From: Gemmatimonadales bacterium
Lineage (GTDB): Bacteria > Gemmatimonadota > Gemmatimonadetes > Gemmatimonadales > GWC2-71-9
Direction: 5' to 3'
NCBI GenBank assembly: GCA_037916975.1
Contig: JBAIWX010000141.1
Span: 1-57,141, forward strand
DNA: 57,141 nt
The notes under the pieces were generated by a model. That model was not told the origin of the DNA. It was given only the letters and a program-made list of their open reading frames with translations, and did not search any database. Every line of letters begins with the position of its first letter. Positions within the stretch are counted from its first letter, which is position 1. The translations under genes were made by a program, and so were the position numbers. Shown here one piece after another: positions 1-57,141 of the stretch.

Positions 1-2
1 CG

Positions 3-305
3 ACCACGCCGCAGGGCTTTCCGCCCTACAGCCTCAACGCCGACCTGATGTGGTTCCTGATCGAGAACCGGGGCGCGCGCGGGCTGGCCCTGCTGCTCCA
101 GGAGCGCGGCGGGCGGGACCTCGGCTACGTCGGTGTCGAGTGCGAGGGCACGCCGAGCCGTGAGGGGGGCAACGTCCTCTGGGGCCCCTGCCTCGTCCGC
201 CGGAAGATCGAGCGCGGGCAGACGGGGACGGAGCGGCTCTTCGGCCTCATCATCGAGCGGGAGGGGCGCTACAAGTTCGTGAGCTTCGCGAACCGCTTTG
301 ACTGA
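3..305 (+). CDS. Hypothetical protein, 5'-truncated at window edge
   Basis: Open frame from base 3 (TTPQGFPPYSLNADLMWFL...FVSFANRFD*) with strong GC3 codon bias. Confidence 0.75.
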   Translation, partial: TTPQGFPPYSLNADLMWFLIENRGARGLALLLQERGGRDLGYVGVECEGTPSREGGNVLWGPCLVRRKIERGQTGTERLFGLIIEREGRYKFVSFANRFD

Positions 306-430
306 TCCTCGCCTCAGTCCGCCTTCACGCCGCCTTGCGTCCCGCCCCCGTAGCGTCCGGAGCATGACGGCCTGCGGACCTGCGCCGGAGGGCGCGGGGC
401 CGCGGGGCCGTCCGGGACGCGGAGGGCGAC

Positions 431-676
431 ATGACGGTCCAGGTGGTGGGTCCGCGGAGCTGGCACGCGCAGGTGCTCTACAACAACGTCCTCCGCGCGC
501 GGGCGCGCCTCGGCCGCCGCGAGGCGGTCGAGCGGGTGGAGGATCCGGCCGAGATCGCGGCCTATGGCGTGATCGGGGCGCCCGCGCTCGTGGTGGACGG
601 GCAGGTGCGCGTGGTGGGGCGGGTGCCGGCGGCCGGCGAGCTTGAGCGGGTGCTCGCGCCGCGCGACGCCGCGTGA
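431..676 (+). CDS. Small thioredoxin-fold protein (MTH895/Thioredoxin_3-like) lacking CxxC
   Basis: Family-like pattern V.D..EIAAYGV...PALVVDG.V.V.GRVP; GPRSWHA where G.GCxxC is expected; GGAGG RBS at 421-425. Confidence 0.75.
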   Translation: MTVQVVGPRSWHAQVLYNNVLRARARLGRREAVERVEDPAEIAAYGVIGAPALVVDGQVRVVGRVPAAGELERVLAPRDAA

Positions 677-689
677 GCGGCGCGCGCGC

Positions 690-2135
690 CTAGTACCCCG
701 CCTCGGCGGCCGGCCGCCACGGGGCGATGTTCACCCGCCCCGTGGTGCGGGCCGCGGCCTCGGCGGCAGTCGCGGTGCCCCAGAAGTTCCCGCCCGCCTC
801 GAGCTCGGGCGCGCGGATGAACACGCCCCGCGCGCGCAGGAAGACGTTCCCGCTCACCTCCGCCTCCCGCGCCGCCGAGTCCGCCACGAGCCCCTCCCCC
901 ACCCCGTCGAAGAGGTTGCCCCGCACCCGCAGCTGGCTCGTCCGCTCGACCACGAGCCCGCGCTCGAGCCTGGCGAGCACGTTGTCGTCCACCCGGTAGC
1001 CCCGGCTGTCGGGACCGTCGGCGGACGGCGCGAAGAGGCGGATGCCCACCTCGCCGCCGATCACCACGTTCCCCGCGAGCTCGTTGTCCTGCCCGTGCTC
1101 GATCGCGATGCCCGCGGTGCGGCTCCCGACGACGGTGTTCCCGCGCACCGTGCTCCCGCTCGAGTAGCCGAGCCAGAAGCCGTAGTCGGCGCTGTCGGCG
1201 CGGTTGTCGAGGAAGGTGTTGTTCCAGCTGAAGGTCGCCTCGAACGCGTTGTGCCAGGCGCGCGAGGCGTCGTTGCGGAGCACGAGGTTGCCGACGGACG
1301 GCTGCAGGGCGGGCCGGTGCCCGCTCAGGAAGAAGCCGTCGCCCGAGCCGCTGAGGTCGTTGTCCGCGATCACGTTCGAGTCGCTCTGCTGCCGGAGCAG
1401 GAGCGCCGCCGAGTCGCAGCCGCGGTGCCAGGCGGGCGCCTCGCAGCGGACGTTGTCGGCCGCCCGGTTGCGCACGATCGTGTTGCCGGCCGAGCGCCAG
1501 AGGTGGATGCCCCACCCCGAGTTGTGCGAGACGTCGTTCGCGGCGAGGTACGCCCCCCGCGTGCCCGAGAGGCCGATGCCGTTCTGCGCCTCGCGCGCCG
1601 TGACGCCGGTGACCACGGCGCCGGTCGTGTTCCGCAGGTAGAGCCCCGCCCCGTACCGCTCGAAGACGTTCGGGTCGGCGATGTCGAGCCAGTCGGCCTC
1701 GTCGTAGCGATCGGGCGTCGAGCGGAGGGTCTGGGCGCGGGAGCGCGAGAGGTCGGTGTCCTGCACCCGGTGGCCCCGCCCGCCGTCGAGGAGGATGCCG
1801 TACCGGTAGCCGCGGATGGTGCCCCCGGTGATCGTGACCCCGTCCACGCCGCGGCTCACGACGCCGGTCCCCACGAAGGCCGACTGGAGGGTGTCGCCGC
1901 TCTCGAGCGTGACGCCGGTCAGGTCGAGGTGCGTCCCCGAGGCGGCGAGGATGATCACGCCCCGCTCCGCCGGGTCGGCGATGCGGTACCGCCCCGGGCA
2001 GACGCGCACCTCCCCCTGGACCATCGTCCCGGCCTTCAGGGGTCGGAGGCAGGGGGCGCGCCGCGCCGCGGGTGCCGCGGCGGCGAGGCCGGCGCCGGCG
2101 GCCAGGACGGCGAGCACGGCCGCCCCGCGGCGCAT
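690..2135 (-). CDS. Secreted right-handed parallel beta-helix (NosD/pectate lyase-like) protein
   Basis: Signal peptide MRRGAAVLAVLAAGAGLAAAA; repeated GIxL...N...N turns (NGIGLSGTRGAYLAANDVSHNSGWGIHL); C-terminal GGNFWG. Confidence 0.8.
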   Translation of the reverse strand: MRRGAAVLAVLAAGAGLAAAAPAARRAPCLRPLKAGTMVQGEVRVCPGRYRIADPAERGVIILAASGTHLDLTGVTLESGDTLQSAFVGTGVVSRGVDGVTITGGTIRGYRYGILLDGGRGHRVQDTDLSRSRAQTLRSTPDRYDEADWLDIADPNVFERYGAGLYLRNTTGAVVTGVTAREAQNGIGLSGTRGAYLAANDVSHNSGWGIHLWRSAGNTIVRNRAADNVRCEAPAWHRGCDSAALLLRQQSDSNVIADNDLSGSGDGFFLSGHRPALQPSVGNLVLRNDASRAWHNAFEATFSWNNTFLDNRADSADYGFWLGYSSGSTVRGNTVVGSRTAGIAIEHGQDNELAGNVVIGGEVGIRLFAPSADGPDSRGYRVDDNVLARLERGLVVERTSQLRVRGNLFDGVGEGLVADSAAREAEVSGNVFLRARGVFIRAPELEAGGNFWGTATAAEAAARTTGRVNIAPWRPAAEAGY

Positions 2136-2140
2136 ACCCG

Positions 2141-2893
2141 TCACGGCCGCACCGGGAAGCCGCGCGCGCGGAGGAAGGCGCGCGCCTCGGGGAGCGACGA
2201 GCCCCGGAAGTGGAAGATCGAGGCGGCGAGCACGCCGTGCGCCCCCGCCTCCAGCGCCTCGGCGAGGTGCGCCAGCGAGCCGGCACCGCCGGAGGCGATG
2301 ACCGGGATCCGCACGGCGCGCGAGGCCGCGCCCGTGAGCTCGAGGTCGTAGCCGGCCCGGGTCCCGTCGCGATCCATCGAGGTGAGGAGGATCTCCCCGG
2401 CGCCGAGCCGCTCGAGCTCCGCGATCCACGCGATCGCCTCGAGCTCGGTGGGCTCGCGGCCGCCCGTCACCATGACCGTGAAGCGCCCGCCGACGCGCTT
2501 CGCGTCCACCGCCGCCACGACGCACTGCGTCCCGAAGCTCTCCGCGAGCCGCGTGACGAGCGACGGGTCCCGCACCGCCGCGGTGTTCACCGCCACCTTG
2601 TCAGCGCCCGCGCGCAGGAGCCGCCCGGCATCCTCCACCGAGCGCACGCCGCCCCCCACCGTGAACGGGATGTAGATCGCCTCCGCGACGCGGCTCACCA
2701 TGTCGAGCGTCGTGTCGCGGCGCTCGTGGCTCGCGGTGATGTCGAGGAAGACGAGCTCGTCGGCGCCCTCGGCGTCGTACCGCCGCGCCTGCTCGACGGG
2801 ATCGCCGGCGTCGCGGAGCGACTCGAAATGGACGCCCTTCACGACGCGGCCCTCGGCCACGTCGAGGCAGGGGATGATGCGGCGGGCTAGCAT
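2141..2893 (-). CDS. hisF: Imidazole glycerol phosphate synthase cyclase subunit
   Basis: [52 protein letters not shown]. Confidence 0.97.
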
Positions 2894-3354
2894 ACGCGGA
2901 GCACGTCCTCGACCGGGCCGGCGTCCCCCGTCCCCATGAGGCGCACGATGTCGTCGAGCGCCCGCGCCTCGCGCGGCCAGGCGAGGCGGCGCTGCGCCTC
3001 CGATACCGGCAGCCAGGCGAAGGCGTCGTGTTCGGGGCCGAGGCGCACCGTGTCCCCGGGGGCCGCGAAGGCGCAGAAGACGGGCACGAAGGCCAGTTCG
3101 TCCTGCCGGTGGAGGTAGAAGGTCTCGACGCGGCTCAGGTTGTAGAAGCGCGCGGGGGCGAGCCCCGTCTCCTCGCGCAGCTCGCGGAGCGCCGCGTCGG
3201 CCGGGGCCTCGCCCGGCTCGATGTGGCCGTGCACCGCCTCCCACGAGCCGGGGCACCGGCCCCCGGGGCCGCGGCGGAGCGCGAGGCACTCGAGGCCGTC
3301 GCCGGCGCCGCGCACCACGTACACGTCCACGAGCGAGACGCTGACGGCGGTCAC
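2887..3354 (-). CDS. Nudix hydrolase (NudB-like)
   Basis: Nudix box [23 protein letters not shown] and EHDAFAWL; GTG start overlaps hisH TGA. Confidence 0.9.
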
Positions 3355-3971
3355 GGCGCCCACGCGGCGAAGGCCGCGAGCAGCGCGATCCCGTCGCGCT
3401 GCGACTTCTCGGGATGGAACTGCGCACCGAGCACGTTGTCCCGCCCCACCATCGTGGCGAAGCGGTAGCCGTACTCGGCGTGCGCGAGCTGCTGGCCCGG
3501 CGGCACCCGGTCGGGGTGGAAGCTGTGCACGTGGTAGAAGAAGCGCGGCTCCCCCGCGAACGCCCGCGCGAGCACGGGGTGCCGGGTCCCGGCCTCCGAC
3601 GGCTCGACGCGCGCCCACCCGACGTGCGGGACCGGGAGCTCCACCGCGAGGCGGCGCACCCGGCCCTCGAGGAGCCCGAGCCCGCGGGCCGCCGGCGCCT
3701 CCTCGCTCTCCTCGAAGAAGAGCTGCAGGCCGAGGCAGATGCCCATCACGGGACGGCCGGCGGCGGCCACCTGGCGCACCGCCTCGCCGAGGCCCGACTC
3801 CGCCAGGTTCTGCGCGGCGCGCGCGAAGTGCCCCACGCCGGGCACGACGACGTGCCCCGCGCGGCGCACCACCGCCGGGTCGGCGCTCAGCGTGGCGGGA
3901 TGCCCGCCGGCCGCGAGGGCGCGCACGACGCTCGCGAGGTTGTTCACCCCGTAGTCCACGACGACGATCAC
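3351..3971 (-). CDS. hisH: Imidazole glycerol phosphate synthase glutaminase subunit
   Basis: [37 protein letters not shown]. Confidence 0.96.
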
Positions 3972-3981
3972 GGCGGCCCCG

Positions 3982-4572
3982 CTACAGCACGCCCTTGGTG
4001 GACGGCACCCCGGTCACGCGCGGGTCGCGCGTCGTGGCGGCGTCGAGCGCCCGGGCGAAGGCCTTGAAGGCCGCCTCGACGATGTGGTGCGGGTTCTCCC
4101 CGCGCAGCAGGTCGAGGTGGCAGGTGAGCTGCGCGTTGGTCACGAGCGCGCGGAAGAACTCCGGCGTGAGGAAGACGTCGTAGTCGCCGAGGAGCTGCCA
4201 CTTGGCGATCTCCACGTGATAGCTCAGGTACGGGCGGCCGGACACGTCCACCACCGCCCGGACGAGCGCCTCGTCGAGCGGCACGGTCGCGTCGGCGTAG
4301 CGGCGGATCCCCGCGCGGTCGCCGAGGGCCTGGGCGATCGCCTGGCCGAGGGCGATGCCCGTGTCCTCGACGGTGTGGTGCTGGTCCACGTGCAGGTCGC
4401 CCTTCGCCTCGACGACGAGGTCGAGGAGGCCGTGCCGGGCGAAGGCGTCGAGCATGTGGTCGAAGAAGCCGATGCCGGTGCGCACCTCCGCCTTCCCGGA
4501 CCCGTCGAGGTCGAGGCGGACGAGGAGGTCGGTCTCCTTCGTGGTGCGGCGGATCTCGGCGGTGCGCGCCAT
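3982..4572 (-). CDS. hisB: Imidazoleglycerol-phosphate dehydratase
   Basis: [48 protein letters not shown]. Confidence 0.97.
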
Positions 4573-4583
4573 GGCCGGGCCCC

Positions 4584-5690
4584 TCAGCCGCCCAGGATCG
4601 CCGCGAGCGCGGCGAGGACGGCGTCCATGTCCTCGTCGGTCCCGATCGAGATCCGGAGGCACTCGTGCAGCTCCGGGGTCGCCGAGACGTCGCGCACGAG
4701 GATCCCGTGCTCCTCGAGGAGGCGGCGGAACACCTCGCGCGCCGGCACTGCGTGGAACCGGACGAGGACGAAGTTGGCCTCGGTCGGGTAGGCGGTGAGG
4801 CCCGGCAGCGCGCGCAGCCGCGGGAGGAAGCGGTCGCGCGTGGCGAGGATGTCCCGCACCAGCGCCGCCCGCACGTCCATGTGGTCGAGGAGCACCTCGG
4901 CGGCGGCGAGGGTCACCAGGTTCACGTTGTAGGGGAGCTTCGCCTTCGCGATCTCCCGCGCCACCGGCGGGTGGGCGAGGGCCACGCCGAAGCGGAGCCC
5001 CGCCATGCCGAGCGCCTTCGAGAAGGTGCGGAGCACCACCACGCGGTCCGACTGCGCCAGCGCGCCCAGGGCGCTCGGGCCGCCGAAGTCCTGGTAGGCC
5101 TCGTCCACGAGCACCATCGCGTCGGTCGCCTCGAGCACCCGCTCGACCGCCCCCTCGGGGAGCGCGGAGCCCGTCGGGTTGTTGGGCGAGCAGAACACCA
5201 CGGCCTTGGCGCGCTCCCGGACCGCGACGTCCACGAGGCGCGGGACGTCGTAGGCGAACTCGGGCCCGAGCGGCACGGGGACGTACCGCCCCCCGAAGAC
5301 GCTGGTGAGGAGGCGGTAGAGCGAGAAGGTGGGGCTCGGGGCCACGACCGCGTCGCCCGCCTGCAGCGTCACCGCGAGCGCCGCCTGGATCACCTCGTTC
5401 GACCCGTTGCCGGCCAGGATGCCGTCGGCGGGCCAGGCGTACCAGTCGGCGAGGCGCTCGAGGAGGCGGCGCGGCGCGAACTCGGGGTAGCGCTGCCACC
5501 GCGCGTCGAGGGCGCGGTCGAGGATCTCCCGCTTGAGCGCCTCGGGGACGTCGTACGGGCTCTCGTTCTGGTTGAGCTTCCGCCGCGCCTCGGGGGCCAC
5601 GAGCGTGTACGCGGGCTGCGCCCGGACGGACGGCTTGATCAGGTCGAGTGCGCGATGCTCGGCGCCGGGGCGCCGCGTGTCGGCCAGCAT
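4584..5690 (-). CDS. hisC: Histidinol-phosphate aminotransferase
   Basis: [42 protein letters not shown] (PLP Lys). Confidence 0.95.
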
Positions 5691-5722
5691 GGCGGGGGAA
5701 CCGGGAACGGGAGGTCGGGGAA

Positions 5723-7990
5723 TCAGGCGCGGCTGCGGCGGCCCACGACCGCCTCGATGCGCGCCGAGAGCGAGCGCGCGCGGAACGGCTTCGCGAGGAA
5801 GTCGTCCGCACCGAGCTGGAAGACGCGCACCTCGTTGTCCTCGTCGCCCTTGGCGGTGAGGACGATCACCGGGATGTGGCTCGTGGCCGGGCGCGAGCGC
5901 AGTTGCTGCAGCACCGCGTACCCGTCCACCCCGGGGAGGTTGAGGTCCAGCATGATGACGTCGGGCGCGTAGCGGTCCACCTGCTCGAGCGCCTGCGCGC
6001 CGTCGCGCGCCTCGGCGACGGCGTAGCCGTCCCGCTCGAGGAGGTCGCGCATCACGCGGCGCAGCTGGTCCTCGTCCTCGACGAGCAGGACCTTCCGCCC
6101 GTGCCCGGGGCGGCCGGCGCCGTCGGGCGGGGCCAGCTCCTCGTCGAGCAGCTCGAAGGTGAGGTCCGGCGCCGCCGGCGCGGGAGCCGCGGGGGCCGCC
6201 GGCGGTGGCGCGACCGCGACGGCCGGCCCGGGGAGCGGCGTCGCCGGGATGGCGGGCTGCGGGGCGGAGGGGCGCGCCGGCGCCGCCTTCCCGGTCACGC
6301 TCTCCTGGTGCGGCACGTCGGTGACGCGCAGGAGTTCCTCGATCGTGGACTCGCCGTCCAGCACGTGGCGGAGCCCGCTCTCCCACAGCGACTTCATCCC
6401 CGCCTTGCGGGCCGCCTCGGCGATCTTGTCCGCCGTGGCGCCCGAGCCGATGATCCGCTCCAGCTCGGGCGACATCGCCAGGATCTCGACGATGCTGAAG
6501 CGCCCGCGGTAGCCGGTCATCGCGCACTCGGGGCACCCCACCGCGCGGAAGAGCGGCGTGCCGTCGGGGACGTAGCGCCGCACGCGCTCCGGCACCTGGT
6601 CGCCCCCGTCCTGCCGGCAGACACGGCAGAGCCGGCGCATGAGGCGCTGGGCGATCACGCCGCGGAGCGCGGAGGCGATCTTGTACGCCTCCATCCCCAT
6701 GTCCACGAGGCGCGTCACCGCGTTCGGCGCGTCGTTCGTGTGCAGCGTCGAGAGCACCAGGTGGCCGGTCAGCGAGGCCTGCACGGCGATCTGGGCCGTC
6801 TCGTGGTCGCGGATCTCGCCCACCAGCACGACGTCGGGGTCCTGCCGCAGGATGCTCCGGAGCGCCGCGGCGAAGGTGAGCCCCGCCTTCTCGTTCACCT
6901 GCACCTGCACGATGTTCTCGCCGAGGCGGTACTCGACCGGGTCCTCGACGGTCACGATGTTCACGCCCTCGCTCTGCACCATGCGGAGCGCGGAGTAGAG
7001 CGTCGTCGTCTTGCCCGACCCGGTGGGGCCGGTCACGAGGACGATCCCCTCCTTGTGCTGCAGCAGCGACGCCACCGCCGTGCGCTCCTCGGGGTACATG
7101 CCGAGGTTCTCGAGCGTGAGGACGGTCGCCTTCGCGTTGAGCACGCGGATCACGACCTTCTCGCCGTAGGTGGCGGGGAGGGTCGAGATGCGGAGGTCCA
7201 CCGGCGAGTTGTTCACCGCCACGCGGGCGCGGCCGTCTTGCGGCCGGCGCCGGTCGGCGATGTCGAGGCCGGAGATGATCTTGATGCGCGAGATGAGCGG
7301 GATCCCCGCGGTGCGCGGGATCTTCATGACCTGCCGCAGCACGCCGTCGATGCGGTAGCGCACCACCACCCCGCCCTCGACCGGCTCGATGTGGATGTCG
7401 CTGGCCCGGCTCGCGATGCCGTCGGCGAGCATCATGTCCACGAGGCGGACGATCGGCGCGGTGCTCGCCTCGTCGGCGGAGGCGCCGATGTCCTGCGGCT
7501 CGTCCTCGAGCTGGGTGACCTCGGCGTCGCCCAGTTCCAGGTTGCCGATGATCTTCTGGACCGCGTCCTCGGGGCGGTAGATCTCGTCCACCTTGTCGCG
7601 GATCCGCGTCGGCGAGGCGAGGAGCATCCGCACCTCGCGGCCGCTGGCGAAGGCGAGCATCTTCTCCGCGTCGATGTCGAACGGGTTCGCCGTCGCGACC
7701 TCGAGGTAGGAGTCCGTCATCCGGAGGGGCAGCACGTTGAACCGCCGGACGAGGTTCTCCGGCGCCACCTCGCGCACCCGGGTGTCGAGCGTGGCGAGGT
7801 CGGCCACCGGGAGGCGGAAGCGGCGGGAGACGGCGTCGATCACCTGCTCGTCGGTCACGACCCGGCGCTGGGTCAGCTGCTCCCACAGCGACACGACCGT
7901 CCCCTGGGCGGCCTGCCGGAGCTGCTCCAGCTGCCCCTCGGGCAACAGCGGTTGGATCGTGGCGACGAGCCACTCGTCGGAAAACGACAT
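5723..7990 (-). CDS. PilB/GspE-family assembly ATPase with C-terminal response-regulator receiver domain
   Basis: ASDIHIEP, Walker [41 protein letters not shown], CxxC..CxxC; Pro/Ala linker then [22 protein letters not shown]. Confidence 0.93.
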
Positions 7991-8112
7991 CCGGGCGTCC
8001 TGACGTCGGGGACCGGCCTGCGGAACCTCGAACTTCCAAATATACCCGCCACAACGTGATACCAAAGGCCGCCGCGCGCGGTCCCGGCGCCGGGCGACGC
8101 CCCGGGGACGCC

Positions 8113-8142
8113 TTGCCCCGCCCGCCGCGCGCCCCCTAGCTT
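8113..8142 (+). promoter_or_regulatory. Putative sigma70 promoter
   Basis: TTGCCC-N18-TAGCTT, 13 nt before GTG at 8156. Confidence 0.5.
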
Positions 8143-8155
8143 CGTCCCCCTGACC

Positions 8156-8740
8156 GTGTCGCGCCTCGTCCCCCCGGCCCTGACGGGCCTCCTCCTCGCG
8201 TCCCTCCTGGGCGGCTGCGGCGCCCGGCGGGCGACGGCCCCCGCGGCGCCGGAGGTGACCCCCGTCCGGACCCTCCCCGCGGGCGGCGTCTTCGTGCTCG
8301 AGGCGGCGGGCATCCCCCCGCAGGACACCGTCGTCACGCTGGTGGCGGGGGCGGCGCGCGAGGTGGTGCTGCGGCACGGCCCGCCGGACCAGGCCACCCT
8401 CGCGGTGGTGACCTTTCCCGCCGCCGCCTTCACCGCGCCGGCGGGGAGCCCGGTCACCGTCCGGCTCCGACCCCGGCCCGGCGTCTACGGCCTCGACGTC
8501 GCCAGCGACCTTCCCTTCACCGGAGCGCGGCTCGTGTTCAAGTACGCCCGGCACTTCTCCGCCCCGGCCGACGCGCGGCGACGCTACGGCAGCGACGTCG
8601 CGGTGGAGCAGGCGCTCGCCATCGGCCGGCTCCTCGAGGGCGGCGCGGTGCGCCTCCTCGCCTCCTCCCGCCCGGCGACCGACAACCTCGCGGCGACGCT
8701 CGAGGGGCCCGGGAGCTACGTGGTGGCGGCACCCCGATGA
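8156..8740 (+). CDS. Putative lipoprotein, unknown function
   Basis: Hydrophobic N-terminus ending in lipobox LLGGC; stop overlaps trpE ATG (ATGA). Confidence 0.75.
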   Translation: MSRLVPPALTGLLLASLLGGCGARRATAPAAPEVTPVRTLPAGGVFVLEAAGIPPQDTVVTLVAGAAREVVLRHGPPDQATLAVVTFPAAAFTAPAGSPVTVRLRPRPGVYGLDVASDLPFTGARLVFKYARHFSAPADARRRYGSDVAVEQALAIGRLLEGGAVRLLASSRPATDNLAATLEGPGSYVVAAPR

Positions 8741-10227
8741 GCGCCCGCTTCGAGGCGTTCCTGGCGCGCGCCGCGCAGGGCGGGATGGTGCCGGTGACGC
8801 GGGAGGTGGTGCTCGACGGCGATACCGCCGTCACCGCCTTCCGGAAGCTCCACCGCGGGCCGTACGGCTTCCTCCTCGAGTCGCTCGAGGGCGGCGAGCG
8901 CTGGGCGCGCTACACCTTCCTCGCCACCGACCCGCGCGAGGTGCTGCGCTACCGGGGCCGCGAGTGCCACCGCTGGACCCCGGACGGCGGCTGGGCCCCG
9001 CTCGCGCTCGACGTGGCGCCGCTCGACCACCTCGCCGGGGTGATGCGCCGGTACCAGCCGGTGCCGGTGCCCGGCCTCCCGCGCTTCACCGGCGGCGCCG
9101 TCGGCTACCTGGGCTACGACGTCGTCCGGAGCCTCGAGCGGCTCCCCGCCCCGCCCCCGGACGACCGCGGCCTCCCCGACGCCGTCATGATGGTGGTGGA
9201 CACGCTGCTCGTCCTCGACAACGTGTACAACCGCGCCACCGTCATCGCCTGCGCGGAGGTGCCGCCGGGCGCCGACGAGGCCACGCTGCGCCGCCTGCAC
9301 GACGCGGCCGAGGCGCGGATCGACGTCTGGCTCGCCCGCCTGGAGGCGCCGGGGCCGGTGCGCCCGCTCACGATCGAGCCCGCCCCACTCCCCGCCGTGA
9401 CGACGCCCTACCCGCGCGAGCGGTTCGTCGCCGACGTGGGCCGGATCAAGGGGTACATCGCCGCGGGCGACACCTTCCAGACGGTTCTCTCCCGCCGGAT
9501 GGACCTGCCGGCGCCGGACCCGTTCCTCACCTACCGCTACCTGCGCGCCCTCAACCCGGCGCCGTACCTCTACTTCCTCCACCTCGACGACGTCCACGTC
9601 GTGGGCTCGAGCCCGGAGATCCTCGTGCGGGTGGAGGACGGCGAGGTCACGGTGCGGCCGATCGCCGGCACGCGGCCCCGCGGCCAGTCGCCGGAGCAGG
9701 ATGCGGCGCTCGAGGCCGAGCTGCTCGCGGATCCCAAGGAGCGCGCCGAGCACCTCATGCTCGTGGACCTCGGGCGGAACGACGTCGGCCGGGTCGCGGC
9801 GTACGGGAGCGTCCGGCTCACCGCGTTCCTCACGGTGGAGCGCTACTCGCACGTGATGCACCTGGTGAGCGAGGTGCGCGGCCGGCTGCGCGACGGCGTG
9901 GACGCCCTCGCCGCCTTCGGCGCCTGCTTCCCCGCCGGCACCGTCTCGGGGGCGCCCAAGGTGCGCGCGATGGAGATCATCGACGAGCTCGAGCCGGTGC
10001 GGCGCGGCCCCTATGCCGGGGCGGTGGGCTACGTCGGGTGGGGGGCGCACGCCCTCGACACCGCGATCGCGATCCGGACGGTGGTCATGAAGGACGGCGT
10101 CGCGTGGGTGCAGGCGGGGGCCGGCATCGTCGCCGATTCCGATCCCGAGGCGGAGTTCCGCGAGACGGAGGCCAAGGCGCGCGCCGTCCTCACCGCGCTC
10201 GGCCTCGCCGCCCGGGAGGGGCGGTGA
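8737..10227 (+). CDS. trpE: Anthranilate synthase component I (chorismate-binding enzyme)
   Basis: FLLESLEGGERWARY, LRALNPAPY, GSSPE, PIAGTRPRG, EHLMLVDLGRND, FPAGTVSGAPKVRAMEII. Confidence 0.9.
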   Translation: MSARFEAFLARAAQGGMVPVTREVVLDGDTAVTAFRKLHRGPYGFLLESLEGGERWARYTFLATDPREVLRYRGRECHRWTPDGGWAPLALDVAPLDHLAGVMRRYQPVPVPGLPRFTGGAVGYLGYDVVRSLERLPAPPPDDRGLPDAVMMVVDTLLVLDNVYNRATVIACAEVPPGADEATLRRLHDAAEARIDVWLARLEAPGPVRPLTIEPAPLPAVTTPYPRERFVADVGRIKGYIAAGDTFQTVLSRRMDLPAPDPFLTYRYLRALNPAPYLYFLHLDDVHVVGSSPEILVRVEDGEVTVRPIAGTRPRGQSPEQDAALEAELLADPKERAEHLMLVDLGRNDVGRVAAYGSVRLTAFLTVERYSHVMHLVSEVRGRLRDGVDALAAFGACFPAGTVSGAPKVRAMEIIDELEPVRRGPYAGAVGYVGWGAHALDTAIAIRTVVMKDGVAWVQAGAGIVADSDPEAEFRETEAKARAVLTALGLAAREGR

Positions 10228-11807
10228 TCGCCTGGCGCCTCGTCCGCCAGGACGGCGGCACGCCGCTCGACCTCCCGGCCGGGCTCCCCGTCGTCCTCGG
10301 CCGCGGCGCCGGCGCCGACCTCGCGATCCAGGACCCGACCATCTCGCGCCGCCACGCGGAGCTGGTCGCGGAGCCGGGCGGGGTGCGCGTGCGCGACCTC
10401 GGGAGCTCGAACGGCGTCTCGGTGAACGGCGCGCGCGTGGCGGCGGGCTTCGTCGGCCCGGGCGACACCGTCGCCTTCGGGAAGATCCAGTGCCGCCTCG
10501 AGGCGGTGCCGCCCCCCGCGGGGGCGATGGTGACCGGGGTCGCCGGCGGGACGATCGTGCGGCAGCTCCGCGTCGAGGCCGACGCCCGCGCCGCCCTCGC
10601 CCCGCTCGAGCGCGCCGCCCCGACGCCGAGCGGCACCGCGCCCGTCCCCGACGAGGCGCGCCGCGCGCGCAAGCTCGCCGCGCTGCTCGACCTCTCGCAG
10701 CGCCTCGCCGGCGAGCTCGACCTCGACCGCCTCCTCGCCACGATCGTCGAGGCGACGTTCGAGGTGATGCCGGTGGACCGCGCCTCCATCCTCCTCGTGC
10801 GCGAGCCCGCCGGCGAGCTCGTCCCGCGCCTCTCGCGGAGCCGCCTGGGCGACGCGCACTCCCAGCAGGTGCCGCGCTCCATCGCCGAGCGGGTGGTGAG
10901 CGAGCGGATCGCGGTGCTCTCCGACAACGCCGCGCAGGACGCCCGCTTCTCGGGCCAGTCCATCCTGATGCAGAGCGTCCGGAGCGCCATGTGCACGCCG
11001 CTCATGGCGGAGGGGGAGCGGGTCCTCGGCATCCTCTACGTGGACAGCGTCACCGCCACCCACAGCTTCGGCGACGAGGACCTGCAGTTCCTGGTGGCGT
11101 TCGCGGGGATCGCGGCGGCGGGGATCCGCACGTCGATGCAGGCGGAGCAGCTCCGGCGCGAGGCGCTGGTGCGGGGGAACTTCGAGCGCTACTTCGCGCC
11201 CGACGTGGCGAGCCAGATCGCGCGGAGCGCGGGCGACGTGCGGGCCGGCGGGGAGCGGCGGCCCATCACCGTGCTCTTCAGCGACATCCGCGGCTTCACC
11301 TCGCTCGCCGAGACGATGGCGCCCGAGGCGATCGCGGAGCTCCTCTCGGAGTACTTCTCGGAGATGGTGGACATCGTCTTCGAGCACGGCGGGACGCTCG
11401 ACAAGTTCATCGGCGACGCCATCATGGCGCTCTGGGGGGCGCCCCTCGCCCAGGAGGACGGCGCCGACCGTGCCATGCGCGCCGCCACCGCCATGCAGTG
11501 GGCGCTCCGCGGGCTCAACCAGCGCTGGGCGGATGCCGGGCGTCCCGTGCTCGAGGTCGGGATCGGCGTGAGCCACGGCGAGGTCTTCGCGGGGAACATC
11601 GGGAGCGACCGCCGCCTCGAGTACACCGTCATCGGCGACACGGTCAACATCGCGGCGCGGCTCTGCTCGGAGGCGGGGCCGGGCGAGATCCTCGCGAGCG
11701 GCCCGCTCCGGGCCGCCACGCGCGAGCCGTGGCCGTTCGAGGCGCTCGAGCCGATGGCGCTCAAGGGGAAGGCGAAGAGCGTGGAGGTCTTCCGCGTCCG
11801 CCCCTGA
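10224..11807 (+). CDS. FHA-GAF-class III adenylate cyclase
   Basis: FHA (LGR...ISRRHA...DLGSSNG), GAF (RSAMCTPL..LGILYVD), cyclase (FSDIRGFT, DKFIGDA, YTVIGDTVNIAARL); GTG overlaps trpE stop. Confidence 0.92.
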   Translation: MIAWRLVRQDGGTPLDLPAGLPVVLGRGAGADLAIQDPTISRRHAELVAEPGGVRVRDLGSSNGVSVNGARVAAGFVGPGDTVAFGKIQCRLEAVPPPAGAMVTGVAGGTIVRQLRVEADARAALAPLERAAPTPSGTAPVPDEARRARKLAALLDLSQRLAGELDLDRLLATIVEATFEVMPVDRASILLVREPAGELVPRLSRSRLGDAHSQQVPRSIAERVVSERIAVLSDNAAQDARFSGQSILMQSVRSAMCTPLMAEGERVLGILYVDSVTATHSFGDEDLQFLVAFAGIAAAGIRTSMQAEQLRREALVRGNFERYFAPDVASQIARSAGDVRAGGERRPITVLFSDIRGFTSLAETMAPEAIAELLSEYFSEMVDIVFEHGGTLDKFIGDAIMALWGAPLAQEDGADRAMRAATAMQWALRGLNQRWADAGRPVLEVGIGVSHGEVFAGNIGSDRRLEYTVIGDTVNIAARLCSEAGPGEILASGPLRAATREPWPFEALEPMALKGKAKSVEVFRVRP

Positions 11808-11810
11808 GCG

Positions 11811-12389
11811 TCACTGCCCGAAGCGGTAGGCGACCCCCTCCTGCGCCAGCAGGTCGAGCACGAGCCGCACCGGCAGCCCCATCACGCCGAAGAAGTCCCC
11901 CTCGATCCGTTCCACCAGCGCCGCCCCGTACCCCTGGATCCCGTAGGCCCCCGCCTTGTCCATCGGCTCCCCGGTGGCCACGTAGGCGCGGAGCGTCGCC
12001 TCGTCGGCGGCGCGGAAGGTCACCCGCGTCTCGTCCACCGCCTCCCGCACCCGGCCGCCCGGCCGGGCGAGCGCCACGCCGGTGTACACCACGTGCGTCC
12101 GCCCCGCGAGCGCGCGGAGCATCCGCACGGCGTCCTCCGCGTCGGCGGGCTTCTCGAGGACCTCCGCCCCGAGCGCCACGGTCGTGTCGGCGCCCAGGAC
12201 GAGCTCGCCCGGGACGGCGAGGGCCTTCGCCCGCGCGAGGCGCGCCACGTAGGCGTGCGGGGGCTCGCCCGGGAGCCGCACCTCCGGCACGTGGCTCGGC
12301 TGGACGCTGACCCGGAGGCCCAGCATCTCGAGCAGCTGCCGCCGCCGCGGCGAGGAGGAGGCGAGGACGAGCGGGGGGACCGGGGTCAT
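11811..12389 (-). CDS. maf: Maf-family nucleotide pyrophosphatase
   Basis: [42 protein letters not shown]. Confidence 0.95.
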
Positions 12390-12829
12390 GCGTGGCGCTC
12401 CAGGATGAGGGTCACGGGGCCGTCGTTCCGGATCTCGACCTGCATGTCGGCGCCGAACTCGCCGGTCGCCACCACGAGCCCGCGGGCGCGGAGCGCGGCG
12501 ACGAACGCCTCGTAGAGCGGGATCGCCACCTCGGGGCGTGCCGCGTCCACGAACGAGGGCCGGCGCCCCTTCTGCGCGTCGCCGTAGAGCGTGAACTGCG
12601 AGACGACGAGCAGCTGCCCGCCCGCCTCCCCGAGCCCCACGTTCATCTTCCCCTCGTCGTCGGCGAAGAGGCGGAGCCCCGCCACCTTCTCCGCCATCCA
12701 GGCCACCTCGGCGGGGGTGTCGGCGTGCGTGAAGCCGACGAGGAGGCAGAAGCCGCGACCGATCCGGCCGGCCTCGCGCCCGCCGATCGTCACCGCCGCG
12801 GCGGTCACCCGCTGGAGCACCACGCGCAT
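12386..12829 (-). CDS. dtd: D-aminoacyl-tRNA deacylase
   Basis: [27 protein letters not shown]. Confidence 0.97.
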
Positions 12830-12903
12830 CGCGTCCCCTGGGAGTCGGGAGGGCGGGAAGATAAGGGCGCGCCGCCCGCCCGATGGAGCGGGCCCCCGGA
12901 CGC

Positions 12904-12939
12904 GCGACGCCCCCCGGGCCGGGACCCGGGGGGCGTCGC
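12904..12939 (-). terminator. Stem-loop downstream of glmS
   Basis: 15-bp perfect stem GCGACGCCCCCCGGG/CCCGGGGGGCGTCGC, 6-nt loop; no U-tract. Confidence 0.6.
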
Positions 12940-12961
12940 CGTCGCGGGGGCCGCCCGCCGC

Positions 12962-14788
<1,827 letters not shown>

Positions 14789-14794
14789 TCGCCG

Positions 14795-16159
14795 TCACCC
14801 CTCCTGAGTGAGCCCCTGCGCCGCCGCCACCAGCGCCTGCGCGTCGGCCTCCGTGGGGGCCTCCGCGATGTAGCGGACGATCGGTTCCGTCCCCGAGGGC
14901 CGCACGTGCAGCCACCGGTCGGCCCACGCGAGCCGCAGCCCGTCCCGCTCGTCGGCCGTGGCGTCCGCGAAGCGGGCCCGGAGCCGGTCGTAGAGCGGCC
15001 GCAGCGCCGGGCCCCGGGGGCCCTTGGCCTTCACGATGCGGTAGCGCGGGGCGGAAGCCACGAGTCCCGAGACCGTGGACCCGGACCGCGCAAGATGTTG
15101 CAAGATAAGGGCCACCCCGAGCGGCGCATCCCGCCCGATATGCAGCGCCGGGAGCATCACCCCCCCGTTCCCCTCCCCGCCCACCGTCGCCCGCTCCTCG
15201 AGCATCGCCCGCGCCACGTTCGCCTCGCCCACCGGCGCCCGGACGAACCGCGCCCCGAAGGCCCGCGCCGCGTCCTCGACGACGAGGCTGGTGGACAGGT
15301 TGACCACGACGACCGGCGCGGCCACCGCCCCGGCGCCCAGCACGGCGCGGACGGCGAACGCGAGGGTGTAGTCCTCGCCGATCGGCTGGCCCAGCTCGTC
15401 CACGAGCGCGAGGCGGTCCACGTCGGGGTCCACCGCCATCCCGATGTCCGCCCCGCTCTCGCGCACCAGGCGGCCGAGGTCGGCGAGGTGCTCGGGCAGC
15501 GGCTCGGGGGGCCGCGGGAAGCGGCCGTCGGTCTCGAGGTTGATGCCGCGCACCGTGCACCCCAGCCGCTCGAGGAGCGGCGGGATCGCGCGGCCACCCG
15601 CGCCGCGGACGCAGTCGAGCGCCACGGTGAAGCGCCGTGCGCGGATCGCCGCGACGTCGAGCATCGGGAGGGCGAGCACCCGGTCGAGGTGCCGGTCGAG
15701 CGCGCCGGCGTCCTCGCGCACCTGGCCCAGGCCCTCCCAGCCGAGGCGCGGCGGGCCCGCCTCCGCCAGCGCGCGCACCGTGGCCCCCGCGTCGGCGTCG
15801 AGGAAGATCCCGTCCGGCCCCACGAACTTGAGCGCGTTCCACTCGATCGGGTTGTGGCTCGCCGTGAGGATGAGCCCGGCCCCCGCGTGGTGCTCCTCCA
15901 CGGCGAGCTGCACCGTCGGCGTCGGCACGATGCCCAGGTCCACCACGTCGCACCCGACCGACATGAGGCCCGCCGTCGCCGCGTGGGCGAACATCGGGCC
16001 GCTCGTGCGGGCGTCGCGGCCGAGCACCACGAGCGGGCGTCCCTGCGCGCGGGCCCAGGCGCCGAGCGCCGCCGCGTGGCGCGCCACGAGCTCGGGCGTG
16101 AGGTCGGTGCCGACATGGCCGCGCATGCCGGAGACGCTGATCATCAGGGTGCCGGACAT
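14795..16159 (-). CDS. glmM: Phosphoglucosamine mutase (phosphohexomutase family)
   Basis: TASHNP, DPDVDR metal loop, GGEGNGG, VRPSGTEP; directly upstream of glmS. Confidence 0.85.
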   Translation of the reverse strand: MSGTLMISVSGMRGHVGTDLTPELVARHAAALGAWARAQGRPLVVLGRDARTSGPMFAHAATAGLMSVGCDVVDLGIVPTPTVQLAVEEHHAGAGLILTASHNPIEWNALKFVGPDGIFLDADAGATVRALAEAGPPRLGWEGLGQVREDAGALDRHLDRVLALPMLDVAAIRARRFTVALDCVRGAGGRAIPPLLERLGCTVRGINLETDGRFPRPPEPLPEHLADLGRLVRESGADIGMAVDPDVDRLALVDELGQPIGEDYTLAFAVRAVLGAGAVAAPVVVVNLSTSLVVEDAARAFGARFVRAPVGEANVARAMLEERATVGGEGNGGVMLPALHIGRDAPLGVALILQHLARSGSTVSGLVASAPRYRIVKAKGPRGPALRPLYDRLRARFADATADERDGLRLAWADRWLHVRPSGTEPIVRYIAEAPTEADAQALVAAAQGLTQEG

Positions 16160-16187
16160 CGTCGCCTCGGTGGGAGGGGCCGGTGGG

Positions 16188-17228
16188 TCAGCCGGGAAGG
16201 GGCAGCGCGTCGGGGTCGGGGAAGGCGCGGCCGAACGCCTCGACCACCGACGGGTCGAACTGGGTGCCGGCGCACCGCCGGAGCTCCTCGAGCGCCTCGG
16301 CCGGGGTGCGGGAGGGGCGGTAGGCGCGGTTCGTGGTCATCGCGTCGAAGGCGTCGCAGCACGCCACGATGCGCGCCTCGAACGGGATCGCGACGCCCGC
16401 GGCGCCATCGGGGAACCCGCGCCCGTCGAGCCGCTCGTGGTGCGAGCGCACGATGGCCAGCACGACGGCGCTCTCGTGCAGGAACGGGGCCAGGATCCGC
16501 TCCCCGAGCACCGTGTGCTCCTTGATGTGCTCGAACTCCTCGGCGTCGAGCGGGCCGGGCTTGTTGAGCACCGCCTCGCGCGTCCCGATCTTGCCGATGT
16601 CGTGCAGGACGCCGCCCAGGCGCACCTGCTCGAGCCGGTCCCCGGCGTAGCCGAGCTGCACCGCCGTCTTGACCGCGTACTGGCTCACGCGGGCGGAGTG
16701 CCCGCTCGTGTACGCATCCTTGGCCTCGAGCGCGTGCACGAGCATCTGCACGCCGGCGAGGAGCGCCTGCCGGTTGCGCCGGTCCAGCTCCCGCACCCGT
16801 TCCTCGAGGTGCTGCTGGTAGAAGCGGTTCTGGAGGACGAGGTCGCGCTTCTCGAGCGCCTTCTGGACGCGCGCGCGCACCTCCTCGACCAGCACCGGCT
16901 TCGAGATGTAGTCGAGGGCGCCGAGCTGCAGGGAGGCCACCGCAGTGCTCACCTCCGCCACCCCGGTGAGCATGATGAAGGCGAGGTCCGGGTTGAGCCG
17001 GAGCCCTTCCTTCAGGAAGCCGAGCCCGTCGAGCTCGGGCATGTACAGGTCGGAGACGACGAGCGCCAGCTCCGGGAGCTCCCGCACCCGCGCCAGCCCC
17101 TCCACCCCGTTCGCCGCCTCGGCGCAGGCGAGCCCCTGCGACTCGAGCACGCGCACGAGCGCCCGCCGCACCTGCGGATCGTCGTCCACCACGAGACAGC
17201 GGGCACTGCCGGCGGCCGGGAAGGTCAC
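16188..17228 (-). CDS. Response regulator with HD-GYP phosphodiesterase domain (RpfG-like)
   Basis: REC (LVVDDD, SDLYMP, KP) plus YTSGHS.RV, LHDIGKIG, HHERLDGRGFP, DAFDAMTTNRAYR; GTG start 7 nt after a -10 box. Confidence 0.92.
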   Translation of the reverse strand: MTFPAAGSARCLVVDDDPQVRRALVRVLESQGLACAEAANGVEGLARVRELPELALVVSDLYMPELDGLGFLKEGLRLNPDLAFIMLTGVAEVSTAVASLQLGALDYISKPVLVEEVRARVQKALEKRDLVLQNRFYQQHLEERVRELDRRNRQALLAGVQMLVHALEAKDAYTSGHSARVSQYAVKTAVQLGYAGDRLEQVRLGGVLHDIGKIGTREAVLNKPGPLDAEEFEHIKEHTVLGERILAPFLHESAVVLAIVRSHHERLDGRGFPDGAAGVAIPFEARIVACCDAFDAMTTNRAYRPSRTPAEALEELRRCAGTQFDPSVVEAFGRAFPDPDALPLPG

Positions 17229-17235
17229 GGGGCGC

Positions 17236-17264
17236 AAGCTACGGGGGCATGCCACCGTTCACAA
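17236..17264 (-). promoter_or_regulatory. Sigma70-like promoter, leaderless transcript of HD-GYP gene
   Basis: Minus strand TTGTGA-N17-TAGCTT-N7-GTG. Confidence 0.6.
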
Positions 17265-17294
17265 CCGCCACGTGCCGGCCCCGCCGCCGCCGCC

Positions 17295-17324
17295 TTGCCG
17301 CCCGCCGAGCCCCGCCGTTACGCT
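17295..17324 (+). promoter_or_regulatory. Putative sigma70 promoter of cystathionine lyase/synthase gene
   Basis: TTGCCG-N18-TACGCT. Confidence 0.45.
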
Positions 17325-17349
17325 TCCGGCCCCTCGACCAGCCCCGGGC

Positions 17350-18513
17350 ATGACCACGCTTCGCGACGCCGACCTCGCCCACCGCTTCGCCACCCGCTGC
17401 GTCCACGCGGGCCAGGCGCCCGACCCGATGAGCGGTGCGGTGATGACCCCGATCTACCAGACCTCCACCTACGCGCAGGAGGGGATCGGGAAGCACAAGG
17501 GCTACGAGTACGCCCGCACCCAGAATCCCACCCGCGAGGCGCTCGAGCGGAACGTCGCGAGCCTCGAGGGTGGCCGGCACGGCTTCGCCTTCGGCTCGGG
17601 CCTCGCGGCGCTCGACGCCGTGCTCAAGCTCCTCAAGGCGGGCGACCACGTGGTCTGCGGCGCCAACGTCTACGGCGGCTCGCACCGGCTCATGGAGCGG
17701 GTCTACACCCAGTTCGGGCTCACCTTCACCTTCGCCGACATGCGCGACCTGGCGAACGTGGAGCGCGCCCTGACCCCGGCCACGAAGCTCCTCTACGCCG
17801 AGTCGCCCACGAACCCGATGATGCACCTCGCCGACCTCGCCGCCCTCGGCGACCTGGCGCAGGCGCACGGCTACCTGTTCGTGGTGGACAACACCTTCGC
17901 CACGCCCGTCTTCCAGCGCCCGCTGGAGCACGGCGCCGACGTGGTGCTCCACTCGACGACCAAGTACCTCAACGGCCACAGCGACATGGTGGGCGGGATG
18001 CTGGTCACCGCGCGCGAGGACCTCGCGGAGCGGCTCGGCTTCATCCAGAACGCGGCGGGCGCGGTGCCCGGGCCCATGGACTGCTGGCTCGCGCTCCGCG
18101 GCACGAAGACCCTCGCCCTCCGCATGCACAAGCACGACGCGAACGGCCGCGCGGTCGCCGGCTGGCTCGCCGCGCGCCGGGACGTGCAGGCGGTGTACTA
18201 CCCGGGACTCCCCTCGCACCCGCAGTACGACCTCGCCTCGCGCCAGATGTCCGGCTTCGGCGGGATGGTGAGCTTCGACGTGGGCGACCCGGCGCGCGCG
18301 CACCGGGTGGTCGAGCGGGTGAAGCTCTTCACGCTCGCCGAATCGCTCGGCGGGGTCGAGAGCCTGATCGGCCACCCGGCGAGCATGACGCACGCCTCCG
18401 TGCCGCCGGCGCTCCGCCAGGCGATGGGGCTCACCGACAGCCTCCTCCGGCTCAGCTGCGGGGTCGAGGACGCCGACGACCTCCTCGAGGACCTCGACCA
18501 GGCGCTCGCCTGA
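17350..18513 (+). CDS. Cystathionine gamma-synthase/gamma-lyase (Cys/Met metabolism PLP enzyme)
   Basis: PIYQTSTY, YEYARTQNPTR, ESPTNP, VDNTFATP, HSTTKYLNGHSD, LAESLGGVESL. Confidence 0.92.
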   Translation: MTTLRDADLAHRFATRCVHAGQAPDPMSGAVMTPIYQTSTYAQEGIGKHKGYEYARTQNPTREALERNVASLEGGRHGFAFGSGLAALDAVLKLLKAGDHVVCGANVYGGSHRLMERVYTQFGLTFTFADMRDLANVERALTPATKLLYAESPTNPMMHLADLAALGDLAQAHGYLFVVDNTFATPVFQRPLEHGADVVLHSTTKYLNGHSDMVGGMLVTAREDLAERLGFIQNAAGAVPGPMDCWLALRGTKTLALRMHKHDANGRAVAGWLAARRDVQAVYYPGLPSHPQYDLASRQMSGFGGMVSFDVGDPARAHRVVERVKLFTLAESLGGVESLIGHPASMTHASVPPALRQAMGLTDSLLRLSCGVEDADDLLEDLDQALA

Positions 18514-18586
18514 CGCGGTGGGCACAGGCTCCCCGGCTGGCCGGGGAGCCGCCGCCTCCCCGGACCCGCCCGGCTTCGTCCCACCC

Positions 18587-18614
18587 TGAAACACCCCGCC
18601 CCGCTATCTTCGTA
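18587..18614 (+). promoter_or_regulatory. Putative ECF-sigma promoter upstream of M48 peptidase
   Basis: TGAAAC-N18-CGTA (overlaps a TATCTT that could instead be a sigma70 -10). Confidence 0.45.
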
Positions 18615-18643
18615 GGAGAGCGCATCCCCGACCGGAGCATCCG

Positions 18644-19660
18644 ATGAGCGCGTCCATCCCGGCGCCCCGCCCGCGCCGCACCCTGCCCGACATCGCCGCC
18701 GTCTCCTGGGAGCATCCCGCCGACCGCGCCGCCCTGCAGGCCCTCCGGGCCGTCCCCGGCGTGGACGAAGTGATCCGGAAGGTGCTCGCGATGCTGGGCG
18801 GCGAGCGCGGCGTCCGGCTCCTCTTCCTGGGCAACGCGATCCGCGTCGGGCCGCAGCAGTTCCCGCGGCTCTGGACGCTCCACACCGAGGTCTGCACCAC
18901 CTTCGACTGGCCGGCGGTGCCGGAGCTCTACGTGTCGCAGACCCCGTTCGTGAACGCCGGCGCCTACGGCATCGACGCGCCGTTCATCGTCGTGCACTCC
19001 TCGGCGCTCGAGCTCCTCGGCGACGACGAGCTCCGCGTGCTCCTCGCGCACGAGCTGGGGCACGTCATCAGCGGCCACGCCCTCTACCGCACCATCGCCG
19101 CGATCCTCGCCCTCGTGAGCCTCGGCGCGCTGCCGGCGCTCGCCGGCCTCGCGCTCCTCCCGGTGCGGCTCGCCTTCCTCGAGTGGTCGCGCAAGTCGGA
19201 GCTCTCCGCCGACCGCGCGGGGCTCCTCGGGAGCCAGGACATCGTGGCCTCGCAGAAGCTCTTCATGTACTTCGCCGGCGGCGGGCGGGGCGAGCAGTTC
19301 GCGGGCCAGCTCAACGTGGACGCCTTCATGGCGCAGGCGAACGAGTACGCGACGGTGAACGAGGGCCTCGACGTCGTCTACAAGCTCCTCGCCACGCTCG
19401 CGCTCACGCACCCGATGCACACGATCCGCGCCGGCGAGCTGCAGGCGTGGCTCGCGGCGGGCGAGTACGACCGCATCCTGCGCGGCGAGTACGTGCGCCG
19501 GGGCGCGGAGGCGAAGGAGCGCCCGATCCGCGACGACCTCGCCGAGGCGGGCCGCTACTACGCCGGCGAGGCGCGCAACGTGGCCCAGCAGGTGGCCGAG
19601 GCGGCGAAGCGCGCCGCGCAGCGCGCGGGCGAGGCGTTCCGCGCGCAGCAGAAGACATGA
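18644..19660 (+). CDS. M48 family zinc metallopeptidase
   Basis: VNAGAYG, LAHELGH, WSRKSELSADRAG, THP. Confidence 0.9.
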   Translation: MSASIPAPRPRRTLPDIAAVSWEHPADRAALQALRAVPGVDEVIRKVLAMLGGERGVRLLFLGNAIRVGPQQFPRLWTLHTEVCTTFDWPAVPELYVSQTPFVNAGAYGIDAPFIVVHSSALELLGDDELRVLLAHELGHVISGHALYRTIAAILALVSLGALPALAGLALLPVRLAFLEWSRKSELSADRAGLLGSQDIVASQKLFMYFAGGGRGEQFAGQLNVDAFMAQANEYATVNEGLDVVYKLLATLALTHPMHTIRAGELQAWLAAGEYDRILRGEYVRRGAEAKERPIRDDLAEAGRYYAGEARNVAQQVAEAAKRAAQRAGEAFRAQQKT

Positions 19661-20931
19661 GGATCCTCGTCGTCGGGAGCGGCGGCCGCGAGCACGCCAT
19701 CCTCTGGCAGCTGCACCGGGAGGACCCGCGCGCGACGCTCTACTGCGCGCCGGGGAACCCCGGCACCGCCCAGCTCGCCACCAACCTCGCCATCGCGGCC
19801 GACGACATCGACCGGATCGCCGACGCGGCGGACGCCTACGGCATCGACCTCGTGGTGGTGGGGCCGGAGCAGCCGCTGGCGCTCGGCCTCGCCGACCGGC
19901 TCCGGATGGAGGGGCGTCGCGTGGTCGGGCCCGGCGCGGCCGCCGCGCAGATCGAGGCGTCCAAGGCGTTCGCGAAGGAGGTCATGCGGGCCGCCGGCAT
20001 CCCCACCGCGGCGAGCCGCACCTTCACCGAGCTCGACGCGGCGCTCGCGTACGTGCGCGCGCATCCCGAGCCGCTCGTGGTGAAGGCCTCCGGCCTCGCC
20101 GCCGGGAAGGGCGCGGTCGTCTGCGCCACGCGCGCCGAGGCGGCGGAGACGCTCACGGCGATGCTCGGCCGGGACGCCTTCGGCGAGGCGGGCCGCGTCG
20201 TCGTCGTCGAGTCGTTCCTCGAGGGCGAGGAGGTCTCGCTGCTCGCCCTCACCGACGGCACGTCGGTCGAGCTCCTCCCCGCCTCGCAGGACCACAAGCG
20301 CCTCGGCGAGGGCGACCGCGGCCCCAACACCGGCGGGATGGGCGCCTACGGCCCCGTCTCGCTCGCCACGCCGGCGCTCCTCGCGCGCGCGACCGGGGAG
20401 GTGCTCCTCCCCTGCCTGCGGGAGCTGCAGGCGCGCGGGACGCCGTTCCGCGGCGTGCTCTATGCCGGGCTCATGGTGTCGCGCGACGGCACGCCGTGGG
20501 TGGTGGAGTTCAACTGCCGGATGGGCGACCCCGAGACGCAGGTCGTGCTGCCGCTCGTCGCGGGCGGGTTCACCGAGTGCCTGGCGCGGATCGCGAACGG
20601 GGAGGCGCCGTCGCCGCTCCGCCTCGCGACGGGCCAGAGCGCCGTGACGACGGTGCTGGCTGCCCGCGGCTATCCCGACGCCGTGGAGAAGGGCGCCGCG
20701 ATCACGATCCCCGACGACCTCCCCGAGGGGGTCACCGTCTTCCACGCCGGCACCCGCCGGGACGCCGACGGGACGCTCCGGGTGAACGGCGGCCGGGTGC
20801 TCAACGTGACCGCGGTGGCATCGAGCTTCGCCGAGGCGCAGGCGCGGAGCCGCGACGCCGCGGAGCGGATCCGGTTCGAGGGCAAGCAGTACCGCCGGGA
20901 CATCGGCTGGCGCGAGGCGGCGCGGCGGTAG
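19657..20931 (+). CDS. purD: Phosphoribosylamine--glycine ligase
   Basis: ILVVGSGGREHA, APGNPG, GLAAGKG, QDHKR..GD.GPNTGGMGAY, EFNCRMGDPE, YRRDIG. Confidence 0.97.
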   Translation: MRILVVGSGGREHAILWQLHREDPRATLYCAPGNPGTAQLATNLAIAADDIDRIADAADAYGIDLVVVGPEQPLALGLADRLRMEGRRVVGPGAAAAQIEASKAFAKEVMRAAGIPTAASRTFTELDAALAYVRAHPEPLVVKASGLAAGKGAVVCATRAEAAETLTAMLGRDAFGEAGRVVVVESFLEGEEVSLLALTDGTSVELLPASQDHKRLGEGDRGPNTGGMGAYGPVSLATPALLARATGEVLLPCLRELQARGTPFRGVLYAGLMVSRDGTPWVVEFNCRMGDPETQVVLPLVAGGFTECLARIANGEAPSPLRLATGQSAVTTVLAARGYPDAVEKGAAITIPDDLPEGVTVFHAGTRRDADGTLRVNGGRVLNVTAVASSFAEAQARSRDAAERIRFEGKQYRRDIGWREAARR

Positions 20932-21063
20932 CGCGCCCGGCCTCCTCCGGGAGGCCCCGGACGGCGCGGTGGGCACTCCTCCGGAGGTGACGCCGGTCCC
21001 GGACGATGCCAAGTTGGGGGCGCCGCGCAGGCCGGCGGCGATCCCCCACCCCGGAACCGTGCC

Positions 21064-21780
21064 ATGCCCCAGCCCGTCCACTACGTCCCGATCGTCAGCA
21101 CGGTCGTCTCGACGCTCTTCGCCGTCCGTCTCTGGCGCCACTGGCGGCGGAAGCCGCAGGCGACCTACCTCCTCTGGTGGTTCATCGGCCTCGCCACGTA
21201 CGCGGCCGGCACGCTCACCGAGAGCCTCACGACCCTCTTCGGCTGGTCGGAGCCGGTCTTCCGCGCCTGGTACATCACCGGCGCGCTCCTGGGCGGCGCC
21301 CCGCTCGCGCAGGGCACGGTGTACCTGCTCCTCCCGAAGCGCACCGCCGACCGGCTCACGGCGGCGCTCCTCGCGGTGATCGCCTTCGGCAGCGTGGCGG
21401 TGCTCCTCTCGCCGATCGATCACGCGCAGGTGGACCCGACGCGCCTCACCGGCCGCGTGCTCGCCTGGCACTGGGTCCGGTTCGTCTCGCCGTGGGTGAA
21501 CCTGTACGCGGTCCTCTTCCTCGTGGGCGGCGCGCTCTGGTCGGCGTGGCGGTACCTCCGCGACCGCGGGGACGCCACGCGCATGTGGGGGAACCTCGCC
21601 ATCGCGCTGGGGACGATCCTCCCCGGCATCGGCGGCTCGTTCACCCGCTTCGGGCACGTCGAGGTGCTCTACGTGACCGAGCTCATCGGCGTGCTGTTCG
21701 TCTGGCTGGGCTACACGATCATGTCGCGGGACGGAAGCCGGAGCGTCCACGCCGCGCAGCGGGCGGCGGCCGCGGCCTGA
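21064..21780 (+). CDS. Uncharacterised multi-pass (about 7 TM) membrane protein
   Basis: Seven hydrophobic segments, good codon bias, no cytoplasmic output domain. Confidence 0.8.
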   Translation: MPQPVHYVPIVSTVVSTLFAVRLWRHWRRKPQATYLLWWFIGLATYAAGTLTESLTTLFGWSEPVFRAWYITGALLGGAPLAQGTVYLLLPKRTADRLTAALLAVIAFGSVAVLLSPIDHAQVDPTRLTGRVLAWHWVRFVSPWVNLYAVLFLVGGALWSAWRYLRDRGDATRMWGNLAIALGTILPGIGGSFTRFGHVEVLYVTELIGVLFVWLGYTIMSRDGSRSVHAAQRAAAAA

Positions 21781-21851
21781 CGCCCGGCACCGCCGGCGGG
21801 GCGGTCCGCGGCGACCTCCCCGCCCGCTTCCCCGCGCCCCCGCCGCGCGCC

Positions 21852-21863
21852 TAGAATCCGGGC
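21852..21863 (+). promoter_or_regulatory. -10 box, leaderless mutM transcript
   Basis: TAGAAT followed 6 nt later by ATG; no SD. Confidence 0.65.
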
Positions 21864-22712
21864 ATGCCCGAGCTGCCCGAGGTCGAGACGATCGTGCGGG
21901 ACCTGCGCCCCGCCGTCGTCGGCCGCCGGCTCGAGGGGGCGCGCCTCTCGCACGACGACGTCCTCCGCGGCGTCACCCGCCGCGCCCTCGTCGCCGCCCT
22001 CGAGGGCGCCACCGTCACCGCCCTCTCCCGCCGCGCCAAGCACGCCGTCTTCGAGCTCCACCGCGCCGACTGGAACGGCGGCGGCCCGCGCCGCCTCGTC
22101 GTGCAGCCCGGGATGAGCGGCGCGCTCCTCGTCCACGAGCGGCCGCTCGAGGGCGCGGCCACCCGCTACGCGGTGCTGCGCGCCCGGCTCGACGACGGCC
22201 GCGAGCTCGTCTACCGCGACGTGCGCCGCCTCGGCACCCTCCTCCTCCTCGACGCGGCGGGCTGGACGGCGTACGACGCCGCGATCGGCCCCGAGCCGCT
22301 CGACCCCGCGCTCGACGACGCGGCCTTCGCCGCGATGCTCGCCGGCACCCGGCAGGCGGTGAAGAAGGTGATCATGGACCAGCGGAAGCTGGCCGGCGTG
22401 GGGAACATCTACGCGAACGAGGCGCTCTTCGCGGCGGGGATCGACCCCTCCAAGCCCGCCGACCAGGTGTCGCCCGGGGCGGCCGCCCGTCTCCTGGGCC
22501 ACGTCCGGCGCATCCTCGAGGCGGCGATCGCCTCGAAGGGCACCACCTTCCGCGACTACCGCACCGGCACCGGCGAGCGGGGGAACTTCCAGCTCGAGCT
22601 CTTCGTGTACGGACGCGAGGGGGAGCGCTGCAGGGCCTGCGGCACCCGCCTCGCGCACACGCACGCGATCGACGCGCGCATCACCGTCTTCTGCCACCGC
22701 TGCCAGCGATGA
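21864..22712 (+). CDS. mutM: Formamidopyrimidine-DNA glycosylase
   Basis: MPELPEVET, D.RRLG, AGVGNIYANE, zinc finger CRAC...FCHRCQ. Confidence 0.97.
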   Translation: MPELPEVETIVRDLRPAVVGRRLEGARLSHDDVLRGVTRRALVAALEGATVTALSRRAKHAVFELHRADWNGGGPRRLVVQPGMSGALLVHERPLEGAATRYAVLRARLDDGRELVYRDVRRLGTLLLLDAAGWTAYDAAIGPEPLDPALDDAAFAAMLAGTRQAVKKVIMDQRKLAGVGNIYANEALFAAGIDPSKPADQVSPGAAARLLGHVRRILEAAIASKGTTFRDYRTGTGERGNFQLELFVYGREGERCRACGTRLAHTHAIDARITVFCHRCQR

Positions 22713-23803
22713 GCCGGGCCGCGGCGCTCCTCCTCCCCGCCACCGACCTCGAGCGCCTGCGGCGCCGCGTCCGGGCGCTCGCCGAGAACCGCCCCGCGGT
22801 GTACCGCATGCTCTCGGCGACGGGGCGCGTCCTCTACGCGGGGAAGGCGCGCCGGCTCCGGACCCGGCTCCTCACCTACTTCCGCGCCGAGTACCCGGCC
22901 GACAAGCAGGCGCGGATCCTCCACGCCGCGCACGACATCCAGTGGGACTACGCGCCGAGCGAGTTCGCGGCGTGCCTCGCCGAGCTGCGCTGCATCCGGC
23001 AGCACCGGCCGCCCTTCAACGTGGCGATGAACCGCACGCGCCGCTCGGTGCTGGTGAAGGTCTCCGGCGGCCCGGCGCCGCGCGTGTACGCCGGCACGAG
23101 CGTCGTGGCCGGCGACGTCGCGGCCTACGGCCCCTTCGCCTCCCTCGGCCGTACCCTCGACGCCGTCCGCACGCTCAACGACCTCCTCGGCCTCCGCGAC
23201 TGCGGCCCGACGATGCCGATCGTCTACGAGCCGCAGGGCGACCTCTTCGGGGCGCCACTCCAGGCGGGCTGCATCCGCCACGAACTCGGCACCTGCTGCG
23301 GGCCCTGCGCGGCGCTCGTCGGCGAGGGCGACTACCACCGCCGCGTGGCGGTCGCCGCCGCGTTCCTCGAGGGCCGCTCGCTCGAGCCGGTGGCGCGCAC
23401 CGTCGCGCAGATGACGTCGGCGGCCGAGCGCCACGACTTCGAGCGCGCGGGCTTCTGGCGCGACCGGTTCGAGCGGCTCGAGTGGCTCCTCGCCGCCACG
23501 AGCCGCGCCCGGGCCGCCGTGGACCTGCTCACCTTCGTGTATCGCGATCCCGGCGAGTTCGGCGACGATCGCGCCTACCTCGTGCGCCACGGCGTCGTGC
23601 GCGCGGTCTATCCGTGGCCCGGCACCCCCATCGAGCGCGAGGCCTTCCGCGGCGTGCTCGCGGCCGAGCTCGCCTGCCCCGTACCGCCGCCGTGGCCCCT
23701 CCCCCTCGAACACCTCGACGAGATCCTGCTCCTCATGTCCTGGTTCCGGCGGCACCCGGACGCGCTGCGGCGGACGTTCCCCTTCGAAACATGGCTCGCC
23801 TGA
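22709..23803 (+). CDS. UvrC N-terminal-like (Cho-like) GIY-YIG endonuclease with Cys cluster and UVR domain
   Basis: PAVYRM...VLYAGKA..LR.RL..YF, E...I....PPFN, LRDC...CIRHELGTCCGPC, MTSAAERHDFERA..WRDR; no RNase H or HhH half. Confidence 0.85.
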   Translation: MSRAAALLLPATDLERLRRRVRALAENRPAVYRMLSATGRVLYAGKARRLRTRLLTYFRAEYPADKQARILHAAHDIQWDYAPSEFAACLAELRCIRQHRPPFNVAMNRTRRSVLVKVSGGPAPRVYAGTSVVAGDVAAYGPFASLGRTLDAVRTLNDLLGLRDCGPTMPIVYEPQGDLFGAPLQAGCIRHELGTCCGPCAALVGEGDYHRRVAVAAAFLEGRSLEPVARTVAQMTSAAERHDFERAGFWRDRFERLEWLLAATSRARAAVDLLTFVYRDPGEFGDDRAYLVRHGVVRAVYPWPGTPIEREAFRGVLAAELACPVPPPWPLPLEHLDEILLLMSWFRRHPDALRRTFPFETWLA

Positions 23804-24001
23804 GGTCTCGCGACCTGCGAGGCCATGGCGATGCCGGGTCCCTCCCGTTCGCGCAGAATCTCCCATCCCGCCAGCGCCCGATTTCAGGTCAGCGGCACCC
23901 TGATTTTCAAGTGGCTGAATTACAATGAGATAGACGTATCGCCACCATGGCGACAGCATTGAATTTCGCGACACCGATCCGCGCCCTTCCGATCCGCCAC
24001 G

Positions 24002-24017
24002 TGGCATCCCTCCTGCC
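24002..24017 (+). promoter_or_regulatory. Putative sigma54 (-24/-12) promoter of M23 peptidase
   Basis: TGGCATCCCTCCTGC = GG-N10-GC; preceded by an unusually AT-rich tract (about 23880-23970). Confidence 0.5.
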
Positions 24018-24053
24018 CATCCTCCGGCCAGCCGATAACTCGACCCGGACGCC

Positions 24054-25037
24054 ATGCACCTCCTCCTCGCGCTCGCCCTCCTCGGGGCCGCCCCGGACTC
24101 CGTCCGGCCGGCCGCCCGGCCCGTGCCCCGCACGGAACCGGCGGCGCGATTGGTCATCTTCCCCGTCTCCGAGCAGCGGATCGGACGCTGGTACCCGCAG
24201 CCGGTGCTCGTCCAGGGCGCCTTCCGGCCGTCGTTCCTCGCCTCCCTCGCCGGCGCCATCCCCGATTCGGTCCTCGACGCGCACGAGCGCCTCGTCATGG
24301 CGCTCGACCTCGCCGCGCGCTTCCGCTGGCAGGTGGACTTCGCCCGCGACCTGGAGCGCGGCGGGCAGTTCACCATCACCTTCGAGCGCTACCTCTCGTC
24401 CGAGGGCGAGGTGCGCTACGGCCGGTTGCTGGGGGCGGAGCTGGCGGTGGGCAAGCGGACGGCGGAAGCCTTCGTCTACGACCTGCCGGACGGCCGGGCG
24501 GAATACTACGACGCGCGCGGCCGGTCCCTCGAGCGGAACTTCCTGAGCGCGCCGGTCGAGTTCCAGCGCGTCACCTCGGGCTACACCCTCGCGCGCTTCC
24601 ACCCGATCCTGCAGCAGTGGCGGGCACACCGGGGCATCGACTACGGCGCGGAGCCGGGGACGCCGGTGCTCGCCGTGGGCGACGGCACCGTGCTGCGCGC
24701 CGGCTGGGCGGGGGCGTACGGGCAGCTCGTCGAGATCCGGCACGCCAACGGCGTCATCACCCGCTACGGCCACCTGCGCGGCTTCGCGCCGGGCCTCCGC
24801 GCGGGCAGCGTCGTCCGCCAGGGTGACTGCGTCGGCTACGTGGGCAGCACCGGCCTCGCCACCGGGCCCCACCTGCACTTCGAGCTCCGGCTCAACGGCG
24901 TGCCGGTGGATCCCCTCCGCGTCCCCGCGGGGGACGGCACGCCGATCCCCGCCGCGTACCGCGCCGACTTCGACGAGCAGCTGCTCCGCCACCGGCTGAT
25001 GCTGAGCACCGCCTTCGCGGCGCTCTCCAGCCGCTAG
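24054..25037 (+). CDS. M23 family peptidoglycan endopeptidase
   Basis: Signal peptide; RFHPIL..WRAHRGIDYGA, YGHL, VGSTGLATGPHLHFE. Confidence 0.93.
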   Translation: MHLLLALALLGAAPDSVRPAARPVPRTEPAARLVIFPVSEQRIGRWYPQPVLVQGAFRPSFLASLAGAIPDSVLDAHERLVMALDLAARFRWQVDFARDLERGGQFTITFERYLSSEGEVRYGRLLGAELAVGKRTAEAFVYDLPDGRAEYYDARGRSLERNFLSAPVEFQRVTSGYTLARFHPILQQWRAHRGIDYGAEPGTPVLAVGDGTVLRAGWAGAYGQLVEIRHANGVITRYGHLRGFAPGLRAGSVVRQGDCVGYVGSTGLATGPHLHFELRLNGVPVDPLRVPAGDGTPIPAAYRADFDEQLLRHRLMLSTAFAALSSR

Positions 25038-25050
25038 CCCGCACACCCCC

Positions 25051-25743
25051 TCACCGCAGCGGCGCCACCCACGCCCAGCGTGGCGGCTGGCGCTCCACCT
25101 CGGTCGCGCGCTGGCCTTCCGCCGGGGGCGGCCAGCTGCGCCAGCCGTGCGGCCGGTCGTCGTACAGCGTGACCGCCAGCGCGGCGCCGTGCCCCGCCTC
25201 CCCCGCGAACCAGCCCCGGTCGAGCCGCAGCTCCACGCTCCAGCCCGTCGCCGACGACGCGACGCGGAACGCGTAGTTCTCCGCGTCGAGCGCCCGGCCC
25301 ACCCGCCAGTCGGGGTCGCCGTTGGGCGGCATCCACCGCCCGTGCACGCCCCGGTTCACGACGCTCGAGTCCGCGACCCGCTGCACCACCCACTGCGTGT
25401 CGTCGTGCCCCGGCTGCGGCGTGCGGTCGCCCAAGGGGTCGAGGCTCAGCGTGAATGCGTCGCGCCACGAGACGCTGCTGTCCGGGATGACGGCGGCGAC
25501 GTACACCGACGAGTCGGCGGCGGCGAGCCAGACGAGCGCCTCGCCCTGCGCCGTCGCGATGCGGAGCGCGGGCGCGCCGTACTCCCCGGCGCTCGCGCGC
25601 CCGTCGAGCGCGGGGGGCGCGGCCAGCCGCGTGATCGCGAGCGTGTCCGGTGCGACGGACGCCCGTTGCGCGGCCGCGCGGGCGGGCGACAGCAGGGCCA
25701 GGGCCGCCAGCAGCGCGGGCACGCGGCGCACGGCGCTCAGCAC
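25051..25743 (-). CDS. Secreted protein, DOMON/CBM9-like fold (tentative)
   Basis: Signal peptide; PPALDG, VYVAA, D.FTLSLDP..D, GWSVELRL pattern. Confidence 0.6.
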   Translation of the reverse strand: MLSAVRRVPALLAALALLSPARAAAQRASVAPDTLAITRLAAPPALDGRASAGEYGAPALRIATAQGEALVWLAAADSSVYVAAVIPDSSVSWRDAFTLSLDPLGDRTPQPGHDDTQWVVQRVADSSVVNRGVHGRWMPPNGDPDWRVGRALDAENYAFRVASSATGWSVELRLDRGWFAGEAGHGAALAVTLYDDRPHGWRSWPPPAEGQRATEVERQPPRWAWVAPLR

Positions 25744-25780
25744 GGCGCCCCCGCACGCCGGGGGCGCCGCGCGGGCTGCG

Positions 25781-26152
25781 TCAGGCGGGACGCGCGGGCA
25801 GCGGGCGGCGCAGCACCCAGTTGGCGAGGAAGAGCAGCCCGATCAGGAGCAGCGACCCCGAGATGATCGCGATCGCGGACCAGTGCATCCGCTCCCACGC
25901 CCAGACGAAGTACCAGAGGGCGAGCCCGATGTAGGCGATCGCGCCCAGCCACTCCGTGCGCCACGCCAAGGCCAGGATGATCAGGACCAGCCACGTGGGC
26001 ACCAGGTGCATGAACAGCCCGACGATCGTGCCCCAGATGCCGAGGTGCATCCCGAAGACGTCGAGCGCGAAGATCGAGAACAAGGCGGCGAGCAGGATCG
26101 TGAGGACGCGCGGTGCCCAGTAGAGCACTGGCGGGACGGCGGGGGAGCGCAT
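25781..26152 (-). CDS. Small 4-TM membrane protein
   Basis: WAPRVL.IL...F.SIFALDVF, FMHLVP; GAGGAGG RBS before ATG. Confidence 0.75.
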   Translation of the reverse strand: MRSPAVPPVLYWAPRVLTILLAALFSIFALDVFGMHLGIWGTIVGLFMHLVPTWLVLIILALAWRTEWLGAIAYIGLALWYFVWAWERMHWSAIAIISGSLLLIGLLFLANWVLRRPLPARPA

Positions 26153-26321
26153 GCAACCCTCCTCGGCCCGGCGGCCGATGCGGGTGTTGGCCGCGCCCGG
26201 CGCGGACGGCCGGTCGCGCGGCCACACCGCTCGCGCCACGATAATGCACGGGACGCCGGACCACCATGAAGGTTCCCTGAGGTGGGGAGCGCCGCGGCCG
26301 GGCCCACGCCGCCCGCCCGCG

Positions 26322-26810
26322 CTACTCCTCGTCGGTGAGTGGGACGTGCCGCCCGCGGGGCGGGATGCCCGGCTCGAGCTCGAGGATCGCCACGCACGGA
26401 AGCCCGTCCCGCAGCCGCTGGCGGCCCGCGGCGCCCGGGTTGAGCACCGTGACGGTGAGGTCCACCGTGGCGAGGAGCTTCCGGTGGGTGTGCCCGTGCA
26501 CGATCAGCTCCGCGTCCGGGAAGGCGGCGTGGAGCGCCTCGGGGGTGAGCGGCTCGACCTGGTCGCCGTGCGTCACCACCACGTTGAACCCCTCGAGCTC
26601 GAAGGCGGCGACGCGCGGGAGCCGCGCCCGCAGCTCCATCGGGTCGGTATTGCCCCAGACCGCCGTGACCGGCGCGATCGCCTCGAGTTCGGTGAGGATC
26701 TCCGCCGAGCCGACGTCCCCGGCGTGGAAGATGTGGTCCACACCCTCGAAGATGCCGAACACCTCGCGCCGGAGGAACCCGTGGGTGTCGGAGATCACGC
26801 CGATGCGCAT
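26322..26810 (-). CDS. YfcE/MJ0936-family metallophosphoesterase
   Basis: ISDTHG, HAGDVG, WGNTD, THGD, HGHTH, LNPG. Confidence 0.92.
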   Translation of the reverse strand: MRIGVISDTHGFLRREVFGIFEGVDHIFHAGDVGSAEILTELEAIAPVTAVWGNTDPMELRARLPRVAAFELEGFNVVVTHGDQVEPLTPEALHAAFPDAELIVHGHTHRKLLATVDLTVTVLNPGAAGRQRLRDGLPCVAILELEPGIPPRGRHVPLTDEE

Positions 26811-26835
26811 GCCGTCCTCCCCGCCCCGGCGCCGG

Positions 26836-27420
26836 TCATCCCTCCCACCGCTTCGCGATGGTGACCTCGAGCCCGAGCTGGTCGAGGATCCGCTGCACCA
26901 CGAAGTCCACCAGGTCCGACACCTGCGCCGGCCGGTGGTAGAAGCCCGGCGCCGCGGGCAGGATGGTGGCCCCGGCCTCCGCGGCGGCGGCGAGGTTCCG
27001 CAGGTGGACGAGCGAGAGCGGCGTCTCGCGGGGGACGAGGATGAGCCGCCGTCCCTCCTTCAGCGTCACGTCGGCCGCGCGCTCGACGAGCGAGCGGCTC
27101 GCGCCGTGCGCCACGGCACTCACCGTCCCCATCGAGCAGGGGCAGATCACCATCCCGGCGGTGCGCTGCGAGCCCGAGGCGGGGAGCGCGCCGCGGTCGC
27201 CGTCGGGGAAGTGCCGGACGCTCCGCCACGGCCCGCCCGTCGCCCGCTCGAGCGCGGCCACGTCCTCGATCCCGCACTCCTCCCGCAGGAGCCGGAAGCC
27301 GTGGCCAGAGACGACGAGCCACGTGGGCACGCCGTGCGTGGCGAGCACCTCGAGGAGGCGCACCGCGTAGGGCGCCCCGGAGGCGCCCGTGATGGCGAGG
27401 ACGACCGGGAGCGCCGCCAC
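26836..27420 (-). CDS. ubiX: Flavin prenyltransferase
   Basis: ITGASGA.YA, ASGS, PCSMGT, RAADVTLKE.R.LILVPRETPL, PAAPGFYHRP. Confidence 0.96.
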   Translation of the reverse strand: MAALPVVLAITGASGAPYAVRLLEVLATHGVPTWLVVSGHGFRLLREECGIEDVAALERATGGPWRSVRHFPDGDRGALPASGSQRTAGMVICPCSMGTVSAVAHGASRSLVERAADVTLKEGRRLILVPRETPLSLVHLRNLAAAAEAGATILPAAPGFYHRPAQVSDLVDFVVQRILDQLGLEVTIAKRWEG

Positions 27421-27421
27421 G

Positions 27422-28357
27422 CTAGAGGAGCCGGTCGAGCAGCGCGAAGGCGAACACCGTCACGCTCATCACGGCGTTCATGGTGAAGAACGCGGCGTCG
27501 AGGCGGGAGAGGTCGTCCGCGCGGACGAGCGAGTGCTCGTAGACGAGGATCCCCGCCGCCGCGGCGACCCCCGCGAAGTACCAGCCGCCGAAGCCCGCCT
27601 GCCAGCCGAAGAGGGCGAGCGCGGGCACCGTCACGCCGTGCAGCAGCTTGGCGAGGAGGATCGCGCGCGGGACGCCGAGGCGGACGACCGCGCTCCGGAG
27701 CCCCGTGCGCCGGTCGAAGGCCTCGTCAGGGAGGGCGTAGAAGATGTCGAAGCCCGCCACCCACGTGAGCACCGCCGCGGTGATGACGAGGAGCAGCCAC
27801 CACGGCTCGCTCCACCGGCCCGTCACCGCAAGCCATCCACCCACCGGCGCGATGGCCAGCGACATCCCGAGCCAGAGGTGCGGCCAGTAGGTGAGGCGCT
27901 TCATGAGGCTGTAGGCCATGACCCAGGCGAGCGCCACCGGCGAGAGCCACCCGCACAGCGGGTTGATCGCCGCGGAGGCGGCGACGAAGACGAGCCCCGC
28001 GACGAGGACCGACCCCCACGCCTGCCGCACCGTCAGGTGCCCCTGCGGCAGCACGCGCCGGGCGGTCCGCGGGTTCGCGGCATCGAAGTGCCGGTCGGCG
28101 AGCATGTTGAAGCCGAGCGCGACCCAGCGTGCGGCCGTGAAGGCGAGCACCACGAGCCCCACCGTGCGCCAGGTCACCGGCGCACGGAGCGAGGCGGCGA
28201 GCACCCCGACCAGCGCGAACGGCAGCGCGAAGAGGGTGTGCGGGAGCTTGACGAAGTTGGCGTAGCGGACGAGCAGCGACTCGCCGCGGATCACCTGCCC
28301 GTCGGGCACCGGCACCGCCACGGTGCCCCCGGGCTGGGGACGATTGTCGGGATCCAT
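27422..28357 (-). CDS. UbiA-like polyprenyltransferase (MqnP-type)
   Basis: VKLPHTLFALPFA, FNMLADRHFDAANPRTARR, WVAGFDIFYALPD, AFFTMN. Confidence 0.9.
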   Translation of the reverse strand: MDPDNRPQPGGTVAVPVPDGQVIRGESLLVRYANFVKLPHTLFALPFALVGVLAASLRAPVTWRTVGLVVLAFTAARWVALGFNMLADRHFDAANPRTARRVLPQGHLTVRQAWGSVLVAGLVFVAASAAINPLCGWLSPVALAWVMAYSLMKRLTYWPHLWLGMSLAIAPVGGWLAVTGRWSEPWWLLLVITAAVLTWVAGFDIFYALPDEAFDRRTGLRSAVVRLGVPRAILLAKLLHGVTVPALALFGWQAGFGGWYFAGVAAAAGILVYEHSLVRADDLSRLDAAFFTMNAVMSVTVFAFALLDRLL

Positions 28358-28373
28358 CGGTCCTCGGTCTCGG

Positions 28374-29102
28374 TCAGGCGCGGGCGCCGGCGTGCATCGC
28401 GCAGGCGCCGCCCATCAGCACTTCGAAATCCACCCCGGCGAAGCCCTGCCGTTCCATCCGCCGCGCGAACTCCCGGGGCGCCGGGAAGTGCCGCGACGAC
28501 TCTGGAAGCCACGCATAGGCCGTCCTATGTTTCGACACGGCACGCCCGAGCGGCGGCAGCAGGTAGCGGAAATAGAGGGTGAACAGGGCGCGGAACGGTC
28601 CCGGTTCCGGCTGCGAGGTCTCGAGGACCACGAGCCGGGCCCCCGGCCGGAGCACCCGGGCGATCTCGGCGAGGCCCGCGTCGAGGTCCACCAGGTTCCG
28701 CATGCCCCACCCGACCGTGGCGCCGTCGAAGCTCGCATCCGCGAATGGCAGCTGCAGGGCGTCCGCGGTCACCGGCAGCACGGCGTCCGCCTTGCCGCGG
28801 CCCGCCTGGAGCATCCTCGGCACGAAGTCGGCCCCGATCACGCGCCCCCGGAACCCGGGCTCGCGCGCGAGCATGGCCCCGAAGTCGAGCGTGCCGGCGC
28901 AGAGATCGAGGTAGGTGCCGTCGGGCCGCCGCTCCCAGCCCAGGCGGCGCACCGCGCGCCGCCGCCAGCGCTGGTCGAAATTGAGGCTGATCACCCGGTT
29001 CATCCGGTCGTACGTCGGGGCGATCGCCGAGAACATCTCCCGGACGTAGGCCCGCTTCGCCGGTCCGCCGGAAACGGGTAACTCTTGATCGGATGCGAAC
29101 AT
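28374..29102 (-). CDS. menG: Demethylmenaquinone methyltransferase (UbiE/MenG)
   Basis: VREMFSAIAPTYDRMN, LDLCAGT, DALQLPFADASFD, RVLRPG, AYAWLPES. Confidence 0.9.
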   Translation of the reverse strand: MFASDQELPVSGGPAKRAYVREMFSAIAPTYDRMNRVISLNFDQRWRRRAVRRLGWERRPDGTYLDLCAGTLDFGAMLAREPGFRGRVIGADFVPRMLQAGRGKADAVLPVTADALQLPFADASFDGATVGWGMRNLVDLDAGLAEIARVLRPGARLVVLETSQPEPGPFRALFTLYFRYLLPPLGRAVSKHRTAYAWLPESSRHFPAPREFARRMERQGFAGVDFEVLMGGACAMHAGARA

Positions 29103-29110
29103 ACGCGCCA

Positions 29111-29140
29111 AATGTAGTCCCTCGCGGCGAAGCTCGGCAA
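29111..29140 (-). promoter_or_regulatory. Sigma70-like promoter, near-leaderless menG transcript
   Basis: Minus strand TTGCCG-N18-TACATT-N8-ATG. Confidence 0.55.
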
Positions 29141-29155
29141 GCACGGTGACGCCGC

Positions 29156-29761
29156 GTGGCTGATACCCGGCAGAACCTCTCCGGGCTCACCGACCAGGAG
29201 GTCGTGCTCCGCGCCCGGCAGGGCGAGGAGCGCGCCTACCGCGAACTCGTCCGGCGCTACGAGCGGCCGATCTTTTCGTTGCTCTATCGCATGGTCCGCG
29301 ACCGCGAGCTGGCCGAGGACCTGTCGCAGGAGACGTTCGTCAAGGCGCTCAACGCCATCGAGTCCTACCGCCCCGAGTACAAGTTCTCCAGCTGGATCTT
29401 CAAGATCGCGAACAACGCCGCGATCGATCACCTCCGCCGGCGCGAGCTCGACACGCTCTCGCTCGAGGGGTCGCCGCACGCCGAGACGCCGGAGGCGATG
29501 GAGGCCACGGCGCTCCAGATCGGCGACCGCGGCGAGACCCCGCTCGACATCGTCGAGGCCAAGGAGCTGGGCGGGGAGATCGAGCAGGCGATCGCGCGGC
29601 TCCGCCCGGAGTATCGCGCCTGCATCATGCTCCGCCACATCGACGGCCGGGCCTACGAGGAGATCGCCGAGATCCTCGACCTCCCGCTCGGCACCGTCAA
29701 GACCTATATCCACCGTGCCCGCAACGAGTTGCGCCAGTACTTGGCGCACCTGCGCCAGTAG
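29156..29761 (+). CDS. ECF RNA polymerase sigma factor (SigW/SigE-like)
   Basis: LAEDLSQETFVKA, FSSWIFKIANN.AIDHLRRR, YEEIAEILDLPLGTVKTYIHRAR. Confidence 0.95.
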   Translation: MADTRQNLSGLTDQEVVLRARQGEERAYRELVRRYERPIFSLLYRMVRDRELAEDLSQETFVKALNAIESYRPEYKFSSWIFKIANNAAIDHLRRRELDTLSLEGSPHAETPEAMEATALQIGDRGETPLDIVEAKELGGEIEQAIARLRPEYRACIMLRHIDGRAYEEIAEILDLPLGTVKTYIHRARNELRQYLAHLRQ

Positions 29762-29794
29762 GGGGAGCCCGGACAGTGTCGCAACGTGAAACGG

Positions 29795-29821
29795 TGAAAC
29801 CAGAGTTCGGACCCGCGCGTA
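29795..29821 (+). promoter_or_regulatory. ECF-type promoter between sigma and anti-sigma genes
   Basis: TGAAAC-N17-CGTA (a second TGAAAC at 29787-29792); resembles B. subtilis SigW consensus TGAAAC-N16-CGTA. Confidence 0.65.
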
Positions 29822-29834
29822 CATGGGGGTGTCT

Positions 29835-30443
29835 ATGACGCGACCGATCACCCAGCACCTGAGCGCCGACGAGCTCGACCTCGTTCTCGAGGGCACCATC
29901 CCCGAGAGCGTGCGCGCGCACGTGAATGCGTGCGCACCGTGCGAGCGCCTGGTGTTCGAGGAGCGTGCCCTCGTGCGGGAGCTGGCGCACCTGCCGCTCC
30001 ACGTGCCGTCGGTGGGCTTCGAGGATCGCGTCATGGCGCAGGTGCGGATCGCCGATCCGCGCCAGTCCCGTGCGGTGGCCCGGGTGGGCCGCCGCCTCTT
30101 CGCCACTCGCCGGTCCGCCCTGGCCGCCGCGGGGCTCCTCACGGCACTCGCCGGCTCCATGGCCGCGAGTGTCGTCTGGACGCTCGGTCACCGCGACGTG
30201 CTCGCCACGTGGGGCTCCGCTGCGCTCGACCAGGTCCTGCAGGTGACCTGGACGGCGCTGCGGTCGCTCACGGCCACGGCCATCGAGCAACCCTGGTACG
30301 CGACGCTCCGCAGCACGCTCGACGCCCCCGCCCGCCTGGCCTTCGTGGCCGGCGCCTCGGCGGCGGCGTGGGCGGGCGGGATGCTCGCGCTGCGCCGGGT
30401 GCTCGCGCTTCCCGTCCGGCGGGTGGCTCATGACCGCCCCTAG
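29835..30443 (+). CDS. Zinc-binding (ZAS) membrane anti-sigma factor
   Basis: HLS...HVNACAPC (HxxxCxxC), PSVGFEDRVM, two TM segments; follows ECF sigma; alternative ATG at 29823. Confidence 0.85.
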   Translation: MTRPITQHLSADELDLVLEGTIPESVRAHVNACAPCERLVFEERALVRELAHLPLHVPSVGFEDRVMAQVRIADPRQSRAVARVGRRLFATRRSALAAAGLLTALAGSMAASVVWTLGHRDVLATWGSAALDQVLQVTWTALRSLTATAIEQPWYATLRSTLDAPARLAFVAGASAAAWAGGMLALRRVLALPVRRVAHDRP

Positions 30444-31698
30444 GCGTCTCGCCCTCCTCCTGCTGCTGCTGGGCGCGGGCCTTCCCGCGCCCGGCTGGGC
30501 CGTGACGCCGGTGGACGTCGTCCACGACCTCTGGTCGCGCCTGCAGGGCGACGGCGACGCCGACGACCAGCTGCCGAAGCCGGCCCCCCACGCCATCGCC
30601 GGCGGCGCCGGCGCGCCCGCCGTCTCCCTCGGCGACCTGCGGCACCCGATCACCCTCGAGCGCGACCTCCGCGCGGCCCTCAACGGGCCGGAGGCCGGCT
30701 GGCGGCTCACCGTGCCCGGCGGTCAGGCCCGCGCCGGGGACTTCAGCATCGGCAGTGAGCAGACGACCGAGGGCGACCTGCTCGTGGTGCGCGGCACCGC
30801 GGACGTGTACGGCCGCCTGCGCGGGAACCTCGTCGCGCTCGACGGCGACGTCGTGCTGCACCACGGCGCGCTCGTGACGGGCGACGTCCTCGCGCTGGGC
30901 GGGCAGGTGCACGAACAGGGCGGCGAGGTGGGGGGCGAGATCCGTTCCCTCAGCGCCGCGCTGCGCGCCGGCGCGCCGGCGGCGGCACGCCTGCCGCTCG
31001 GGGCGCGCGTGGCGCGCGCGGTGGCGGGGGTGGGAGGCGTCGCGCTCTCGCTCCTCCTCGTCGGCTTCGGGCTCGTCCTCTTCGGGCGCGGCCCGCTCGA
31101 GGTGACCGCCGACACCGTCGCCAACTCCTTCACCCGCTCGCTCGTCGCGGGCCTCCTGGGCCAGGTGCTGGTGATCCCCACCTTCGGCATGCTGGTCGTG
31201 GGACTGATCCTCACGGTGGCGGGCATCCTCCTCATCCCGTTCGTGGTCGTGGTCTTCGCGCTCCTCCTCGTCGTCGGGCTGGTCGGCGGGACGCTGGCCG
31301 TGCTCCACGCGATGGGCGAGACGATCTCGCGCCGCCAGATGGCGAAGGGCGCGCGCGTCTCGCCGAACGGCTACCGCTACGTCGCGGTCGGGCTGGCGGG
31401 GCCGGTGGCGCTCTGGCTCGTGTGGGCGCTCGTGGGGTGGGTGCCGCTCGCCGGCGACCTGGTGCGCGGGGCCGCGATCCTCGTGACGTGGCTCCTCGCC
31501 ACGCTCGGCTTCGGGGCGGCGCTCCTCTCGCGCGGCGGATTCCGGGAGCAGTTCGCCGGCCGGATCGTCCCGCCGGAGATGCTCACCGACGAGTTCCTCT
31601 GGGCGACGCCGCGCTTCGGCGTCCCGTCGGTGAAGCGGCCCGGCAGCCCCGGCGACTCCACGCCCCCCTCGGGCTCGCGCCCGACCCAGGACCGGTGA
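30430..31698 (+). CDS. Membrane protein with exported bactofilin-like (polymer-forming) beta-helix repeats
   Basis: Signal peptide; GDLLVVRG..GNLVALDGDV..GDVLALGG..GGEI repeats; about 5 C-terminal TM helices. Confidence 0.75.
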   Translation: MTAPRRLALLLLLLGAGLPAPGWAVTPVDVVHDLWSRLQGDGDADDQLPKPAPHAIAGGAGAPAVSLGDLRHPITLERDLRAALNGPEAGWRLTVPGGQARAGDFSIGSEQTTEGDLLVVRGTADVYGRLRGNLVALDGDVVLHHGALVTGDVLALGGQVHEQGGEVGGEIRSLSAALRAGAPAAARLPLGARVARAVAGVGGVALSLLLVGFGLVLFGRGPLEVTADTVANSFTRSLVAGLLGQVLVIPTFGMLVVGLILTVAGILLIPFVVVVFALLLVVGLVGGTLAVLHAMGETISRRQMAKGARVSPNGYRYVAVGLAGPVALWLVWALVGWVPLAGDLVRGAAILVTWLLATLGFGAALLSRGGFREQFAGRIVPPEMLTDEFLWATPRFGVPSVKRPGSPGDSTPPSGSRPTQDR

Positions 31699-32570
31699 GC
31701 GCCACGGTGCGCCGGCACTCCGCCGCACTCGCGGCGCTGCTCGGCGCCGGCACGCTCGCCGCCGGCCCGCTCCGGGCGCAGTCGCTCCGCGAGTTCGACG
31801 TCGCGCGGCAGCTCAAGGGCGAACCGCGACTCGCCGTCGAGGTGCGGTACGCCGCGGGCAGCCTGCTCCTGCGGCCCGCGCCGCAGGGCTCGCTCTACCG
31901 GCTCCGGCTCACCTACGACGAGGATCGCTTCCGCCCGCTCGTGAGCTACGACGCGGCGTCGGCCCGACTGGCCCTCGGCGCCGAGCCGCTCGGCCGGGGC
32001 GGGATCTTCGCGCGGCACGCCGAACCGGCGCCGCAGGCGGCCACGGTCGAGCTGAGCGGGGAGGCCGACCTCGACCTCGCGGTGAGCCTGGGGGCGACGG
32101 AGGGAACCCTCGAGCTGGGCGGCCTGCGCCTCTCGCACGTGCAGGTGGAGGCGGGCGCGAGCCGCACGCAGGTGCGCTTCTCGGCACCGAATCCCGTCCG
32201 CTGCGCCCTCCTGCGCATCAAGGCGGGCGGCGGGGAGGCGACGTTCACCGGCCTGGGCAACGCACGCTGCGAGCGCGTGGACTTCGAGGGCGGCATCGGC
32301 GAGACCACGCTCGACTTCACCGGCGCCTGGACCGGCACGATGGCGGTGCACGCGGACATGGCCGTGGGCGGCCTCGTGCTCCGGCTGCCTCGCGACGCCG
32401 GCGTGCGGCTCCATCTCGACCGCTTCCTCGCGCGCTTCGCGCCGAGCGGACTCGTGGCCGGCCCGGACGGGACCACGTGGACGACGCGTGCGTGGGACGC
32501 GGCCCCCCGGCGCCTCGACATCGACCTCACCAGCGCGGTGGGCGGCGTGCGGGTGGCGTGGGCCGACTGA
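31695..32570 (+). CDS. Exported LiaF/DUF2154 (toast-rack)-like beta-solenoid protein
   Basis: GTG overlapping upstream TGA; signal peptide; repeats LGA.E..LELGGL, GAS...V.F, GGIGE..LDF, C-terminal I...VG.V.V. Confidence 0.7.
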   Translation: MSATVRRHSAALAALLGAGTLAAGPLRAQSLREFDVARQLKGEPRLAVEVRYAAGSLLLRPAPQGSLYRLRLTYDEDRFRPLVSYDAASARLALGAEPLGRGGIFARHAEPAPQAATVELSGEADLDLAVSLGATEGTLELGGLRLSHVQVEAGASRTQVRFSAPNPVRCALLRIKAGGGEATFTGLGNARCERVDFEGGIGETTLDFTGAWTGTMAVHADMAVGGLVLRLPRDAGVRLHLDRFLARFAPSGLVAGPDGTTWTTRAWDAAPRRLDIDLTSAVGGVRVAWAD

Positions 32571-32577
32571 CGGGGCG

Positions 32578-33153
32578 ATGACCCCGACGCAGCTCGCCGG
32601 CCTCGCCCTCGGCGCCGCCTTCGCCGCCGGGCTCAACGTCTACGCCACCGTGGCGCTGCTCGGCGCCGCGATCCACTTCCAGGTCGCCCCGCTCCCCCAG
32701 GGACTCCACGTCCTCGGCGACCCGGCCGTCATCCTCGCCGCCGGCCTCCTCTTCCTCGTCGAGTTCTTCGCCGACAAGGTCCCGCTCCTCGATTCCGCGT
32801 GGGACGCGCTCCACACCGTGGTCCGCCCGCTGGTCGCGGCGGCGATCGGCCTCGGCGCCTTCGCGGGGCTCCCGCCGGCCTGGCAGCTGGTGGCGGCGCT
32901 CGTGGCCGGCAGCGTCGCGCTCACGGCGCACGGCGCCAAGGCGACCACGCGCGCGGCGGCGAACGCCTCGCCGGAGCCGTTCAGCAACTGGGCGCTCAGC
33001 ACCGCGGAGGACGTGGTGGCCGCAGGGCTCACGTGGCTCGCGATCACGCACCCCGTCGTCGCGGGCGCGCTCGCGCTCGTGTTCGTGGTGCTGGCGCTGC
33101 TCGTGATCCGCGGGATGCTCCGGCTGGCCCGTCGGCTGTTCACGAAAAGTTGA
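32578..33153 (+). CDS. DUF4126-family membrane protein
   Basis: AAGLNVYAT, VEFFADKVP.LDSAWD..HT.VRP, SPEPFSNWALS.AED. Confidence 0.85.
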   Translation: MTPTQLAGLALGAAFAAGLNVYATVALLGAAIHFQVAPLPQGLHVLGDPAVILAAGLLFLVEFFADKVPLLDSAWDALHTVVRPLVAAAIGLGAFAGLPPAWQLVAALVAGSVALTAHGAKATTRAAANASPEPFSNWALSTAEDVVAAGLTWLAITHPVVAGALALVFVVLALLVIRGMLRLARRLFTKS

Positions 33154-33302
33154 CACTCGTTTCACGCGAGCGTCAGGCGCTCTGGACACCCGCCCGTGGC
33201 CGCCGCAGATTAGCCGGACGCGGAGCATGGTCCCGGCGGGATCGTCGCCCCGCGCCGTCGTTTCGGAGGACCGCGCTCCCCTTCCCCCGCCCGAGGCCGG
33301 CC

Positions 33303-33830
33303 ATGCAGGACATGCAGGCGATCGTCCAGGCGATCATCACCTCCCCGAACTTCATCTCCGAAGACGCCTACGTGGCCCGCGGGAACTACCGCGTCGCCCG
33401 CACGCCGAGACTCTTCAAGCACCTCGAGAACGAGCTGGTGCGCGCCGTGTTCCCGACGGACGTGAGCACGATCGTGGACGGCAGCGTCGTCTGCCTCACG
33501 ACGCTCTACGACACGCGCAACCGCGTGAACATCTACGCGCACACGATCTGCGCGGGCCCCGGGGTGAACACGCTCTTCCGCGCGATCCACACGCCGATGC
33601 CGAGCGCCCTCCCGCAGCCCGGCGTCGCGGGCGAGAAGGCGATCGCGCAGTTCGTCGCGTGGAAGCAGGCGGCCTGGGTCAAGTTCCTGAACGACGAGCT
33701 CGAGTACGGCACCGAGGAGGCGTCGGCGATCTGGATCGACAACTTCTGGAAGGCGCTCGACCGGCTCTTCGGCACCGGCCACCTCGTGGACTTCGAGCCC
33801 GGCCAGCTGCGTGCGGCGTTCGTCGGCTAG
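33303..33830 (+). CDS. Hypothetical soluble protein
   Basis: 175-aa ORF with very strong codon bias, followed by a perfect hairpin; start may be 33312. Confidence 0.8.
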   Translation: MQDMQAIVQAIITSPNFISEDAYVARGNYRVARTPRLFKHLENELVRAVFPTDVSTIVDGSVVCLTTLYDTRNRVNIYAHTICAGPGVNTLFRAIHTPMPSALPQPGVAGEKAIAQFVAWKQAAWVKFLNDELEYGTEEASAIWIDNFWKALDRLFGTGHLVDFEPGQLRAAFVG

Positions 33831-33859
33831 CCGGCCCCCGGGCGCGGCGGCGCATGACG

Positions 33860-33894
33860 CGAAGGGCGGGAGCACCGGGTGCTCCCGCCCTTCG
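33860..33894. terminator. Bidirectional stem-loop between convergent genes
   Basis: 16-bp perfect inverted repeat CGAAGGGCGGGAGCAC-CGG-GTGCTCCCGCCCTTCG. Confidence 0.75.
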
Positions 33895-33918
33895 TGCCGT
33901 CCGGGGCGCGGCGCGGGC

Positions 33919-35724
33919 CTACCAGCGCCCGCGCGGCCGCCGCTCGTAGCCTCCCTCGAAGTACTCCTCCCAGCGGCGCTCGACGAGCCGCTGCACCTCG
34001 TCGGGGACGGTGACGGGCGGCGGATAGCCCTCCTTCCACGTCGCGTCGATCCCGATGCGGCCCGCGTACACCGGCATCGCGCCGACGAAGCGCTGCTCCT
34101 GGCAGACGAGGTCGCGCGCGGGGTCGAAGCGCGTGAAGATCCCCCAGATGGTGCTGGTCTCGTCGTCGAGGTCCACGTCGTCGCTCACCGCGGCGAGGAG
34201 CTTCACGGGGCCGAGCCCCTCCCACTGCACCAGCTTGGCGAGCACGTCGCGCGGCTGCTCGCGCACCTGCACCACGAGGAAGCCGCCCTCGAGCACGCGG
34301 TGCGCGGCGATGCGCCGGTCGAACGCCGAGGGGTCGCTCACGGCGGTGGGCGGCGCATCCGTCGTGACGGCGTCGCCGGTGGCGTCGAGGATCAGCTTGC
34401 TCCCCACGTGCAGGCGGTAGCTGGTGTAGTCGAGGGTGTCGAGCGGCGCGATCGGGAGGAGGAGCATCCGCTCGGTCGGCTCCCAGCGGTACCAGAGCTC
34501 GCGCAGGAGCGCCCGGAAGCTCCGCACCGGGACGTCGCGCCGCACCATGGCGGCGACCTTGGTGAGGGACAGCTGCCCCGTGCCGAGGAGGTTGAGCGCC
34601 ACCTTGAGCGCCTCCTTGGGGTGGCGCTCCACCATGGAGACCACGAGCAGGTTGTGGAAGACGGCGTCGTCGTACGCGTAGAGGTCGGTGATGCCGGGGT
34701 TGATGACCTTGATGAGCGGGCCGACGATCTCGCCCGCGGCCATCCCGACCCACTTGTCCTCCTGCGGCGGCTTGCCGACCACCGCGGCGGGGACGATCGG
34801 GTGCCGCCGCCGCGTCACCTTCCGCACGTGGAAGACGGGGAAGAGCTCGGCCTCCGAGTAGTGGCCGTAGTGGTCGCCGAAGGGGCCCTCCATGCGCCGC
34901 TCGTGCGGCGGCACGATGCCCTCGAGGATCACCTCCGCGTTGGCGGGGACGGCCAGACCGATCGAGACGCCCCGCACGAAGCGGGTCGGCGCGCCGCGGA
35001 GGTAGCCGGCGCAGGCGAGCTCGTCCATCTCCTCGGGAAGCGGGAGGATGGACGCGAGCATCGTCACGGGGTCGCCGCCCAGCACCACCGCCGCCTCGAG
35101 CGGCTGGTTCATCTCCTCGGCCACGAAGTGGTGGCCGCGCCCGCCCTTCATGCTCTGCCAGTGCATCCCGGTCGTGGCGCCGTCGAACACCTGCAGGCGG
35201 TAGAGGCCGAAGTTGCGGGTGCGCGAGCGCGGGTGCTCCGTGAGGGTGGGGCCCCAGGTGATGAACGGCCCGCCGTCGCGCGGCCACGCCCAGACGCTGG
35301 GCAGCCGGTCGATGCGCGGCTCCTCCACCACCTCCTGCGCCACGCCGCCCGACACCACCTGCGGGCGCATGTGGCGCGCCTGCCAGAGGCGGTCGCGCAC
35401 CTTCCAGAGCTTGCCGAGGGAGGGCGGGTTGAGCTGCTGGACGAGGCCGATGAGCTCCTCGCCGATCTCCTGCGGATGCCGGCCGAGCGCGAGCTCGATG
35501 CGGCGCGCGGAGCCGAAGAGGTTCATCACCAGCGGGAAGTCGGCGCCCTTCACCCGCTCGAAGAGGAGCGCCGGGCCGTCCTGGCGGATCACCCGCTGGA
35601 CGAGCTCGGCCACCTCGAACTTCGGGTCCACCTCGGCGCGGACGCGGCGGAGCTCGCCCGCCCGCTCGAGGTGGTTGACGAACGCCTGGAGGTCGGGCCA
35701 CGCGGGCCGACGGGAAGCGGACAT
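33919..35724 (-). CDS. ubiD: UbiD-family prFMN decarboxylase (menaquinone MqnL-like, C-terminally extended)
   Basis: GPALLFERV, NLFGS, WPRDGGPFIT, EGPFGDHYGHYS, VGKPPQED, IWGIFTRFDPARD, IGIDATWK. Confidence 0.9.
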   Translation of the reverse strand: MSASRRPAWPDLQAFVNHLERAGELRRVRAEVDPKFEVAELVQRVIRQDGPALLFERVKGADFPLVMNLFGSARRIELALGRHPQEIGEELIGLVQQLNPPSLGKLWKVRDRLWQARHMRPQVVSGGVAQEVVEEPRIDRLPSVWAWPRDGGPFITWGPTLTEHPRSRTRNFGLYRLQVFDGATTGMHWQSMKGGRGHHFVAEEMNQPLEAAVVLGGDPVTMLASILPLPEEMDELACAGYLRGAPTRFVRGVSIGLAVPANAEVILEGIVPPHERRMEGPFGDHYGHYSEAELFPVFHVRKVTRRRHPIVPAAVVGKPPQEDKWVGMAAGEIVGPLIKVINPGITDLYAYDDAVFHNLLVVSMVERHPKEALKVALNLLGTGQLSLTKVAAMVRRDVPVRSFRALLRELWYRWEPTERMLLLPIAPLDTLDYTSYRLHVGSKLILDATGDAVTTDAPPTAVSDPSAFDRRIAAHRVLEGGFLVVQVREQPRDVLAKLVQWEGLGPVKLLAAVSDDVDLDDETSTIWGIFTRFDPARDLVCQEQRFVGAMPVYAGRIGIDATWKEGYPPPVTVPDEVQRLVERRWEEYFEGGYERRPRGRW

Positions 35725-35826
35725 TCGGGGGTCGTGGGGTTCGGTGCGAGCGGTCGTACCCCGGCCGGCGCCGGGAGAGCCGCCGGGGAAGCTAGCGGCC
35801 CGGGAGGGGGGCGAGAAGCGCGCCGG

Positions 35827-36585
35827 TCAGCCGAGCCGGGCGCGCACCGCGTGGCCGACGCCGATGCCGAGCCGGCGCGCGGCGGAGCCGTCCCGGACGG
35901 CGATCTCCACGAACCCGCCGGAACCGACGAAGGCGAGGAGGCCGCCGGTCGGCACGTCGCCGAAGGTCCGCACGAGCTTCCCGACGACGAGGTCCTCGAC
36001 CTCGAGCACGGCGTAGGGCGGCACCTCCTCCGTCGTGAGGTTGGTGACGAGCGTGCCGAAGCGGTCCGCGTAGATCACCTCGCCCACCACGCTCTTCCCC
36101 TCGTAGCGCGGCGCGCCCCACGCGAGGCGGATCGGGGGCTCCACCGCCGGGGGGCCCAGGGTCTCGAGCGGATAGCCCATGAGGAGCCGAGCCGCGGCCG
36201 GCGCGAAGATGTCGCGGCCGTGGAAGGTCGGCGCGGCGGTCTCGACGTCGGGGAGCACGACGGCCTCCGCGCCGGCGATGCCCAGCGGATCGGAGAGGAG
36301 CCCGTTGTCCGGGCCGACGAAGTAGTGCCCGCCGGCGCAGACGGCGATGCCCCGTCGGCTCGTGCCCACCCCCGGGTCCACCACGCCCAGGTGCACGGTG
36401 CCCGCCGGGAAGCGCCGCCAGGCGCGGCCGAGGAGGTAGGCACCGGCGCGCACGTCGCCGGGGGTGACGGAGTGGGTCACGTCCACGATGGTCGTCGCGG
36501 GCGCATGGGTGAGGACGACGCCCTTCACCTCGGCGACGTACGAGTCGGCGAGGCCGTAATCGGTGAGGCAGGTGAGGAGCGGCAT
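35827..36585 (-). CDS. DUF62 SAM hydrolase (SAM-dependent chlorinase/fluorinase family)
   Basis: LTDYG..D.YV..VKGV, VVDPGVGT.R, GPDNGLL, TFHGRDIFAP, DRFG. Confidence 0.92.
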   Translation of the reverse strand: MPLLTCLTDYGLADSYVAEVKGVVLTHAPATTIVDVTHSVTPGDVRAGAYLLGRAWRRFPAGTVHLGVVDPGVGTSRRGIAVCAGGHYFVGPDNGLLSDPLGIAGAEAVVLPDVETAAPTFHGRDIFAPAAARLLMGYPLETLGPPAVEPPIRLAWGAPRYEGKSVVGEVIYADRFGTLVTNLTTEEVPPYAVLEVEDLVVGKLVRTFGDVPTGGLLAFVGSGGFVEIAVRDGSAARRLGIGVGHAVRARLG

Positions 36586-36597
36586 CGTCGAAAGCTA
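36586..36597 (-). promoter_or_regulatory. -10 box, leaderless transcript of DUF62 gene
   Basis: Minus strand TAGCTT-N6-ATG. Confidence 0.6.
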
Positions 36598-36752
36598 CAC
36601 CCGCCCTGCCGACACTCGCGCCGCATCCGCGCCGCCCCCCGGGGCCCGCCGGCCGCCCCGCCCCGCCACCGCCCGCCCCGGGCCCGCTCCCCCGGGCACC
36701 GGGGCCCGCCGAAGTTGCCCCGCGCGAAGGTCATGTTCCCCGAGCCGGAGAG

Positions 36753-38183
36753 ATGCCGATGCCGATCCTGCGGCTGCTCACCCTCCTCGCCGCGGCCGCG
36801 GCGCCTGCCGCCGCCCAGGCCCGCCCGAACGAACCCGCGGCGCTCGCGGTGCTCGACCGCGCGGTCGCCCGGATGGGCGGCGACAGCGCGCTCCGCGCGG
36901 TCCGCACGATCCGCATGGACGTGCTGACGCAATGGCAGCGCACCACCTTCGGCACCTACCCGTACGCCGACCAGCCGAGCTACGAGCGGCACGCCGACCT
37001 GCGCGACTACGCGACCGCGAGCTGGCGGAACACGCGCGACTTCCTCGGGCAGGGGCGCACGGTGGACGTCGTCGCCGACAGCGTGACGGGCCGCTGGCTG
37101 ACGGGGCCCGACGGGTCGGTGCGCGCGATGCCGATGAACCGCGCGTACGTGCAGGAGCGCCGGGAGCAGTTCGCCTTCGCACCGGAGCGGACGCTCCTCC
37201 TCGCCCGCGACGCGGGCGGGCTCCGCCGCCTCGCCGACACGACGATCGCGGGGGTGGTGCACGCGCGCCTGGCCGGCTCGGCCGACGGCTTCCCGACGAC
37301 GTGGTTCGTCCGTGCCACCGACGGCCTCCTCGCGATGGCCCGCTTCACCGCCGACGAGACCGACGACTTCGGCCTCGCGCCGTGGGGGGTGCAGGAGGTG
37401 GAGGTCTGGTATTCGGCGTGGACGACGGTGAAGCCCGGCCTCACGCTCCCGCGGCAGCGCGACGTGCGGCGCCTCGGGCTGCCGTACCGGCGGATGACCG
37501 CGCTCACGATCGCGGTCGGCGCCCCTGCACCGGCGGACTCCTTCGCGATTCCCGACTCGATCGTGACGCGCTACCTCGCCACCGAGCGGCGGCCGATGTG
37601 GGCAGCGCCCCTCGACGACGCGAAGGTGGTGGAGCGGGACTTCGCGACCTTCGCCCCGTGGTTCGGCACGTCGGGCGCCGTGCGGGTGGGCGGCGAGTGG
37701 GTGCTGGTGGAGACGGGGCAGGCCGACGGCGCGGCGGCGCTCCTCGACGGGTGGCTCACGACGAACGCGGGCGGGCCCGCGCGGCTCGGCATCGTGGCGC
37801 GCACCGGCACCGGGAACGGCGGCGCCCGCTGGTTCGCGCGCCAGGGCCGGCCGCTCCTCGTGGCCCCGGGCGCCAACGCCATGGTACGGCACATCATCGG
37901 GTCGGCGGCGCGCGGCGCCCGCCCAGGGACGGTGACGAAGGCAGGCTGGGTGAAGGTCGGCACCGACTCGCTCTGGGCCGAGCCGGTGGACCTGCCCGAC
38001 GCGCCGGGGGAACTCGCGGTCTACGTCCCGGCGCTCCGCTGGGTGTACCTCTCGACGGCGGGCGTGCCCGCCTACAAGCCCGAATTCGACGCGCTCGTCG
38101 CCCGGCTCCGGGCGCGGGGGCTGCCGGTCGAGTGGATGGGCTGGGCGCGGGCGTTCCGGGTGGCGGTCCCGCCGGCGTCCTGA
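36753..38183 (+). CDS. Secreted protein with degenerate metallo-beta-lactamase-like C-terminal domain
   Basis: Signal peptide ending AAAQA; LDRAVARMGG..AL..VRT N-terminus; C-half mimics MBL fold without HxHxDH. Confidence 0.7.
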   Translation: MPMPILRLLTLLAAAAAPAAAQARPNEPAALAVLDRAVARMGGDSALRAVRTIRMDVLTQWQRTTFGTYPYADQPSYERHADLRDYATASWRNTRDFLGQGRTVDVVADSVTGRWLTGPDGSVRAMPMNRAYVQERREQFAFAPERTLLLARDAGGLRRLADTTIAGVVHARLAGSADGFPTTWFVRATDGLLAMARFTADETDDFGLAPWGVQEVEVWYSAWTTVKPGLTLPRQRDVRRLGLPYRRMTALTIAVGAPAPADSFAIPDSIVTRYLATERRPMWAAPLDDAKVVERDFATFAPWFGTSGAVRVGGEWVLVETGQADGAAALLDGWLTTNAGGPARLGIVARTGTGNGGARWFARQGRPLLVAPGANAMVRHIIGSAARGARPGTVTKAGWVKVGTDSLWAEPVDLPDAPGELAVYVPALRWVYLSTAGVPAYKPEFDALVARLRARGLPVEWMGWARAFRVAVPPAS

Positions 38184-38230
38184 AGCTCCCCCGGGCCGCC
38201 CGGCCCCGGGGGGCCGTGACTGGCGCCGGA

Positions 38231-38257
38231 TGAAACGCCGGGCCGAGATTGGACGTA
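38231..38257 (+). promoter_or_regulatory. ECF-type promoter upstream of Ser/Thr kinase
   Basis: TGAAAC-N17-CGTA, same boxes and spacing as 29795-29821. Confidence 0.6.
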
Positions 38258-38274
38258 GGCCCCGGGACGACGCC

Positions 38275-40155
38275 ATGACCACCAGCCACGACCCCCTCCT
38301 CGAGCGCCTCCAGCGCGCCCTCGCCGGCCGGTACTCGGTCGAACGGGAGCTGGGGCGCGGCGGGATGGGGGTCGTGTACCTCGCGCGGGAGGTGGCACTC
38401 GAGCGCCTCGTGGCGATCAAGGTCCTGCCGCCCGACCTCGCCGCGACCGCCGTGCTCCGCGAGCGCTTCCTCCGCGAGGCGCGCACCGCCGCCCGGCTCG
38501 TCCACCCGAACATCGTCCCCATCCATGCGGTCGAGGCGCAGGACGGCCTCGTCTGGTTCGTGATGAGCTGGATCCGCGGCGAGACGCTCGGCGCACGGGT
38601 GCGGCGCGCCGGCCCCCTCCCCGCCGCCGATGCCGCGCGGATCGTGCAGGAGGCGGCGTGGGCGCTCGCCTACGCGCACCGCGACGGCATCGTGCACCGC
38701 GACGTGAAGCCGGACAACATCCTCCTCGACGAGGCGAGCGGCCGCGCGCTCCTCGCCGACTTCGGGATCGCCCGCGTGCGGGACCGGGACGGTGACACCC
38801 CCGCCGGCGACGTGATGGGCACCGCCGCCTACATGAGCCCGGAGCAGGCGGCCGGTGAGCCGCTCGACGGCCGCAGCGACCTCTACGCGCTCGGCGTGAC
38901 GGCCTTCCTCGCCCTCACCGGCGAGCTCCCCTTCGAGGCCGCGAGCCCGGCCGCGCTCCTCGGGAAGCACCTCGTCGAGCCGGCGCCCCCCGTCGCCGCA
39001 CTCCGCCCCGACCTGCCCCCGGCGCTCGCCGCCGCGGTGGACCGCTGCCTCCGGAAGGACCCTGCCGAACGGTTCGCCTCGGCCGACGAGCTGGCTGAGG
39101 CGCTTGCACGAGCGCTGGAGGCGACACCGCCGGTGCCGGAGACGGTCCGGCGGGCGCAGGACGAGGCTCGGCAGCTCGTCGCCGACGTGGGCGGGGCCGG
39201 CGCCATGACGGTCATGGCGGGCATCCAGGCCGCGGCGATCGCGCTCTTCCACCGGTCGCTGCCCGGCATGGACCCCTTCGCCGGCTTCTTCGACCTCGCC
39301 GTGGTGCTCGGCGGCGCCGGGCTCCTGGGCGCGCGCGGCTCGGCGCTCCTCGTCCGCGTGCGCGAGGCGGTCGCACGCGGCGCCACCGCGGAGGACTTTC
39401 CGCGCGCCGAGCCGGCGACGCCGCCGCCGCCGCGCGGCCTCCCGGCCCTCGCGCTCCGGCTCGGGGTGCCGTTCCTGCTCGCGGCGTGGGGCTGGATGAA
39501 CGACTTCAACGGCCTGCTGCAGGGGTACGGGCAGGTGGTGGGAGGCGTCGCCGAGCTCGTCACGGCGCTCATGGTCGGCCGGGCGGCGGCGGAGGAACTC
39601 GTCGCGAGGCGCCGAGGCTTCTGGCGGCGCTTCTGGAGCGGCCGCGCCGGCAGGTTCCTCGTCGCGAAGGCGACGTTCGGCCTGCGGCGGCGCGAGCGGG
39701 CGGTGGACGCGGCGCGCACCGAGGTGGTGCTCGCGGACGCGGCGGAGGCGCTCCTCGACGCCCTGCCGGCGCCGGACCGCGAGGCGCTCGCCGCGCTCCG
39801 GCCCGCGATCCGCGGCCTCGAAGCGGAAGCGGTGCTCCTCCGCCAGCGGGCGCGCGAACTGGACGAGGTCCTGGCCGCCGCGGGTGCCGCCGAGCCGGCG
39901 CGGCTCGAGGCGGTGCGGGGGCGCCGCGCGGAGGTGGGCGAGCGGCTCGCGACGTCGGTGGCGGCGCTCGAGGGGATCCGGCTCGACCTCCTCACCCTCC
40001 GCGCAGGGATCCGCCCCACGGGCGGGCTCACCGCGCACCTCGAGGCAGCGCTCCGCCTGGGTGAGGACGTGGACGCCCGCCTCGCCGCCGCGCGCGACCT
40101 GCAGCGGCTGCTGGGCCCCGAGGGACGGACGCCCCCCGAGCCGACCCCGGCCTGA
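38275..40155 (+). CDS. Hanks-type Ser/Thr protein kinase with TM segments and C-terminal helical domain
   Basis: [45 protein letters not shown]. Confidence 0.95.
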   Translation: MTTSHDPLLERLQRALAGRYSVERELGRGGMGVVYLAREVALERLVAIKVLPPDLAATAVLRERFLREARTAARLVHPNIVPIHAVEAQDGLVWFVMSWIRGETLGARVRRAGPLPAADAARIVQEAAWALAYAHRDGIVHRDVKPDNILLDEASGRALLADFGIARVRDRDGDTPAGDVMGTAAYMSPEQAAGEPLDGRSDLYALGVTAFLALTGELPFEAASPAALLGKHLVEPAPPVAALRPDLPPALAAAVDRCLRKDPAERFASADELAEALARALEATPPVPETVRRAQDEARQLVADVGGAGAMTVMAGIQAAAIALFHRSLPGMDPFAGFFDLAVVLGGAGLLGARGSALLVRVREAVARGATAEDFPRAEPATPPPPRGLPALALRLGVPFLLAAWGWMNDFNGLLQGYGQVVGGVAELVTALMVGRAAAEELVARRRGFWRRFWSGRAGRFLVAKATFGLRRRERAVDAARTEVVLADAAEALLDALPAPDREALAALRPAIRGLEAEAVLLRQRARELDEVLAAAGAAEPARLEAVRGRRAEVGERLATSVAALEGIRLDLLTLRAGIRPTGGLTAHLEAALRLGEDVDARLAAARDLQRLLGPEGRTPPEPTPA

Positions 40156-40175
40156 GCGACGGGGCGTGAACGACG

Positions 40176-40207
40176 ACGGGCGGGACGCCGAGTGGCGTCC
40201 CGCCCGT
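40176..40207. terminator. Bidirectional stem-loop between kinase and mrp
   Basis: 14-bp stem ACGGGCGGGACGCC-GAGT-GGCGTCCCGCCCGT. Confidence 0.7.
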
Positions 40208-40228
40208 TCGCGTGCGGCGGAGGGACCG

Positions 40229-41338
40229 TCAGCCGTTCAGGATCGGCAGCGCGACGCTCCGCGACCCCATCGCCTCGTGCACCTTGCCGGCGATCGCCTC
40301 CAGGGCCTTCGCCGCGGCGCTGCCCGGCGCCTCCACCACGATCGGCCGCCCCTGGTCCGCCGCCGCGGCGAGGCCCGGCTCGAGCGGCACCGAGCCCAGG
40401 AGCTCGGTCCCCACCTCCTCGGCGAGGCGCTGCCCGCCGCCCGAGGAGAAGAGCTCGAAGCGCCGGCCCGTCGCGGGGTCCACGAAGGCGCTCATGTTCT
40501 CCACCACGCCGACCACCGGCACGTTCACCCGCTCGAACATCTTCGCCCCGCGCAGCGCGTCGCCGACGGCGACCTCCTGCGGCGTGGTGACGATGACCGC
40601 GGCCGCGACCTGGGTGCTCTGCACGAGCGAGAGCTGCGCGTCACCGGTGCCCGGGGGCAGGTCCACGATGAAGTAGTCGAGCTCGCCCCACGCGACGTCG
40701 TGGAGGAACTGCTGGGTGATCTTCATGATGATCGGCCCGCGCCAGATGGCCGGCGCGTCGCGGTCGATCAGGAAGCCCAGCGACATGAGCTTGACGCCGA
40801 ACGCCTCGAGCGGCTGGATCTTCCCGCCGAAGACGGGCGGCTTCTCGAAGACGCCGAACATCCGCGGGATGTTGGGCCCGTAGATGTCGGCGTCCATCAG
40901 CCCGACGCGGAGCCCCTTCCGCGCCAGCGCCACGGCGAGGTTGGCAGCGACGGTGCTCTTCCCCACCCCGCCCTTCCCCGACGAGATGGCGATGACGCGG
41001 CCCAGTTCCGGCTGCGCGACCGGCTGCGGCGCCGGCACCCCCGTCGCGGCCGACTGCGGGCCGGCGGGGGGCTGGTGCACCTGCTTCGGCGGGCCCGCGG
41101 GATCCACGACGTTGATCTTGATCTCGCCCACGCCGTCGATGGCGCGAAGCGCGGCCCGTGCCTCGCGCACGAGCGTGGCGGGATCCTCCCGCGAGAGGAG
41201 GAAGGTGAAGCTCACGCGGTTCCGCTCGCCGACCGCGAGGTCGCGCACCATCCCCGCCGACACGAGGTCGTTCTCGAGGCGGGGGTTCTGGATGCGCGCG
41301 AGCGCGGCGAGCACCTGGGACTCGATCGACTCCGACAC
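40229..41338 (-). CDS. mrp: Mrp/ApbC/NBP35-family ATPase (Fe-S carrier family) with DUF59-like N-terminus
   Basis: SGKGGVGKST, DADIYGPNIP, WRGP, DLPPGTGD, VTTPQ, VENMS; GTG start. Confidence 0.93.
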   Translation of the reverse strand: MSESIESQVLAALARIQNPRLENDLVSAGMVRDLAVGERNRVSFTFLLSREDPATLVREARAALRAIDGVGEIKINVVDPAGPPKQVHQPPAGPQSAATGVPAPQPVAQPELGRVIAISSGKGGVGKSTVAANLAVALARKGLRVGLMDADIYGPNIPRMFGVFEKPPVFGGKIQPLEAFGVKLMSLGFLIDRDAPAIWRGPIIMKITQQFLHDVAWGELDYFIVDLPPGTGDAQLSLVQSTQVAAAVIVTTPQEVAVGDALRGAKMFERVNVPVVGVVENMSAFVDPATGRRFELFSSGGGQRLAEEVGTELLGSVPLEPGLAAAADQGRPIVVEAPGSAAAKALEAIAGKVHEAMGSRSVALPILNG

Positions 41339-41355
41339 CGGACCTCTCCCTGCCG

Positions 41356-41586
41356 TCAGACGGCCTCGACGGCCTTCACCTCCGGCACCATCTGCCGGAG
41401 GCGCGCCTCGATGCCCTGCTTGAGCGTGATCGTCGAGGCGGCGCACCCGTGGCACGTCCCCCCGAGCCGGAGGAGCAGGAGCCCCTCCCCCTCGTCGAAA
41501 TCCACGACCTCGACCGACCCCCGGTGCGACGCGATGTACGGCCGGAGGGTGTCGAGCGTCTGTTCGATGCGCTGCAGCGTGTCCAT
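41356..41586 (-). CDS. Stand-alone NifU/NfuA C-terminal domain protein
   Basis: LRPYIASHRGSVEVV, LRLGGTCHGC, TLKQGIE..LRQMVPEV. Confidence 0.92.
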   Translation of the reverse strand: MDTLQRIEQTLDTLRPYIASHRGSVEVVDFDEGEGLLLLRLGGTCHGCAASTITLKQGIEARLRQMVPEVKAVEAV

Positions 41587-41636
41587 ACCTGACCTGAAGC
41601 TTCGGGATTCCCTGTCCGCGGAAATGTAGTCCCCGG

Positions 41637-42689
41637 TCATCCGGCGGCAACCGCGGTGGCCGCGGGCGCGGGCAGCCGCCCGTCGGCGAGCCAGACGCGG
41701 GCGGCGGCGAGGATGACCGCCTGGGCGTCGGCCAGGGAGCCCTCGAGGGAGAGGCCCGCGGCCTTGGTGTGGCCGCCGCCCCCGAACGGCTTCGCGAAGG
41801 CGGCGACGTCCACGTCGCCGACGGAGCGGAGGGAGACCTTCACGCGCCCGTGGGCGATCTCGCGGAAGAGGAGCGCCATGCGCACCCCCTCGACCGAACG
41901 GGGGAACTCGACCACGCCGTCGAGGTCGTCGGCGGCGACGCCGAAGCGCTCCATCGAACCGGGCGGCACCGTGATCCACGCGAGGCCGACCTCGGGCTCG
42001 ACGACGAGCGTCTGCAGCGCCTCGGCGAGGAGGCGGTGGCGTCCCTCGGGGGCGTTGGCGTACACCTGGAGGTAGATCCCCTCCGGGTCCACGCCGCACT
42101 CGAGCAGGTCCGCGGCGATGCGGAGCACGCGCGGCTTCGTGTTGCTGAAGCGGAACCCGCCGGTGTCGGTCAGGACCGCGACGTAGAGCGCGCGCGCCGC
42201 GGCCGGCGGGATCGGCCACCCGAGCGCCTCGGCCACCTCGACGACGAGCTCGCCGGTGGCGCTCGCGGTCGGGTCCACGTAGCGGGGGCCGGGCGGCAGC
42301 GTGCCGGGGCTCACGTGGTGGTCGATGCAGGCGACCGGGACGCCGCGCTCGCGCACCGCCTCCTGCAGCATGCCGAGCCGGCCCAGGTCGCTGATGTCGC
42401 AGACGAGGACGAGGTCCGCCTTGCGGATCTCCTTCACCGCCTCGGGCGTCCGGTCCACGCCCTCGAGGCCGTCGAGGAGGAAGCGGTAGCGCGCGGGCGT
42501 GGGGGTCGGGTTGCAGATGACCGGGTCCACGCCGAGGCCGCGGAGGAGGTGGACGAGGCCGACCTCGCTCCCCATGCCGTCGCCGTCGGGGTTCACGTGG
42601 GTCGTCAGCACGACGCGCTGGCCGGGGCGGAACGCGGACGCGAGCGCCACCGCGGCGGCGCGCTTGTCGGGGGAGAGCTCGATGGTCAT
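41637..42689 (-). CDS. nrnA: DHH/DHHA1 oligoribonuclease/PAP phosphatase
   Basis: HVNPDGD, IDHH, TDTGGFRFSNT, KVSLRS, FGGGGH..AAG. Confidence 0.9.
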   Translation of the reverse strand: MTIELSPDKRAAAVALASAFRPGQRVVLTTHVNPDGDGMGSEVGLVHLLRGLGVDPVICNPTPTPARYRFLLDGLEGVDRTPEAVKEIRKADLVLVCDISDLGRLGMLQEAVRERGVPVACIDHHVSPGTLPPGPRYVDPTASATGELVVEVAEALGWPIPPAAARALYVAVLTDTGGFRFSNTKPRVLRIAADLLECGVDPEGIYLQVYANAPEGRHRLLAEALQTLVVEPEVGLAWITVPPGSMERFGVAADDLDGVVEFPRSVEGVRMALLFREIAHGRVKVSLRSVGDVDVAAFAKPFGGGGHTKAAGLSLEGSLADAQAVILAAARVWLADGRLPAPAATAVAAG

Positions 42690-42701
42690 GCGGGGAAGAT
42701 A
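42690..42701 (-). promoter_or_regulatory. -10 box, leaderless nrnA transcript
   Basis: Minus strand TATCTT-N6-ATG. Confidence 0.6.
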
Positions 42702-42808
42702 AGCGACGGGCGCCTTGCCACGCCGGGACCGACGGTGAATGTTGCGGCATCCCCCCTCGCCGGACCATTCCCCGACCGGACTGCCCTGCCCGGGCACGAG
42801 GCCGTGCG

Positions 42809-44293
42809 ATGCCGCTGCTGCCGATCGACGCCCTCGTCGCCTCGTTCTTCATCCAGTGCGCGCTGGCGGCCGTGGTCCTGGTCGGCCTCTGGGGACTGGT
42901 GGCGGCGTTCGGCCGTCCGGTGCACCGCGCCTTCGCCGTGGGGTGGGCCATCTACATGGTGCACCTCGTGGCGTCACTCCTCCACGCGCTGGCGGACCGG
43001 GCGCACGGGGGCGCCTCCTCGCAGTGGTTCCTCGCCACGCTGCAGTTCGTCGGGGTGCTGGGCTCCTTCGCCTGGTGGTACGCCGGGATCCGGGTCGTGG
43101 CCGGCGAGCGTCGCGGGGCGCACCCCGAGCGGGGCGTGGCGATCGGGACGGCGGCCGTCGGGGCCGGCATCCTCCTCGCGAGCGCGCTCGGGGGCCGCGT
43201 GCTGCACCAGCCGGGCACCGGCCCGCTCGGCATCTACTACCCGGTGCCGTACCTCGTCCTCGCCTGGGTGGCCTGGCGGCCGCGGGCGCTGCCCGCCGCG
43301 GAGCGACGCGACCTCTTCTGGCTGGGCGTCGCGTTCGCCATCGTCGCGGTGCGGCTGGTGCTCAACCGCGAGGTGCTCCTGCCCGAGGCGCAGTACGCGA
43401 CGGCCACGGCGCCGCGCTTCCTGCTGGTGGCCACCGTGCAGCTCGTCCAGACGGTGGCGACGGGGATGACGTGCGTCGCGGTCGGGCTCTCGCAGGAGGG
43501 GCGCGCGGCCCTCCGCCAGGCCGAGCGGCTGCACGAGACGGAGCTCGCGCTCCAGCGGAGCCAGCGCCTCGAGGGCCTCGGCCGGATGACCGCGGGCATC
43601 GCGCACGACTTCAACAACGTGCTGGCCGCCATCGGGGGCGGCGTCGAGCTCGCGCGGGCCTCGCTGGCCGACCCGGCCGCGGTCCGCACGGAGCTGGACG
43701 CCGTCGCGCAGGCGGTGGCCCGCGCCCAGGAGCTGGTGCGCCGGCTGGTGGCGTTCGCCCGCGCGCGGCCGGGCCGGGCGGCGGCGATCGCGCCCGACCG
43801 GGCGCTCGAGGCGCACCTCACGGTGCTGCGGCACCTCCTGCCACCCGGCATCACGCTCGACGCGGCGCCGCGGGCGGGCGACGCCGCCGTGGCGATCGAC
43901 GCGACGCAGTTCGAGCAGCTGCTGCTCAACCTCGTGGTGAACAGCCGGGACGCGATGCCGCGCGGGGGGCGCATCGCCGTCGCGACGGCGGTGGAGGAGG
44001 TGGCGATGCCGCTCCCCGCGTGCGAGGGGACGGTGCGGCCCGGCCGGTACTTCCGCCTGAGCGTGGAGGACAGCGGGGAGGGGATCCCGGCGGAGGTGCT
44101 GCCGCGGATCTTCGAGCCGTTCTTCACCACGAAGCCCGAGGGGCTGGGCTCCGGGATCGGGCTCGCGACGGTCTACCAGGTGGTGCAGGCCGCGCACGGC
44201 GAGATCGCCGTGCGCAGCGCACCGGGCGCGGGGACCCGCTTCGACGTCTACCTGCCGCTCGCCGACGCGGGGCCCCTGCGCCTCGCGTCCTAG
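42809..44293 (+). CDS. Membrane sensor histidine kinase (about 7 TM + HisKA + HATPase)
   Basis: [41 protein letters not shown]. Confidence 0.93.
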
Positions 44294-45837
44294 GCCGAGC
44301 GGTCCCGCAGGGCGGAGTGGCTGCGCCCGTAGAGGAAGTAGATGGCGAGGCCCAGGCCCATCCAGACCACGAGCCGGAGCCAGGTGTCCTTCGGCAGCCC
44401 GTACATCATGTAGCCGCAGATGGCGATGCCCAGGAGCGGCACGGCCGGCACGAGCGGCGTGCGGAAGGGCCGCGGCAGGTCGGGCTGCGCGCGGCGCAGC
44501 ACGATGATGCCGGCGCAGACGATCACGAACGCGAGGAGCGTCCCGATCGAGACGAGCTCGCCGAGGAGGCCGATCGGGAAGAGCCCGGCGATGAGCGCCG
44601 CCACGACGCCGGTCACGATCGTCGAGACGTAGGGCGTGCGGAAGGTCGGGTGCACCTTCCCGAAGACCGGCGGCAGGAGGCCGTCGCGCGACATCGAGTA
44701 GAAGATGCGCGGCTGGCCCATGAGCATCACGAGCACCACCGACGCCAGGCCCGCGATCGCGCCCACGTTGATGAAGAAGCCGAGCCACTTGAGGGCCGGG
44801 CCCGCCTTGTCGATCGCGACGAAGACCGGGTGCGGGACGTTGAGCTCGGAGTAGTGCGCGATGCCCGTCATCACGAGCGCCATCAGGATGTACAGCACCG
44901 TGCAGACGGCCAGCGAGCCGAGGATCCCGACCGGCAGGTCCTTCTGCGGGTTCCGCGCCTCCTGCGCCGCGGTGCTCACCGCGTCGAAGCCGATGTAGGC
45001 GAAGAAGATCACCCCCGCCCCGCGCAGGATCCCGCTCCAGCCGAAGTGCCCGAACTCGCCGGTGTTGGGCGGGATGAAGGGCGTCCAGTTGGCCGTGTTC
45101 ACGTACTTGAAGCCGAAGCCGATCACCATCAGCACGATGGCGACCTTCACCACCACGATGATGTTGTTGAACCGGGCCGACTCGCGGATGCCGACGACGA
45201 GGAGCGCGGTCAGGAGGAGCACCAGCACCATCGCCGGGACGTTGAGGATGCCCTGGGTGATGCTGAAGCCCTTCGCGACGCAGTCCGCGATCGCGACCGG
45301 CGTGCGGCTCACCGCGTCCACCGCGATGCCCCCCGAGGCGGGGTCCACGCAGATCTGCGACTTGACCAGCGTGTGGGTCCCCTGCACCGAGAAGGGCGCG
45401 CCGGTGAGCGCGGGGGGGAGCCGGATGCCGAGCTCGCTCATGAACGCCGCGAAGTAGCCCGACCAGCCCACCGCGACGGTGCTCGCCGCGAAGAGGTACT
45501 CGAGGATCAGGTCCCACCCGATGATCCAGGCGAAGAACTCGCCCAGCGTGGCGTACCCGTAGGTGTACGCGCTCCCCGCCACGGGGATCATCGAGGCGAA
45601 CTCCGCGTAGCAGAGCCCGGCGAAGAGGCAGCCGAGGCCCGCCAGCACGAACGAGAGCACGATGCCCGGCCCCGCGTACTGCGCGGCGGCCGTGCCGGTG
45701 AGGACGAAGATGCCGGCGCCGATGATGGCGCCGATGCCGAGGAACACGAGGTTGGACGCCGTCAGCGCCCGCTTGAGCCCGTGTTCGCCCTCCTCGGGCA
45801 TCAGCTCGGCGAGGGACTTCGTGCGGAAGAGGCTCAT
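44290..45837 (-). CDS. APC-family (cationic-type) amino acid permease
   Basis: [39 protein letters not shown]; ATG overlaps upstream paralog stop. Confidence 0.95.
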
Positions 45838-47342
45838 GTGCGACCGGGGTTGGGGGAGGAGAGCTCGCGCTGCAGGACGCTGTGCCGGCGGCCGTAGCCG
45901 AAGTAGACCGCGAAGCCGGCCAGCAGCCAGACGACCAGCCGGATCCAGGTGTCCGCCGGCAGGGTGAACATCAGGCCCGTGCAGCAGAGGATCCCGAGGA
46001 TCGGGACGAGCGGCATGAGCGGCACCCTGAACGGCCGCTCGAGGTCGGGACGCGTGCGCCGCAGGATCCACACCCCCGCGCAGACGAGCGCGAAGGCGAG
46101 GAGCGTCCCGATGTTGACGAGCTGGCCGAGGATCTGGAGCGGGAGGAAGCCCGCGGCCAGCGCGACGGCGGCACCCGTGACGATGGTCGAGATCCACGGG
46201 GTGCGGAAGCGCGGGTGCACCGCGCTCGCCCAGCCGCCGAGGAGGCCGTCCCGCGCCATGGCGTAGAAGACGCGGGACTGGCCGAGCATGTCGACCAGCA
46301 CGACCGAGCCCAGGCCCAGCACCGCGCCCACGTCGATCGCGAGCCGGAGCCAGGACGGCGCCCCCGTCCGCTCGAGCGCGAGCGCCACCGGGGCCGGCAC
46401 GTTGAGCTCGGTGTAGGAGACCATCCCGGTCAGCACCGCCGAGACGACGACGTAGAGCAGCGTGCAGACCGCGAGCGAGCCCAGGATGCCGATCGGCATG
46501 TCGCGCTGCGGATCCTTCGCCTCCTGGGCTGCCGTGCTCACCGCGTCGAAGCCGATGTAGGCGAAGAACACGAGCCCCGCCCCGCGCAGCACCCCCGACC
46601 ACCCGAACTCGCCCCAGGTGCCCGTGTTGGGCGGGATGAACGGGGTCCAGTTCCTCGCCGTCACGTGCTGGAGGCCCCAGGCCACCACCCCGAGGATGAT
46701 CGCGACCTTGAGGATGACGATCAGGTTGTTGAGCCGCGCCGACTCCCGGATGCCGATGACGAGCACCGTGGTCATCAGCACCGTCACGAGGATCGCCGGG
46801 AAGTTGACGAGGGCGCCGGTGGCGTTCCAGCCGGCGTGCGCGCACCCCGCCACGGCGGCGGCCACGTTCGCCTCGGTGCACCACTGGAACGGCGCCTGCG
46901 CGATGGCCGGGGGGATGGTGATCCCGAGGAGCCCGAGGAGGCTCGCCGCGTGCCCCGACCAGCCGACCGCCACCGTCGCGGCGCCCATCGCGTACTCGAG
47001 CACGAGGTCCCACCCGATGATCCACGCCACCAGCTCGCCCATGGTGGCGTACGAGTAGGTGTACGCGCTCCCCGCCACCGGCACGGTGCTCGCCATCTCG
47101 GCGTAGCAGAGCCCGGCAAAGGCGCAGGCGACACCCACCAGGGTCATCGAGATCGGCACCGCGGGGCCCGCGTGGAGTGCGGCGGCGACGCCGGTCAGGA
47201 CGAAGATGCCGGCGCCGATCACGGCGCCGATCCCCAGGAAGACGAGGTTCCCGGCGGTGAGCGTCCGGCGGAGGCCGTGCTCGCCGCCGCCCTCCGCCTC
47301 CGCGCGCAGCGCGGCGATGGACTTGGTCGCCCAGATGCTCAT
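45834..47342 (-). CDS. APC-family (cationic-type) amino acid permease, tandem paralog
   Basis: [39 protein letters not shown]. Confidence 0.95.
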
Positions 47343-47424
47343 GCCGGCCCCTGGCAGGCGCGGGCGCGGGCCGCCGCGGTCCGGGTGCCCCCGGGCCGCG
47401 CGCCGCGCCCACCCCGCCCCGCCG

Positions 47425-49026
<1,602 letters not shown>

Positions 49027-50859
49027 TCAGCTCGAGATGACGACGAAGTCCGACCCGTCGTCCCGTGCCGGCGGGATGCCCGGCGGGGGCGGGACCGTCC
49101 CGAATACCGCCTGCGAGCGGACGGCGGACTCCACGTTCTGCAGCATCCCCTCGACCTCGGCCCGGGCATCTCGGAGTGCCTTCCGGTAGATCGCCCGGTA
49201 GGAGACGAAGGCCCCGCCTCCCAGGACGATCGGCACCAGCAGGGGCGCGAACGGCGCCCAGGCGAGGGCCGATTTCACGGCGATGGCCCACCCGACGCCG
49301 AGGCCGCCGAGGGTGGCCAGGCCGTTCCACCACTTGGAGGCCTTCCAGTTGGCCCGCACCCCCGGGCGCAGGTCGCCGAAGAACCGGACCTCGGTCCCGC
49401 CATCCCCCGGGAGCGCATGCAGGGTGATCGTGGCGCGGCGCAGCTCGATCGCCTCCATCTGGATCCGGAAGCTCGCGAGCGCCGCGGCGTTCACGTACTG
49501 CCCGCTCCGGAGCCCCGGCACCTCGAACACGAGGAGGCCCCCGTCGAGCGGGTGGCCGCCCTGCACGTCGAGGAGCCGCAGCTCGTACGGGGCGCCGGTC
49601 ACCACCTTGCCCAGGACCTCGAGCACGCGCGCCGGCTGGGCCCGGATCACACGGCTCACGCTGAGGCTCCGCTCGGCGCTGCCCAGGCTGAACGTCGCCG
49701 CGCGCTCCTCGAGCGCGGTGAACGGCTGGACCGCGCCGCCGGCCGGCGCCGGCGCCGCCGGCAGCTCACTCAGGGCGAGGGCCACGTACTCCGGCGCGAT
49801 CCCGACCTCGCGCGCCGCCGCCTCCACGTCGCGCAGCCGGTACCCGCTCGTCGGCGCCGCCGCGACGGGCGCGGCCGGCAGCGTCTCGCCCTGCGCCGCG
49901 CGGAGGCGGATGCGGGTCGCGGCGTCGAGCTGGAGCTGGGCGGCGCGGAGCCAGAGCGCCTCCGCCTGTTCGGGAGTGAGCACGGTCTCGGGGGCGAGCC
50001 CGCCGGGCGGCGTCGCCTCCCCGCCGAGGGCGGCGCCCAGCGCGTCGGCGAGCGCCTCGCCGGTGGCATAGCGGTCGGCGGGCGCCTTGGCGAGGCAGCG
50101 GTCGATCACGCGCGCGAGCGGTTCGGGCACGTCCGGGGCGCGCTCGCGCACGCGCGGCGCGGGCTTCGTGGCGTGGGCCACGAGCACCGCGCCGGGCGCC
50201 TCGGCGGTGAACGGCAGCGTGCCCGTCAGCGCCAGGAAGCCGATCACGCCCAGGGCGTAGAGGTCGCTCCGGCCGTCGAGCGGCTCGCCGGTCGCCTGCT
50301 CGGGGCTCATGTAGTGCACCGAGCCCAGGACGTTCCCCTCCTGCGTGAGCGGCGAGGCCCGGCCGTCGCGCGCGATGCCGAAGTCGGTCACGAGCACGCG
50401 CCCCGTCGCCTGCTCGACGAGGACGTTCTCGGGCTTCACGTCGCGGTGCACCACGCCGCGGGCATGGGCGTAGGCGAGCGCCCACGCGACCTCGCGCAGC
50501 ACGCGCACCGTCTCCGCCGGGGAGAGTCGCCCGCGCGCACGGATCCGCTCGGCGAGCGTCTCCCCCTCGACGAACCCCATCGCGAAGAACGCGAAGCCGC
50601 CGAGGTCGTCGGCGCGGTAGATCGGGACGATGTTGGGGTGGGCGAGCTGCGCCGCGGTGCGCGCCTCGCGGACGAAGCGCTCGCGGAGCTCGGGGGTGCG
50701 GGCGAGGTCGGGCGGGAGCACCTTGAGCGCCACCTGGCGCTCGAGCCGGAGCTCGCGCGCGAGGTAGACGACCCCCATCCCGCCGCGGCCGAGCTCGCGC
50801 ACCAGCTCGTACTGGCCGGCCAGCGCCTCCGCGAGGCCGGGGACCGGGGCCGCCGCCAT
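49027..50859 (-). CDS. Hanks-type Ser/Thr protein kinase with C-terminal membrane domain
   Basis: [39 protein letters not shown]; two TM helices near C-terminus. Confidence 0.95.
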
Positions 50860-50864
50860 CCTGC

Positions 50865-52367
50865 TCAGGCCTCGTCGGCCGCCGGCGGCGCGCCCGCGCC
50901 GCGCCGCCACAGCAGGTACACCGGGATGCCGAGCGCCACGATGACGAGGCCAAACGCCGAGAACTTCCGCTTGACGGGGTCGGCGAGGAGCACGTACAGC
51001 AGGAAGGCGATCGCGATCACGTAGAGCGCGGGAACCACGGGGTAGCCGAACGCCTTCACGGGCCGCGGCAGGTCGGGCTGCGTGCGCCGGAAGTTGAAGA
51101 GCGCGAGCGTCGTCAGCAGGTAGAAGATGAGCGCCGCGAAGATCACGTAGTCGAGGAGCTGCCCGTAGGTCCCCGTGAGGCAGAGGAGCATCGCCCAGAG
51201 GGCCTGCGCCACGAGGGCGAAGACCGGCGTCCGCCACTCCGGGTGGAGCCGCCCCGCCGGGGCGAAGAAGAGCCGGTCGCGGGCCATCGCCCAGTACACC
51301 CGGGGGCCGGCGAGGATGAGCCCGTTGTTGCAGCCGAAGGTGCTGACGAGGATCGCGACCGCCATGATGACCGCCCCGGCGGGCCCAAGCATCACCTCGA
51401 GGGCCGCGGTGCCGACGCGGTCCTGCGTCGCGAACTGGATCCCGCGCTCGAACGCGCTCGTGCCGTCGGCGGCGCCACCGAAGGGGAGCACGTTCAGGTA
51501 GGCGACGTTCGCGAGGATGTAGAGGGCGCTCACGAGCCCGGTGCCGACCGCGAGGGCGCGCGGCAGGTTCCGGCTCGGGTCCCGCACCTCCGCGGCGGCG
51601 AAGGTGACGTTGTTCCACGCGTCGCTCGAGAAGAGCGACCCCACCATCGCGGCCCCGACCACCGGGAGCATCGCGAGGCCCCAGGGCTCCGCGCCCCAGA
51701 GGAGCCCGAAGTTGAGCTCGGCCACGTCGGCCCGGCGGAAGACGGTGAGGCCGAGCGCCACCAGCGCCGCGAGCGCGCCGACCTTGGCCACCGTGAAGAC
51801 GGTCTGGATGGTGGCGCCCAGCGTCACGCCGCGCGCGTTCACCGCGGTGAGCGCGGCGATCATCACGATCGCGACGACGCGCTGGGTGGAGAGCCCGAGC
51901 TCGATCGGGCCCCCGGGCATCGTGAGGCTTCCCAGCTTGAGCCAGACGTCCGGCGTCACCGACGGCACGAGCACGCCGAGGAACTTGGCGAACGCCACCG
52001 CGACGGCGGCGATCGTCCCGGTCTGGATGACGGTGAAGAGCGTCCAGCCGTAGAGGAAGCCGGCCGCGGGGGAGAGCCCGTCGCGCAGGAAGACGTACTG
52101 GCCGCCGGCGCGGGGGAGCATCGCGGCGAGCTCCGCGTAGCTCAGCGCCCCCGCCAGCGTCATGAGGCCGGTGAGCACCCAGACGAGGAGGAGCCCGCCC
52201 GGGCCCCACGCCGCCACCTGCCGCGCGATGTCGGCGGAGACGATGAAGATCCCCGAGCCGATCATCGAGCCGATCACGAGCGAGGTGGCCGCCGCGGGGC
52301 CGATGCCGCGGATGAACTGGTGCTCCTGCTGTGCGGGGGCTTCCCGCGCGGTGGGCGTGGAGGTCAT
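50865..52367 (-). CDS. APC-family (LAT-like) amino acid permease
   Basis: IGSMIGSGIF, YAELAAMLPRAGGQYVFL, FSSDAWNN..F.A.EVRDP. Confidence 0.93.
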   Translation of the reverse strand: MTSTPTAREAPAQQEHQFIRGIGPAAATSLVIGSMIGSGIFIVSADIARQVAAWGPGGLLLVWVLTGLMTLAGALSYAELAAMLPRAGGQYVFLRDGLSPAAGFLYGWTLFTVIQTGTIAAVAVAFAKFLGVLVPSVTPDVWLKLGSLTMPGGPIELGLSTQRVVAIVMIAALTAVNARGVTLGATIQTVFTVAKVGALAALVALGLTVFRRADVAELNFGLLWGAEPWGLAMLPVVGAAMVGSLFSSDAWNNVTFAAAEVRDPSRNLPRALAVGTGLVSALYILANVAYLNVLPFGGAADGTSAFERGIQFATQDRVGTAALEVMLGPAGAVIMAVAILVSTFGCNNGLILAGPRVYWAMARDRLFFAPAGRLHPEWRTPVFALVAQALWAMLLCLTGTYGQLLDYVIFAALIFYLLTTLALFNFRRTQPDLPRPVKAFGYPVVPALYVIAIAFLLYVLLADPVKRKFSAFGLVIVALGIPVYLLWRRGAGAPPAADEA

Positions 52368-52416
52368 CGGTCTCGGTTGTGGGGGTGGGATGCGGGGGCG
52401 TCGGCGGGGCGGGGGC

Positions 52417-52797
52417 TCATCCCCCGCCCTGCGTGCGCGCCTCGACGCGCGGCGGCTCCGCGGGCGGCGCGGGGGTGGCCGGCGCGGGCCGCCCGGCATC
52501 GCTCGCGGCCTTCACCGCCTCGTCCACGACCGCCTGCCCGGCGGCGGCGAGGCCCTTCATCACGCGGGCGGCGCCATCCACGAAGCTGGTGGTGCCGCTG
52601 ATCGCCCTGGCCGGCAGCGCGGCGGCGCGCATCGTGTCCTCGACGGTCTCGGTGAGCTTCGCCAGGAAGCCCGTGGGGCGCTGGCGCTCGGCGAAGCGGC
52701 TCTCGAGGAACTCGACGTAGTCGAGCACCTGGTAGCCCCGCTCGTCGGGCAGGGTCTCGAGGGCGCGAAGGATCCGCTGCTTCAGGACGTCGTTCAT
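52417..52797 (-). CDS. Small hypothetical protein (DUF2281-like N-terminus)
   Basis: LETLPDERGYQVLDYVEFL; GGAGG RBS. Confidence 0.75.
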   Translation of the reverse strand: MNDVLKQRILRALETLPDERGYQVLDYVEFLESRFAERQRPTGFLAKLTETVEDTMRAAALPARAISGTTSFVDGAARVMKGLAAAGQAVVDEAVKAASDAGRPAPATPAPPAEPPRVEARTQGGG

Positions 52798-52934
52798 GGG
52801 GTGCCTCCCGGCGGGCCCCTACGGGCCGCTCACAGGAAAGGTGTCGGGGGCTCCCCGGCGGCGCCACCCGGCCGCCGGCGGCGCCGGCCCAGAGCCACCC
52901 GCGGGCCGGGCGCCCCGCGGGCGCGGGGCCCGCG

Positions 52935-54167
52935 TCAGATGCTCGTGGTGAGCTGGGAACTGCCCGGCCCCTCGGCGGGCGGGACCAGGGGCCGGCGCTC
53001 GAGCAGGGCCTTGAGCCCGATCGGTGCCACGAAGGTCGTCACCATCACCATCAGCGCGCAGGCGGCGAAGAGGCGGCTGTCGAGCACCCCCGTGTTGGCA
53101 CCCATCGTGGCGAAGATGAGCCCGACCTCGCCCCGCGGCACCATGCCGACCCCGATCACGAGCTTCCGCCCGCGGAACCAGACCGGCGCCCACCCCGCCG
53201 CCACCTTCCCCGCGATGGCGCACGCGACCAGCACGCCGCCCACGAGCAGCACCTGCGGGTCCGCGAAGGCGCGGGCGTCCACCAGCGCACCGACGTTCAC
53301 GAAGAACAGGGGCACGAAGAAGAACCCGATGCGCACCACGCCCTTCTCGATCACGTGCACGTGGTGCGAGGGGGCGAAGAGGAGTCCCGCCGTGAAGGCC
53401 CCGATGATCGTCGCGGAGCCGGCCCGGTCGGCCAGGAGCGCCACGAGGAACGCGACGGTGAGCGCGAGGAGGGTGATCGTCGCCTCCTTCTCGCTCCGCA
53501 CGAGCCACCGGAAGGCCGGCGGCAGCACGGTCCGCCCCACGAGGAGCGCCACGCCGATGAACCCGAAGGCGAGGAGCGTGATGCGCGTGACGCTGCCCGC
53601 GGTGACCGCCCCGCCGCCGACCACCTCCGCCACGACCGCGAGGATGATGAGCCCGACGACGTCGTCGATGACGGCGGCGCCGAGGATCACCTGGCTCTCG
53701 GGGTCCTGCAGGCGGCCCAGGTCCGCGAGGACGCGCGCGGTGATCCCCACCGAGGTCGCGGTGAGCGCGGCGCCCATGACGAGGGCGGCGAGGGGCGGGA
53801 GGTCGAGGGCCCGACTCGCGGCGTAGCCCAGGCCGAACGGCAGCAGCACGCCGACGAGGGCGACCACCAGGGCGGCAGGCCCGACGCGCGCGAGCTTCTT
53901 CAGGTCGGTCTCGAGGCCGATCTGGAAGAGCAGGATGAGGACGCCGATCTCGGCGAAGGCGTGGAGCACCGGCTGGTGCGGGTCCACGAGGCCCAGGACC
54001 GACGGGCCGAGCAGCACGCCGGCGACCATCTCGCCGAGGACGGCGGGCTGGCCGACCGCCTCGGCGAGGTCGCCGAGGAGCTTGGCCGCCGCGAGCATCA
54101 CGGCGAGCGGGAGGAGCAGGTCGGGGAACGCGGCGGCGCCCGCGGCGGGTGCGGCGGCAAGCAGCAT
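52935..54167 (-). CDS. CPA2-family cation:proton antiporter
   Basis: GQPAVLGE..AG.LLGPS, ATSVGITARVL, AAVIDDV, GMVPRGEVGLI. Confidence 0.93.
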   Translation of the reverse strand: MLLAAAPAAGAAAFPDLLLPLAVMLAAAKLLGDLAEAVGQPAVLGEMVAGVLLGPSVLGLVDPHQPVLHAFAEIGVLILLFQIGLETDLKKLARVGPAALVVALVGVLLPFGLGYAASRALDLPPLAALVMGAALTATSVGITARVLADLGRLQDPESQVILGAAVIDDVVGLIILAVVAEVVGGGAVTAGSVTRITLLAFGFIGVALLVGRTVLPPAFRWLVRSEKEATITLLALTVAFLVALLADRAGSATIIGAFTAGLLFAPSHHVHVIEKGVVRIGFFFVPLFFVNVGALVDARAFADPQVLLVGGVLVACAIAGKVAAGWAPVWFRGRKLVIGVGMVPRGEVGLIFATMGANTGVLDSRLFAACALMVMVTTFVAPIGLKALLERRPLVPPAEGPGSSQLTTSI

Positions 54168-54203
54168 CGGGGCTCCGGCGGCCGGGCGGGACGCCCGGCG
54201 GGT

Positions 54204-55268
54204 TCAGCGGCCCGCGGGCTCCACGACGCGCTCGAGCTCGAGCACGGGCGTCGCGAGGTAGCGGCTCCGCGCGGCGCGCACGGTGCCCCGCACGGTCAGT
54301 TCGGCGAGGGGCGGGAGCGCCTTGAAGCGGTCCACCTGGTCGCGCGGGATCATCACGTACACGAAGCCGGGCTCGGGAAGCGGGCCGCGGGTCAGCAGGT
54401 AGGGCGTGCCGGCCGGCATCTCGGGGCGGAGCTCGTCCGCGACCTGCACGCTGATCACCTGCAGCCGCCACTCGAGCGGCTGGCCGACCCACTTCTGCGG
54501 ATCGGCGCGCACCTCGGCGGCGGAGACGCCGATCGCCACCCCCTCGGGCGTGGGCTTGAGGTCGGCGGCGCGCACCCACCCCTCCACCTGCACGCGGACC
54601 CAGTCGCCGCTGCGCGCGAGGACCCGCCCGCGCGCGCCGGGGCCGAGCTGCGCGAACTCGCCTGCATCGGGCTGGAGGTAGAGCGGCGCCGCCTGCGCGA
54701 CCTCGACCGCGTCGGGGCCGCCGGGCGCGGGCGCCGGTTGTGCCGGGGCCGGCGCGGCGGCGGGCGCCGAGCCGGCGGCCTTCCCGCCCCCGGCCGGCTG
54801 CTGCGCCGCGCTCGCCCCCTGGCTCGCCACGGCGACCTCGCCCAGCGCCGAGCGCGGCACCCAGCCGGTGCGCTCGACGCGGCTCCAGCCGCCCCGCCCC
54901 TCGCGCCGGCTCACGAGCGCCCCGCCGCGCAGGCGCGCGAGCACCGGCCCGTCCGGCTCGGCGCGGAGGTTCTCGCCCGCCGCGGTGACCTGCGCGTCGA
55001 AGCCGTCGCGGCGCACGCGGTCGAGCGAGCGCGAGAACACCCAGCCCGCGAGCGTCACCTCGACCGCGCCGTCGCGCTCGCGCCCCGCGCGCACCGGCGT
55101 GCCGGCGCGCACGTCGGCGAGCACGACGCCGCCGGGGTCCTTCGTGAAGGCGGCGGCACGATCGAGCGTGCGCCCCTGCTGCGCGGCGGCGGGCGCCGAG
55201 AGCAGGAGGAGCAGCACGGCGGCTGGAAGCCGGCGAATGGCGGGACTAGATTGCGGCGCTTGCGTCAC
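54204..55268 (-). CDS. Secreted protein with SH3b-like repeats and C-terminal OB-fold-like domain
   Basis: Signal peptide; three W.RV...GWV-type repeats (VTLAGWV, WSRVERTGWV, WVRVQVEGWV); ADPQKWVGQ..LTVRGTV. Confidence 0.7.
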   Translation of the reverse strand: MTQAPQSSPAIRRLPAAVLLLLLSAPAAAQQGRTLDRAAAFTKDPGGVVLADVRAGTPVRAGRERDGAVEVTLAGWVFSRSLDRVRRDGFDAQVTAAGENLRAEPDGPVLARLRGGALVSRREGRGGWSRVERTGWVPRSALGEVAVASQGASAAQQPAGGGKAAGSAPAAAPAPAQPAPAPGGPDAVEVAQAAPLYLQPDAGEFAQLGPGARGRVLARSGDWVRVQVEGWVRAADLKPTPEGVAIGVSAAEVRADPQKWVGQPLEWRLQVISVQVADELRPEMPAGTPYLLTRGPLPEPGFVYVMIPRDQVDRFKALPPLAELTVRGTVRAARSRYLATPVLELERVVEPAGR

Positions 55269-55276
55269 GATCGGGC

Positions 55277-55305
55277 ATCTTAGACGCCGCGGAGAGGCAT
55301 GTCAA
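55277..55305 (-). promoter_or_regulatory. Near-consensus sigma70 promoter, near-leaderless
   Basis: Minus strand TTGACA-N17-TAAGAT-N8-GTG; -35 box overlaps the gpmI start codon. Confidence 0.75.
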
Positions 55306-56852
55306 AGGTCGTCGGGCCGCGCGGTCCCGTGGTTCTCGTGGTGCTCGACGGCTGGGGCTACCGTCCCGAGCGCGAGGGCAACGCCATCGCGCTCGCGCAG
55401 GTGCCGACGTGGCAGCGCCTGTGGGGCCGGCAGCCGCGCACGCTGCTCGACGCGAGCGGACTCGCGGTGGGCCTCCCCGAGGGGCAGATGGGCAACAGCG
55501 AGGTCGGGCACCTCAACCTGGGCGCCGGCCGGGTGGTGCCGCAGGACCTCGTCCGCATCTCGCAGAGCATCCAGTCGGGCGACTTCTACGCCCTCCCGCC
55601 CCTCGTCGAGCTCGGCGCGTACCTCCGCCAGACCGGCGGCACGCTCCACCTGGTCGGCCTCCTCGGCCCGGGCGGCGTGCACGCGCTCGACCGGCACCTC
55701 CTCGCGGCCGTCGAGCTCGGCGTGCGCGCCAAGGTCCCGCAGATCGCGATCCACGGCTTCCTCGACGGCCGCGACTCCGCCCCGACGCTCGGCGCGGAGG
55801 TGGTGCGCACGCTGCTGCTCGACATGCGGCGGATCGCGGGCGGCCGCGTGGACGTGGCCACGCTCACCGGGCGCTACTACGGCATGGACCGCGACCGGCG
55901 CTGGGAACGCACCCGGGCCGCGTACGACGCGATCATGCACGGGACCGGCACCGCCATCGAGCACCCGGTGCTCGCGGTGCAGGCCGCCTACCAGCGCGGC
56001 GAGACCGACGAGTTCGTGCGCCCGCTCGTGCACCACCGGGGCGGCGCGCCGGTGGCGACCGTGAAGGAGGGGGACGCCTTCTTCTTCTTCAATTACCGCA
56101 GCGACCGGATGCGGCAGCTCGTCGCGGCGATCGCGGTGCCGGGCTTCGCGGGCTTCCCCACCGGCCCGCGCCCGGCGGTGCGCGCCGTGACGATGACGCA
56201 GTACGACCAGACCTTCCCGATCCCGCAGGCGTTCCCGCCGTTCACGCTCGCGCGCATCCTCGCCGAGGTGCTCGCCGGCGAGGGGCGCACGCAGCTGCGG
56301 ACCGCCGAGACCGAGAAGTACCCGCACGTCACCTACTTCTTCAACGGCGGCTACGAGCCCCCGTACGCCGGGGAGGAGCGGATCCTCGTGCCGTCGCCGA
56401 AGGTGGCGACCTACGACCTCATGCCCGAGATGAGCGCCGCCGGCATCACCGACGCGCTCTGCGGCGCGCTCGCGCGGCGGGAGCACGACTTCCTGCTCTG
56501 CAACTTCGCCAACGCCGACATGGTGGGGCACACCGGCGTGATGCCGGCGGTGATCAAGGCGGTGGAGACGGTGGACCAGTGCCTCGCGCGGATCCTCGCC
56601 GCCGCCGAGCCGGCGGGCGCGTCGGTGCTCATCACGGCCGACCACGGCAACTGCGAGATGATGATCGACCCCGCGACGGGCGGGCCCCACACGGCGCACA
56701 CCACGAACCCGGTGCCGTTCCTCCTCGTCAACGGGGGCGACGCCCCCCTCCGCCACGGCGGCGCCCTCCGCGACGTGGCCCCGACGGTGCTCGGCCTGCT
56801 CGGGATCGCCCCACCGCCCGAGATGACGGGCAAGGACCTCAGACTCCCATGA
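55299..56852 (+). CDS. gpmI: 2,3-bisphosphoglycerate-independent phosphoglycerate mutase
   Basis: LDGWG, GQMGNSEVGHLNLGAGR, AETEKYPHVTYFFNGG, NADMVGHTG, TADHGN, HTAHT. Confidence 0.98.
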   Translation: MSKVVGPRGPVVLVVLDGWGYRPEREGNAIALAQVPTWQRLWGRQPRTLLDASGLAVGLPEGQMGNSEVGHLNLGAGRVVPQDLVRISQSIQSGDFYALPPLVELGAYLRQTGGTLHLVGLLGPGGVHALDRHLLAAVELGVRAKVPQIAIHGFLDGRDSAPTLGAEVVRTLLLDMRRIAGGRVDVATLTGRYYGMDRDRRWERTRAAYDAIMHGTGTAIEHPVLAVQAAYQRGETDEFVRPLVHHRGGAPVATVKEGDAFFFFNYRSDRMRQLVAAIAVPGFAGFPTGPRPAVRAVTMTQYDQTFPIPQAFPPFTLARILAEVLAGEGRTQLRTAETEKYPHVTYFFNGGYEPPYAGEERILVPSPKVATYDLMPEMSAAGITDALCGALARREHDFLLCNFANADMVGHTGVMPAVIKAVETVDQCLARILAAAEPAGASVLITADHGNCEMMIDPATGGPHTAHTTNPVPFLLVNGGDAPLRHGGALRDVAPTVLGLLGIAPPPEMTGKDLRLP

Positions 56853-57141
56853 CGCCCCGTTCCCTGGCCCTCGCCGCGCTCCTCTGCGGCGTCGCGCTCC
56901 CGGCCGCCGCGCAGGTGGGCCACGACCCGGCGCACTCGCCCTTCCGTGACGTCGGCGGCGGGGCCACCCTCGTGCCCTACGCGGGACGCGTGGGCGGAGA
57001 CGGCGGTCCCGTCCACGTGGGCCCGCAGGACGGCACCACGTACGGCCTCCGGCTCGACGTGCGCGGCAACAAGTTCCTCGGCCTCGCGCTCGGGGTGCAC
57101 CGCGGCACGCTGCAGCGACGGCTCATCAACCCGTTCGTGCA
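56849..57141 (+). CDS. Secreted/outer-membrane protein, 3'-truncated at window edge
   Basis: ATG overlaps gpmI TGA; MTPRSLALAALLCGVALPAAAQVGHDPAHSPFRD..., open to window end; alternating beta-strand pattern. Confidence 0.7.
   Translation, partial: MTPRSLALAALLCGVALPAAAQVGHDPAHSPFRDVGGGATLVPYAGRVGGDGGPVHVGPQDGTTYGLRLDVRGNKFLGLALGVHRGTLQRRLINPFV

Follow-up and report, generated by a model that had tools for sequence, protein, structure and literature searches.

The occurrence of one promoter-like motif at three separate genes within 57,141 nt of DNA from a soil-type Gemmatimonadales bacterium (hereafter the window; 75% GC), in one case directly behind the gene for an ECF sigma factor, raises the question of which genes this sigma factor controls and whether its own anti-sigma factor is among them. 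A strict pattern scan located the motif exactly where a sequence-only reading had reported it, namely as TGAAAC-N18-CGTA at 18587..18614 upstream of an M48 peptidase gene (P(M48)), and as TGAAAC-N17-CGTA at 29795..29821 between the end of the sigma gene and the start of the anti-sigma gene (P(anti)) and at 38231..38257 upstream of a Hanks-type kinase gene (P(kinase)), all on the plus strand. The three exact matches are indeed intergenic, sense-oriented and shortly upstream of starts: the CGTA block ends 29, 13 and 17 nt before the ATG codons at 18644 (M48), 29835 (anti-sigma) and 38275 (kinase), respectively. In 100 dinucleotide-preserving shuffles of the window, 0.01 sites were expected on average and three sites were never reached. 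An enrichment upstream of starts was likewise found for the window, where the 100-nt sense-strand regions of 38 genes contain all three sites against 0.00096 expected from composition. TGAAAC occurs five times on both strands, followed by CGTA at promoter spacing in three cases, and a one-mismatch scan of both strands revealed no site in the window beyond the strict ones. Relaxing the pattern to GAAAC-N15-19-CGT added one site at 28511 on the minus strand, within menG (28374-29102), and gave no enrichment in the window (4 found vs 2.68 expected). The proposed match to the SigW-type consensus holds as well, as the TGAAAC and CGTA blocks equal the sigmaW consensus published in PMC5758882. We consider it likely that all three sites function as promoters in a small regulon of the envelope-stress type, which is under the control of the local SigW-like ECF sigma factor (29156..29761, plus strand).

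Pfam searches agreed with the gene identities given previously, i.e. the ECF sigma factor (Sigma70_r2 and r4_2), the M48 peptidase, purD and the Hanks kinase. The best NCBIfam match of the sigma factor is SigW with 157.7 bits (cut-off 209), a second SigW equivalog is also below its cut-off (143.4 vs 243.1 bits), and among PDB structures B. subtilis SigW matches best (5wuq, E=8.7e-32). The region 4.2 helix reads GTVKTYIHR, compared to GTVKTRIHR in SigW. Adjacency and likeness to SigW suggest that the local sigma factor reads the motif. Alternatively, the motif could be a genuine ECF promoter that is read by another ECF sigma factor encoded elsewhere, in a cascade or by cross-regulation. The window represents 57 kb of the genome and the role of the local sigma factor is deduced, ECF sigma factors number about ten per genome on average (excerpt of PMC7826278) and B. 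subtilis possesses ECF paralogues with overlapping -35 and -10 specificities (excerpt of PMC5758882). However, the motif is fused to the sigma gene itself, and this sigma factor is closest to SigW, whose consensus is identical to the motif. Furthermore, both the sigma factor (75-89% identity to the orthologues of relatives) and the motif are nearly invariant across the order, and a Pfam scan of 36 window proteins (20 + 16) revealed no other sigma factor. We regard reading by a different sigma factor as improbable.

The conservation of the motif was analysed in 36 loci with 530,966 nt; the sigma/anti-sigma junctions and M48 upstream regions compared had been picked by gene orthology and not by motif. 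The strict motif matched 53 times in sense and 0 times in antisense orientation, while seven of eight composition-matched control motifs had no match and one had three. The 53 matches fall into three gene classes: 31 precede the anti-sigma gene, 11 the M48 gene and 11 a small secreted DUF3887-like protein, a third conserved target that was found in 16 relatives and is absent from the window. At the junction between the ECF sigma and the ZAS anti-sigma gene the motif is present in 31 of 31 loci, with a spacer of N17 in 29 and N16 in two; in 24 of the 31, the -35 element opens with the TGA stop codon of the sigma gene. Across all 47 unique sites, N17 was observed 31 times, and N18 only at the M48 site of the window. 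Over the 22 unique N17 sequences from the junction, the information content is 0.61 bits per position in the spacer compared to 0.70 bits in the upstream flank. The invariance of the blocks in this calculation is circular, as it results from row selection; thus the non-circular evidence is the junction count of 31/31. A footprint in Gemmatimonadales relatives exists for the anti-sigma and M48 sites and is missing for the kinase site: the motif is conserved at two gene classes, with a free spacer sequence and a length held to 16-18 nt.

At the junction, CGTA adjoins a GGAGG box, and in 29 of 31 loci the distance from the end of CGTA to the anti-sigma start codon is 11-15 nt. Most of this box would be missing from a transcript initiated here, which would need a leaderless type of translation. 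The in-frame ATG at 29823 is so near to CGTA that it could not be used from P(anti). This arrangement makes an RNA-level or translational role of the element conceivable, for instance in the coupling of sigma and anti-sigma translation, or else the element could be the binding site of a regulator. Still, the same blocks recur in relatives upstream of the unrelated M48 and secreted-protein genes, where the motif begins 53-63 nt from the start codon. The constrained length and free sequence of the spacer, the strict sense orientation and the identity of the blocks to a published ECF consensus also argue for a promoter, and we consider a non-promoter role highly improbable.

The gene behind the junction (29835..30443, plus strand) encodes a putative ZAS-type membrane anti-sigma factor with the motif H29-x3-C33-x2-C36 and two hydrophobic segments (residues 95-114 and 168-186). 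H-x3-C-x2-C was found in 31 of 32 orthologues, and H29, C33 and C36 are invariant in the anti-sigma alignment A2. Pfam returned no match for this protein even at E<=1, including zf-HC2. A structural model of the sigma/anti-sigma complex supports binding of the two proteins, with a score of 0.84 compared to 0.14 for the best of three controls; 116 of 157 solved complexes attain the corresponding mark, as against 2 of 215 mismatched pairs, counts that are a rough guide here because our own alignments were used. The model runs share at least 95% of the contacts and the pLDDT of the partner is 81. This result may stem from likeness to the solved SigW-RsiW complex (5wuq). Together, the zinc motif and the complex model make the gene 3' of sigma a plausible anti-sigma factor gene.

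Further downstream, the plus strand encodes P2 (30430..31698), a conserved multi-pass membrane protein in which one region weakly resembles bactofilins or DUF8173 (bactofilin E=0.0067, under the Pfam cut-off). Its Atlas neighbours are hypothetical proteins of Gemmatimonadota. P2 follows the anti-sigma gene in relatives too (47-65% identity). Its stop overlaps the start of X1 (31695..32570, plus strand), a conserved exported protein recognised by frame analysis with a candidate GTG start at 31695. X1 has a homologue in 25 loci, in most of them beginning no more than about 100 nt from where the aligned P2 ends, and its LiaF-like_C match (E=0.045) may serve as a lead only. A DUF4126 membrane protein (32575..33153, plus strand; Pfam E=2.2e-51) is the last broadly conserved member of this run and lies downstream in 12 loci.

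The second conserved site precedes a zinc metallopeptidase gene of family M48 (18644..19660, plus strand; Peptidase_M48 E=3.3e-19), the product of which keeps HExxH (HELGH), contains a single hydrophobic stretch and matches HtpX weakly, far under the cut-off. The start of purD (GAR synthetase, 19660..20931, plus strand; Pfam GARS_N/A/C) shares one base with the M48 stop codon, which makes co-transcription probable, and the adjacency of both genes is maintained in relatives. In all 10 relatives with enough upstream DNA, the strict motif was found 53-63 nt upstream of the M48 start, with spacers of N16 or N17. As the N18 spacer of the window is the sole one among the unique sites, P(M48) may be a weak promoter.

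Upstream of the sigma gene itself, no canonical copy was detected in the one-mismatch scan of the window, which fits a negative-feedback reading. The weak variant GGTAAC-N17-CATA that had been noted here does lie at 29077..29103 on the plus strand; yet this candidate element falls within the first nine codons of the divergent menG gene on the minus strand. This raises the possibility, compatible with the main explanation, that the sigma factor is also positively autoregulated through a degenerate element, in which the menG codons would bar a consensus match. Because of GGTAAC, codon 8 of menG has to be TTA, the sole TTA among the 731 leucine codons of 18 window genes, and this TTA is retained in 34 of 35 relatives. 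The single exception, L030, is also the only locus in which sigma does not divergently adjoin menG. The element would furthermore place a transcription start about 45-50 nt upstream of the sigma GTG. On the other hand, it carries three mismatches to the 10-base core, the G of CGT among them, and the overlap with coding sequence confounds its conservation, since CAT is also the start codon of menG. The menG gene of L030 lies behind ubiD in an operon, so that the loss of TTA fits equally well with a need of promoter-proximal or leaderless menG 5' ends, and the region upstream of the L030 sigma gene contains neither GGTAAC nor TGAAAC. We therefore propose positive autoregulation only tentatively, as a possible but doubtful addition.

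The third site of the window precedes a Hanks-type Ser/Thr kinase (38275..40155, plus strand; Pkinase E=1.2e-43) with hydrophobic segments past the catalytic domain (residues 307-360). The initial reading had taken this site to couple ECF and Ser/Thr signalling, a claim that rests on this window-specific site and did not extend to relatives: none of the nine that possess a homologous kinase has the motif ahead of it, and in all nine the kinase comes after a PPK2 gene and its start overlaps or lies near the PPK2 stop. These kinases are about 47-65% identical over the aligned part, and in four relatives the N-terminal alignment begins with residue 1. With 62-64% MenG identity, the nine kinase-bearing relatives count among the more distant loci, and none is a close relative with the gene order of the window. 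In the window, the place of PPK2 is taken by a secreted protein that is unrelated to it and has no homologue in any of the loci. These differences, together with the 17 nt between CGTA and ATG, in which a clear ribosome-binding site was not seen, would be explained if P(kinase) had arisen by accident in this lineage or were a remnant without function, and the regulon had no Ser/Thr link. Against this, the site is a perfect 10/10 sense match next to a start, at the very low expectation given above for the 38 upstream regions, and the lack of one-mismatch decoys in the window indicates that the motif does not arise casually in DNA of such GC content. We regard an accident or remnant as rather unlikely; the site may be active, and the kinase link is at best lineage-specific.

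In the proposed mechanism, the sigma, ZAS anti-sigma, P2 and X1 genes would be co-transcribed from a putative non-canonical promoter overlapping the 5' end of the divergent menG, and no terminator-like site was found between the sigma and anti-sigma genes of the window. Once the anti-sigma factor is inactivated, free sigma factor would guide RNA polymerase to TGAAAC-N16-18-CGTA promoters. The promoter right after the sigma coding sequence would yield anti-sigma factor (with P2 and X1) without extra sigma factor, and hence negative feedback and a fast shut-off. A second promoter would drive the M48 metalloprotease and carry purD along, a third, in relatives only, the small secreted DUF3887-like protein, and a further copy in this genome the membrane Hanks kinase. 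We infer the transcription start positions and the inducing signal of this mechanism.

The circuit is well-supported yet conventional: for a sigma-type promoter ahead of the anti-sigma gene instead of the sigma gene, C. glutamicum sigH-rshA and the E. coli rseA P3 promoter are experimental precedents. In B. subtilis, the sigmaW spacer is usually quoted as N16, whereas it is mostly N17 here, and RsiW is activated proteolytically by PrsW and RasP. SigmaW/RsiW provides the best family and structure match to the window sigma factor, identical promoter blocks, a membrane anti-sigma factor with H-x3-C-x2-C and targets of membrane or envelope character. The anti-sigma factor described here differs from RsiW in its two hydrophobic segments and the lack of a zf-HC2 match in Pfam, and the sigma factor, from the phylum Gemmatimonadota, is not a SigW equivalog by either cut-off. 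According to the excerpt of PMC5758882, sigmaW uses the -35 element TGAAAC, CGTA gives highly selective recognition and sigW has an autoregulatory promoter; here, in contrast, the canonical copy lies after the sigma gene and none before it.

RshA of C. glutamicum is soluble, and the overlap of the -35 element with the sigma stop codon sets the present junction apart from sigH-rshA. The wiring is the same and the anti-sigma factor is likewise of the ZAS type: housekeeping promoters drive sigH and rshA as one transcript, and a promoter that depends on SigH and serves rshA alone was shown experimentally and proposed by the authors to permit a quick shut-down of the response (Busche et al. 2012, PMC3489674). 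That system belongs to another ECF group with a consensus of the GGAA...GTT type, and its rshA transcripts begin at 62 and 66 nt ahead of the rshA start codon (PMC3489674), whereas CGTA ends 11-15 nt from the anti-sigma start here. In E. coli rpoE-rseABC, the operon-internal sigmaE-dependent promoter rseA P3 similarly yields anti-sigma factor independently of the sigma gene; rpoE, however, has its own sigmaE-dependent promoter, giving positive and negative loops (excerpt of PMC8595263), and no canonical one precedes the sigma gene here. Consensus and anti-sigma family also differ. Within the portion of the ECF classification 2.0 supplement considered (Casas-Pastor et al. 2021), a group placement of B. 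subtilis SigW was not found. By its description in the same portion, ECF25 resembles the present system; the motif predicted for ECF25s1 and ECF25s2, GGAAC / GTC, is looser than TGAAAC / CGTA. ECF25 includes a Gemmatimonadetes subgroup (ECF25s4), has an anti-sigma factor at +1 that is typically zinc-binding, with two-transmembrane-helix variants, and is tied to cell-wall homeostasis.

The motif TGAAAC-N16-18-CGTA, a predicted ECF promoter, has three matches in the window, all on the plus strand, at 18587-18614, 29795-29821 and 38231-38257. All three strict copies that the sequence-only reading had placed there are thus present, compared to 0.01 expected. In 100 shuffles of the window, which has a GC content of about 75%, the mean number of matches was 0.01 and none of the 100 reached three. 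Only five TGAAAC hexamers occur on the two strands together, three of them as part of the motif. Three matches fall within the 100 nt upstream of 38 genes on the sense strand, compared to 0.00096 expected from composition. Allowing one mismatch in the 10 core bases revealed no further site on either strand of the window, and there is therefore no canonical promoter before the sigma gene. A relaxed pattern (GAAAC-N15-19-CGT) was discarded, as it showed no enrichment (4 versus 2.68 expected) and its sole additional site had coordinates inside menG. The fifth TGAAAC (33164, minus strand) was also dropped, since it lies opposite genes of the plus strand and is separated by N14 from CGT.

Genes were called by GC3 and identified by family searches, and the gene labels of the sequence-only reading proved correct. 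The first site lies between the genes for a Cys/Met PLP enzyme (16945-18513, plus strand) and an M48 peptidase (18644-19660, plus), the latter followed by purD (19660-20931, plus). The second separates the ECF sigma gene (29156-29761, plus) from the gene for the anti-sigma factor, a 202-aa membrane protein with an H-x3-C-x2-C motif (29835-30443, plus). On the upstream side, ubiX, ubiA and menG are encoded on the minus strand (26836-29102), while the downstream plus-strand genes encode P2, a multi-pass membrane protein with no assigned family (30430-31698), the exported protein X1 (31695-32570), a DUF4126 protein (32575-33153) and X3 (33236-33830). These are followed on the minus strand by ubiD (33919-35724) and a SAM hydroxide adenosyltransferase (SAM-HAT) gene (35827-36585). 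The third site lies between a gene for a 476-aa secreted protein without family (36753-38183, plus) and a Hanks kinase gene (38275-40155, plus). P2, X1, X3, the 476-aa protein and a 230-aa protein (25051-25743) had no confident family in Pfam, NCBIfam and Atlas. Elsewhere in the window, an ORF of ~1035 aa from stop to stop (5723-8830, minus) encodes a fusion of a type II/IV secretion ATPase (T2SSE, MshEN) with a C-terminal response-regulator receiver domain.

The sigma factor comprises 201 aa with the Pfam domains Sigma70_r2 (residues 31-96) and Sigma70_r4_2 (141-192), and it passed the cut-off of TIGR02937 (sigma70-ECF; 120.3 bits, cut-off 42.9). By these domain matches it is an ECF (group IV) sigma-70 factor that contains regions 2 and 4 only. 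Its best-scoring NCBIfam families are the SigW equivalogs NF007223 and TIGR02948, for both of which it remained under the cut-off (157.7 bits versus 209 and 143.4 versus 243.1, respectively); by family score this makes it SigW-like and not a SigW orthologue or equivalog. The best solved relative is Bacillus subtilis SigW (5wuq, E=8.7e-32), and the recognition helix of region 4.2 reads GTVKTYIHR compared to GTVKTRIHR in SigW. For sigmaW, the part of PMC5758882 available to us describes a highly selective recognition conferred by the CGTA -10 element, and TGAAAC as the -35 element. The motif had previously been proposed to fit the SigW-type consensus, which agrees with this text, and the consensus is found in the three window sites as well as in 53 sites of relatives, with spacers of 16-18 nt, against about 16-17 nt for SigW-type promoters. 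No other sigma factor was detected among the 36 window proteins run against Pfam. Together, the SigW match, the near-identical region 4.2 helix, the sigmaW consensus and the lack of another sigma factor among these 36 proteins make it a well-motivated assignment that the local sigma factor would read TGAAAC...CGTA.

To cover all three sites with one locus, relatives were collected by a scan of a genome collection with MenG, including 10-kb flanks. This revealed 36 loci with 62-74% MenG identity and two outgroups with 36%, and by its MenG relatives the window belongs to the order Gemmatimonadales. Synteny is strong, and the sigma factors show 75-89% identity, which is above the conservation of MenG itself. 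The compared regions were picked by gene orthology and not by the motif. All 31 sigma/anti-sigma junctions contain the strict motif, as do the M48 upstream regions of all 10 loci with enough DNA there, at a distance of 53-63 nt from the M48 start. The motif also precedes the M48 gene in locus L027, where the N-terminus of the protein gave no alignment. Throughout the 36 loci (530,966 nt), all of the 53 strict matches detected were sense and no antisense match occurred, while seven of eight composition-matched control motifs gave no match and one gave three. The 53 matches are distributed over the anti-sigma gene (31), M48 (11) and a small secreted protein of 153-177 aa in these loci (11).

This secreted protein (143-177 aa) has a weak match to DUF3887 and a conserved RKG-PQYWR stretch, and its start lies about 55-62 nt after the motif. 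The -10 element is CGTA in eleven loci (L017, L019, L020, L022, L024-L029 and L034), while five further loci (L002, L003, L005, L008 and L009) contain TGAAAC-N17-CGTC, which brings the gene to 16 loci and makes it the third conserved target. A tblastn search found no homologue of it in the 57-kb window. Apart from this CGTC variant, the 17 matches of a one-mismatch scan of the loci (9 plus, 8 minus) were set aside as background.

Spacer length is N17 in 31, N16 in 15 and N18 in one of the 47 unique sites, while the junction spacer sequence is free to vary (0.61 bits per position). As the rows for the information content were chosen by the N17 motif, the invariance of the blocks is circular, and the informative values are those of spacer and flanks. 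A length held at 16-18 nt with varying sequence indicates a bipartite promoter; the operator of a regulator or an RNA element would not fit this pattern. Two of the three window sites and the secreted-protein class are therefore strongly supported as predicted conserved ECF promoters.

The remaining window site, in front of the kinase gene, is statistically very unlikely to have arisen by chance, but it is not conserved among the nine loci sampled. These loci encode a homologous kinase (about 47-65% identity in the aligned portion) in synteny, behind the SAM-HAT gene, where it follows a PPK2 gene in 9 of 9 cases (Pfam E=4.1e-94 in L019) and its start overlaps or adjoins the PPK2 stop. None of the nine loci contains the motif before the kinase, a result that is informative only as far as the gene order there, which differs from the window, allows. 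The sequence-only reading had suggested one promoter motif shared by anti-sigma, M48 and kinase genes; in the relatives this was borne out for the anti-sigma gene (31/31) and M48 (10/10) and failed for the kinase (0/9). Given this absence, a coupling of ECF and Ser/Thr signalling would be at best lineage-specific. In the window, the place of PPK2 is taken by the unrelated 476-aa protein, which has a signal-peptide-like N-terminus; neither Pfam nor NCBIfam assigns it to a family, and none of the 38 loci encodes a homologue. In L019 (about 5770-5910, upstream of PPK2) and also in L022, the region from SAM-HAT to PPK2 contains CACGAAA-type heptads and their reverse complements (TTTCGTG), forming a long inverted repeat.

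At the junction itself, sigma gene and motif overlap in 24 of the 31 loci of relatives: the stop codon TGA also forms the first three bases of TGAAAC. The sigma gene of the window ends with TAG (29759-29761), 33 nt upstream of the motif. Here, a tandem duplication is visible at 29786-29800 (GTGAAACG followed by GTGAAACC), with the first (G)TGAAAC 8 nt upstream of the copy at promoter spacing. Upstream of the junction motif, an additional GAAAC- or GGAAC-like element is likewise present in L030 and L002. In most loci the two genes are 38-42 nt apart, and a scan of 28900-30000 revealed no terminator-like site between them in the window. The proposed position of a sigma-type promoter motif inside the operon, before the anti-sigma gene, was confirmed at 29795-29821 and in 31/31 relatives. 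The distance from the end of CGTA to the anti-sigma start codon is 11-15 nt in 29 of 31 loci, and in most loci GGAGG comes immediately after CGTA. Transcription usually starts 6-9 nt after an ECF -10 element. Because of the short distance from CGTA to the start codon, we infer that an anti-sigma transcript from the internal promoter would have a leader of a few bases without GGAGG, while read-through mRNA from upstream would keep GGAGG. A G-rich run follows CGTA in all target classes (G in 32-42 of the 47 unique sites at several positions; 29822-29834 in the window) and is kept even where the start codon lies ~30 nt further. This run may act both as the ribosome-binding site of the anti-sigma gene and as an extended -10 or discriminator feature.

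The anti-sigma factor of the window contains HVNACAPC, corresponding to H-x3-C-x2-C, with H29, C33 and C36 invariant in alignment A2, and 31 of 32 orthologues keep the motif. The orthologue without it belongs to L030, which is the sole rearranged locus. With this N-terminal motif and a gene next to that of the sigma factor, the protein would be classified as a class I / ZAS anti-sigma factor. Searches against Pfam detected no family (zf-HC2 or similar) even at E<=1, and the only NCBIfam match was 'antisigma' NF052375 (E=0.0005; 20.1 bits versus a cut-off of 100). A complex model of the sigma factor with anti-sigma residues 1-90 scored 0.84, while the best of three controls scored 0.14. The runs agreed in at least 95% of the contacts, the partner pLDDT was 81, and the predicted contacts involve sigma2 (residues 20-69) and sigma4 (137-196). 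Of 157 solved complexes, 116 reach the mark for such scores, compared to 2 of 215 mismatched pairs; these counts hold roughly for our own alignments. The model supports binding of the two proteins, although the pass may reflect likeness to the SigW-RsiW complex rather than independent evidence, as that complex has been solved.

Upstream of the sigma gene, the variant GGTAAC-N17-CATA (29077-29103) has three core mismatches and covers codons 1-9 of menG on the minus strand. GGTAAC forces a TTA at menG codon 8, and the 731 Leu codons of 18 genes in the window include no other TTA. This codon is kept in 34 of 35 relatives, most of which also have TTA at codon 2; the exception, L030, is also the one locus in which the sigma gene is not adjacent to menG. 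The pattern speaks for selection on the DNA or RNA and suggests a constraint by a sigma promoter, an AT-rich menG 5' end or rare-codon control. In L030, menG is located behind ubiD inside an operon, and the region upstream of the sigma gene contains neither GGTAAC nor TGAAAC. Since menG is no longer promoter-proximal there, the TTA signal could serve the sigma promoter or a promoter-proximal menG 5' end, and L030 was rejected as a natural test of GGTAAC because it is ambiguous. A consensus scan called no sigma-70-type promoter in 28900-30000. It did not call a sigma-70-like TTGCCG-N18-TACATT on the minus strand (29111-29140), in which TACATT ends 8 nt before the menG ATG, so the menG mRNA may be leaderless. 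AATGTA/AATCTA and GCAAG blocks upstream of menG are conserved in the alignments of relatives. In L030, a TATCTT box precedes the ATG of the sigma gene by about 10 nt, which suggests a leaderless sigma mRNA in this locus.

Taken as a whole, these features could be read as an order-wide system of pure negative feedback with two translation modes for the anti-sigma factor and a Hanks kinase captured in this genome, a combined reading that we consider rather unlikely to hold in full. The sole canonical promoter of the sigma factor in the operon would be fused to its own stop codon, leading to pure negative feedback. The internal promoter would give a nearly leaderless anti-sigma mRNA, while GGAGG would be used on read-through mRNA from the sigma promoter; one start codon might thus be translated in two modes, set by the promoter that fired. 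The membrane kinase would join the regulon in this genome, so that Ser/Thr signalling would come under the control of an ECF sigma factor.

Gemmatimonadota are abundant in soil, and to our knowledge almost none of their regulation has been studied experimentally. Judged by titles and abstract openings, our literature search found no paper on ECF regulons of this phylum. The analysis provides a testable regulon prediction for the order, which names a sigma factor and an anti-sigma factor together with a promoter core of 10 bases, three target classes that are conserved and one target that is lineage-specific. Experiments could be rewarding on the -35 element fused to the sigma stop codon, on the anti-sigma transcript with its near-leaderless geometry and on the lack of a canonical promoter for autoregulation. 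According to the portion of PMC7826278 at hand, automated prediction of ECF target motifs mostly looks at the DNA in front of the sigma gene, since ECFs 'usually autoregulate'; a motif placed after the sigma gene would escape it. As a case from an understudied phylum, the system is solid and useful; its kind is already known, however, and will not surprise a specialist.

It extends the ECF systems that have a sigma-type promoter for the inhibitor, and not for the sigma factor, by a predicted case that is phylogenetically distant. The predicted promoter specificity and the type of anti-sigma factor resemble the B. subtilis sigmaW system, while the scores under both equivalog cut-offs set the window sigma factor apart from SigW as a non-equivalog. 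Within Gemmatimonadetes, the excerpt of the ECF classification 2.0 available to us describes a subgroup of ECF25 with zinc-binding anti-sigma factors in position +1, and the window system is similar to this description. For the Corynebacterium glutamicum sigH-rshA operon, the section of PMC3489674 that we consulted reports housekeeping promoters for both genes and a SigH-dependent promoter for rshA alone. This wiring is similar to that predicted for the window, as is that of Escherichia coli rseA P3 in the passages of PMC8595263 that we consulted; both were studied experimentally. PrshA and rseA P3 share with the window site the position of a sigma-type promoter after the sigma start and before the anti-sigma gene.
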